The notes beneath the pieces were generated by a model. That model was not told where the DNA came from and searched no databases. It saw only the letters and a program-made list of their open reading frames with translations. Positions 1 to 64,000 of a stretch of 64,000 nucleotides of DNA are shown here, in pieces (the first letter of the stretch is position 1; each line of letters begins with the position of its first letter). The stretch is taken from positions 153,514,001-153,578,000 of the forward strand of contig CM059431.1 in assembly GCA_030390025.1 (NCBI GenBank), given 5' to 3'. The position numbers and the translations under genes are program-made. The DNA comes from Squalus acanthias. Lineage: Eukaryota.

Positions 1-83
1 ATGGCTCTTTTGCGACCGGCGCAGACACGATGGGCCGAATGCCCTCCTTCTGTGCCGCACATTTCTATGATTCTATAATTCTA
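1..83 (+). mobile_element. CR1 LINE 3' terminus (hairpin plus (TTCTATGA)n-type tail)
   Basis: gacacgatgggccgaat...ttctatgattctata matches the CR1 ends at 20540-20604 and 45850-45912. Confidence 0.8.
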
Positions 84-85
84 TT

Positions 86-850
86 TTCCTTAACCTTCGC
101 TGCTCTAAACAGAACAAACCCAGCTTATCCAGTTTCTCCACGTAACTGAATTCCCAGATCCCTGGTACCATTCTGGTAAATCCCTACACCTTCTCTAATC
201 CTTGATATGCTTGCCAAAGTTTGGTGCCCAGAATTGGACACAATGCTCCAGCTGGGGCCTAAAAAGTGATTTAGAAAAGGTTAGCACTTCTTCCTGGGTT
301 GTGTTACTCTGTGTCTCTGTTTGTAAAGCCAAGGACTCCGTATGTTTTATTAGCAGCTGTCGCAAGTTGTCCTGCCACCTTTTTTTAGAATACTCCCCAG
401 GCCTGTCTGATCGTGCACAAACTTTACAATTGTACCGTTTAGTTTATATTGGCTCTGCTCATAGTTCCTACCAACATGTATCACTTCACACTTCTCTGTG
501 TTAAATTGTTTCTTCCATGAATCTGCCCATTTCACCTGTCTGTCTATGTGCTCCTAATGTCTGTTACTACCCATCTCATTGTTAGTTAACGTTTCCGAGT
601 TTACTATCACCTGCAAACTTTGAAATGATGTGCTTTCTACCCAATTTCATGGTATTGATATACATGAAAATAGCAATGGTCCCAATGCCGACCCCTGGGG
701 GACACCATTTTATGCTTCTTTCCAGACTGAAAAACAACCATTTGCCCTATTTTCTGTCTCTTAGCCAATTTCCGAGCCATATTGCCACTGCCCCTTTAAT
801 CCTATGGGCTTCAATTTTCTTATTATGTGTTAATTTATCAAACACCGTTT
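86..850 (-). mobile_element. Degenerate CR1 ORF2 (RT C-terminal) fragment
   Basis: Minus-strand peptide KWADSWKKQFNTEKCEVIH is homologous to the WQMxFNxxKCEVMHFG motif in other CR1 copies here; many stops. Confidence 0.75.
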
Positions 851-1024
851 GAAAGGATAGGGAAATTGGGAAAAGTGTGTGTACTATCAATCATAAAAGC
901 ATAGAATTGATGAGGCAAGTTATTTGACAATTTGTTTAGCGGAGCATGACGTCCGCATGGATAATAGTTCTCGCCTGGTGTCAATCAATTAATTACAAAA
1001 TCATTGATTTTATTCCCATTTTAT

Positions 1025-1228
1025 TCTTTATATTTATTTGTTCTAAGGATATTGGTGGCGCTGTTATGACCGGTATTAATTGCCAATTCCTAGTTACCCA
1101 CGAGATAATGGTGGTCAATTATCTTGAGCCGCTGCAGTCCGTGTGGTGAAGGTGCTCCCACAATCCTCTTACGGAAGGAATTTCAGGCTTTTGAGCCAGT
1201 GACGGTGAAGTAACGGCGATGTATTTGA
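1025..1228 (-). mobile_element. 3' end of a second LINE family (CR1/L2-group)
   Basis: Reverse complement of caccttcaccacacggactgcagcgg..., also seen on + at 29546-29695. Confidence 0.65.
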
Positions 1229-1229
1229 A

Positions 1230-1632
1230 GGGTTTGGTAGCATAGTGGTTTTATTGCTGGACTGGTAACCAGGTGCCCGAATGAAAAATCCTCTAGTTCA
1301 AATCTCACCAGCTGGGGAATTTAAATTAAATTAATTAAACAAATCTGGAATAAAAGGCTAGTGTCAGGAATGTTAACCATGAAACTACCGAATTGTAGTA
1401 AAAACACATCTGGTTTACGTCTCTCCTTTCGGCAAGAAAATCTGCCATCGTTAACCTTTCTGGACGAAATGTGACTCCAGACTCACAGCAATGTGTTTGT
1501 TTGTTAACTGCCCTCTGAAATGCCTTAGCAAGCCACTCAGTTGTATAATGCGTCTCAGAAGCAAATTCTCCAGGGCAATAAATGCTGGCCTTGCCAGCGA
1601 CTGCCCAGATCCGAAGAATTTATTTTTAAATT
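1230..1632 (+). mobile_element. tRNA-derived SINE with LINE-like 3' tail
   Basis: A-box-like tagcatagtgg and B-box-like gttcaaatc; tail gcaataaatgctggccttgccagcgac; second copy on minus at 25838-26243. Confidence 0.7.
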
Positions 1633-1879
1633 CCAAGTCCTGATGGTTTGTGTCTTGAAGGATTAAATTGGAGATGGTAGTGATTTGTGCTAAATTCCGA
1701 GCCGAATTCTAGCCGAATTCTAGCCCCTCATCTATGCCTCGTCCCCCTGATGCCAATTGTAGGAATCCAACTACAGCCCTGGGTGGTGAAAGTACTTACG
1801 CTAAAATACTAAACATAAACTAACTAACGTTTGGCATTTTCGGGATGAAAATTCTTTACTAGACACTTGGCAATGCGTT

Positions 1880-2010
1880 GGGGCTGAAGACAAGGTTGAG
1901 AAATTTAAAATCGAGCGATTGCCGAACCGGGAGAAAATGTAAATTAGCGAGCACAGGGGTGATGGGTGAACGGGACTTGGTGCGAGTTAGGACACGGACA
2001 GCAGAGTTTA
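1880..2010 (-). mobile_element. L2 LINE fragment
   Basis: Peptide RVLTRTKSRSPITPVLANLHFLPVRQSLDFK resembles the L2 ORF2 C-terminal HITPVLxxLHWLPV motif. Confidence 0.7.
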
Positions 2011-2504
2011 GATCAGACAGAAGTGCTTGTAAATAATTTAAGGTATAACTCTTATATCTCCTCACCCATGGAGCAATCTGACACGGAAGTTAACAAATGA
2101 CTCTGAATGGGTTGAAGCCAAGCCTTTGAGAAGCAAAATCTCAGTCCAATTCATCAGCACGCACTGACAGTTGATATCTGCCGATGTCTGCAGAAAGGGC
2201 TTAGGAATTCGTCTCGGGCGGAGGCGCTAAACGGGCGGTATCGGATCGGGCGCCCGTTACACGCAGCGCGTGATATTCAGTTCCACTGCAGTCAAAGACG
2301 GATTTCTACGCCTAAGTCTTCAATTCTTAACAGTACTTTTACAGCAAAGATTTCTCCGTAACTCTTTGAAGCCACTTCTGTGTCAACGAACTCGTCTCAG
2401 TAAACCTGCACCATCAACACCCCTGTGGTACCAAAACTCATGGTCCCCTGTTTAAAAAAATCCATTCCGGCTCTTCTTAACATACAATGTCAGAAAAAAC
2501 TCCT

Positions 2505-4505
2505 AAAGGCTTTTTAAGAGAGAGAGAGCCAGTTAAATATATGTTGTAAAGAGACTGGGCCAGGCACACAGGCTTTTTAAAGAGAGCGGATCAGTTCTAT
2601 AAAGAGACAGGATCAGACACACTGGCTTTTTAATGAGGCAAAATCATTCATCCAGGCTTTTTAAAGAGACAGGTCCAGTCACACAGCATTTAAAAGAGAC
2701 AGGACCAGTCACACCGGCTTTTGAAAAAGATGGACCAATCACAACGGTTTTTCAATGAGACACGAACAATCACACCGGCTATTTGTGTCCTGGCCAATAT
2801 TTATCCCTCAACCAAAATAACAAAAAACAGATTTTCTGGTCATTGTCACATTGCTGTTTGTGGGAACTTGCTGTGTGGAAATTGGCTGCCGCGTTTCCCA
2901 AGTCACAACAGTGCTTCAAAATACTTCATTGGCAGTAAAGCACTTAGAGACGTCCGCAAGATCCAGAAAGGCGCAATATAATCGGTAGTCATTCTTCTTT
3001 CTTTTAAAGAGACAGGTCCAGTCACACAGACCTTTAAAATAGATAGGACGAGTAACAAAGGTTTTATAAAGAGACAGGATCAGTCACACAATCATTTTAA
3101 GGAGGCAGGATCAGTCATACAGTCTTTGAAAAGAGAGAAGTCCAGTCACAATGGATTGTTAAAGAGACAGAACCAGTCACAGGCTTTTTAAAGAGACAGA
3201 ATCAGTCCCACTTGCTTTTAAAAGAACCAGAACCATTCACAAAGCGTTTTTCAAGAGTCAGGACCAGTCAAATAGGCTTTTTTAAAGAGACAGGAATAGT
3301 AACAAAGGCTTTTTAAAGAGACATGATCAGTCACACAAGCTTTTTAAAGAGACAGGAACAACCACTCAGGTTGTTTTAAGCGACATGTCCAGTCACACAG
3401 ACCTTTAAAACAGATAGGACCAGTCACAAAGGTTTTTCTCAAGAGATGGGATCAGTCAAACAGTATTTTTAAAGGGACAGGATCTATCATACAGTCCAGT
3501 AACACAGAATTCAAAAAGGAGACAGTATCATTTACACAGTCTTTTTAAAGAGACAGTATCAGTCATACAGGCTTTGTAAAGAGACAAGTCCAGTCACACA
3601 GGATTGTTAAAGAGACAGAACCAGTCACACAGGCTTTTTTGAAAGACAGACCCAGTCACAAAGGCTTTTTAAAGAGACAGAACAAGTCACACAGGGTTGT
3701 TAAGAGTCAGAATCAATCGAATTGTCCTGAAAAAGAAACTGGACCAGACAAACAGGCTTTTTAAACAGTCAGGACAAGTCCCACAGGCTTTTTAACGAGA
3801 CAGAACCAGTCAAACAGACTATTTTAAAGAGACAGGAACATTCACTCAGGCTTATTAAAGATACAGAACCAGTCATACAGGCTTTTAAAAGAGGCAGAAC
3901 AAGTCCCACAGGCTTTTTAAAGAGACAGGACAGGTCACAAGGTTTTATTTTAAAGAGACAGGGACAGTCACACAGGCTTTTGAAAGAGATAGCACCAGTT
4001 ACACAGGCTTTTTAAAGAGACAGATGAAGTGAAATTGTACTTAAAAAGAGATAGTACCAGTAACAAAGGCCTTTTAAAGAGACAGGACCAAGCATACAGG
4101 CTGCTTTACGAGTGAGGACCAGCCACACATGCTTCTTAAAGAAGTAGGAACAGTCACTCAGGCTTTTTAAGGAGACAGGACCATTCACTCAGACTTTTGA
4201 AAGAGATTGCATCAGATACTTCGGATTTTTAAAGTTACAGGACTAGTCTCACAGGCAGTTTAAAAAGACCGGTCACAAAGTCTTTATAAAGACACGTCCA
4301 GTCACACAGTCTTTGTGAAGAGGCAGGACCAATCACACAAACTTTTTTAAAGAGACAGGACAAGTCGCACAGATTTTTTAAAGAGACAGGACCAGTAACA
4401 CAGGCTTTTTAAAAAGGCAGAACCAGTCGCACAGGCTTTTTAAAGAGACAGAACCAGACACACACAATTTTAAAGGGACAGAAATAGTCACATAGGCTTT
4501 GTAAG
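2505..4505. repeat. Minisatellite, ~31-32 bp unit (aagagacaggaccagtcacacaggcttttta)
   Basis: Dozens of degenerate tandem copies with no unique spacers; interrupted by a SINE fragment at 2783-3003. Confidence 0.9.
2783..3003 (+). mobile_element. 3' half of Deu-domain SINE (SacSINE1/AmnSINE-like)
   Basis: gtgtcctggccaatatttatccctcaacc...aaggcgcaatataa is homologous to 7130-7345 and 42070-42275. Confidence 0.75.
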
Positions 4506-4687
4506 GAGAAAAAACGGTGAAAGCTCAAGGGCGTAAAAATCCCTCTCGAGCGGGCGCAAAACAAACGATTTCGGATCGGAAATTCTAGGGCTTCCTAAAT
4601 GTTCTTACAGATTATTAGGCAATTAATGTTCGCTACCAGATTGTGATCGTGAACTGAAAACGACCCCTTAGGACATGCTTATTTAGC

Positions 4688-7018
4688 AGAGGGGCAGTGC
4701 TGAGAGAGCGCTGAAATATCAGAGGGGCAGTACTGAGGGAGCACTGCACTGTCGGAGGGGTGTACTGAGGGTGCACTGCACTGTCGGAGTGTCATTACTG
4801 AGGGAGCGCTGCACTGTCGGAGGGGCAGTACTGAGGGAGTGCTGCACTGTCGGAGGGGCAGTGCTGAGGGAGTGCTGCACTGTCGGAGGGTCAGTACTGA
4901 GGGAGAGCTGCATTGTCGGAGGGTCAGTACTGAGGGAGAGCTGCATTGTCGGAGAGGAAGTACTGAGGGAGCGCTGCACTGTCGGACGGGTGTACTGAGG
5001 GAGAGCTGCACTGTCGGAGGGTCAGTACTGAGGAGTGCTGCAATGTCTGAGGGGCAGTACTGAGGGAGCGCTGCACTGTCGGGAGGTCAGTACCGAGGGC
5101 GTGCTGCATTTTCGGAGGGGCAGTACTGAGGGAGTGCTGCACTGTCAGGGTCATTACTGAGGGAGCGCTGCACTGTCGGAGTGTCAGTACTGAGAAAGCG
5201 CTGCACTGTCGGTGGTTCAGTAGTGAGGGAGTTTTGCAATGTCGGAGGGGCAGTACTGAGGGAGCGCTGCACTGTCGGGAGGTTCGTACTGAGGGTGTGC
5301 TGCACTGTTGGATGGGCAGCACTGAGGGAGCTCCGCACTGACAGTGTGGCAGTACTGAGGGAGCGCTGTACTCTCGGAGGCGCAGTGCTGAGGCAGCGCT
5401 GCACTGTCTTGTGGAAGTACTGAGGGAGCGCTACATTGTCGAATGGACAGCAATGAGGGACCGCCGCACTTTCGGAGGGGCAGTACTGAGGAAGCGCTGC
5501 AATGTCGGGAGGACAGTACTGCGGGAATGCTGCACTGTCAGAGGGGCAGCACTGAGTGAACGCTGCACTGTCAGATGGGCAGCACTGAGGGAGCTCTGCA
5601 TTGACAGTGTCGCAGTACTGAGGGAGCCCTGCACTGATAGTGTGGCAGGACTGAGGGAGCGCTGTACTTTCGGAGGCGCAGTGCTGAGGGATCGCTGCAC
5701 TGTCAGAGGGTCAGTACTAAGGGAGTGCTGCACTTTCAGAGCAGCAGCACTGAGGGAGCGCTGCACTGACAGATGGGCAGCACTGAGGGAGCGTTAAACT
5801 GTCAGTGTGGCAGTACTGAGGGAGCGCTGTACTCTCGGAGGCGCAGTGCAGAGGGACCGCTGCATTGCCTTAGGGGCAGTAATGAGGGAGCGCTACACCA
5901 GTCAGATGAACAGTAATGAGGGGGCGCTGCACTGTTGGAGCGGCAGTACTGAGGAATTGCTGCAATGTCGAAGGGGCAGTGCAGAGGCAGCAACACTGTC
6001 AAGGGGCAGTACTGAGGGAGAACTGTACTGTCTTAGGGCCATTACTGAGGGAGCGCTACACTGTCGGAGGGTCAGTACTGAGGAAGCACTGCACTTTCGG
6101 TTGTTCTGTACTGAGGGAGCGCTGCAGTATTGAATGAGCAGTACTGAGGGAGAGCTGCACTGATTGAGGGTTAGTACTGGGGACCGCTGCACTGTCGCAA
6201 GCTCAGTACTGAGGGAGCGCTACAATGTCGGAGGATCAGTGCTAAGGGAGCGCTGCACTGATGGAGAGTGAGTACTGAGGGAGTGCTGCACTGTCGGAGG
6301 ATCAGTACTGAGGGAGCGCTACACTGTCGGAGGGTGAGTCCTAAGGGAGCGCTGCACTGATGGAGAGTGAGTATTGAGGGAGTGCTGCACTGTCGGAGGA
6401 TCAGTACTGAGGGAGCGCTATACTTTCGGAGGGTCCATACGTAGGGAGCGCTGCACTGTCGGAGGATCATTACTTCGGGAGCGCTACACTGTTGGAGGGT
6501 CCATAGTGAGGGAGCGCTGCACTGTCGGATTTCAATACTGAGGAAGTGCTGCATTGTCGGAGTTTCAGTACTGAGGGAGAGCTGCACTGTCGGATGGGCA
6601 GTACTGCGGGATCGCCGAAGTGACAGAGTGGCAGTTCTGAGGGAGGGCTGCACAGATGGAGGGTCAATACTGAGGAACAGCTGCACTGATGGAGGTCATT
6701 ACTGAGGGAGCGATACATTGTCGGAGTATCAGTATTGAGGGAGCACTGCTCTTTCGGAGGGTTTGTACTGAGGGGACACTGCACTTTCGAATGTGCAGTA
6801 TTGGAGCGCTGCACTAATGGTGGGTCAGTACTGAGGGATCGCTGCACTGTCGGAGAGGCAGTACTGAGGAAGCACTGTATTGTCCGAGGGGCAATACCTG
6901 GGGAGCGCCGCACAGTCGGAGTTGCAGTACTGAGGGAGCACTGCACTCTCGGAGATGCAGTACCGAGGGAGCGCCGCACTGTCGGAGGTGCAGTACCGAG
7001 GGAGTACTGTCTTGCCGG
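4688..7018 (+). repeat. 33-bp minisatellite (gtactgagggagcgctgcactgtcggaggggca) running into a Deu-SINE body
   Basis: About 70 tandem units; the 11-aa periodic ORFs (VLRERCTVGGA) confirm the 33-bp period. Confidence 0.92.
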
Positions 7019-7345
7019 GGGGCCGTCTTTAGTTTGCGACGTTAAACCGAGGCCATGTCTGCTGACTGTCAGCTGGATGTAAAAGATTCCATTGCAATAT
7101 TCGAAGAAGTGCAGCGTAGTTATCCCCAGTATTCTGGCCAATACTTACCTCAATCAATATCACTAAAACAGATGACCAGGTCGTTATTGCAAAGCTGTTT
7201 GTGGGAACTTGCTGTTTACAAACTGGCTGCCGTGTTTCCTACTGAACAACACTTACTTCACTTCAAAAGTAGTTCTTTGGCTGTAAAGTGCTTTGGGACA
7301 TCTCAAGGTCGTTGAAGGCGCTCTACAAATGCAAGTCTTTCTTTC
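7019..7345 (+). mobile_element. Deu-domain SINE body and 3' tail
   Basis: gccgtcttt...gacgttaaaccgaggcc core, ending gcgctctacaaatgcaagtctttctttc. Confidence 0.8.
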
Positions 7346-7509
7346 TTAATAGTAACTTTCAAAAGGAAATTCGATAAATAGTTGAAAAGGCGAAATATTA
7401 AGGACTATGGGGAAACGGCTTAGTTGTTCATTACCATTCACGAAAGGATATGACAGCTTTGAAATAATCTGATCTGTTGCTTGTGGGATCGCTTGAATCT
7501 GTCTAATTT

Positions 7510-7978
7510 CATCCCAGTGAGCACGATGGTAGTGGCAAATGATACGATGGATGGTGTCCTCAGTGTGAAGGCGAGAATTATTCTCCACAAATATTGTTCA
7601 GTGGTCAGTGCTACCAATAGCGTCATGGACAGTTGCATATGCGATAGGTAGATTTGTGAGGACGAGGTCACACAGGCTATTTTCCCCTGTTGGTTCGCCC
7701 ACCACCTGCTGCAATCCCAGTCTGACAGTTCTTCAGGGCTCGGTTAATGATGGTGCTTCTGAGCCACTCTTGGTGATGGACATTGAAGTCACCCCCTTCC
7801 CCTTCCAGAGAGTATATTTCGTGCCCTTTCTGCTCTCAGTGCTTCAATCAATTGGTGTTCTGCATGAAGATGTGATGATTCATCAGCTGAATCAGGGTGG
7901 TAGGTGGTTATCAGCAGGAAGTTACCTTGCCCATGTCTGACTGGAAGCCATGAGACTTCCTTATGTCCTTAGGCAATG
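7510..7978 (-). mobile_element. LINE endonuclease fragment, left part (host of the RTE insertion)
   Basis: Degenerate APE-domain sequence that continues at 15606-15770; 8-bp direct repeat aggcaatg at 7971-7978 and 15606-15613. Confidence 0.65.
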
Positions 7979-8231
7979 GACAACTCCAACATCGACAGAC
8001 CAGAACACTGTACTGCTATCGTTGCCCGGGAGCTCAGACGTTTCAACGTAGACATCGCCGCTCTAAGTTAGACCAGGTGGGCTGTGTCAGGCCAGCTCAA
8101 AGAGCAAGGCGGTGGTTACGCCTTCTTCTGGAAAGGCAAAGCTAAACAAGAACGCCGACTTCATGGGGTAGGCTTTGCCATAAAAAATGAGCTAGTTGGA
8201 CGTCGTGGAGATTCGCCTTGTGCAATAAGTA

Positions 8232-11200
8232 AGAGGTGCAGGCAGGTAGTGCAGGGGTCCCCTGTTGCCATCCCCCTCTCAAACAGATATACCACTTTGG
8301 ATGCTGTTGGTGGGGATGACTTATCAGGGGAAGGCAGCAGCAGCCAACTTCCTGGCACCATGGGTGGCTCTGCTGCACAGGCTGGGAGGAAAAATTGTGG
8401 AAGAGCTATAGTGATAGGGGATTTAATTGTAAGGGGAATAGATAGGCGTTTCTGTGGCCGCAAACAAGACTCCAGGATAGTGTGTTGCCTCCCTGGTGCA
8501 AGGGTCAAGGACGTCTCGGAGCGGCTACAGAACATTTTGGAGGGGGAGGGCGAACAGCCAGTTGTCGTGGTGCACATAGGCATCGACGATATAGGTAAAA
8601 AACGGGATGAGGTCCTAAAAGCAGAATATAGGGAGTTAGGAGGTAAATTAAAAAATAGGACCTCAAAGGTAGTAATCTCATGATTGCTACCAGTGCCACG
8701 AGCTAGTCAGAGTAGAAATAAGAGGATATTTCAAATGAAGACGTGTTGCAAGGGGGAGGGATTTCAATTCCTTGGACATTGGAACCGGTTCTGGGGGAGG
8801 TGGGAACAGTACAAACGGGACGGTCTGCACCTGGGCAGGGCCGGGACCGATGTCCTAGGGGGAGTGTTTACTAGTGCTGTTGGGGATGGTTTAAACTAAA
8901 CTGGCACGGGGTTGGGAACCTGAGCAGGGAGACAGAGGAAAGGGAAACGAGGATAAAAGCTAAAGACAGGAAGGAGAAAAATAAAAGTAGAAGGCAAAGA
9001 ACTCAACGGTTTAAATCAAACATGGTCACAGTAAATAAAAATTCATATAGGTCTGAGAGCGTTAAAAAACAAGCCTGAAGGCTTTGTGTCTTAAAGCAAG
9101 GAGCATTCGGAAAAAGGTGGATGAATTTGCTGCGCAAATAGAGGTAAATGAATACGATTTGATTGGGATTACAGAAACATGGTTCCAGGGTGGCCAAGGC
9201 TGGGAACTCAAAATCCATGGTTATTCAATATTTAGGAAAGATAGGTAAAAAAGAAAGGGAGGTGGGGTAGCATTGCTGGTTAAAGAGGAGATTAACACAA
9301 CTGAAAGGAAGGATATTAGCTCTGATGATGCGGAATCTGTATGGGTAGAACTGAGAAATAAAATGGGGCAGAAAACGTTAGTGGGAGTGGTATATAGACC
9401 TCCAAACAGTGTTACGGAGTTTGGGGACGGCATTAAAAGGGAAATTAGAGAAGCATGCAGTAAGGGCACAGCAGTCATCATGGGTGACTTTAATTTGCAT
9501 AGAGATTGGGCTAAACAAATTAGTAAAAATACTGTGGAGGAGGAATTCCTAGAATGTTTATGGGATGATTTTCTGGAACAATATTTCGAGGAACCAACCA
9601 GAGATCAGGCCATCTTAGACTGGGTATTATGTAACGAGAAAGGATTAATTAGCAATCTTGCTGTACGAGGCCCCTTGGATCAGAGTGATAATAATATGAT
9701 ATAATTCTTCATTAGGATGGAGAGTGAAGTATTTGAATAAGAGACTAGGGTCCCGAATTTAAATAAAGGAAACTGCGATGGTATGAGGCGCGAATTGGGT
9801 ATAATTGATTGGGGAATGTCACTCAAGGGGTTTTCGGTGGATAGGCAATGGCAAACATTCAAAGACTGCATGGATGAACTACAGAATTTGTTCATCCCAG
9901 TGTGGCATAAGAATAAAACAAAAAGGATGACTCAACCATGGCTAACAAGGGAAATTAGGGATAGCATAAGATTCAAGGAGAGGGCATATAAATTGGCCAG
10001 AAAAAGCGGTAACCCTGAGGATTGGGAGCAGTTTAGGATTCAACAAAGCAGGACAAAGGGATTAATTAAGAAGGGGAAAATAGAATATGAAAGTAAGCTT
10101 GCTGGGAAAATAAAAAACTGACTGTAAGAGCTTTTATAGATATGTGAAGAGAAAAAGATTAGTGAAAACAAGTGTAGGTCCTTTGCAGTCAGAAGCGGGG
10201 GAAGTTATAATGGGGAACAAAGAAATGGTAAATCAACTAAATTCATATTTTGGTTCTGTCATCACAAAGGAGTGCACAAATAACCTCTCAGAGATGTTGG
10301 AGAACATACGGTCTGATGAAAGGGAGGAACTGAAATAAATCAGTATTTGCAGTGAAATTGAATAAGGGACATTGACGGGATTGAAGGCCGATCAATCCCC
10401 AGGGCCTGATAATCTACATCCTAGGGTACTTAAGGAAGTGGCCCTGGAAATAGTAGATGCATTGCTGATCATCTTCCAACATTCGATGGAATCTGGAACT
10501 GTACCCATAGATTGGAGGGTAGCTAATGTTACCCCACTATTCAAAAAGGGTGGTAGAGATAAAGCAGGGAATTACAGATTGGTAAGCCTGACATCGGTAG
10601 TGGGGAAAATGCTAGAGTCCATTATAAAAGATGTAATAGCTGAGCACTTGAAAAACAGTGACAGGATCGGACAAAGTCAACATGGATTTACAAAAGCTAA
10701 ATCGTGCTTGACTAATCTACTGGAACTTTTTGAAGATGTAACTGGGAAAATAGATAAGGGAGAACCAGTATATGTGGTGTATTTGGACTTTCAAAAGTCT
10801 TTCAATAAGGTACCGCATAAGAGATTAGCGTGTAAAGTTAAGGCACATGTGATTGGGGGCAAGGTATTGACTTGGATAGAGAACTGGTTGGCGGACAGAA
10901 AGCAGAGACTAGGAATTAATGGGTCTTTTTCCGAGTGGCAAGCAGTGACTAGTGGGGTACCGCAGGGATTGGTCTTGGACCCCAGTTATTCACAATATAC
11001 ATTAATGATCTAGATAAGGGAACTAAATGTAATATCACCAAGTTTGCAGATGACACAAAGCTGGGTGGGAGTGTGTGCTGCGAGGAGGATACCGAGAAAC
11101 TCCAGGATGATTTGGATAGGTTGGGTGAGTGGGCAGAAGCGTGGCAGATGCAATATAACGTGGATAAATGCGAGGTTATCAACTTTGGTGTCAAAAACAG

Positions 11201-11979
11201 AATGGCAGACTATTATCTGAATGGCAATAGATTGGGAGAAGGGGAAGTGCAACGAGACCTGGGTGTCCTTGTGCACCAGTCGCTGAAAGTAAGCATGCAG
11301 GTGCAGCAGGCGGTGAAGAAGGCAAATGGTATGTTGGCCTTCATAGCGAAAGGTTTGAGTATAGGAACAGGGATGTCCTGCTGCAGTTGTACAGGGCCTT
11401 GGTGACACCACACCTTGAGTACTGTGTGCAGTTTTGGTCGCCGTATCTGAGGAAGGATGTTCTTGCCATGGAAGGAGTTCAGCGAAGATTCACAAGGCTG
11501 ATACCTGGGATGGCAGGAGTGACATATGAGGAGAGATTGGGTCGATTGGTCTTATACTCGCTGGAGTATCGAAGAATGAGAGGGGATCTCATCGAAACAT
11601 ATAACATTCTGACAGGTCTGGACAAACTAGAAGCAGGAAGAATGTTCCCGATGGTCGGAGAGTCCAGAACCAGGGGTCATAATCTAAGGATAACAGGTAA
11701 GCCATTTAGGACAGAAATGAGGAAGAATTTCTTCACCCAGAGAGTGGTGAACCTGTGGAATTCTCTACCACAGAAGGTAGATGAGGCCAAGTCATTAAAT
11801 ATATTCAACAATGAGTTAGATATATTTCTTAAAGCTAAAGGTATCAAGGGATATGGGGAGAAGGCAGGTACAGGGTACTGAGTTTGGATGATCAGCCATG
11901 ATCTCATCGAATGGCGGAGCAGGCTCGAGGGACCGAATGGCCTACTCCTGCTCCTATCTTCTATGCTTCTAGGCTTCTA
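8232..11979 (+). mobile_element. CR1 LINE, 5'-truncated within ORF1 (SGNH esterase-like), ORF2 APE-RT with stops and frameshifts
   Basis: ORF1 RAIVIGDxIVRG and CCLPGA; ORF2 VGVVYRPP, MGDFN, YLDFQK, SGVPQG; tail ttctatgcttcta; RTE reading resumes across it (DSPCAISK / CLMTLRL). Confidence 0.93.
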
Positions 11980-12586
11980 TGCCTCATGACTCTACGACTC
12001 AAGCTAGCCCAGAACCAGTCCGCTACGGTCATCATTGTGTGCGCACCAACACTGGAAACCACAGGCGATGCCAAAGTGGAATTCTGCTCCAGCCTCGAAT
12101 AACCCTGTCCCGAGTCACAACGGGAGACAAGCTCATCCTCCTTGGCGACTTTAAGGCCAGAGTTGGAAAAGACACAGACCTCTGGGGAGGTGTGATCGGC
12201 AGAGAGGGGGTAGAGGAAGCCAAATCCAACAGTACCCTCCTCCTGACGAAATGCTTAGAACTTGGCCTTGTCATAACCAGCATCTTGTTGTGTCAGAGAG
12301 ACCATTACAAGGCGTCACGCCAACACACTCGCTCTAAGCACTGGCACCTGCTGGACTACATCATCGTCTGAGCGAGGGACAGCAACGACATCCGCATCAC
12401 TCGCGCCATGACAGGAGCTGAAGACTGCGAGACAGACCACCTTCTAATCCGGTCTGTCATCTCCATCAATGTAGCCTCAAAACAGCGGCGGCAATAGAAA
12501 CAATGCCACAGGAAAATCAACGCTGGAGCACTCAAAGCCCCTGCTAAGAAAGCCCAATGCAGCCTGTGCCTCACAACCAACCTGAT

Positions 12587-13345
12587 GGCCCAGAAATTCG
12601 GCGCTTGTCGGTGAGTACGCGCTGTGTACTCACCCGTAAGGCCACTTGAAGTGCCGGTTTCCTGCATGCACAGCGCATGCGCGGGAAACCGGAACTTCCG
12701 GTCTCGTGAAGGGAGGGGTTCAGCGGTGAACCGCCTGCGTGGGAGAGGCTGCGCGCACGCAGCATTTTTCTTGTTTTTTTCAGGTTTCTCCGAAGTTAAG
12801 TATGGAAGAAGCTGCGCTTTTAAAAAGGAGGCGCAAGACCCGTTTTTAACAAGGTAAGTGGTTAATTAATTACAATTTTAAAACATTTTCAACATGTTTA
12901 TCTTTTTTAAATACTTTAAAGAAAGCTAAGTTTATTTTTAGCACCGTTAAAATGTATAATTAATGTTTTCAAAATTTTAAATTATTGTTTAAGTAGTTAA
13001 ATTATTTAACTTATAGTTATTTTTAAAATGTGATGTTTTTTTCAATTTATTGGAAGTTTAAGTGTGGTTTTGGGGCCGATTTCAATTTATAGATTTGACA
13101 GGCCTTCCTGTCAAATCTAAGAATGAAAATGCCCTGCTAGGATTGGCTCTCCATGGCCCACGTGATCCCAGGGGATGGTTCGAACTAACTGAGCCCCTGG
13201 GACACGCAAGCACGGCGCGCCGGCAGCTTGAGGAGACCCAGGACCCGAAGTTCTCGTGGGCCCAAAAAACAACGGCAGGTGTGGTAGGTAAGTACGCGGG
13301 TGATGCTTGCACCAGCAGGAAGACAGAATACCGAATTTCTGGCCC
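12587..13345. mobile_element. Non-autonomous DNA transposon (MITE, probably PIF/Harbinger-type)
   Basis: TIRs tggcccagaaattcgg and ccgaatttctggccca (15/16 match); AT-rich core; splits the RTE ORF. Confidence 0.8.
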
Positions 13346-15605
13346 AATAACTCCAAGTGATTCAGAGACACAGAGTGTCCACAGCGCCTTGTCTGCACTC
13401 AAGGCCTCCATAATCAGCAGCTGTGAAGAGATGCTCGGTCACTCAAACAGGAAACACCAAGACTGGTTCGACGAGAACGGCCAGGAGAACCAGGAGCTCA
13501 TAAGTTCCAAGTGCAAGGCATTCCTGATCTTGAAACAGCAACACACGTCGAGAGCAAGAAAGCAGCTCTGCAAACGCCTGAAGGCCGATGTCCAATAAAA
13601 AACTTGCGATCTAAAGAACAGATGGTCGGTGGAGAAAGCGCAGCAGATCCAGCAGGTTGCCGACAACCACGACATGCGTAGATTATTTAGCGCTGTCAAG
13701 GCCACCTACGGCTCAAGCGACCAAGGTCCTTCCCCACTGCGGGCCAAGAACGGAGAGGTAATCATCAAGGACAGAGAGGAGAGTAAGTGCCCGCTGAAAG
13801 GAGCAGTTCGAAGTCTATTAACCGAGGCATTGTCTTCGATGCGACTGCCCTCAACTCCATCCCAGAGCATGCTACCTGCCACCACCTCAGCAAAATCCCA
13901 GGCCGGCATGAGTTTGAAAAGGCCACCTGACAACTGAAGAACAACAAGGCCTCAGGAGCAGATGGAATCCCCGCCGCGGGGCTAAAGCATGGCGGAGAAG
14001 CACTATTGGCGCGAATTCATGAACACATTTATCTTATCTGGAAGGAGGAGAGCATGCCAGCGGATTTCAGAGATGCTGTAATCGTGACCATGTTCAAGAA
14101 AGTTGACAAGTCCGATTACGGTAATTACAGAGGAGTTTCCTGCTGTCTGCCACAGGGAAAGTCATTGCAAGAAGCCTTATCAGTCGCCTTCTCTCAGTAT
14201 TGAAGAGCTCCTCCCTGATTCGCAATGTGGATGCCGCCCACGAAGGTGAATGATGGACATGATCTTCACCACGCGTCAAATACAAGATAAATGCAGGGAA
14301 CAGCACCAACCACTGTTCATGGCCTTCTTTGACTTCACAAAGCCCTTTGACACTGTCAACCGTGAGGGATTAGGGTATGTCCTCCTCAAATTTGGCTGCA
14401 CTCAAAAGTTTGTCATCATCCTCTGCCTGCTTCATGACGACATGGAAGCAGTGATGTTGACGAACAGATCCCCCACAGACCCAATTCACGTACGGACCTG
14501 TGTCAAGCAAGGCTGTGTCATTGCACCAATGCTCTTCTTGATCTTCCTGGCAGCAATGCTCTATCTCACCCTCAGTAAGCTCCCAGCTGGAGTGGAGCTA
14601 ATCTACAGAAAAAAACTGGAAACTTTTCAACCTCCGTCGCCTCCAGTCCAGATCCAAGGTCGTCCCATCCTCTGGCATCGAATTACAGTATGCAGAGATC
14701 TGCGCACATTCGGAGGCCGAACTCCAAACCATCGTCAACACTTTCACCGAAGCGTACAAGAGCATGTGTCGTACATTAAACATCCGTAAGACAGAGGTCC
14801 TCGAACAACCTGCCCCCGCCACTCAGTACTTCCCCCCGTTTATCAAAATGCACGATCATGCCTTGGACAACGTGGACCACTTTGCATACCTCGGGAGCAT
14901 GCTGTTAACAAGGGCAGACTTCGATGACGAAGTCCAACACAGCCTTCAGTGTGCCAGTGCAGCCTTCGGTCGCCTGAGGATGAGAGTGGTTGAAGATCAG
15001 GACCTCAAACCCGGCATCAAGCTCATGGACTACATAGCAGTAGTAATTCCCGCCAACTGTACGCTTCAGATACATGGGCCATGTAGAGCAGGCACCTCAT
15101 AGCATTGGAGAGGTATCACCAAAGCTGCCTCCGCAAGATTCTGCAAATGCATTAGCAGGATAGGTGCACCAAAGTCAGTGATCTCGCTCAGGCCAACACC
15201 CCCAGCATCGAAGCTTTGAATACGCTCGATCAGCTCTGATGGACGGGTCACATTGTCCGCATGCCCGATACGAGACTCCCACAACAAGCGCTCTTCTCGG
15301 AGCTCCGACACGGCAGGAGAGCCCCAAGTGGGCAGAGGAAACGCTTCATGGACAACCTCAAAGCCTCCTTGGAAAAGTGCAACATCCGTCTCTTCGCCGG
15401 GTGCAAGTGGAAGCCAAGCACAAACAGCAGAAGGAGTGCACGTCAACCCAAGCACCTCACCCACCCGCCTCTTCAACCACCGTCTGGCCCACCATTGACA
15501 GAGACTTTAGGTGCCGCATTGGACTCATCCGTCACCTGAGAACTGATTTTTAGTGTGGAAGCAAGTCATCCTCGGTTCCGAGGGACTGCCTAAGAAGAGA
15601 AGAAG

Positions 15606-15770
15606 AGGCAATGTTGAGGACTCGCAGGATACCTCACAGCCGACTGTATACCCCTGTGCCCCCACCTCTGGTGAGTCTGTCCTGCCGGTGGAATAGGATA
15701 TAATCTGGGATGATGACGGAGGAGTCGGGAATGTTTGTTATAGCTCTGGTTCTGTGACTGTCATTGTGCG
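15606..15770 (-). mobile_element. LINE endonuclease fragment, right part
   Basis: Peptide IPDYILFHRQDRLTRGGGTGVY is the APE-domain RxDRxxRGGG motif. Confidence 0.7.
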
Positions 15771-16084
15771 AGAATTCAATGTTTCCAGAGAGTTTAATGG
15801 AGTATTGAGACAGCTCCAGGATAGTTATCTCATTGGTTAATATTTTAAGCGTTTTGCTTTGATTCCTTTGTGTCAACCCTTTGCTCGTTTTATTATTTTC
15901 GCCGCCTCTGTAAAGCACCTTTACAAATTAGCTGTTTCAGGTCAATCATTAGAAACACCTTGTTCTTCTTATTCTAGATTCAGGCAAATAGAATCAATTT
16001 GGTGGACTAAGGCGGGAACATGTAACATTGGCTGCTTTGGGAATGTTATTCATGTACTGCGGCGGGAGCATTGTTTACTAGGCA

Positions 16085-19000
16085 TTTACTTTTACTTTTT
16101 ACTGCTTAAAATCTGAATTTCCCAGATTTAAGCAGGGTTATAAAGGGATATACAAGTCCTACAATTCAGAGCAGCTGAATGCATATAATTAGGGAAACTA
16201 GATTAAACTGGTTCTCCTGTAGCTGGGCTCAGCAAGTCTCCATTGTTTCAGTGCCTACAAAACAGGCTTTGAAGTGCGATTTTGCACTAAGTGCGGTTTG
16301 AACAGAGTGCTAAGAGTTGGGTGAGTCAGGGTGTTAGGTGAGGATTGGAAGGAGGAGCTCCCTTGCTCCGCCTTTGTTTTTCCTAACATTTCACCCTGTA
16401 GGAATTGGTTATTATTCTACTCCAAGGAAAGAGTCCACGAGCGGGAGTAGTCAAACAACAACGACTGCGAAACCGCTAACGTGAGTTCACTACCAGTGAA
16501 GGAGCTGATTGTTAAGAAGGAACTGGTGAGTATTTCTACAGTCCAGTCCTTAATGTCAAAGTAAGATCTCTAGTTTAGAGTAAGTAGTGTTTAAAGGGAG
16601 GTTACGTCCTTAGTGTAATTAATATTCATTAATTTAAAGGAAGTAAAGGGAGTAAATTAAGGGTAGGACATGGCAGGGCAGCTTGTCAGCGTGGAGTGTT
16701 CATCCTGTGCTATGTGGGAAGTCAGGGACACTTTCGGTGTCCAGGGGGAACATATGTCCAGGAAATGTCTCCAGCTGCCGCAACTCGAAATCCGCGTTTC
16801 TGAGCTGGAGTTGCAGTTGGAGTCATTGCGGAGCGTCCGCGAAGCTGAGATCTTCGTGCATAGCACGTTTAACGGGCTGGTCACACCGCAGGTAAAGAGT
16901 GCACCGGCAGACAGGAAATGGGTGATCGGCAGACATTTTAAAATAACTAGGAAGGTAATGCAGGTGACCCCTTGGCCCATCTCCCTCACCGACAGATTTT
17001 CCGTTTTGGATACTGCTTCTCAGGGGAATGCAGCATGAGCCAAGACTGTGGCGCTACGAGTGGCTCAGCTGCACAGGAGGGGAGGAAAAAGAGTGGGAGA
17101 GCAATAGTGATAGGGGATTCTATCGTAAGGGGAACAGATATATGTTTCTGTGGCCGCAGACGTGCCTCCAGGATAGTATGTTGCCTCATTGGTGCCAGGG
17201 TCAAGATGCCACTGAACGGCTGCAGGGCATTCTGAAAGGGGGGGAGGGCGAACAGTCAGATGTCGTGGTTCACATTGGTACCTACGACAAGGGTAGAAAG
17301 AGGGATGAGGTTCTGCAACATGAATTTTGAGAGCTAAGTAGCAGATTAAAAAGCAGGACCTCAAAGGTTGTAATTCCTGGATTACTCCCGGTGCCACGTG
17401 CTGGTGAATATAGGAATAGGAGGATAGAGCAGATGAATGCGTGGGTAAAGAGTTGGCACAGGAGGGGGGGCTTTAGTTTCATGGATCACTGGGTCTGCTT
17501 CTGGGGAAGGTGGAACCTGTACAAGTCGGACGGCTTGCACCTGAACCGGAACGGGACCAACATCCTTGCGGGGAGTTTTGCGAGTACTGTTGTGAGGGGT
17601 TTAAACTAACTTGCCAGGGGGATGGGATACGGAGTGGAGCTATAGTAGGGGGTGATGCACAGCCAAATATAGAGGAAAAAACAAGTCATCCTGGAAGGCA
17701 GAGCAAATATGTAACGGCACAAGGAGTTATGACAAGGCTGGAATGGCATTTATTTTAATGCAAGTTCTTTTGCATGTAAGGCAGATGAATTTAAGTTGTT
17801 GACGAACACATGGGAGGATGATATTGTTGCTATCACAAAGACATGGACGGAGGGGCAGGAGTGGCAGCTCAATATTCCGGGGTATAGAAACTTCAGGCGA
17901 GACAGAGGGGGAAGTGCAAAAGGAGGGGTGTCACAATATTAATCAAGGAGTCAATTACTGCTGGAAGGAGGGATGATATCTTAGCCGGTTCCTCTAATGA
18001 GCCCATATGGGTAGAACTTAAAAACAAAAAGTTTCAAACACTTTGCTGGGCTCCCAAACAGTAAGGGGGAGATAGAGGAACAGAGATGTAGGCAAATCTC
18101 AGATTGTTGTAAAAATAATAGGATAATAATAGCAGGGAATTTCAACTTCCCAAATATTAACTGGGACAGTGAGAGTGCGAAAAGCTTAGAGGGTGCAGAA
18201 TTCTTAAAGTGCATCCAGGAGAGCTTTTTGAGCCAGCATCTAGAAAGTCCTACAATAGAGGGGGCGGTACTGGACCTAATTCTAGGGAATGTAGCCCGGC
18301 AAGTGGTAGAAGTGTCAGTAGGAGAGCATTATGGTGACAGCGACCATAATTCGGTGAGATTTCAGGTAGTCATGGAAAAGGACAAAGATGGAACGGAAAT
18401 TAATGTTCTAAACTGGCGGAAGGCCGATTATAATATGATAAGGCAGGATCTGCCCAAAGTGGACTCGAATCAGCTACTTGTAGGAAAATCCACATCAGAG
18501 CAGTGGGTCTCTTTCAGAAAGGAAATAGAGAGAGTAAAACGCCAACATTTTCCCGTGAAGGTCGAGGGTGGGACCAGCAAACCCAGGGAACCCTGGATGT
18601 CAAGGTATATACAAGAATGGATGAGGAAAAAAAGGGAGGCTTTTGGCAGATGCAAAGGACTAAAAACAGTGTAAACCCTAGAGGATTATAGAAAGTGCAG
18701 GGGGGTACTTAAAGAAATTAGGTGAGCGAAGAGGGGGCATGTAAAAACAATGTCCGGCAAAATAAAGGAAAATCCCAAGGTGCATTATAAGTTTAATAAG
18801 GGCAAGATGATAACGAGGGAAAGAGAAGGGCCCGTTCGGGACCAAAGTGGCAATTTGTGTGTAGAGCCGGAGGATGTAGTAGAGGTTTTAAATGAATATT
18901 TTGCATCTGTGTTCACTATGGAGAAGGAAGATGCAGGCATAGAAATCAAGCAGGTGGATTGTGATATACTTGAACAAATTTGTATTGAGAGGGAGGAGGT

Positions 19001-20604
19001 ACTGGCGGTTTTAGCGGGCTTAAAAGTGGATAAATCCCCAGGCCCAGACGAGATGTATCCCAGGCTGCTGTGTAAGGCAATGGAGGAGATTGCAGGGGCT
19101 CTGACACAAATTTCCTCAACCTCTCTGGCACAGGGGAGGTGCCAGAGGACTGGAGAACAGCTAACGTCGTACCATTGTTCAAGAAAGGTAGGAGGGATAA
19201 AACAGGGAATTACAGGCCAGTGAGCCTAACATGAGTGGTAGAGAAATTATTGGACAAAATTCAGAGGACAGAATTTGTCTCCACTTGGAGAGGCAACGAT
19301 AAATCAAGAATAGTCAGCATGGCTTTGTCAGGGGGAGATCATGTCTAACCAATTTGATTGAATGTTTCGAGGGGCTGACTAGGTGTGTAGATGAGGTAGT
19401 GCAGTTGATGAAGTCTACATTGTCTTCAGTAAGGCTTTTGACAAAGTCCCGCATGGGAGACTGGTCAAGAAGATAAGAGCCCATGGGATCCAGGGCAATT
19501 TGGCACATTTGATTCAAAATTGGCTTAGTGGCAGGAGGCAGAGGGTGATGTTCGAAGGTTGTTTTTGTGACTGGAGGCCTGTGTCCAGTGGTGTACCGCA
19601 GGGATCGGTGCTGGTTCCTTTTCTGTTTGAAGTGCACATTAATGATTTAGATATTTACGTAAGAGGTATGATCAGTAAGTTCGAAGGTGACAAGAAAATT
19701 GGTTGAGTGTTAAATATCGATGAGGGAAGCCTCAGGCTACTGGACGATAAGACGTGTTGGTCAGCTGGGCAGAAAAGTGGCAAATAGAATTTAACCCTGA
19801 AAAGTGTGAGGTGATGCATTTTCGGAGGAGTTACAAGGCAAGGGAATACACAGTGAATTGTAGGGCGCGAGGAAGGACAGAGGAACGCAGGACCTTGTTG
19901 TGCATGTACATAAATCCCTGAAGGCAGCAGGACATCTAGATAAGGTGGTTAAAAAGTCATATGGGATACTTGCCTTCATTAGCCGAGCCATAGAATAGAA
20001 GAGCAGGGATTTTTTGATGGCGGTGTACACAACGCTGGTTAGGCCACAGCTGGAACACTATGTGCAGTTCTAGCGGCCTCACTATATGAAGGATGTGATT
20101 GCATTGGAAAGGGTGCAGAGGAGATTCACCAGAATGTTACCTGGTCTAGAGCACTTCAGCTATGAAGTGAGACTGGGCAGGCTGGGGTTGTTTTCCTTCG
20201 AGCAGGGAAGGCTCAGGGGGGAACTGATTTCAGGTGTCCAAAATTATGAGGTGCTTGGATAGTGTAGATAGAAAGGAACATTTCCCTTATTAGTGAGGTT
20301 AATAAACATGGGGCATAGTTTCAAGGTAAGGGAAAGGAGGTATAGGGGGAATTGAAGGAAAAACGTTTTCACCAGAGGGTGGTTGGAATCTTGAACTCAC
20401 TGCCTGAAAGCGTGGTAGAGGCAGGAACCCTCACAATATTCAACAAGCATTTAGATGAGCACTTGAAAAGCCATAGCATACAAGGCTATGGACCAAGTGC
20501 TGGAAAATGGGATTAAAATAGACAGGGCTTGATGGATGACGCGGACACGATGGGCCGAAGGGCCTCTTTCTGGGTTGTATAACTCTATGATTCTATGAAT
20601 CTAT
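16085..20604 (+). mobile_element. Apparently full-length but inactivated CR1 LINE (5'UTR, ORF1 with Cys motif, coiled coil and SGNH domain, ORF2 APE-RT, 3' tail)
   Basis: ORF1 start MAGQLVSVECSSCAMWE at 16670, GDSIVRG motif, RT motifs, tail ctatgattctatgaatctat; flanked on both sides by units of the same 51-bp repeat. Confidence 0.9.
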
Positions 20605-21135
20605 GGCAGCCCTGGGAATGAAATTCCACGACTGAGGCGCGAGCAGTGCAATCTCGGTGGCCCTAGGAATCAACATTCTGGACTGAGGCGGGAGCGGTTT
20701 AATCTAGGCGGATCTGGGAATATAATTCGTTCACTGAGGTGGAAGCAGTGTTATGGAGTCGGCCATGGGAATAACGTTCCTGGACTGAGGGAACAATAGT
20801 ATTATCTAGGCGTACATGAGAATTACGGTCCTGGTTTAATGCGGGAACTGTGTAATTTTAGTGGCCCAGGGAATTAATTTCCAGGACTTAAGTGGGAGCA
20901 GTGTAACCTAGGCGGCCCAAGGATTTCAATTCTTGGACTGTGGCGGGAGCAGTGTAATCTTGGCGGCACAAGGAATTAAATTATTGGACTGAGGCGGGAG
21001 CAGTGTAATCTTGGCGGCACAAGGAATTAAATTCCTGCACTGAGGCGGGAGCAGTGTAAGCTAGGAGGCATTGCGATTTAAATTCCTGGACTAAGGAAAG
21101 TGTAATCTAGGCGGCCCTGGGAATGAAATTCCTGT
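20605..21135. repeat. 51-bp minisatellite (ggcggcacaaggaattaaattcctggactgaggcgggagcagtgtaatctt); about 1.5 further units at 16003-16084
   Basis: About 10 tandem units, period 51 (e.g. 20962 and 21013). Confidence 0.88.
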
Positions 21136-21297
21136 ATTGAGGATGAGTGAAATATTGAGCATACACTCATTTTTTATTTAAAGCTGTGTACAATAATGTA
21201 AGCTAGATTGTGTTGTAGTGAAGTGTAGTGGTGAAAATGTATCAATGAGTCTGTTTTTTCAATGAATGTAATTAATGCCAGTTACAGTGAGCCCTAA

Positions 21298-21333
21298 TGA
21301 TGTCACTCGGGGGTTTCCCTCTGCTCTAAATAA
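21298..21333 (+). promoter_or_regulatory. Putative core promoter of GPCR gene A: CRE-like TGATGTCA, kB-type GGGGTTTCCC, TATA-like TAAATAA
   Basis: Motifs at 21298-21305, 21310-21319 and 21327-21333; TATA-like box about 80 nt before ATG 21413, similar to the spacing in gene B. Confidence 0.45.
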
Positions 21334-21483
21334 GGAGCTCCCTTCACTGTGTGACCTCACACAATCAGCGCGTTGCCTCCAGCACAAAGACCACCAGCCT
21401 CTCACAGAAGGGATGTCGTGTGTTCGAGGATCTCTATGGAAAGTATTCTTGAACAGTGGCAGTGAACAACAATACTTTGGAAT

Positions 21484-22272
21484 AACAGCAGCAAAATGTT
21501 GAAAAAACTCAGCAGGTCAGGCAGCATCCGTGGAGAGAGCAAATGTTCCCGTTTCAGGTCTGTGACCCTTCGTCAGAACTGAAAACGTTTACAGCTGCAA
21601 CAGATTTTAAGCAGGTGCAGAGGCAGGGAAATTGGGGAGGGGTGGAGCAAAGAACAAAAGGGATTGTCTGTGATAGTGTGGAAGGCAGGAGTGCTTAAAT
21701 GTTGCAAATGGGGATGGGAGAAACATCAACAGCTGCCGCCTGAAAAAAATAGGGGCGGAGGTTATGGTCCGAAATTGCGGAACTCAATGTTGAGTCCAGA
21801 ATGCTGTAAAGTGCCGAATAGAAAGATAAAGTGCTGTTTCTCGCGGTTAAATTGATTCTATGGAACACTGTAAGAAGCCGAGGACAGAGAGGTCAGAGTT
21901 GGAGGGGAGCAGCGAATTAAAGACACGGGGGCCGGAAGCTCGGGGTCACACTTACGGATTGAACATAAGTCTTCCGCAAAGCAATCACCCAATCTGCGTT
22001 TGTTCTCCGCAATGCAGATGAGACCGCATCGTGAGCAGCGAATACAGTATACTAAATTGTAAGAAGTACAAGTAAATCGCTGTTTCACCTGTAAGGGGTG
22101 TTTGGGGCTCTGGAGAGTGGGAAGGGAGGAGGTAAAAGTGCAGGTGTTGCATCTCCTGCACTTGCATGGGAAGGTGCCGTGGGAGGGGAGGGGTTGTTGG
22201 GGGTGATTGAGGAATGGACCAGGGTGTTGTGGAGGGTGCGATTTCTTCGGAATGCTGAAAGGGGAAGGGAGG
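21484..22272 (-). mobile_element. Penelope-like element 3' part (degenerate GIY-YIG endonuclease plus terminal repeat)
   Basis: Peptide GTFPCKCRRCNTC...FTCTSYNLVYCIRCSRCGLICIAENKRRLGD; hammerhead-bearing terminal sequence at 21484-21585. Confidence 0.88.
21543..21581 (-). ncRNA. Minimal type I hammerhead ribozyme motif (Penelope-type, possibly degenerate)
   Basis: Minus strand reads gttCTGACGAagggtcacagacctGAAAcgggaac; the cleavage-site region deviates from consensus. Confidence 0.55.
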
Positions 22273-22754
22273 TTATACAAAACATTTACTATCCCCTTTT
22301 TTCTGCTGTCAGTATTCCTTGTAAGTATCTCTATCCAGTGATTAATTCAATACTGTGTTATTATTCTTGCTATTTACCGTGGCATACTCAGTTATTAATT
22401 GTATTCTGTGTTTCAAGTTGCTACATCTTTGTTAATGCAAGAGTTGTTGTTTAAAATGACTGGCACATCCTCGCCACTGTATGTGTTCCTGGTAAGTCTC
22501 TGTATCCCGCTATTAATTCTATAAATCATGTTTAACTGTGTTTCTCTCCTTGTCATTCTCCATCCCATCCGCACTGCTGTCTGCTGTTGATTCTGAGGGT
22601 GATACAGTGTTACCAAGATTTAATTGTTCTATATTCAACTCAAGAAAGGATATTGACGAGACTCTTTGCTTAACGAATTTCGTTCTGCTATCTACACTGA
22701 ACATTTGTAACAGATCAGAGGAATGTTTTCTTGTTTGAGGAGACTTTTTAACTA

Positions 22755-22890
22755 ATGGCGAATGATTATCGGCCTGAAACGTTAACTCTCTCTCTCTCTC
22801 TACAGATGCTGCCTGGCCTGCTGAGTATTTAAAACATTTCCTGTTCTTATTTCAGATTTCCAGCATCCACAGTAATTGGATTTTGTTTTC
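22755..22890 (+). mobile_element. Degenerate Penelope terminal-repeat remnant in the gene A intron
   Basis: cctgaaacgttaactct...gatgctgcctggcctgctgagt is homologous to the reverse complement of 21500-21560. Confidence 0.6.
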
Positions 22891-24200
22891 AGTGAATGCT
22901 CGGCATGGTTACTGACACAGAGTCACAGGAACAAATCCTGGCAGATCAAAAACACATTTTTAAATGTCTGAAATATCCGCAAATCATTCAGTTCCAGTCA
23001 GTGTCTCCTTTCCCACCAACTCTAGATCTGCATTATTGATACTGTTTCTGATGGTTAGAATAGGATTACAAGGATAACTTCAGTTCTCAAAAAACGTTCA
23101 CTCAGCCATATTTCAATGCGTTTATTTCCAATATTTGTTTTGAATTTACAATTGGCTGCCGTGCCGGTCTGTCACAGTTCAATGGATCTCTCAGTGAGAC
23201 CCAGAGTGATTCTCTATTGCCTCCTGCTGTACTGCAGGATAAACAATCCAAGCTGACTGTAACTGAAGTACTGAGGATAAGAAAATCCTTTCATATTTTC
23301 TCGACGAATATTCTCTGCACAAGTTGGAAACAAACAGATGAAAAAGTACGAGGATATTTATCTTCCATTGGTTTTCAGATACTTTACGAAAGCGTTCAGC
23401 GGCTCGCTGCCTGTGGGATGAGTCGCTTAATTATGACTAATAAATGCATTGAGTGGGATATTACCTGGTCAATCATAACTATGTATTTTAATTCAGATTC
23501 CATTCTCTGCAATTTTATTTGGAAAATCTTCCTTTTAATGAGCCACAATTTGAGTATTTCAACAAAACTATGGAACGCTCACTCTTCAAACACTTCTTAA
23601 TTCCCAGTTATCTTTATAACTGCAGTGCCCTTGTATTTAACATCGTAGTACTTGCATATTACCGCCGTACATTTTAAATCCAATTGCCTGTAATTATTGC
23701 ATACCATGATTGCAGTTTCTGTATTTTACCGTTGCATTCACTTTCAGTTCTAAATATAATGGATATTCTAACCAGGAGCAGGAATCCAAGCGGCATTTGC
23801 CCCTCCCGAACACAGGGGCACTGAAGCGAATTACACCGCTCCAAATGCTGGCTGATCCCGGGACACGAAGGCTTCCTGAGATGTTCTGGACCTTTGTGTC
23901 CCTGGTACCTCGGGCGATGTTTTTGTCTGCGGGGCTAAATATAGATCTACCATTTAATCTCTCATTGATCAAACATCTAATACTTTCATGTTGTATTTAT
24001 CCACGTTTCATTTCTTAATTCCACAATGTATTCGAGATTACTCTTACAACAAACCCTGTATTCAGCACCACGGGCAATCTACTTAGATTTTATCATTGAA
24101 TGTCGCTAAGGCGTTGCTGAAGTCTCCCCGAATTCATTCAAACTGCTGCTCTTTTCCTAGCCTGATGTATAATTTCCCTGTTTCTTTCCCTTCCTCTCAG

Positions 24201-25102
24201 TGAACTTAGTGACGATTGTAATCTTGTCTCGGGGAAAGTGCGGTCTCTCCAAATGTGTCACTCGCTACCTGGTGGCCATGGCAGCGGCGGATCTACTGGT
24301 CGTTATCCTCGACCTGATATTGAGGCAGATTCCGATTGTTTTTAGTGAACAGTTTCGTTTCGTGGAGTCCATCCCCGTGTGTAATATCCACGCCGTCCTG
24401 CTTTATGCGGCCACAGACTGTTCTGTCTGGTTCACCGTCACTTTCACTTTTGATCGATTTGTGGCCATTTGCCGCCAGAAGCTGAAAACTAAATATTGCA
24501 CCGAGAAAACGGCGGCTGTGGTTCTGGGAACAGTGACTGTGCTGAGCGGTTTGAAGAACATGTTCTGGTATTTTATGTTCACAGATCAATATTATCTTTC
24601 GAACCTCCCCTGGTTTTGTTATGTAACAACAGATGTTACGTTTTCACTGGTCTGGGGAGCAATTGAGTTCCTTCATTATATTCTCACCCCGGGGGTCCCA
24701 TTTGTTGTGATTCTTCTGCTCAATGCTCTCACCATCAGCCACATTTTAGTGTCCAGCAGAGCCCGCAGGAGACTCCGGGGTCCCAGCAGTGGGGAGAATC
24801 CCAGAGACCCAGAGATGGAGAGTCGCAGGAAATCCATCATTTTACTGCTTCTAATCTCCGGCAACTTCATCCTGTTATGGACAGTATTTATGGTGTATTA
24901 TATATTGCAGCGGATAAGTTATTTGTGGACTGTGTCTATAATTCTGCCCCATCTTGTAAGGGAAATAGGATTGATGCTGCAGATGCTCAGTTGCTGCACA
25001 AACACTGGGATTTATGCCGTCACCCAGACTAAGTTCCGAGAGCAGTTGAAGAATGTGGGGAAATATCCATTTACTCTAATTGTAAAATTCATTAAAGGAT
25101 GA
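24201..25102 (+). CDS. Exon 2 of GPR139/GPR142-like GPCR gene A (end of TM1 through TM7 and C-terminus; open 300 codons)
   Basis: NLVTIVILSRGKCGLSK, YLVAMAAADLL (TM2), FTFDRFVAIC (DRY-like), RRKSIILL (TM6), SCCTNTGIYAVTQTKFRE (NPxxY-like and helix 8); polypyrimidine-AG acceptor at 24200. Confidence 0.9.
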
Positions 25103-25195
25103 TGTGAAGCGGAAACTTTGCAGCCTGAGAGCTCCCTGTGCCTAATATTGTGGCGAGCCGTTTTCCACGGGCCGGACCGCCAGCCGCGGTGAAAT

Positions 25196-25785
25196 TCACA
25201 TAACAAAGATGGCGGCTCCGGCGTCCCGCACAAAGATGGCGGCCCCGGTGGCCCGCACAAAGATGGTGGCCTCAGCGTTCCGCACAAAGATGGCGGCCCC
25301 GGTGGCCCGCACAAAAATGGTGGCCTCAGCATCCCGCACAAGATGGCGGCCCTGGCGCACGTCACAAAGAAGGTAGCCTCGGCGCCCCACACTTGATGCG
25401 GGCCCTGGCGCTCCCCACAAAGATGGCGGCTCCGGCCCCCAGCACAAAGATGGCGGCCCCGGCGCGCAGCACAAAGGTGCCGGCCCCGGCGCCCAGCAAA
25501 GAGATGGCTGCCCCGGCACCACGCACAATGCAGGCGCCCCGTGGTCCCGAGCAATTATGGTGGTTCCGGTGCCCCGCACAAAAATGTTGGAACCAATGTC
25601 CCGCACAAATATTGCGGCTCCGGTGCCCCGCAAAAAGATATCGGCTCCGTTGCCCCGCACAAAGATAGCGACTCCGACGCCCCTAACAAAAATGCCGCCT
25701 CCGGCATCCCGCTAAAAAATGGCGGCTCCGGCAACCCGCTCAAAGATGACAGCTCTGGGGCCCCATAACAAAGATGGCGGCTCTG
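25196..25785. repeat. 27-bp GC-rich minisatellite (caaagatggcggccccggtggcccgca) containing the YY1 consensus
   Basis: About 20 tandem units starting ~95 bp after the gene A stop codon. Confidence 0.88.
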
Positions 25786-25837
25786 GTTACAACAATATAA
25801 ATCTTTATAAATCATTATGATCATTAAGAAATCATTG

Positions 25838-26243
25838 TTTGATTCATTCTTGGAATATGGACGTCGCAGGCAAGGCCAGCATTTATTGTCCATCCTTAAC
25901 TGCCCTGGAGAAGGTGTTGGTGAGCCGCCTCATACAACTGAGTGGCTTGTTAGGCCATTTCAGAGGGTCGTCAATAGTCAAACACATTGCTGTGGGTTTT
26001 AAGTCACATTTTGTCCAAAATGGGTAACGACAGCAGCTTCCCTTCCCTGAAGGACATTTATGAATCAAATGTGCTGTTCCCGACAATCCGGTTTCATTGT
26101 CACCATTACTGACACTGACTTTTTATTCCAGATTTGTTTTATTAATATAATTTAAATTCCCTAGCAGTGGGATTTGAACTCAGGATTATTCGTCCAGGCA
26201 TCTGGTTTACTAGTCGAGCAACATAACCACTATGCTACTGTAC
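25838..26243 (-). mobile_element. tRNA-derived SINE, same family as 1230-1632
   Basis: Reverse complement begins gtacagtagcatagtggttatgttgctcgactagt and ends caataaatgctggccttgcc. Confidence 0.75.
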
Positions 26244-26310
26244 CCTTCAAATGTATCGACGTTCATTCATTGCCATTGGGTCAAAAGCCTGAAATTCCGT
26301 ACGTAATAGT

Positions 26311-29300
26311 ATAGAAACATAGAAAATAGGTGCAGGAGTAGACCATTCGGTCCTTCGAGCCTGCGCCGCTATTCAATGCGTTCATGGCTGAACATGATAC
26401 CTCAGTACCCCATTCCTGCTTTCTCGCCATACCCCTTCATCCCCCTAGTTGTGAGTATTATATCTAAATCCCTTTTGAATATATTTAGCGAACTGGCCTC
26501 AGCAACCTTCTGTGGTAGAGAATTCCACAGATTCACCACTCTCTCTTGGTGAAGAAGTTCCTCCTCATCTCAATCTTAAATGGCTTCCCCTTTATCCTTA
26601 GACTGTGACCCCTGGTTTTAGTTTTCCCTAACATTGGAAACATTCTGCCCGCATCTAATTTGTCTAAACCAGTCAGGATTTTAAACGTCTCTATAAGATC
26701 CCCCCTCATTCTTCTGAACTCCAGAGGATACAAGTTCAGTTGATCCAATCTTTCTTGATATGTCAGTCTGGCCATCCCAGGAATCAATCTAGTGAACCTT
26801 CGTTGCACTCCCTCAACAGCAAGAATGTCCTTCCTCAAGTTAGGAGACCAAAACTGCACACAATACTCCAGGTGTGGCCTCACCAATGCCCTGTACAACT
26901 GTAGCATCACCTCCCTACTCCTGTACTCAAATCCCCTTGCTATGAAGGCCATCATGCCATTTGCTTTCTTGACTGCCTGCTGCACTTGCCTTCCCACCTT
27001 CAGTGACTGATGTAACATGACGCCCAGGTCTCATTGCACCTCCCCTTTCCCTAATCTGCCACCATTCAGGTAATAGTCTGCCTCCCTATGTTTACCAACA
27101 AAGTGGATAACCTCACATTTATCCACATTGTACTTCATCTGCCATACATGTGCCCATTCACCCAACCTGTCCAAGTCACTCTGTAGCCTCCTAGCATCCT
27201 CCTCATTGTTCACACTGCCTCCCAATTTAGTGTCATCCGCAAATTTGGAGATATTACAATTAATCCCTTCGTCCAAATCATTAATATATAATGTAAACAG
27301 CTGGGGCCCCAGCACCGTACCCTGCGTTACCCCGCTGGTCACTGCCTGCCATTCTGAAAAGTACTAATTTACTCCTACTCTTTGTTTCCTGTGTGCCAAC
27401 CAGTTCTCAATCCACATCAACACATAACCCCCAATCCCATGTGCTTTAACTTTGCACACCAATCTCTTGTGTGGGACCTTGTCGAAGGCCTTCTGAAAGT
27501 CCAAATACACCACATCTACTGGTTCCCCCCCGTCCACCCTATTGGAAACACCCTCAAAAAATTCCAGAAGATTTGTCAAGCATGATTTCCCTTTCACAAA
27601 TCCATGCTGACTTGGACCTATCATGTCGCCACTTTCCAAATGGTCTGTTATGACATCTTTAATAATTGATTCCATCATTTTACCCACCACTGATGTCAGG
27701 CTGACCGGTCTATAATTCCCTGCTTTCTCCCTCCCTCCTTTTTTAAAAAGAGGGATTACATTAGCCACCCTCCAATCCTTCGGAACTGATCCAGAGTCTA
27801 AGGAGTGTTGGAAAATGATCGTCAATGCATCCACTATTTCCAGGGCCACCTCCTGAAGTACTCTGGGATGCAGACCATCAGGCCCTGGGGATTTATCAGC
27901 CTTCAGTCCCATCAATTTCCCCAACACCTTTTCCCGACTGATAAGGATTTCCCTCAGCTCCTCCTTCTTACCAGATCCTTTGATCTCTTTTATTTCCGGA
28001 AGTTTGTTTGTGTCCTCCACAGTAAACACCGAACCAAAGTACTTGTTCAATTGATCTTCCATTTATTTGTTCCCCATTATGACTTCCCCTGTTTCTGACT
28101 GCAGGGGACCTACGTTTGTTTTTACTAACCTCTTTCTTTTTACATATTTATAGAAGCTTTTGCAGTCCGTTTTAATGTTCACCGCAAGCTTCCTTTCATA
28201 TTTTAATTTCGCTGCCCTACTCAAACCCTTCGTCCTCCTCTGTTGAGTTTTAAAGTTCTCCCAGTCCCCGGGTTTGCTGCTACTTCTGGCCAATTTGTAT
28301 GCCACTTCCTTGCTTTTAATACTATCCCTGATTTCCCTTGTTAGCCATAGTTGAGCCACCTTCCATTTTTTATTTTTACGCCAGACAGGGATGTACAATT
28401 GCTGTAGTTCATCTATGCGATCTCAAAATGTCTGCCATTGCCCTTCCACTGATAACCCGTTAAATATCGCTTGCCAATCTAACCTCGCCAATTCACGCCT
28501 CATACCCTCAAAGTTGCCCTTATTTAAGTTCTGGACCATGGTCTCTGAATTAACTGTTTCCTTCTCCATCCTAATGTAGAACTCCAGCATACTATGGTCA
28601 CTCTTCCACAAGGGGCCTCGCACCACAAATTGCTGATTAGTCCTTCCTCATTACACAACACCCAGTCCAGGATGGCCTCCCCTCTAGTTGGTTCCTCAGC
28701 ATATTGGTGTAGGAAACCATCCCTTAAACACTCCAGGAAATCCTACTCCACCGTATTGCTTCCAGTTTGAGTTTTCCAATCTATATGCATATTAAAGTCA
28801 ACCATGATAACTGCTGCGCCTTTTTTGCATGCACCTCTGATTTCCTGTTTCCTACCCTCCCCCACCTCACTACTACTGTTTGGAGGTGTGTACACAACCC
28901 CCACTAACGTTTTCAGCCCTTTGGTGTTCTGCAGCTCAACCCATATTGATTCCACATCCTCCAAGCTAATGTCCTTCCTAACGATTGCATTAATCTCCTT
29001 TTTAACCAGCAATGCTACCCCACCACCTTTTCCTTTTATTCTATCCTTCCTGAATGTAGAATACCCCTGGATATTCAGTTCGCAGCCTTGATTGTTCTGG
29101 AGCCACGTCTCTGTAATCCCAATCACATCCTATCCGTTAACCTCAATTTGCACAGTCAATTCATCCACCTTATTACGGATACTTCTTGCATTTAGACACA
29201 TAGCCTTTAGGCTTGTTTTATTAACACCCTTTGTCCTTTTAGACTTATGATTTAGTATGGCCCTATGTCTTTCTTGCCTTTGTTTACTCGGATTTCCCTT

Positions 29301-29545
29301 ATTGTTTCTCACCGTTCTAACATTTGTTTCTGACTGCATATTACTTCCCCCTGTTTCTCTACATAGGTTCCCATTCCCCTGCCATATTAGTTTAAATCAT
29401 CCCGAACTGCCTTAGCAAATATTACCCCGAGGACATCGGTTCGAGTCCTGCCCAAGTGCAGACCGTCCCTTTTGTACAGGTCCCACTTCCCCCAGAACTG
29501 GTTCCAATGCCTCAGGTATTTGAATCCCTCCCTCCTGCACCACTG
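26311..29545 (-). mobile_element. CR1 LINE (ORF1 C-terminus plus ORF2 with few stops), inserted into the 3' end of another LINE (26245-26310 and 29546-29695)
   Basis: Consecutive minus ORFs with GITETW, YRPVSLTSVVGK, YLDFQKAFDKVPH, KFADDTKLG; tail at 26311-26330. Confidence 0.93.
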
Positions 29546-30757
29546 TATTGTGGGAGCACCTTCACCACACGGACTGCAGCGGTTAAGGATGAAGGCCCAC
29601 CATTTTATCATGGGTAACTGGGAATGGGCAAATAATATCAGCCTTGACAGCGTCAACTATATCCTGAGAACAAATAAATATAAATAATAAAATGGGAATA
29701 AAATCACTGATTTTGAAATTCACTGATTGAAAACAGGCGAGGTCTGTGGTCAGAGTGAGAAGTCATGTTCCGCTAAAAAAAATTTCAACACAACTTGGCC
29801 CACCAATTCTATGGTTTTATGATTGAAAGTACTCACACTTTCCCATTTCACCAATATTTTGAAAAGTTGCTTGATAAAGTACCACATATTACCAAAAATT
29901 AAGTCCATGGGATTAAAGTGGCAGTGGCAACAGTGAGTGGTACGAGGTATATCAGTATTAGAGTGACTGGTGTGGGGTAAACAATCCAGATTGTGGCATG
30001 TATCAGTGGGTTACAGTGAGTGATGTGGGGAGTAACGGTCCAGAGCGAGTCATGTATCAGAGAGTTACCTTGAATGTTGTGTGGTATATCAGAGCGTTAC
30101 AGTGAGGGTTGTGGGGTATATCAGTCTGTTACAGTGAGTCTTGTAAGGGTATATCAGACCGTTAAAGTGAGGGGTGTGTGGTATATCACAGTGTTAAAGT
30201 GAGGAGTATGGGGTATATCACAGAGTGTTACAGTGAGGGGGTGCAATATATCTGTGTGTTACAGTGAGGGGTGTGGGGTATATCAATCGGTTACAGTGAG
30301 GGGTGTGGAGTATATCAGACTATGACAGCGAGGGGTGTGGGGTATAACAAAGTGTTACACTGAGGAGTGTGAGGTGTATCAGTGTATGTTACAGTGAGGG
30401 TGAGCAGTATATCAGAGTTTTAACGTGAGGGGTGTGGGGTATATCAGATAATGTTACAGTGAGGGCTGTCGGTATATCAGAATGTTATAGTGAGCGGTGT
30501 GGTGTATATCAGAGTGTTACCATGAGGGGTGTGGTGTATATCAGAGGGTTACAGTAAGTGGTGCGGTGTAAATCAGATTGTTACATTGTGGGATGTGGGG
30601 TATATAACAATTTTATAATCAGGAATGTGGGGTATTTCAGAGCATTGCTGTGTGGGTTGTTTCGGAGTGTTACAGTGTGGGTTGTGTTGTATATCAGAGT
30701 GTGTTACAGTGAGGGGGTGCAGTATAACAGAGTGTGTTACAGTGAGCGGTGCAAAGT

Positions 30758-31544
30758 ACTGTCAACAAGGGCAGACGTCGACGACGAAGACCAACACCGC
30801 CTTCAGTGTGCCGGTGCAGCCTTCGGTCGCCTGAGGAAGAGAGTGTTTGAAGACCAGGACCTCAACCCCAGCACCAAGCTCATGGTCTACAGGGCAGCAG
30901 TGATACCCACCCTGCTGTATGACTCAGAGACATGGACCATGTACAGCAGGCACCTCAAAGCACTGGAGAGGTACCACCAACGCTGCCTCCGCAAGATACT
31001 GCAAATCCATTGACAGGATAGGCGCACCAACGTCAGTGTTCTCGCTCAGGCCAACATCCCCAGCATCGAAGCTTTGACCACACTCGATCTGCTCCGATGG
31101 ACGGGTCACATCGTCCGCTTGCCCGATACGAGACTCCCAAAACAAGAGCTGTACTCGGAGCTTCGACAGGGCATAAGAGAGCCCCAGGTGGGCAGAGGAA
31201 ACGTTTCAAGGAAACCCTCAAAGACTCCTTGAAAAAGTTCAACATCCACACCGGCACCTGCAAATCCGTGGCCCAAGACCGCACAAAGTGGAGGAGAAGC
31301 ATCCGGGAAGGCGCCGAACACCTCGAGTCTCTTCGTCGGGAGCAAGCGGAAGTCAAGCACAAGCAGCGGAAGGGGCACACGTCAACCCAAGAACCCCACC
31401 CACCCGCCCCTTCAACCACTGTCTGCCCCACCTGTGACAGAGACTGTAGGTCCCGCATTGGACTCATCAGTCACCTGCGAACTAATTTTAATGTGGAAGC
31501 AAGTCATTCTCGGATCCGAGTGACTGCCTAAGAAGAAGAAGAAG
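30758..31544 (+). mobile_element. 5'-truncated RTE LINE, same family as 7979-15605
   Basis: RLQCAGAAFGRLRKRVFEDQDL; C2H2-like CPTCDRDCRSRIGLISHLRT; (AAG)n tail. Confidence 0.9.
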
Positions 31545-31627
31545 TATATCAGTATTACATTGAGTGTTGTGGGGAGTAACAGCCCAGTGTGTGGCATATA
31601 TCAGATTGATACAGTGAGTGGTGTGGG

Positions 31628-31753
31628 GTATATGGGGAGAGTGCGGGAATATGATATTGAGATAAAGGATCAGCCATGATCATATTGAATGGCGGAGCAG
31701 GCTGGAAGGGCCGAATGGCCTACTGCTGCTCCTATTTTTCTATGTTTCTATGT
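31628..31753 (+). mobile_element. Short CR1 3'-end insertion
   Basis: gatcagccatgatcatattgaatggcggagcaggc...ttctatgtttctatg. Confidence 0.8.
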
Positions 31754-32245
31754 ATATTACAGTGTTAAAGTGAGGGGTGTGGGTATATCAAAGGGTTGCA
31801 GAGTGATGCGTTGGGTATATCAGAGTGTTATAGTGAGGGGTGTGTGGTATATAATGGAGTAAGAGTGAGAGGTGTGGGGTTCATCAGAGGTTTACAGTGT
31901 GTGGTGTGCGGTATGTCAGATGTATCCAGTGAGGTGTGTGGGGGATATCAGAGTGATACAGTGTGGGGTGTGTTGCAGTGATTGGTGTGGGAAAGATAAG
32001 AGTGCTTCTGGGGTGTGGCATGTATCTGAGTGTTGCAGTGCGTTTTCTGCGGTATATCATAGTGTTACTTTGGTGGTGTGGGCTATATCAGAGTGTTACA
32101 GTGAGGTACATCAGAGTATGACAGTATGTGGTATGGGGTATATCAGAGTTTTAAAGTGAGGCGTGTGGTGTATATCGAAGTGTTACAATGAGGGGTGTGG
32201 GGTATAGCAGAGATTGTTAATGTGAGTGTTATGGGATATATCAGA

Positions 32246-33740
32246 GATACAGTGTAAAGCTCCCTCTACACTGTACAATCAAACACATCCAGAGCACATG
32301 CTGCTCTGATGACACACAAAGTAAAGCTTCCGCTGCACTGTCCCACCAAACAATGCCACGATAGGTACAGCATGGGTTAGCTAGAGAATAAATCTCCCAC
32401 TACACAGTCCCATCAAAAACTCCCAGTGCAGGTACAGCACGGGTTAGATACAGAGTCAAGTTCAATCTAAACTGTACCATCAAACAATCCCAGGGCAGGT
32501 CCAGCACGGGTTAGATACAAAGTAAAGCTCCCTCTACACTGTCCCATCAATCACTCCCAGGGCAGGTACAGCACGGGTTAGATACAGAGTAAAGCTCCCT
32601 CTGCACTGTCACATCAAACACTCCCAGGGCAGGTACAGCACGGGTTAGATATAGAGTAAAGCTCCCTCTACACTGTCCCATCAAACTACCCCAGGACAGG
32701 TACAGCACTGGTTAGATACAGAGTAAAGCTCACTCTACACTGTACCATCAAACAATCCCAGGGCACGTCCTCTCTGGTGAAACACAGAGTAAAGCTTCTA
32801 CTGCACTGTCCCACCAAACACTCAAAGGGCAGGCACAGCACGTGTTGGATAAAGAGTGAAGCTCCCACTATATTGGCCCATCACAAACTCCCAGGGCATG
32901 TACAGCACAGCATAGATACAGAGTAAAGCTCCCTCTGCACTTTCCATCAAACACTCCCACGATATATACAGCACGGTTTAGATACAGAGTAAAGCTCCCT
33001 CTACTCTGTCCCATCAATCACGCTCAGGGCACGTAAAGCAATGGTTAGATAAAGAGTAATGCTGCCTCCACATTGTCCGATCAAACACTCCCAGGGCAGG
33101 TACAGAACGGTTTCGATACAGAATAAATCTCCCTCTGCACAGTCCCATCAACAACCCCAAAGTAGGTAAGGCGGTAATATACAGAGTCAAGCTTCCTCTA
33201 CATTGTCCCAGCAAACAATCCCAGTGCTGGTACAGCACGAGTTAGATAAAGAGTAAAGCTCGCTCTGCACTGTCGCATCAAACACTAGCAGGGCAGGTAC
33301 AGCCCGGGGTAGCTGCAGAGTTAACCACACTCGAAACTGTCACATCACACACTCCCAGGGTTGGTACAGCACGGGTTAGATACAGAGTTGAGCTCCATCT
33401 ACACTGTCCCATCAAACACTCCCAGGGCTGGTACATCACGGGTTAGATACAGATTAAATCTCCCTTTACGCTGACCGATCAAACACTCTCCGGGCACGTA
33501 AAGCAATGGTTGCATAAAGAGTTAAGCTTCCTCTATATTGTCCCATCCATCACATCCAGGACACGTACAACACTCGATAGATACAGAGTAACTCTCCCTC
33601 TACAATGTCCCATCAAACTCTCCCTGGGCAGGTTCAGCACCGGTGAGGTACAGAGTAAATCTTCCTCTGCATCGCCCTATCAAACATTCCCTGGGCAGGT
33701 ACAGCACGAGTTAGATACAGAGTGATTCTCCCTCTTCACA
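32246..33740. repeat. 67-bp minisatellite (gatacagagtaaagctccctctacactgtcccatcaaacactcccagggcaggtacagcacgggtta)
   Basis: About 22 tandem units, period 67 (32514, 32581). Confidence 0.92.
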
Positions 33741-33744
33741 GCAA

Positions 33745-34045
33745 GGCAACATTTGATCGACTGTGGCATGAAGGTGCACTTGTAAAATTGAGGTCAATGG
33801 GAATCGGAGGAAAAAATCTCCACTAGCTGGAGTAATACTTAGCGCAAAGGAAGATGGTTGTGGTGACTGAAGGTCAATCATCACAGCCCCAGGACATCGC
33901 TGCAGGAGTTCCTCAGGGCAGTGTCCTAGGCCCAACCATATTCAGCTGCTTCATCAATGACCTTCCCTCCAACAGAAGGTCAGAAATGGCGATGTTCGCT
34001 GATGACTGCACTTTTTACAGTGCCTTTCACAACTCCTCAGATAAT
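33745..34045 (+). mobile_element. LINE RT fragment
   Basis: AGVPQGSVLGPTIFSCFINDLPS...MFADD. Confidence 0.8.
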
Positions 34046-34047
34046 TA

Positions 34048-35295
34048 ACATAAGAACATAAGAATTGGAAACAGGAATAGGCCACTTGGCCCCTCAAGCC
34101 TGCTCCGCCAATCAATAAGATCATGGCTCATCTTGGGCTCAAAGCCACTCCCCACCCCCATAACCCTTCACTCCCTTATCTTGCAAAAAGCTGTCTATCT
34201 CCACGCTAAATGTATTTAATGACCCAGACTCCACAGCTTTCTGGAGCAGAGAATTTCCCAGTTTTACGACCCTCTGAGAAAATAATTTCCTCCTCATCTG
34301 AGTTCTAAAAGGCTTTTTCTAAAACTGTGCCCCCGCGATCTAGATTTTCCCACGAAGGGAAACATCCTCTCTGCATCTATCTTGTCGAGCCCACTCACTA
34401 TCTTATACGTTTCAATAAGATCACCTTTGATTCTTCCTGATTCCATTTAGTATAGGCCCAGCCTGCTCAACCTTGCCTCATAAGTCAATCCCATTATCTC
34501 TGGAATTAACCTAGTGAATCGTCTCTGAACTGCCTCCAATGCAAGTATATCCTTCCTTAAATAAGAAGACCTAAACTGTACGCAGTACCTAAGCTGTGGT
34601 CTCACCAAAATCCTGTACATTTGTAGCAGGACTTCCCTGCTTTTATACTCCAACCGCATTGAAATAAAGGCTAACATTCCATGTGCCTTTTTGATTACTT
34701 GCTGTACCTGCATGCTAACTGTTTGTGTTTCTTGCACAAGGACCCCCAGGTTCCTCTCAACTGTAGCATTTTGTAATCTCTCGCCATTTAACCAATAATT
34801 TTCTTCTTTATTTGTCCTGCCAAAGTGTATAACCTTGCTATTTCCCACATTATACTCCATCTGCCATATATTTGCCCACTCAATTAGCCTGTTTATTTCT
34901 CTTTGCAGGTTCTTTGAGTCCTCTGCACAACTTGCTTTCCCACCCATCTTTGCATCATCCGCAAACTTGGCTACATTACACTCGGTCCCTTAATCCAAGT
35001 CATTAATATAGATTGTAAATAGTTGATGCCCCAGCACCGATCCCTGTGACACCCCACTAGCTACCGCCTGCCAACCGGAAAATGACTCATGTATCCCGAA
35101 TCCCTGCTTCCTGTTAGTTAGCCAATTATCTATCCATGCTAATATGTTATCCACTATTCCGTAAGCTCTTATCTTATGAAGTAACCTTTTATATAGAAAC
35201 TAATCGAATGCCTTCTGGATATCTAAATGCACCACATCCACTGGTTCAACTTTGTCCACCCTGCTCGTTACTTCCTCAAAGAACTCCAGCAAGTT
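34048..35295 (-). mobile_element. 5'-truncated CR1 LINE
   Basis: Minus ORF WQMEYNVG...YCVQF...RRFTRLIP; tail aacataagaacataagaa at 34048. Confidence 0.88.
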
Positions 35296-35297
35296 TT

Positions 35298-38200
35298 TTA
35301 GAAGATAGGAGCAAGAGTAGGCCATTCGGACCCTCGAGCCTGCTCCGTCATTTAATGAGATCATGGCTGATCATCCAAACTCAGTACACTGTCCCTGCTT
35401 TCTCCCCATATCCCGTGATCCCTTTAGCCTTAAGCAATATATCTATCTCATTCTTGAATATATTTAATGAATTGGCCTTAACTGCCTTCTGTGGTAAAGA
35501 ATTCCACAGGTTCACCACTCTCTGGGTGAAGAAATTCCTCCTCATCACACCCCCGCTATCGGGAACAGCTTCCAGCATCTAGTCTGTCTAGTCCTGTTAG
35601 AATTTTATAAGTTTCAATGAGATCACCCTCTCATTCTTCTAAACTCTAGCCAATGTAAGCCTAATCGATCCAATCTCTCTTCATACGTCATTCCTGCCAT
35701 CCCAGGTATCAGTCTGGTAAATCTTCGCTGCACTCCCTCCATGGCAAGAACATCCTTCTCAGATAAGGCGACTAAAAGTGCACACATTACTCAAGGTATA
35801 GTCTCACCAAGGCCTTGTACAACTGCAACACGACATCCTTGTTCCTGTACTCGAATCCTCTCGCTATGAAGGCCAACATACCATTTGACTTGTTAACCGC
35901 CTGTTGCACCAGCATGTTTACCTTCAGCGACTGGTGCACAAGGGCTCCCATATCTCGTTTCACTTCCCCTTTACTCAATCTATTGCCGTTCAGATCATAA
36001 TCTGTCTTCTTGTTTTTGCCACCAAAGTGGATATCCTCGCATTTATCCACATTATACTGCATCTGCCATGCATCTGCCCAATCACCCAACCTGTCCAAAT
36101 CATCCTGGAAGTGATCTGCATTCTCCTCACAGCACACACGCCCACCCAGCTTTGTGTCATCTGCAAACTTAGAGATATTACATCTAGTTCCCTCGACTAG
36201 ATCATTAATATATATTGTGAATAGCTGGGGTCCTAGCACCGATCCCTGCTGTACCCCACTAGTCACTGCTTGCCACTCGGAAAAAGACCCGTTTATTCCA
36301 ACTCTTTGCTTCCTGTCTGCCTTCCAGTTCTCTATCCAAATCAGTACCTTACCCCAATCCCATGTGCATTAACTTTGCACGTTAATCTCTTATGCGGGAT
36401 CTCATCGAAAGCCTTCTGAAAGTCCAAATACACCACATCCACTGGTTCTCTCTTATCCATTGGAACAGTTACATCATCAAAAAAGTACAGCAGATTAGTC
36501 AGGAATTATATACCTTTTGTAAATCCATGTTGACTTTGTCCGATCCTGTCATTGTTTTCCAAGTGCTCTGTTGTTTCATCTTTTATAATGGACTCTAGCA
36601 TTTAGCCCATTACCGATGTCAGGCTTACAATTCTCTATAATTCTCCATTATTTCTCTACCACCTTTTTTAAATACTAGTTTTACATTAGCTTCCATCCAA
36701 TCCATGTGAACTGTTCCAGAGTCTATAGAATTTTGAAAGATGAACAACAATGCATCTACTATTACTAGGGCCACTTCCTTAATTACCCTAGGGTGTAGAT
36801 TATCAGGCCCTGGGATTTATCGGACTTCGATCCCGTCAATTTCCCTTACAGCATTTCCCTACAAATACTGATTTCATTCAATTCCTCCCTCTCATTAGAC
36901 CCTATGTTCCCCGAAATCTCTGGGAGTTTACTTGTATCCTCCTTTGTGCAGACAGAACCAAAGTATATATTTAATTGGTCTTCCATTTCTTTGTTCCCCA
37001 TTATAAATTCCCCTGATTCTGACTGCAAGGGACCTACGGCTTGACTTCACAAATCTTTTTCGCTTCACATATCTATAGAAGCTTTTACAGCCAGTTTTTC
37101 TGTTCCCTGCAAGCTTACTCTCATTTTCTATTTCCCCCCTCTTAATTAATACCTTTGTCCTCCTTTGCTGAATACTAAACTGCTCCGAATCCTCAGGTCT
37201 GCTGCATTTTCTGTCCAATTTATATGTCCTCTGCTTGGCTCTTATGCTATCCCTAATTTCCCTTGTTAGTCACGATTGTGTCCCACGCTCCCAAATCCAT
37301 CCTAGCCAACTCGTGCCTCATCCCATCGTAGTTCCCTTTATTTAAATTCAGGACCATAGTCTCTGATTCAACTACTTCATTCACCATCTTAATGAAGAAT
37401 TCTATCATATTATGATCGCTCCCCCCCAAGGGGCCTCGCAAAACAAGATTGCAAATTAATACTTTCTCATCACATAATACCCAGTCTAAGATGGCCTGAT
37501 CTCAAGTTGGTTCCTCGACATATTGGTCCAGGAAACCATCCCGTATACACTCTAGGAATTCCTCCTCCACAGTATTGTTACTAATTTGGTTAGCCCAAAC
37601 TGTATGTAGATTAAATTCACCCATGATAACTGTTGTGCCCTTATTGCACACGTCTCTAATTCCCGTGTAATGCCATCCGCAAACTCAGCATTACTGTTTG
37701 GGGGTCTATATACAACTCCCACTAACTTTTTCTGCCAATTGATATTGCTCAGGTCTACCCATACAGATTCCACATCATCAAAGCTAATACCCTTCCTTAC
37801 TTTTGTGTTAATCTCCTTTTTAACCAGCAATGCTACACCACCTCCTTTTCGTTTTTGCCTGTGCTTCCTAAATATTGAATACCCCTGGATGTGGAATTCC
37901 CTGCCTTGGTCACCTGGAGCAATGCCTCCGTAATCCCAATTATATCATAAGAACATAAGAACATAAGAAATAGGAGCAGGAGTAGGCCAATCGGCCCCTC
38001 GAGCCTGCTCCGCCATTCAATAAGATCATGGCTGATCTGATCCTAACCGCCAATCTACTATCTATCACAGAACCATCTCCTGCATCTAACAGAATTGCAC
38101 ACACAAAATAGGAGCAGAATCAGGCTACACAGTCCCTGGGCCCGCTCCACTACCCACAGGGCCATGACCGATCCGAACCTAGACTCATGTCCGAATTCCT

Positions 38201-41050
38201 GCCCGCTCCCCGTAACCCTTAATGCCCTTTACTTCTAGGAAACTGTCTATTTCTGTTTTAAATTTAATTAATGTTGTAGCTTCTACAGCTTTTTGTGGCA
38301 GCATATTCCATGGACCTACCACCCTCTGAGTGAAGTAGTTCCTCCTCATCTCAGTTTTGAAAGAGCAGCCCCTTATTCTAAGACTATGTCCCCTAGTTCT
38401 CGTCTCACCCGTCATCGGGAACATCCTCCCCGCATCCACCCGATCCAACCCCTTCACAATCTTATATGTTTCAATAAGATCGCCTCTCATTCTTCTGAAC
38501 TCCAATGAGTAGAGTCCCAATCTACCCAACCTCTCCTCATATGACCACCCCCTCATCCCCGGGATTAACCGAGTGAACCTTTTTTGCACTGCCTCGAGAG
38601 CAAGGATGTCTTTCCTTAAGTAAGGACACCAAAACTGTATGCAGTATTCCAGGTGCGGTCTCACCAATACCTTGTACAACTGAAGCAATACCTCCCTATT
38701 TTTATATTCTATCCCCCTAGCAATGAAAGCCAACATTCCATTTGCCTTCTTAATCACTTGCTGCACCTGCATACTATCCTTTTGAGTTTCGTGCACCAGG
38801 ACCCCCAGATCCCTTTGCACTTCAGTACTCTCCAGTTTCTTGCCATTAAGATAATAAATTGCTCTAGGGTTTTTCCTGCCAAAGTGCATCACCTCACACT
38901 TTCCAGTGTTGTATTCCATCTGCCAAATCTCTGCCCACTTACTTAGCCTGTCTATGTCTCCTTGCAGGTTTTTTATGTCCTCCTCACTCACTACTTTCCC
39001 TCCCATCTTAGTATCATCTGCAAATTTTGATATGTTACACTTGGTCCCTTCCTCCAAATCGTTAATATAGATTGTAAAGAGTTGGGGACCCAGCACTGAC
39101 CCCTGTGGAACACCACTAGTTACTGATTGCCAGTCTGAGAATGAACCATTTATCCCAACTCTTTGCTTTCTGTTAGATAGCCAATCCTCTATCCATGCCA
39201 GAATATTACCCCCAATCCCGTGATTTTTTACCTTAAGCAATAATCTTTTGTGTGGCACCTTGTCAAATGCCTTTTGGAAGTCTAAATACACTACGTCCAC
39301 TGGTTCTCCTTTATCCACTCTATATGTTACTTCCTCAAAGAACTCCAGCAAATTTGTCAAACATGACTTCCCCTTCGTAAAACCATGCTGACTTTGTCCT
39401 ATTAAATTATGATTATCCAAATGTCCTGTTACTGTTTCCTTAATAATGGACTCCAAAATTTTACCTACCACAGATGTTAGGCTAACCGGTCTATAGTTAC
39501 CAGCCTTCTGTCTACTGCCCTTTTTAAATCATATCCGCTTACATCTATTTGCGCAGCTAATTCATCCAACTTATTACAAATGCTCCTCGCATTAAGCCAC
39601 AAACACTTCAGGCTTATTTTTTTAACACTGTAAGTCCTTTTACAATTATTTACTGTACCCCTGTTTGATTTACACACTTGATTTCTCTGCCTTCCACTTT
39701 TGCTTTTCTCCTTCCTGTCTTTTGCTTCTATCCTTGCTTCCCTTTCCTCTGTTTCCCTGCACAGGTTCCCAACCCCCTGCCTTTTCAGTTTAAACCCTCC
39801 ACAACAACACTAGCAATCACTGGGACATCGGTCGCGGTCCTGCCCTGGTGAAAACCGTCCAGTTTGTACTTGTCCCAACTCCACCAGAACGGGTTCCAAT
39901 GTCCCAGGAATTTGAATTACTTCCCCTTGCACAATTCCTCTAGCCATGTATTCATCTGAAATATCCCTCTATTTCTACTCTGACTTGCACGTGGCAAAGG
40001 TAGCAATCCTGAGATTACTACCTTTGAGGTCCTATTTTTTTATTTACCTCCTAACTCCCTATATTCAGCTTTTAGGACCTTATCCCGTTTTTTCCTATAT
40101 AATTGGTACCTATACGCACCATGACAAGTGGCTGTTCACCCTTCCCCTCCAGAATGCTCTGCAGCCGCTCCGAGACATCCTTGGCCCTTGCACCAGGGAG
40201 GCAACATACCATTCTGGAGTCTCGTTTGCGGCCGCAGAAACGCCTATCCATTCCCCTTGCAATAGGATCCCCTATCGCTATAGCTCTCCCGCTCTTTTTC
40301 CTCCCGTCCTGTGCAGCAGAACCACCCATGGTGAACAGGAAGTTTGCTGCTGCTGCCTTCCCCCGATAAGCCATCTCCCTCAACTATTTCCAAAGTGGTA
40401 TATCTGTTTCAGAGCGGGATGTCCACAGGGGAACCCTGCACTACCTCCCTGCGCCTACTACTCTGCCTGGTCGTCACCCATTCTCTTCCTGCCTGCGCAG
40501 CCTTTTCTCTGCGGTGTGTCCAACACCCTAAACGTGCTATCCATGATGTCCTCAGCATCGCGAATGCTCCAGTATGCATCCATTCGCAGCTCCAGCGCCG
40601 CAATGCGGTCTGCCAGTAGCTGCAGCTGGATACACTTCTCGCACACATGTTCAACATGGACACAGGAAGTGTCCCTGATTTCCCACATAGTGCAGGAGGA
40701 GCATGCCACGGGGCTGAGCTGTGCTGCCATGACTTTTCCTTTCATTAATTTAAATTAACTCAAATCAATACCACAAATTACACTACAATTAAATGATATA
40801 CTCAAGGGCCCCTGTATACTAGCACTCCCTGCTACACAACAGAGACCTTTGAAATATAACCACAAAAATTAGGACCTACGATAGTTTATAAGCTATTAAC
40901 CTTAACTGTCAAACTGCAGAATAGTATAAATACTCACCTGGCCGTACTCACCCAATCAGCTGCTTCCTCTTGTCCGCGTCACTTTTGATTTGTGACGTGG
41001 CTCTGGAACGTTGCCGCCGGTCTGTGAGAATGGTCAGCCTCTGCAAAAAA
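35298..41050 (-). mobile_element. Near full-length degenerate CR1 LINE (5'UTR, ORF1, ORF2) interrupted by a younger CR1
   Basis: ORF1 MAAQLSPVACSSCTMWE...CEKC near 40730, RAIAIGD and CCLPGA; ORF2 APE resumes across the insertion; RT motifs at 35400-36900. Confidence 0.9.
37950..39527 (-). mobile_element. Young 5'-truncated CR1 with an uninterrupted RT C-terminal ORF (428 aa, 38185-39471)
   Basis: No stops; canonical QHGF, YLDFQKAFDKVPH, GVPQGSVLGP, FADD; TSD atcata at 37944-37949 and 39528-39533. Confidence 0.93.
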
Positions 41051-41206
41051 GCCCACTTAAGTGAGTTTAAATCATCACTGTGCTGCAGCTTTCTCCGCTC
41101 CCGACACTGGCCTCAGCAAAAAAGTCTGCGAAAGTGAGTTTTACTACTCACTGTGCTGCTGCTCTCTCCGCTCCCGGCACTGTTCTCTGCAAAAAAGCCC
41201 ACGAAG

Positions 41207-42275
41207 GGTCAGTTCTGAGGGAGCACTGTACTGTCGGAGGATCAGCAATGAGGGAGCCCCTCATTGTCAGAGGGCCAGTACAGAGGGAGTGCTGCACTGT
41301 CGGAGGGGCAGTACTGAGGGAGCGCTGCACTGTCGGAGGGGCAGTACTGAGGGAGCACTTCACTGTCGGAGGGGCAGTACTGAGGGAGCGCTGCACTGTC
41401 GGAGGGACAGCACTGAGGGAGCGCTACACTGTCGGAGGGGCAGTAGTGAGGGAGCGCTGCACTGTCGGAGGGGCAGTACTGAGGGAGCGCTGCACTGTCG
41501 GAGGGGCAGTGCTGAGGGAGCGCTGCACTGTCGGAGGGGCAGTACTGAGGGAGTCCTGCACTATCGGGGGGTCAGTGCTGAGGGAGCGCTGCACTGTAGG
41601 AGGGGCAGTACTGAGGGTGCGCGGCACTGTCGGAGGGGCAGTACTGAGGGAGCGCTGCACTGTTGGAGGGGCGGGGCTGAGGGAGTGCTGCACTATTGGA
41701 GGGGCAGTACTGAGGGAGCGCTGCGCTGTCGGAGGGGCAGTACTGAGGGAGCGCTGCACTGTCGGTAGAGCAGTACTGAGGGAGCGCTGCACTGTCGGAG
41801 GGGCAGTACTGAGGGAGCGCTGCAGTCTCAGAGGGGCGGGACAGAGGGAGGGCTGCACTGTCTGAGGGGCAGTACTGAGGGAGCGCTGCACTCTCAGAGG
41901 GGCGGGACTGAGGGAGCGCTGCACTGTCGGAGCGGCATTACTGAGGGAGCGCTGCACTCTCGGAAGGGCTGTCTTTCAGATGAGATGTTAAACCGAGGCC
42001 CCATCTGCCCTCTCAGGTGGACATAAAAGATCCCATGGAACTATTCAAAGAAGAGCAGGGGAGTTCTCCCCTGTGTTCTGCCGAATAATTATCCTTCAAC
42101 TAACGTCACTAATGCAGACTTGCAGCCCATTATCACATTTTGTTTGTGGTACCTCACTGTGCGCAAGTTGTGTGCTGAGTTTCATCACAGCAGTGACTAT
42201 GATGGAAATGATCTTCGTTGGTGGTGAGGGGTTGGGTTGTCCTGTGGTTGTGAAAGGTGCTATAGAGATGCAAGA
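41207..42275 (+). mobile_element. Deu-domain SINE with 5' 33-bp tandem array (array 41207-41965, body 41966-42275)
   Basis: Homogeneous 33-bp units, then gtctttcagatgagatgttaaaccgaggcc...ggtgctatagagatgcaag. Confidence 0.88.
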
Positions 42276-42467
42276 TACCCCTCCAGCTATCCGGGATTGC
42301 CCTCCCCTATAATCTCATTCCCTGTCTCTCTGTCCAGCTCCCGCTGACCCCCACCCCCTGTCTCTGAGACACTCGGGGACCTTTACGAGCCCCTCGGGCA
42401 GACCCCTGGGGCCATGACTCTGAGACATGGGTCACCGGCTGCACAAAGTGGGGCTGTACAGTCCCAG

Positions 42468-43410
42468 ACAGGAGAGAATCGTTCCCTTTTACACACTGTG
42501 CACTGTACATGTACAGGAGCTGACACTGAGACGCACACAGGCCATACGGTACCAGACGGGAGTGAATCGTTCCATTTTACCCGTGGTGTGCTGTATATGC
42601 ACAGGAGCTGACACTAAGGGCAGGATTTTCATAGGGCCGTTGAGGCGGATTCTGGAGGCGTGTGGGGTGTTAAAATTGCATAAACTGGCAGGTGGGCCCA
42701 AACCCACCTCCATCCCGCTTCCACGCAATTTTGATGAAATCGTGTCTTATGGCCCGGTCTCCGTTCCGCCTCCAAGAGGCGGGATAGGTCCTTAAGGCCC
42801 TTAAAAACCACTTAATTGCCTCTATAATCCCCTTTTGAATGGCCTTTCTGATTTTAACTTATTTCTGACGTGCTACAAGCCTGCTCTGAAATACGACAGT
42901 GAAACCTGGCGAGGGCTGCAGCTGCACCATTATAAAGGGGATTCTATCATTTTGGGGGACCGTTTGAGGAAATAAAATCTATCTCTCTCTCTCTCTCTCT
43001 CCCAACATCCTCCAGGAACAGACTTAGGTCTCCTACTCCAAAAGGTTGCAGACTCTAACTGCAGCAGCAATGATGACATCTTCAGAGGCGAGTTTCACAC
43101 TGCAACAACTAATTGGGTCATGGGTTCCCACATGCTGGAACTCAATTGCCAAATTAGAGGAAAATCACATCATTCTCCCACATCCATTTGCAGTCAGGTG
43201 GATAACACGAAAAGCGGATGACACGACCCCAACCCGCCCCAATGACAGAATCGAAGCCCTAAGACACACAAGAGCCATAAAGTATCAGACACGAGTGAAT
43301 CGTTCCCTTTTACACGCTGTGTGCTGTACATGTACAGGAGCTGACACTGCGACACACATGGGCCGTACAGTAGCAGTAGGGAGTGAATCATTCCCTTTTA
43401 CCCGCTGTGA
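42468..43410. repeat. ~88-bp tandem repeat (ggagtgaatcgttcccttttacacgctgtgtgctgtacatgtacaggagctgacactg...) split by a transposon
   Basis: Units at 42470, 42558, 43290, 43380 and a further partial unit near 43797. Confidence 0.7.
42618..43259. mobile_element. Non-autonomous PIF/Harbinger-like DNA transposon
   Basis: Ends GGGC...GCCC, TAA duplicated at 42615-42617 and 43260-43262; the host repeat reads through when it is removed. Confidence 0.7.
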
Positions 43411-43544
43411 TATAGGGAGAGAAATATACTGGAACTGAAAAATGCAAAGGAACAGGAACAGCGTGACAGAGACAGATATAGCAAAATATCACAACAGAGA
43501 GCGTGTCCAGGAAAAGGGATCAATTTACCGGTTACTTTCTCTGT

Positions 43545-43782
43545 TGCAAGAGAGAGACTGGGACAGAAAGAGGGAGAAAGAGATAGAGAGAGAGAGAGAC
43601 TGAGAGAGAGAAAGACAGGGACAGAAAAAGAAGAGAGTAAGAGACAGGGACAGATTGAGAGTGAAAGAGAGGGACAGTGAGAGAGAGGGAGAGAGAGAGA
43701 GATAGGGACAAAGGGAGAGAGGGAAAGCAGGAGAGAGAAATAGAGACACAGAGGCAGAGAAAGAGACAGGTACAGAGATAGA
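43545..43782. repeat. GA-rich simple repeat
   Basis: Imperfect (GA)n/(GACA)n tract. Confidence 0.9.
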
Positions 43783-43839
43783 GCATGGTATCAAATGGGA
43801 GTGAATGGTTCATTTTTACCCGCTGCGTACTGTAAAAAT

Positions 43840-44195
43840 AGAAAGACTTGCATTTATATAGCGCCTTTCATGAACTCAGCAGGTCCCAGACCACTTTATA
43901 GCCAATTAATACTTTTGAAGTGTAATCAATGTTGTAATGTAGGAAATGCGGCAGCTAATTTCCGAAAAGCCAGCTCCCATGGATAGCAATGATATAATGA
44001 CCTGATAAACTGTTTTTTAGTGCTATCGGTTGAGAGGTAACTATTGGCCAGGACTCCGGGGATGTTTTACATCCAAAAGCCGGCAGCTCCAACAGAGCAG
44101 CGCTCCCCAGTACTATCCATCTAACAGTGCAGCGCTACCTCAGTATTCCCTCTCCGACAGTGCAACGCTCCCTCAGTACTGCCCCTCCGACAGTG
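43840..44195 (-). mobile_element. Deu-domain SINE, internally deleted, with about 3 units of the 33-bp repeat
   Basis: gaaagacttgcatttatatagcgcc tail and ctccctcagtactgcccctccgacagtg units in reverse orientation. Confidence 0.8.
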
Positions 44196-44990
44196 TCCGC
44201 CTAACCTCAAAAGTACCATCGTTCGCAGCAGATTACCCATCTTTCAGGAGAACAGCAACCACGACACCACACAACCCTGCCACGGCAACCTCTGCAAGAC
44301 ATGCCAAATCATGGACACAGATACCATCATCACACGTGAGGACACTACCCACCAGGTACATGGTACATACTCATGTGACTCGGCCAACGTTGTCTACCTG
44401 ATACGTTGCAGTAAAGGATGCTCCAGAGCATGGTACATCGGCGAGACCATGCAGACACTGAGACAACGTATGAACGGACACCGTGCAACAATCGCCAGGC
44501 AGGAGGGTTGCCTCCCAGTCGGGGAACACTTCAGCAGTCAGGGGCATTCAGCCTCGGATCTGCGGGTAAGCGTTCTCCAAGGCGGCCTTCGGGATACACG
44601 ACAGCGCAAAATCATAGAGCAGAAACTGATAGCCAAGTTCCGCACTCATGAGGATGGCCTCAATCGCGATATCGGGTTCATGTCACGATACAGAACGTGA
44701 CTTGACATCATGGCCGGTCTTTCCAGGTTTTGTTTTAAAAAGACTAATGGAGAGGATATGCAGCCAGCAGGTGTTTTGACACGTTGGACCCCCTGGGACA
44801 CATCTCATTGTCTTGGTGTGTCTTTGATGTAGGGAAAGATTTGAATAGATTTTGCTGTGTTTATATTGTGAATTCTGGGAGATTCGCTCACAGCTACCTT
44901 ACCTGAAGAAGGAGCGAACAGCTCCGAAAGCTTGTAAAATTAAATAAATCTGTTGGACTATAACCTGGTGTTGTGCGACTTCTGATTTTC
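44196..44990 (+). mobile_element. Penelope-like element 3' part: GIY-YIG endonuclease ORF to 44700 plus hammerhead-bearing terminal repeat
   Basis: PCHGNLCKTC...CDSANVVYLIRCSKGCSRAWYIGETMQTLRQRMNGHR; cCTGAAGAaggagcgaacagctccGAAAgcttg at ~44900-44937. Confidence 0.9.
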
Positions 44991-45912
44991 ATAAATAGAG
45001 GCATAGAGTGCAAAAGCAAGGAAGTTGTGATGAACCTTTATAAAACACTGGTTCAGCCTCAACTGGAGTATTGTGTCCAATTCTGCGCAGTACACTGTAG
45101 GAAGGATGTGAAGGCCTTAGAGAGGGTGCCGAAAACTTTTACAAAAATGGTTCCTTGGATGAGGGACTTCAGTTATGTGGATAGATTAAAGACGCTGTTT
45201 TTGTTCTCCTTGGAGCAGAGAAGGTTGACAGGAGATTTGATAGAGGTGCTCGACAGAGTAGGGGTGTCTAGACGGAGTAGGCAGAGAGAAACTGTTTCCA
45301 ATGGCGGAAGGGTGGAGAACCACAGGACACAGATTTAAGTCCAAAAATGTGCGGGTTAGGTTGATTTGGCTATGATAAATTGACCCTTAGTGTTTGGGGG
45401 GGATTAAATATGTGGGGTTATAGGGATAGGATGGGATATGTTAGGGGGAATTAAATACGTGGGGTTACGGGGATAGGGTGGGATAGGTGCAGGCTCGATG
45501 TGGGGATTCTGTGTGCGAAAGCAGGGACAGGGTACTGGATTTGGATGATCAGCCATGATCGTATTGAATGGTGGAGCAGGCTCGACGGGCCGAATGGCCT
45601 ACACCTGCTCCTAGTTTCTATGTTTCTATGTTTCTAAGTTGATTGCCAGAAAAACAAAAGGCGTCATGAGGAAGAACATTTTTTTACGCAGCAAGAGGTT
45701 AGGATCTGGAATGCACTGCCTGAGAGGGGAGTTTCAATCGTGACGCGCAAAAGGAAATTGGATAAGTACCTGAAGGATAAGAAATTGCAGGGCTACCGCG
45801 GAAGTGCGGGGGAGTGAGACACGCTGAAGTGCTGTTGCATAGAGCCGGCAGGGGCTCGACAGGCCGAATAGACTCCTTCTCTGCTGTAACCATTCCATGA
45901 TTCTATGATTCC
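44985..45912 (+). mobile_element. CR1 3' fragment interrupted at 45341-45634
   Basis: LYKTLVQPQLEYCVQF...EQRRLTGDLIEV; resumes at 45640 and ends ttccatgattctatgattc. Confidence 0.82.
45341..45634 (+). mobile_element. Chimeric insertion: V-SINE/HE1-like 3' body fused to a different CR1 tail
   Basis: ccaaaaatgtgcgggttaggttgatt...ggtgcaggctcgatg, then gatgatcagccatgatc...(tttctatg)n; taagt duplicated at 45336-45340 and 45635-45639. Confidence 0.65.
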
Positions 45913-45934
45913 ACGTCCTCTGGTGACACCGTGC

Positions 45935-46890
45935 AGTCTGTAATTTGTGTGACGTTTATCTGCAGTATTTCTTACGTCAGTCTACACGCTGTGTGACGTC
46001 TGACTGTCGTCTATATGACGTCAGCCTGCAGTCTGCGTGACGTCAGTATGCAATCTGTGTGACGTCAGTCTCCAGTCTGTGTGGCGCAATTCTGCAGTCA
46101 GTGTGGCCGAATTTTGCAGTCTTTGTGACTCTGTCTGCAGTCTGTGTGACGCTGACTGCATTCTGTGTGACGTCATTTTGCAGTCTGTGTGACGTCAATC
46201 TGCAGTCTGTGCGACGTCAGTATACAGTCTGTGTGGCGGAATTCTGCAGTCTGTGTGGCGGAATTTTGCAGTCTGTGTGACTCTTTTTGCGTTCTGTTTG
46301 ACGTCAGTCTGCAGTCAGTGTGACGTAATTCTGCAGTCTGTTTGACTCTGCGTGTGTTCTGTGTGACATCAGTCTGCTGTCTGTGTGACGCTGTCTGCAG
46401 TCTGTGTGACGCTCCCTGCAGTGTGTGTGACGTCATTTTGCAGTCTGTGTGAAGTCAGTCTGCAGTCTGTGCGACTGTCTGCCGTCTCTGTGACGTCATT
46501 CTACAATCTGTGTGACTCTGCCTGCTGCCTGTGTGACGTAATTCTGCATTCTGTGAAGCATCTGTCTGCAGACTGTTTGACGTCAGTCTGCAGTCAGTGT
46601 GACGCAATGCTGGCATCTGTGTGGTTTAACTCTGCAGTCTGAGTGACTCTGTCTGCATTCTGTGTCACACTGTCTGCATTTATGTGACGTCAGTTTGCAG
46701 TCTGTGTGGCTCTGCAGTCTGTGTGATATCAGTCTGCAGCCTGTGCGATTCTGTCTGCAGTCTGTGTGACTCTGTCTGCAATCTGTATGACGACAGTCTG
46801 TTTGACGTCAGTCTGCAGTCTCTGTGAGGTCAGTCTGCATTCTGTGTGACGTCAGTCTGCAGTCTGTGTGACGCCAGTCTCTGTGTGTCA
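45935..46890. repeat. ~20-22 bp minisatellite (ctgcagtctgtgtgacgtcagt) rich in CRE palindromes
   Basis: Tandem degenerate units; 12 perfect TGACGTCA counted by eye. Confidence 0.87.
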
Positions 46891-47689
46891 TTGAGCTTCA
46901 GTCAGCGTCAGTCTCTCTCCCTCTGTGTTTGCTGGCTGTCTGACGTGCCGTCGGCCATGTGTCTGTGACGTGCTTTCGGCCATGTTTGACTGTGCCTTCT
47001 CACGATTGTAGCTGGGTGCAGATACATCGCTGGATGACGGAATTAAAACCCCAACCTGCTGCCTGACTCTTGGCATCAATAGTGTTCGTCTAAAACTAAT
47101 TAAATGATAATCAACCTACTTCTCAGACCCGCCAGCAACTCATCACCACTTCCCCAGAAGCTGGATGCGAGACGGATTTGCAGAGCAGCGGCTCCGGGGT
47201 CCTGAAACCAAGTGGAGTTTGTTTGTTTTCAGAAGGTCAGCAGAAAGTGGAACGTGAACGAGTGACGCGTCAAGGGGGCACTTTATCACAAATTATATAT
47301 GGACTATTAAAGTACTCAGGCTATTGATAGAGTAAAGTTTTCAATAAGGTTTTTGAAAATTGATCTGAGGTGTCATAGGTTTATTGAGCACACAGTCCTT
47401 GCAATAGTACTTAAACATACAGTTGAAAGTTGTAGCCATACCTAATGATGGTTGCTTGGCGATTGAAACGTCTTACAGTTCTCAGCTCAGTATCTTAAGC
47501 TTTTAAGAACCAGAATACTCAGTACAAAGAGCCAATTTGATTACAATTTGTCTCACTCCCTCTCTGTGACCATCCACACAATGATGCATTATATAACGTT
47601 ATGTTAGTTAACATATAACTCCATATATGGAGACTTTCATCGACTTATCCTTGATCAATAAGGGTAGTTTTCATTGCGTAACGATCACT

Positions 47690-48230
47690 TTGTCGGGTGT
47701 GCTTAGAAGCGAAATTCCCTCTTCCCACTCCCGCATCATTTCCTCTGAGGTCCCCCAAGGATATATTCTTGCTCCCCTCCTATTTCTCAACTCTCTGCTG
47801 CCCCTTGGCGACATCATCCGAAACCACGGCGTCAGTTTCCACATGTACGGTGACGACACCCAGCTCTAACTCACGACCTTTTCTCTCGTCCCCTCCACCG
47901 TCTCTAAATTGTCAGACTGTTTGCCCGACATCCAGTACTGGATGAGTAGAAATTGTCTCCACTTAAATATTGGGAAGACCGAAGCCATTGTCTTCAGTCC
48001 CCTCCACAAACTGCGTTCCATAGTCACCGACTCCATCATTCTCCCGAGCATCTGTCTGAGGCTGAAATAGACTGTTCGCAACCTTCGTGTCATATTTGAC
48101 CCTGCATGAGCTTGCAACCACATATCAGCGGCATAAGACCGCCTATTTCCACCTCCATAACATTGTCCGTCTCCGGCCCTGCCTCAGCTCATCTGCTGCT
48201 GAAACCCTCATCCATGCCTTTGCTCCTTCC
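47690..48230 (+). mobile_element. L2 LINE RT fragment
   Basis: [12 protein letters not shown]...[23 protein letters not shown], and LSSSAAETLIHAF. Confidence 0.85.
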
Positions 48231-48819
48231 CTGCTTAACAGGCCGAGGCTACATATTAAAATTAAAGCTATAGAACGATAAACCAATACAGTATAACATT
48301 AGCACACTTTAGGCAGTCTGATTAACTATTTCCCAACAATACCCCACCTTTGGCATTAGATTCCTGAAGGCTAAACCTAAACAAATCTCATCAGCATCAT
48401 ATATCTATCTCGATCTATTCTCTTCTGCAGATCTCTACCCATTTGCTTTACACATTACTCTCTACAGAGCCACATTGAGAACTTCTTGTCGTGCTGACTC
48501 AAGCGTGACTGGCCATGTCTTGGACCCATTCTTCACGGAATCTTCATCATGCACATCGCATGCTGGTCTCGCATTCACGGGCAACACTTCACTTCAGCAC
48601 ACACAGCGATAACCCAAGATCAGGCAGCTGGAGGCATCCGATACAAGCCATCCCAGCCATTTCTGGCTAACTACACAAAGCTGGGAGAGGGGGTAGGGGT
48701 TCTGTCGATGTTTGGATAGAATCTCCCTCTGCATGGTTTCGATGTTTCTTGTAGTGGCAAAGCTATCAAGTACATTCCTCTAATTGCTCAGTACCAGAAA
48801 GGACATAACCCTGAAAGCG

Positions 48820-50262
48820 GACCTGAGCAAGATGAGGAGCGGCGGCATAAAAGCAGCGGGAGAAAAGATCCTCGGGCAGAGCAGACCTGAGCAGCAGCGG
48901 CATATTTATTCGGGTAATTCAAAAACGACTACACATTATCAAGGAGTGACGTCACAGGACAGCAGGTAGGTGATTGGTTGGTGAGTTTTACAGTTTATTT
49001 TGCTCTCAGCCAGCGAAGGGGGTTCAACGTATAACTTGAACTAGATTTAGTAAGTATTTAAAAACTAAATCATGAGCTAAGATAATTGAATGCATAAACA
49101 TTAATTAATTAAATAACTAAAACGAGGTTATATTGTGATGGCAGTGCGGGTGATATGGCGCAACTGCACCATGTGGTATGTTTGTGGCGAGAATCGCGAT
49201 TCCTGATGACCACGTTTGCAGTTAGTGCCTGCACCTCGAGGAACTTCTTCTCAGAGTTGTTGAAAAGGAGACCGAGGTGCAGACATTGCGAGGCATCAGG
49301 GCGGGGGAGAGTTACCTGGACACTTTGATCCAGGTGGCAGTCACACCCCTTCGGTTAGATAGTGGAACAGGCCTGGTTAGTGGTCAGGGACAGGAGGGTG
49401 TGACTGCGACTCAGGCAGGTAAGGTGACCCCAGGTGCAGTGATGGAGGAGCCTCGGCTTAGTACGTATTCAGCAGGTATGAGGTTCTTGCTGCCTGTGTT
49501 GATGAGGGCAAAATCTGCAGTATGGATGAGCAAACTGACCACGGCACCGTGGCATAGGAGGCCATTCCAGTGGGACGAGTGAAAATGAATGTAGTTGTGG
49601 TAGAGGACAGCATAGTCAGGGGGAGAAATATTGTTTTCTGCAGCCAGGACCGGTGTTCCGAAGGCTCTGTTGCCTGTCAGGTTTAAGGATATCTCCCCGC
49701 AGCTGGAGAAACATTTGTAGTGGGAGGGGGAGGATCCAGTGGTCGCATTCCACGTCGGAACCACAGACATCCGTCGAACTAGGAATGAGGTTCTTCTGAG
49801 AGTTTGAGGAGCGAGCATACAATTTAAAACGCAGGACCTCAAAAGTAACAATTTCTGGATTGTGAACTCATCCACGTGCAAATTGCCACCGTGATAAGCA
49901 GAACTGAGAGTTAAATGTTTTGCTGGAAGAATGGTTTGGGAGGAAGAGGTTTCGATTCATGGGCACTGGCACCAGTACTGGAGAATGAGTGAGCTGCTCC
50001 ATATTGAAGGGGCTCCATTAAACCGGGCTGGGACATGTATCCTGTTGAATCTAATAACTTGACTGTTCATAGGGCTTTCAACTAAAATTCAAGGCATTGG
50101 AGCAGTGTATCGATTTGGATAAAGATAAGCAGAGTGTGACAGGAAAGAACAGAGAGCTTAATGGTAATAGTGCATCAGCCAATAAGGAGAAGCAGGGAAT
50201 AATGGTGAGAAAGCTAAAAGTAAAGGCTGTTTATCTGAATGCACGAAGCATTCGTAACAAGG
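48820..50262 (+). mobile_element. Old CR1 5' part (5'UTR, decayed ORF1, start of ORF2)
   Basis: Degenerate Cys motif near 49138-49240, EDSIVRG-like SGNH motif, KAVYLNARSIRNK. Confidence 0.75.
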
Positions 50263-50399
50263 GATCTATAAGAAATGAAACCAGACTAAATACAAACGAA
50301 ACAGGAACGCAGAACATAGGAAGGAACAAACTAAGGGAGGTCATAGACTCTGGGTAATAAATAGAGTTATAGAAATAGGGAGTAAAAAGATGGTTGAAA

Positions 50400-53322
50400 A
50401 TAAAGTGACAAGAACTGCTATTAAACATGAGTTAAACTCTCTGTAGAGCAATACAATATGTCCTAACAAAACAGGGGAACTGGAGGCAATATTATGTTGC
50501 GATGAACCAGATATTGTAGGGAATACTTTGCCATGGCTAGAGAAAGCAGGACTGGGAATTAAACATTGCAGGGCATAACATATTTAGAAAAGAAAGAATG
50601 GGCAAAATAGGAAGTGGGTTAGCTCTGCTTATTAGAGATAACATAATGGCAGTAAAAACATGACAGAGTTATCAGTTAGACAGTAATAGAATACACGTGG
50701 ATAGAGATAAAAGATAATGAAAGTTCAATCACACTAGTAGAGGTAGTCTATAGACCACTAATGTTGGAAGAAGAAGAGATGAAGGAAGAAATAAGGAAAA
50801 AAGTTTGAAAAATTAGTTAAAAAAAAATATTAATGGGAAATTTAAACTGCCCCGAAATTAATTGTGCAGAAGAGGTAGGTGAAGCGGATAGGGGAATGGA
50901 GTTCCGACTATGTTCAAATGATTCCTTTCTAACCCAATATGTAAGAAGCTGAAAAGGGAGGATTAGCGACTGGATCGAGTAATGGGGAATGAACCAGAAC
51001 AGATAAGAGAAGAAAAAGTGGGGCAGTATCTAGGTAACAGTGACCGTAATATAATAATCTTTCAGCTAATAATTGAGAAGGACATAAGTATGATGACGAT
51101 CAAGGTAACAGATTGGAGAAAATGCGATTGTGAGGGGCTGATAATAGAACTTGGAAAATAAAATGTACAGCGATATAGGCAAGCAATGATGTAGAACAAC
51201 AATGGGAAACATTTAAAACGGTATTCAGCAGAGTGCAGGAAAATATATTCTACTAAAAATCAAGAACAAGCTAAACACTAATGAGACGCCATGGATGAAT
51301 AAAGGCAAACGAAAAAAAATTGAGGATAAAAAAAGAGGCAAACACTAAGAAAATGGACAATAGGTGAGATAATGGCAAGGAAGAATACAAAGAGATAGGA
51401 GAGAAGTCAAACAAAGTAGGAATGCAAAGGGGAACTATGCGATTAAATTTGCAAGGAACATAAAGCAATGTAATAAAATATTCTGCAGGCACATAAATAA
51501 AAAAGGAAATTCGAGATGGGAATAGGGCCGTTAAGGAACGGCCAGTATTAAATCACAGGCAGCGATAGCGAAATGCCAGAAATATTATGTACTTACTTTA
51601 TTTCTGTATTTACCAGGGAGACGGTCAGGTAGACGTGACATCTGAAGATGAGATTAGAAATGATATAACCGCATTTAAAATTTAAAAGGAGAAATATTAG
51701 ATCAACTAATCAAACTCAAACAGGATAAATACGCTGCTCCAGCCGAATTACATCCACGCATTTTAAAGAAATCTAGGGAAGCGATAGAAGAGGCACTATT
51801 ACACATATTTAATAATTCGTTCGAAAAAGGTATAGTGCAAAAGGACTGGTGGATTGCTAACGTAATACCTATATTTAAGAAGGGATATGGAACATGTCCG
51901 TGGGACTATAGTTAATTCAGCTTAACATCGGTGGAAGGAAAATTAATGGAATCCCTACTAAAGGAAAAAATAGAAGAACATCTCGAAGAGCAAAAATCTA
52001 ATCATGAATAGTCAGCATGCGTTTCAAAAGAAAATGTCTTGTTTGAGCACACTATTTGAATTCTTTGAAGAGGTAACATAGAGCGTAGACAAGCTTTGAG
52101 TAGTTGACGTAATTTATCAAGATTTCAAAAAAGTCTTCGATAAAGAACTACATGACAGACTGATGAAAAATGTCAGAGAATGCAGAGTCAGGTGACAAGT
52201 AGCAGAATGGATAGCGAGCTGGTTTCAAGACAGAAATCAGTGAATAGGGGTAAAGATTAGCTATACGTAGCGGCAGAATGTGGAAAGTGGGTTCACACAA
52301 TGTTCAGTGCATGGGACCATGTTTGTTCATAATTTATGTTAACAATTTAGACTTTGGAATCAAAAACTCAATTTCTAAATTGTCGGATGTCACCAAATTG
52401 GTGGGGGTGGGGGGCTGTGATAGTCAGTACTAAGGAGGACTGCAACAAATTACAAGAAGACATTAATAAACTTGCAGAATGGGCATATAATTGGCAAATG
52501 AATTTCAACACAGAAAAATGGGAGGTATTACATTTTGGTCAGTAAAATAAGGAGATCACATATTACTTGGGAAATAAGAATCTAAATGGGATAGAAGAGC
52601 ATAGCGATCTTGGATTACACATACACGAATCACTGAAACTAGCAACACTGGTTTTCAAAAGCTAGCGACGCATAAAAAAGCAAACCCAGCACTAGGGTTT
52701 ATTTCGAGAAGGATATCATTGAAAAGTAGAGAATTATGCTAAACCTGTATCTAACCTTAGTAATACCACACTTGGAGAACACTGTACAATGCTGGACTCC
52801 ATATTATTAAAAAGATTTACAGGCACTGGAGAGGGTGCAAAAAAGATTTACAAGGATGATAGAAGAATTGCGAGGATATACCTATCAGGAAAGTATGAAC
52901 AGGCTGGGTCTCTTTTCTATTGAAAAGAGAAGGCTGAGAGGTGACCTAATAGAGGGCTTTAAAATATGGAAAGGTTTTGATATAGATTAGAATCAGAGAG
53001 AATGTTTCCACTGGTGGGGAAGAGCAAAACTTAAGGCCGTCAATATAAGATAGTCACCAAGAAATCAAATACGGAATTCATAAGAAAGTTCTTACCAATA
53101 GAATGTGAGGATGTGAACCTCGCTATCACAGGGAGTGGTTCTAGCAAACAGTATAGACACCTTTAAAGGGAGGCTAGATAAGAAAAGGAGGGAGAAGGGA
53201 ATATAGGTTTGTGCTGATAGAGTTAGATCAGGAAAGATGAAAGGAGGCTCGAGTGGAGCTTAAACGCCGACATGGACTGGTTGGGCCGAATGGTCTGTTT
53301 CTGTGCTGTATCTCCTAAGTAA
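50400..53322 (+). mobile_element. Old AT-rich CR1 ORF2 with 3' tail, heavily mutated
   Basis: Recognisable APE and RT remnants (LQEDINKLAEWAYNWQMNFNTEKWEVLHFG); 3' hairpin ttgggccgaatggtctgtttctgtgctgta. Confidence 0.82.
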
Positions 53323-55610
53323 ACCGCTTTCATCTCCAAGAGAAAGCAACCAATTAACTATCTTAACTACACTTACCTGACTTGCACTAGATTGCGAATT
53401 GATGCCAGGATGAGATTTTTGGCGAGTTGTGCCCAGGTGATTTACGTTAAGACGGAACGGGACAGAATAGAAAGAAGCAGACTGCTGCTATTATTTGAGG
53501 GATCTGGAACTAACGACTATAGATTAAAAAATGGACTGAAGAGATTTAGAACGGATGTTCGGAGACTTCTCTTTAAATGGAGAGTGGTGAAGCTGTGAAA
53601 TTAACAGAGGCAGAAATTATGTCAATATTGGAGACTAATTGTACAGATGGATGAACAAAAATAGGTTGAAGTGATGTTGAGACCGGGCGGATAAAGTGAT
53701 TGGAACAATTTGATCGGCTGAAGGGTAAACGCTGAGAAGGTCTGCTTGGGTTAAACAGTTGTTTCCCCTCTCATAACATTCCACCATTTTGTTGACCAGT
53801 TGAGATTTTCAGTAAATATCTGTGAACAAAGATGTCTAATGTCACATTGACGAGACAAGTTCCTACTGTCTCCATCATTAGATACTGATCAGGAGACAGA
53901 GCCCCGTTCTATTGGTCCAGGAGACAATGGGGGGGCGGAGTCTGATGGGGAGTCCAGCGCCTGCAACATTCAAACCAAGATTACAGATTTACAAATAAGC
54001 ATGATTTCAAAACCCTTCGATATGTCCAAACTAAAGGAATGTCTATCTGTTAATTAAACTGAGCGTCTCCTTCCAGTAGCTGCTGTGTGAGGCAGTTAAC
54101 GCTGACGCACACATGTTCTACTCCACTGTTGAAGCTCAATCATGACGGTTCTCTTTGAATCTTGAGCGGGCAGGGCGCTGTTTTAGCGGGAATCGATTAT
54201 GTTCACACGGGGAAAGAAGCAGACATCAAACACCCGGCACAAATTGGGAAAATATGTCCTGAAACCTGCTCATTTTCACAAGAACAATCCGCTTTTGTCC
54301 CAAGGGAAAAAATGGCATTCTAAAACGGAACACGGGCTGTAATTGAGCTCTAGTTAGGACAGGAAGCTATGCTTTAATTCTTAATTTTATTAACCAATAT
54401 CAGAATCAATGTCCAAGGAGATTTCACCATCTTCACCAACTCTTGCCTGAATTTGGTTTGTGTCGCTGCATAAATGCAGGTGTTTGTACAGGAACTCAAA
54501 TACATGAGCATATATCCACTTTCAGCCAGGATGTAAGCAGGGTTTTCAAACTCACCTTTGTAATAAACGGACAGACTGTCAGTGATGAAGCTAATGGCAG
54601 ATGTGAACCACAACAGTATAAAACTGCCCGATACAGTGAACAGTAAAATGATGGATTTCCTCCGGCTCTCCATCTCTGGATCGCTCTGATTCTCATTGCA
54701 GTGACCCCGGAGTGCCCTGCGAGCCCTACTGCTTACTACAATTCGTCTGACTGTCAAACAATTAAACAATAATATCAAAGCAACAGCAAACCATGGAACT
54801 AAAATAATTTGAATGCGGAAATAGGCTATGGCTGCAGGCGATGATTAAAAGGCTTCATTGGCGCGGCATCCCCAGGAAACATTGTTAATGATTCGTTGAG
54901 ATTCATAAGAGAAAGCAAAGGGGATATTCTCTATACAGGCCAGCACAAGGACTGTTGTTAAAACTGCTGCCGCAGTTCTCACTGTGCAATACTTTGCTTT
55001 AAACTTCTGACAACATATAGTTACAAATCGGTCAAAAGTGAAAAAGACTGTAAACCACACCGACATATCCAGGGTGACGGTATTGATGTAATGAATGGAC
55101 TTACACACGGCAGTGTAGGACAGGAATGAATGCGGAAAGTGGTTACAGAAAATCTGAAACACCAGTATATGGAAGATGATGACCAGTGGATCTGCGGTCG
55201 CCATGGCCACCATGAAGACCGAGATACATTTGGAAAGGCCACAATTTCCTCTGGAGAGAATCAGGATTGTCAGTAGGTTCGCTGTAAGGAAGAGGCAGAA
55301 GAGGTCAGTAACGGGGATACTCAGATAAATCTCACAGCATATTGTGGGGAAATGCTCAGATGTGTCCCTACTTGGCGTCACGTACACTGATTTGTTGCCA
55401 TATAGGCGAGTGCTGAGGAGATTTGATTTAAAAGGAAAGAAACATTGAAGATTCAGTATGGAGTGACTGAAAATCCGAGTCCCTTCCACCATACTTCAGA
55501 CAGTGGCTAAATATAATTTCGCAGCAATTACTGGAAATATATGGATTCAATAAAATATTCAGCTGTTGGGTGTAGGTAGCTGCAGTCCGAGCAATTATCA
55601 ACTTAAAATA

Positions 55611-55840
55611 TGAGAAGTCGCACAACACCAGGTTATAGTCCAACAGTTTTATTTGAAATCACAAGCTTTCGGAGCGCTGCTCCTTCGTCAGGTGAAGTAA
55701 AGGGCCTTGACTTCACCTGACGAAGGAGCAGCGCTCCGAAAGCTTGTGCTTTCCAATAAAACTGTTGGACTATCACCTGGTGTTGTGCGACTTCTCACAT
55801 TTGTCCACCCCAGTCCAACACCGGCATCTCCACATCATGG
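55611..55840. mobile_element. Palindromic Penelope terminal-repeat insertion with two opposed hammerhead ribozyme motifs
   Basis: 88-bp inverted arms 55611-55698 and 55710-55797; each carries cacCTGACGAaggagcagcgctccGAAAgcttgtg; flanked by direct repeat caacttaaaata (55599-55610, 55841-55852). Confidence 0.9.
55714..55748 (+). ncRNA. Minimal type I hammerhead ribozyme (mirror copy on minus strand at ~55660-55694)
   Basis: Stem I cac/gtg, CUGACGA core, stem II ggagc/gctcc, GAAA, palindromic AAGCTT in place of stem III. Confidence 0.8.
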
Positions 55841-56317
55841 CAACTTAAAATAGACAGGGAACCACGGTACAAATGAAGTGATTACTAGGGACACTAAGCA
55901 ACACATTCTGTACTGGACTATGTACTGTTGGAGGGGCCGGGGAATCACTCTCGCCTCAGTGAAGAGAGGGAATTTGAGTGCCCCGTGCCCAAGATCTACC
56001 GGACAGAATAGCGCCTAACCGGCAGGGCGAACAGGTAGGATTCCCGCTGATATTCACCAAATTATGCCGGTGGATAAGTGACTCTGCAATGAGACCCATC
56101 ACGGAATCAGTTACATAATCATTAACAGTGAGATCGTCATCAGCTATTAAACAACAGGATGCATTGACTTACCGAGAACACCAAAGACAACGAGAAAATG
56201 ATAGTATATGTCCTTTATCTGTAGAATTATTGGCCTTGCCATTTTCAGAAGGCTGTGTGACTTCTGTCCTGCTTTACGGTTCCGACTGCGTGTATCTGAG
56301 ATCCGTAAATGCTCCCC

Positions 56318-56324
56318 CTTTATA
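56318..56324 (-). promoter_or_regulatory. TATA box of GPCR gene B
   Basis: TATAAAG followed by a G run, 76 nt upstream of the ATG at 56242. Confidence 0.6.
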
Positions 56325-56644
56325 GAACAGTCCGTGCCCTGGTGAGAAAACCAGGTTACACAAATATGGATCTTAGTTACAGTCACTTAACAAACAAAGG
56401 GCGATTTTCCGCTTCAGTGCGCCCGGGCCACAATTGAAAAGTTCAGTCCATGAAACACCGTCCATTAAAATCAATGAAAGGGAGTTAATCCCAGTGGGAA
56501 TGCGCTCTGCGCCCGCCGAGTGAACCCTAAAGGGAACATCTCTCCAAATCCCTGTGTTAGCATCTTGGGCCTCACATAATTTGGTGAAACATTCTCTCAT
56601 CATTACATAATAAACGCTTCAACTTCACTGTTGTAGAACTTATT

Positions 56645-59600
56645 GTAACATTACTGTTGATGTCTCTGCTCTAACATTAATGGTAGTGACTCTACTCTAA
56701 CATTACTGGTGGTGACTCTACTCTAACATTACTGGTGGTGACTCTACTCTAACATTACTGGTGGTGATTCTACTCTAACTTTACTGGTGGTGACTCCACT
56801 CTAACATTACTGGTGGTGATACTACTCTAACATTACTGGTGGTGATCCTAGTCTAACATTACAGGTGGTGACCCTACTCTAACATTACTGGTGGTGACCC
56901 TAGTCTAACATTACTGGTGGTGACACTACTCTAACATTACTGGTGGTGACCCTACTCTTGCATTACTGGTGGTGAGTCTACTCTAACATTACTGGTTGTA
57001 ACCCTCGTCTAACATTACTGGTGGTGACTCTGCACTAACATTACTGGTGGTGATCCTAGTCTAACATTGCTGGTGGTGACATTACTCTAGCATTACTGGT
57101 GGTGCCCCTACACTTTCATTACTGGTAGTGCCCCTACTCTAACCTAAGACGTGCTGCCGCTTCACTTAACATTACTGTGGATGACTATACTCCAACATTA
57201 CTGGTGGTGACCCTACACGAACATTAATGGTGGTGACCCTACTCTAACATAACTGGTGGTGCCCCTACTCTAACATTACTGGTGGTGACCCTACTCTAAC
57301 ATAACTGGTGGTGCCCCTACTCTAACATTACTGGTGGTGCCCCTACACTAACATTACTGGTGGTGCCCCTACTCTAACATGACAGGTGTTGCCCCTACTC
57401 TAACATTACTGGTGGTGACTCTACTCTAACATTACTGGTGGTGACTCTACTCTAACATTACTGGTGGTGACTTTACTCTAACATTACTGGTGGTGACTCT
57501 ACTCTAACATTACTGGTGGTGACTTTACTCTAACATTACTGGTGGTGACTCTACTCTAACATTACTGGTGGTGATTCTACTCTAACTTTACTGGTGGTGA
57601 CTCTACTCTAACATTACTGGTGGTGATTCTACTCTAACATTACTGGTGGTGAATCTACTCTAACATTACTGGTGGTGACTCTACTCTAACATTACTGGTG
57701 GTGACTCTAATCGAACATTACCGGTGGTGACCCTACTCTAACATTACTGGTGGTGACCCTACTCTAACATTACTGGTGGTGACTCTACTCTAACAGTACT
57801 GGTGGTGACTCTACTCGAACATTAGTGGTGGTGACTCTACTCGAACATTACTGGTGGTGACCCTACTCTAACATTACTGGTGGTGACCCTACTCTAACAT
57901 TACTGGTGGTGACTCTACTCTAACATTACTGGTGGTGACTCTACTCTAACATTACTGGTGGTGACCCTACTCTAACATTACTGGTGGTGACTCTACTCTA
58001 ACATTACTGGTGGTGACTCTACTATAACATTATTGGTGGTGACTCTACTCGAACATTACGGGTGGTGACCCTACTCTAACATTACTGGTGGTGACTCTAC
58101 TCTAACAGTACTGGTGGTGACTCTACTCGAACATTAGTGGTGGTGACTCTACTCGAACATTACTGGTGGTGACCCTACTCTAACATTACTGGTGGTGACT
58201 CTACTCTAACATTACTGGTGGTGACTCTACTATAACATTATTGGTGGTGACTCTACTCGAACATTACTGGTGGTGACACTACTCGAACATCACTGGTGGT
58301 GACTCTAATCGAACATTACCGGTGGTGACCCTACTCTAACATTACTGGTGGTGACCCTACTCTAACATTACTGGTGGTGACTCTACTCTAACAGTACTGG
58401 TGGTGACCCTACTCTAACATTACTGGTGGTGACACTACTCGAACATTACTGGTGGTGACTCTACTTTAACATTACAAGTGGTGACTCTACTCGAACATTA
58501 CAAGTGGTGACCCTACTCTAACATTACTGGTGGTGACCCTACTCTAACATTACTGGTGGTAACTCTACTCTAACATTACTGGTGGTGAATCTACTCGAAC
58601 ATTACTGGTGGTGACTCTACTCGAACATTACTGGTGTTGAATTTTAAAGTTTACGGTTTTCCATGCAGACTGCAGCATTTGACACATTAGACCCCCTGTG
58701 ACCTCATTGTCTCAGTCGTATCTTGCTCTGTCTTTGATGTGTTGCCTTCCTGTCTGACCTGATTGTTTCTCTGCCGAGGTGTGACTAAAGGCAGTCAGGA
58801 GGATTAAATGTAGTCGTCTGACATTGTACGCTACACATGCATTGTTCTCTGTCTATATATGCTTTGTCGGTTCGTATTCCTTTACTTCACCTGACGAAGG
58901 GGCAGCAGCTCCGAAAGCTTGTGATTTCAAATAAAACTTTTGGACTATAACCTGGAGTTGTGCGACTTCTCACTTTTGTCCACCCCAGTCCATCACCGGC
59001 ATCTCCTCATCGTTACTGGTGGTGACACTGCTCTACCATTACTGCTGGTGACTCTACTCTATCATTACTGGTGGTGACTCTACTCTGACATTACTGGTGG
59101 TGACTCTACTATAACATTACTGGTGGTGACTCTACTCTAACATTACTGTTGGTTTCTCTACCCTAACATTACTGGTGCTGACTCTACTCTAACATTACTG
59201 TAGTGACCCTCCTCTAACATTACTGTTGGAGACACTACTCTAACATTACTGGTGGTGACCCTAGTCTAACATTACTGGTGGTGACCCTACTCTAACATTA
59301 CTGGTGGTGATTCGACTTTGACATTACTGGTGTTGACGCTACTCTACCATTACTGGTGGTGAATCTACTCTAACATTATTGCTGGTGACTCTGCTCTAAC
59401 ATTACTCGGGGTGACTTGACTCCACCATTACTGGTAGTGACCTACACTAACATTACTGGTGGTGACTCTACTCTAACAATACTGGTGGTGGCTCTAAACT
59501 AACATTACTTATAGTGACTCTACTCAAACATAACTGTTGGAGAGACTTCTCTAACATTACTAGTTGTGACGCTACTCTAACATTACTGGCGGTGGCTCTA

Positions 59601-59975
59601 CACTAACATTACTGGTGGTGACTCTACACTAACATTACTGTTACACCAATAATGCTGGAATAGGATCACCACCAGTAAAGTTAGAGTAGAGTCACCACCA
59701 GTAATGTTAGTGTCGAGTCACCACCAGAAATGTTAGATTGGAGTCACCACCAGTAATGTGAGAGTCGAGTCACCACCAGTAATGTTAGTGTAGAGCCACT
59801 GCCAGTAATGTTAGAGTAGCATCACAACAGTGGTGACTAGACTCTAACATTACTGGTAGTGACCCTACTCTAACATTACTGGTGGTGACCCAATTCGAAC
59901 ATTACAGGTGGTGACGCTTCTCTAGCATTGCTGGTGATGACCCTACAGTAACATTACTGTAGGTGACTCTACTGT
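56645..59975. repeat. 26-bp minisatellite (ctctaacattactggtggtgactcta), with a Penelope insertion and an internal inversion
   Basis: More than 100 tandem units, period 26; inverted block at ~59644-59831. Confidence 0.95.
58640..59011 (+). mobile_element. Penelope 3'UTR/terminal repeat with hammerhead motif
   Basis: acttcacCTGACGAaggggcagcagctccGAAAgcttgtg...ccggcatctcc is nearly identical to 55710-55836. Confidence 0.85.
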
Positions 59976-59979
59976 ATCA

Positions 59980-61035
59980 TAAGTTCCGCCATTCAATAAT
60001 ATCATGGCTGATCTTGTACCTCATCTCCACTTTCCTGCACTATCCCCATATCCATTGAATGCATTAATATTCAGAATCTATCGATCTCTGTCTTGAATAT
60101 ACTGAAAGACTGAACCTCCACAGCGCAATCCAATTCCAAACATTCACCATCCTCTGAGTGAAAAAATATCTCCTCATCTCAGGCCTAAATGGTCGACCCT
60201 TTATTCTGAGACTTTAACCCGGGTTCCATACTCCCCAGCTAGGGGAAACATTCTCCCTGCATCTACCCTGTCAAGTCCTGTAAGAATGTTGTATGTTTCA
60301 ATGAGATCACCTCTCATTCTTCGAAACTCTAGAGAATATAGGCCTAGTCTACTTAATCTCACCGCATAGGACAATGCCCCCATCCTCAGAGCCATTCTCG
60401 TGAATCTTCGTTGCGCTCCCTCTATGGTAAATATATCCTTCCTTAGGTAAGGAGAACAAAACTGTACACAATACTCCAGGTTTGGTCTCACCAGGGCCCC
60501 ATATAATTGCAGTAAGACGTTATACTCAATACCTTTTGCAATATAGTCCAACATATCCAAATTGCTTACTGTACCTGCTTGTTAACTTTCAGTGATTCTT
60601 GTACAAGGACAGCCCGTTCCCTCTGAACACCAACATTTTCCAATCTCTTATAATTTAAAAAAATTCTCTGATTTTCTTTTTTCCTCCCAATGTGGATAAC
60701 TTCATATTTCTCATCATTATATTCCTATTGCCATGTGCTTGCTAATTCACTTAACCTGTCTATATCCCCTTGAAGCCTTCTTGCATCCTCCTTCCAACTT
60801 ACAATCACCCAGCTTTGTATCATCAGCAAATCTGGATATATTACATTGGTCCCATCATCAAAATAATTGAAATAGATTGTGAATTGCTGAGGCCCAAGCA
60901 CTGATCCTTGCGGTACGCCACCAGTTACAGACTGCCAACCCGTTTATTCCTGCTCTCTGTTTTCTGTCCGTTAACCAATTCTCAATCCATGAAAGTAAAA
61001 TACAAGCAATTCGATGAGCCCTAATTTTGTTTATA
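59980..61035 (-). mobile_element. 5'-truncated CR1 LINE
   Basis: LVRPNLEYCVQF...EFRRMRGDLIETY. Confidence 0.85.
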
Positions 61036-61039
61036 GACT

Positions 61040-62105
61040 CACAGGGTCATAACGGCACATAAGGAGGACATTGGGCCCAACGAGTCCGTGCCGGCTCTCT
61101 GTAGAGCAATCCAGTCACTCCCAGTCCCCCGCTTATCCCTGTAGCCCTGCAAAATTATTTCCCTCAAGTGCCTATCCAGTCTCCCCTTGAAAACATTGAG
61201 TGTCTCCGCTTCCACCACTTTCGTCGGCAGCGAATTCCAGGTCATCACCATTCGCTGTGTACATTTTTTTCCTCACATCACCCCTGTATCTCTTGCCCAA
61301 AGCTTGAAATCTGTGTCCCCTAGTCCTTGTACTATCAACTAGTGCGAACAGCCTTTTCCCCACCAGTCTATCCACACCCGTCATTATCTTGTACATCTCT
61401 ATCAAATCACCCCTCAACCTCCTTTGCTCTAATGTAAACAAATCCATCTTCTCCAACATGTCCTTGTAGCTAAGATTCCTCCATCCACGGAACCATTCTG
61501 GTAAAACTCCGCTGCACCCTCTCAAGTGAAATCCAGGCTTCCTAAAGTGTGGTAACCAGACATGGACGCAATATTCCAGTTGTGGCCTAACCAGCGCTCT
61601 ATAAAGTGTCAGCATAACATCTCTCGCTTTGTACACAATACCACTACTTATGAAGCCCAAGGTCCCATATGCTTTGTTAACCACTCTCTCATTATGTCCT
61701 GCAACCTTCAGGGACCTATGCAGATTAACTGCCAGGACCCTCTGGCCCTGCACACTCTTTAAAAATGTGCCATTATCAGTATATTGCCTCTCCCTGTTGC
61801 TTGTGCCAAATAATGCATCACCTCACACTTCTCTTTATTACATTTCATCTGCCACTTGGCTGTCCATTCTGCCAGCTTTTCCATAGCCTGCTGCAGTTGA
61901 TTGATATCATCATCAATGCTTGCCATACCCCCAAGCTTGGTGTCATCGGAAAAATTTAGAAGTTCTACTCTGTAATCGAATAACCAGGTCATTTATATAT
62001 ATCAAAAATGCAGTGGCCCCGGCACCGACCATTGGCGAACACCACTGTCTATCATCCTGCAGACTGTAAAATATCCATTGACCACAACTCGCTGTTTATT
62101 GTCCT
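61040..62105 (-). mobile_element. 5'-truncated CR1 LINE, different subfamily
   Basis: FSDDTKLGG, LVRPQLEYCV, EQRRLRGDLIEMYK; 3' hairpin at 61045-61110. Confidence 0.85.
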
Positions 62106-62109
62106 TAAA

Positions 62110-64000
62110 CAGTGGGGGGGGAGCGGGGGGCGGTCCCGGTGGAGAGAAATCTAGAATGCTAAAGAGAAAAGTCAAGAAATCAGTGCAGGAAAGTGATTGG
62201 GGTAAGGACAACCAGATTGTGTCAGGAAGGGACATAGCGTAGAAACAACGTAGTGCACTAAAAAATAGGGTCCGGGTAAGAAAAAATGGTAATAAGACAA
62301 ATAGGGACACAGTAAAAAAAATGTTTAAGATGTCTAAAAATGTTAAAAAGACAAATCTAAAGGCACTGTATCTGAATGCACGAAGCATTCGTGATAAGGT
62401 AGATAAATTGACAGCGCAAATTGATGTAAATGGATACGATATCATTGCGATTACGGAGACCTGGCTGCAGGGTGACCAAGGTTGGGAGCTGAATATCCAA
62501 GGATATTCGATAGTAAGGAAGGAAAGGCTAAAAGGAAAAGGAGATGGGTGGCTTTGTTATTAAAGGATGTAATCAGAGCAATGGTGATAAATGATATTGG
62601 CTCAGAAAATCAAGATGTAGAATCTGTCTGGATGGAGCTACGAAGCACTAAGGGGAAGAAAACATTGGTGGGAGTTGTCTATCGGCCTCCAAAGAGTAGT
62701 GGTGTTGTAGGGGATGGGATTAAACAGGTAATTATAGATGCATGTAAAAAGGGTACTACAGTAATCATGGGTGACTTTAATCTACATATAGACTGGCCAA
62801 ACCAAATTAGCAATAATACAGTGGAGGATGAATTCCTGGAGTGTGTACGAGATGTCTTTTTAGATCAGTACGTTGAGGAGCCAACTAGGTAACAGGCTAT
62901 CCTAGATTGGGTATTGTGCAATGAGGAGGGGTTAATTAATAATCGTGTTGTGCAGAGTCCTTTAGGGAAGAGAGACCATAACATGAGGAATTCTTCATTT
63001 AGATGGAATGTGAAGAATTCCAATCCGAAACTAGGGTCCTAACTCGAAACAAAGGAAACTACGAAGGTATGAGGAGTGAGTTGGCTATGATAGATTGGGG
63101 AGCTTCATTAAAAGGCATGCTGGTCGATAGGCAGTGGCTAACATTTAAGGAACGAATGCATGAATTGCAACAGTTATACATTCCTTGCTGGCGCAAAACA
63201 CAAAAGGAAAAGCAGCCCAAACATGGCTAACAAAATAAATTAAGTACAGTATTAGATCCAAAGGGGAGTCATATAAAGTTGCCAGAAAAAGTAGCAATCC
63301 TGGGGATTGGGTGCAGTTTAGAGTTCAGCAAAAATAAATAAGAGATTGATAAAGAGGGGAAAAATAGAGTATGAGAGTAAACTTGCAAGGAACATAAAAG
63401 CAGACTGTAAAAGCTTCTACAAGTATGTAAAAAGAAAAAGATTAGTGAAGACAAATGTAGGTCCCTTACATTCAGACACTGGAGAATTTATAATGGGGAA
63501 CAAGGCAATGGCTGAGCAATTAAACAAATACTTTGGTTCTGTCTTCACGGAAGAGGACAAAAATAACTTCCCAGAAATGCTAGGGAACCAAGGGTCTAGT
63601 GAAAAGGATGATATAAAGGAAATTAGTATTAGCAAAAAAATAGTGCTGGAGAAATTAATGTGACTGAAAGCCGATAATCTGCATCACAGAGTACTGAAAG
63701 AGATAGCCATGGAAATAATGGATGCATTGGTTGTTATCTTCCAAAATTCTATAGATTATGGAACAGTTCCTGAAGATTGGAGGATGGCAAATATAACCAT
63801 ATTATTTAAAAAGGGAGTGAGAGAGAAAACAGGGAACTACAGATCAGTTAGCCTAACATTAGTAGTAGTGAAAATGCTAGAGTCTATTATAAAGGATGTG
63901 ATAATAGGAAACTTGGAAAATATCAACTGGATTAGAAAAAAAAGTTTGGATTTATGAAAGGGAAATCGTGTTTGACAAACCAACTGGAATTTTTTGAGGA
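62110..64000 (+). mobile_element. CR1 ORF2 (APE and start of RT), degenerate, runs off the window end
   Basis: LYLNARSIRDKVDKL, IAITETW, VGVVYRPP, MGDFN, GNYRSVSLT. Confidence 0.9.

Follow-up and report, generated by a model that had tools for sequence, protein, structure and literature searches.

Two broken class A GPCR genes of Squalus acanthias belong to a large receptor family of cartilaginous fishes

The window, a 64,000-nucleotide stretch of the Squalus acanthias genome, contains two convergent class A GPCR genes, gene A on the forward strand and gene B on the reverse strand, about 29.3 kb apart, in accordance with the original prediction. Both genes are interrupted by a phase-1 GT-AG intron at the identical TM1 codon, and both contain all four of the family motifs previously quoted for them. 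A tblastn search found no third exon 2 within the window. The features of the locus are as follows:

20615..21142, no strand: minisatellite array with a 51-bp period; 185 nt separate it from the gene A TATA-like box
21327..21332, + strand: putative TATA-like box of gene A (TAAATA), called from sequence only
21436..21483, + strand: 5' part of gene A exon 1 with the probable start ATG, assigned by its register with homologue N-termini
21484..22274, - strand: high-copy insertion of 791 nt that splits gene A exon 1 and carries a decayed GIY-YIG-like frame
22275..22320, + strand: 3' part of gene A exon 1, encoding the start of TM1, with a phase-1 donor at 22321
22321..24200, + strand: gene A intron, 1880 nt
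22437..22497, + strand: second copy of the gene A exon-1 end, with its own donor at 22492
24201..25102, + strand: gene A exon 2, an open frame of 299 codons from the end of TM1 to helix 8
25203..25787, no strand: 27-bp GC-rich array, directly 3' of the gene A stop codon
54374..55281, - strand: gene B exon 2, with the natural stop at 54376-54374
55282..56172, - strand: gene B intron, 891 nt, phase 1
56173..56242, - strand: gene B coding exon 1, 70 nt, with the ATG at 56242
56319..56324, - strand: putative TATA box of gene B (TATAAA), 76 nt before the ATG, likewise recognised by its letters alone
56646..59980, no strand: satellite array with a 26-bp period; 322 nt separate it from the gene B TATA box

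Exon 1 of gene A is decayed. Specifically, its 5' part contains an in-frame TGA at 21463-21465, four of its nine conserved positions are broken, and it is split by the 791-nt insertion, which we take to be a Penelope-like element. The insertion has very high summed depth in contigs of a related organism and scores 0.95 in Atlas, where 27% of the top cluster carries PF01541; against Pfam itself it gives no match. The second copy of the exon-1 end is more decayed than the first and has no in-frame ATG. No ATG or splice acceptor that could rescue gene A was found within the insertion, and no alternative exon 1 was found elsewhere within the window. Exon 2 is open and normal, with 4 of 157 conserved columns broken versus a clade median of 5. 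Gene B carries a single internal TAA (54847-54845), at the end of extracellular loop 2. Its decay is moderate: 8 of 91 conserved columns are broken versus a clade median of 3.5, exon 2 shows changes of P5.50 and L2.51, and three of seven conserved positions at the exon-1 end are broken. The proposal that both genes were recently disabled is too simple: in gene A a decayed exon 1 is joined to a pristine exon 2.

The argument that the two genes share a promoter is not supported. Stretches anchored on the TATA boxes are no more similar than shuffled ones, of which 394 in 1000 score as well, and comparing 400 nt of upstream sequence (32 of 500 shuffles as good) yields no shared promoter motif above shuffles. 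A common TATA spacing of 76-80 nt had been proposed; the 76 nt of gene B stands, but the 80 nt of gene A was measured from an out-of-frame ATG at 21413, and the ATG in register with homologues, at 21436, lies 103 nt from the TATA-like box. Nor do the promoters share a satellite, the 51-bp and 26-bp arrays being unrelated (765 of 1000 shuffles as good). A satellite array adjoins each promoter, both copies in the window are broken, gene A resembles a mosaic in which a fresh exon 2 follows an old 5' part, and many contigs of a related organism, whose summed depth is not taken as copy number, span promoter, intron and exon 2. These observations would fit a largely non-adaptive amplification, in which a cassette flanked by satellites and lying in repeat-rich DNA was multiplied and homogenised by unequal crossover and conversion, few copies matter and the variation of the outer loops is drift.

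The encoded proteins are class A (rhodopsin-like) GPCRs with seven helices plus helix 8. They match Pfam 7tm_1 with E-values of 2.8e-20 and 1.3e-18 (73.3 and 67.8 bits; cut-off, 30.5) and match no other Pfam family, including Srw, which excludes them from the vertebrate OR, TAAR, V1R/ORA, V2R and T2R families. A structure model of an intact relative (P0004; pLDDT 90.4) superimposes on NTSR1 with a Z of 27.6 and an rmsd of 3.5 over 296 aligned residues, but with many class A ties, and fold searches do not place the family. D3.49, R3.50, W6.48, N7.49 and Y7.53 are nearly invariant in the family, while position 3.51 is mostly F, 6.50 mostly T, V, L or M, and 7.50 mostly T.

The best 60 solved-structure matches comprise GPR139 along with receptors for peptides, chemokines or lipids, and GPR139 is the best match for the family profile (E-value 1e-29; next, 5e-23). 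The family resembles GPR139 and GPR142 (PDB 7VUG, 9M42) in its class A fold, its retained W6.48 and a non-canonical NPxxY, and its genes, like that of GPR139, have two exons; it differs from both in its dozens of copies, its TM3/ECL2 cysteine pair, its DRF and a third inner loop that is long and conserved, and in rarely having P6.50. That genes A and B might simply be GPR139/GPR142-type receptors, responding to aromatic amino acids or to a small number of endogenous peptides, draws on the profile match, but it is largely refuted and in our estimate very improbable. Identity to human GPR139 is ~25-28% (about 70 identities, counted in the printed alignment), compared with 70-96% among GPR139 orthologues across vertebrates (PMC7318219). 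Among six agonist-pocket residues (E3.32, F3.33, H5x43, W6.48, R6.51 and N7x38), gene A retains two (H and W) and gene B one (W). Furthermore, the catshark has its own GPR139 (81.3% identical to that of mouse) and GPR142 (58.7%), so one-to-one orthology is rejected. The earlier label of GPR139 paralogues applies only in a loose sense: GPR139 is the nearest solved structure by sequence, but unnamed bony-vertebrate receptors are closer relatives.

Database searches returned 2546 matches for gene A and 1569 for gene B; all 120 of the listed matches to A and 119 of the 120 to B are named cartilaginous-fish proteins, the remaining one being unnamed. The family proteins carry the automatic name 'probable GPR139'. 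Counting as distinct any exon-2 core less than 95% alike to the others, we found at least 68 copies in Heptranchias, at least 69 in Heterodontus and at least 49 in Pristiophorus, the three genomes to which the counts refer. In a quick tree, the chondrichthyan members, including one from a chimaera, form one clade (SH-aLRT 96); all 20 of the unlabelled clade members that we looked up are chondrichthyan. The clade contains species-specific groups of 40, 45 and 10 copies (supports 0.85, 0.85 and 0.97), and genes A and B belong to two of its old subfamilies. The predicted lineage expansion is thus borne out, as is a birth-and-death pattern of many copies and lineage-specific clades, with two of two window copies broken. 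Gene conversion can, however, homogenise conserved parts and produce species-specific clades. Each species has dozens of long open frames, spread over many subfamilies with 40-50% mutual identity that persist in sharks, rays and a chimaera, which argues against a non-adaptive origin. A metagenome scan for the family gave 140 pattern matches, none of them confirmed, and we found no paper describing the family.

The sister group of the shark family is probably an unnamed amphibian and sturgeon receptor (SH-aLRT 89 in a quick tree, FastTree 0.96; neither GPR139 nor GPR142 is among the tree members), exemplified by the RefSeq 'probable GPR139' proteins XP_031757816 of Xenopus and XP_069092602 of Pleurodeles. 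The two share an inner-loop motif, D-x-E-M..RR(K/R)S, present in 19 of 21 amphibian and 203 of 233 shark proteins. The amphibian receptor differs in forming one cluster per species, in its invariant pocket, in keeping P6.50 and in a more GPR139-like pocket, with F, W and N of the agonist site retained. Raw identity is slightly higher to a coelacanth receptor (34%, versus 29-33% for the amphibian gene), and coelacanth and teleost orphans, possibly the GPR210A/B of Rinne et al. 2019 (PMC6504862), branch just outside the shark and amphibian group.

Genes A and B are 47.8% identical overall and differ at 30 of 56 fourfold sites. As had been noted, their extracellular loops diverge strongly: 25 of 120 residues (21%) are identical in the outer half, versus 96 of 149 (64%) in the inner half. 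The same contrast recurs in shark paralogue sets, and the proposed conserved inner and variable outer face is supported against an orthologue control. At the protein level, outer-minus-inner identity is -0.19 to -0.27 in six of six shark paralogue sets picked by similarity to A or B, with all intervals below zero, versus +0.07 (CI 0.02 to 0.13) in 21 amphibian orthologues. At equal overall identity, 29 presumed pocket positions score 0.96 in amphibians versus 0.82-0.83 in sharks, and the third inner loop, which varies most in the amphibian proteins (0.59), scores 0.62-0.84 in sharks. Relaxed constraint can also produce variable outer loops. Nevertheless, variation of outer transmembrane and pocket positions alongside a held inner loop speaks against mere drift, and we consider a largely non-adaptive amplification improbable.

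We favor, at a probability of roughly three in four, a diversified ligand-recognition repertoire of some kind. An ancestral jawed-vertebrate gene of the GPR139/GPR142 branch would have remained one gene in amphibians and sturgeon, and in sharks, rays and chimaeras the entire promoter-exon-intron-exon unit would have been duplicated many times, genes A and B being dead or damaged members of that expansion. The constant intracellular face would serve one shared G protein or partner and, since pocket and outer loops vary among copies, each copy would recognise different ligands. These ligands would most likely be external peptides or amino-acid-like molecules, sensed most likely by chemosensory cells of the nose, skin or mouth.

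That the repertoire is chemosensory we rate at slightly below even odds. OR, TAAR, V1R/ORA and V2R genes, on another GPCR branch, likewise show clusters, pseudogenes and a fixed inner and variable outer face. Myosuppressin/FMRFamide receptors, the sister group of GPR139/142, bind aromatic-ended peptides (PMC8557429), and for nematode srw receptors, which are related to them, Thomas and Robertson 2008 (PMC2576165) proposed a role in sensing environmental peptides. The srw genes are also a clustered birth-and-death repertoire of the same broad peptide-receptor branch with species-specific expansions (PMC2576165), but represent an independent protostome expansion without direct orthology. In catshark, V2Rs number only about 32 and ORs 2 (PMC11979771). 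More tentatively, the family may be a chondrichthyan-specific set of chemoreceptors, recruited independently from the GPR139/FMRFamide-receptor branch, larger than the V2R repertoire, with each sensory cell expressing one receptor, and would then make up most of what is missing from the shark chemosensory repertoire. Against a chemosensory role, catshark olfaction is reported to be explained mainly by V2Rs, and the top 50 catshark olfactory genes include no GPCR, V2Rs being absent there too (PMC11979771). Two related-organism runs, guessed to be RNA, have contigs over exon 2 and intron, with no spliced joint among those listed. Searches for GPR139-type labels gave no match in supplements of PMC8455134 (12 of 24 files), PMC11372145 (4 files), PMC10529500 (1), PMC13188829 (8) and PMC11806052 (1), two of which concern shark immune single cells; genes there may be labelled by locus ids, so these blanks carry no weight.

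The sequence evidence for diversification would fit equally with an immune role, in which leukocytes or barrier cells recognise microbial or damage-derived peptides, for which formyl-peptide and Mas-related receptors offer an analogy. Reproductive genes, too, typically turn over fast, and receptors for germ cell, sperm or pheromone signalling might show the same pattern. Most catshark ORs peak outside the nose organs, for example in spleen (PMC11979771), but the nearest characterised relatives have neural or endocrine roles (PMC7318219), and we regard the immune role as rather unlikely. A reproductive role, to which several testis-enriched catshark V2Rs (PMC11979771) lend an analogy, seems less likely still.

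Cartilaginous fishes have been described as GPCR-poor (PMC8455134). Genes A and B are themselves only broken examples of a large family hidden behind an automatic name. In each of three shark genomes its distinct copies number at least 49-69, more than the ~32 V2Rs of catshark (PMC11979771). The tissue in which the family is expressed is a question answerable with existing data, and the single-copy amphibian relative provides a tractable gene for the ancestral ligand.

The window contains two rhodopsin-type GPCR genes in convergent orientation, gene A on the + strand and gene B on the − strand, both of which exceed the Pfam 7tm_1 cut-off; no third copy of the receptor gene was found within the 64-kb window. 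The features discussed here are:

21484–22274: high-copy 791-nt insertion splitting gene A exon 1, with a decayed GIY-YIG-like frame
24201–25102, + strand: exon 2 of GPCR gene A
44125–44697: second GIY-YIG-like frame
55281–54374, − strand: exon 2 of GPCR gene B
56242–56173, − strand: exon 1 of GPCR gene B

Both genes carry all four motifs quoted in the original prediction and, as it stated, a phase-1 intron at the identical TM1 codon. They are 47.8% identical, with 25/120 identical positions in the outer (extracellular) half and 96/149 in the inner (intracellular) half, for segment boundaries that we assigned from motifs. Elsewhere, the window consists largely of minisatellites and of retroelement frames in decay (e.g. 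26536–28422 and 38188–39528).

Protein searches returned 2546 matches for gene A and 1569 for gene B. Among the matches listed, named shark, ray and skate proteins account for 120 of 120 and 119 of 120, respectively, and nearly all of these are auto-named 'probable GPR139'. A 50%-identity library yielded 119 clusters below 1e-30, and all 20 clade members looked up are chondrichthyan, one being a chimaera. Exon-2 cores less than 95% alike number at least 68 in Heptranchias, 69 in Heterodontus and 49 in Pristiophorus. In a tree of 310 of the 392 proteins (those with a 255–345 residue match), calculated without GPR139 and GPR142, A and B fall in separate subfamilies, each holding species-specific groups of up to 40–45 copies with moderate support. 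The distinct copies in each of three sharks and the species-specific groups bear out the predicted lineage expansion: a two-exon unit has multiplied many times, and its copies form old subfamilies and recent blooms, with gene deaths. In 35 of 120 subfamily A homologue models, a repeat of ~14 residues occurs 1–5 times at the N terminus; it includes an in-frame Met and, in many cases, a glycosylation sequon.

The best solved-structure match is human GPR139, which upholds the label 'GPR139-like' to that extent. However, the identity is only ~25–28% by our count, compared with 70–96% among GPR139 orthologues (PMC7318219), and catshark holds a separate GPR139 (81% to mouse) and GPR142 (59% to mouse; PMC13200729 supplement rows), making it very improbable that these are ordinary GPR139-like receptors. 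Two of the six agonist-pocket residues of GPR139 are retained in gene A and one in gene B. Outside sharks, the closest relatives are an unnamed receptor, which forms a single cluster in every one of 20 amphibian entries and in one sturgeon entry, along with orphan receptors of coelacanth and teleosts that may be the GPR210 of PMC6504862. A quick IQ-TREE of 51 proteins, again without GPR139 and GPR142, places the chondrichthyan set in one clade (SH-aLRT 96) with the amphibian–sturgeon group as its sister (SH-aLRT 89). By identity alone, the coelacanth protein is slightly closer to the shark family than the amphibian receptor is, but an inner-loop motif of the family recurs in the amphibian receptor only; our confidence in the sister position is moderate. 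The family alignment (window 24239–24499) also has five conserved intracellular-side cysteines, which may be sites of palmitoylation or metal binding. Two lie in inner loop 1 and are missing in the amphibian relatives; the other three are at the end of TM3 and in inner loop 2. The unnamed receptor, which one search found in amphibians and sturgeon only, is well conserved, with an almost invariant pocket, and is itself worth deorphanising.

The predicted combination of a conserved inner face and a variable outer side holds, and is reversed relative to the amphibian control. Among the 21 amphibian orthologues, conservation is higher in the outer half than in the inner (0.85 vs 0.78; difference +0.07, CI 0.02 to 0.13), while in single-species shark paralogue sets the inner half is better conserved in 6/6 (outer minus inner −0.19 to −0.27, all intervals below 0). 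At 29 presumed pocket positions, for which we assume class A receptor numbering, identity is 0.96 in orthologues and 0.82–0.83 in paralogues, at equal overall identity (0.78–0.80). Judged from sequence, this pattern is what one transducer and many ligands would give. Relaxed constraint or gene conversion could lie behind part of it; drift as the reading of the repertoire is unlikely.

The original prediction held both genes to be recently disabled, and stop codons are indeed present in both. In gene B, a TAA codon falls where extracellular loop 2 ends, and decay is moderate, with 8/91 conserved columns broken, a level reached by 8% of intact relatives. Gene A (21436–25102), in contrast, is a mosaic of an old, doubly broken exon 1 and a pristine exon 2. 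Register with homologues in the 5′ part of its exon 1 starts at ATG 21436, not 21413; a TGA follows at 21463, and then the insertion, which we take to be a 'Penelope'-like element and whose GIY-YIG-like frame was missed by the Pfam search alone. The insertion is probably not fresh, since a related-organism contig spans its left junction at ~87% identity. At the exon-1 end, 4/9 conserved positions are broken, and more than two are broken in 0/85 intact models, which were picked by a motif that itself covers three of the compared columns; exon 2 has 4/157 conserved columns broken, below the median of 5. The mosaic could have arisen if paralogues underwent gene conversion or unequal crossover, or if a first exon has gone unseen. 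The exon-1 end is repeated in tandem at 22437–22497, where the second copy has a donor of its own; related-organism contigs there show joints going back 63 nt in both DNA runs, and they cover this copy about ten times as deeply as the first. Directly after the gene A stop codon, a 27-bp GC-rich array (25203–25787) holds one 10-base motif, presumably a YY1 site, in 7 exact copies.

The equal TATA spacing (76–80 nt) proposed for the two genes falls away once the register-matching ATG is used, as the distances are then 103 nt for gene A and 76 nt for gene B. An alignment of the two promoters is also no better than alignments of shuffled sequence. A satellite array adjoins each promoter, with unrelated units of 51 bp (20615–21142, gene A) and 26 bp (56646–59980, gene B).

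We propose that all copies would share a common G protein and bind a range of ligands, which would probably be peptides or molecules resembling amino acids because the wider receptor branch responds to aromatic-ended peptides (PMC8557429). A similar turnover is seen in the srw receptors of nematodes, which come from this broad branch too and are proposed sensors of environmental peptides (PMC2576165). We tentatively favour a chemosensory role (probability roughly 0.45); an immune role is possible though less probable, and a reproductive role distinctly improbable.

Family proteins already exist in databases as automatic annotations. No description of the shark family was found in the openly accessible literature, and term searches in passages of the shark genome papers PMC11979771, PMC10620051, PMC8455134 and PMC7677710 found no mention of it; PMC8455134 describes cartilaginous fishes as relatively poor in GPCRs. 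These fishes possess a large, real receptor repertoire, apparently undescribed and represented in the window by two broken copies.
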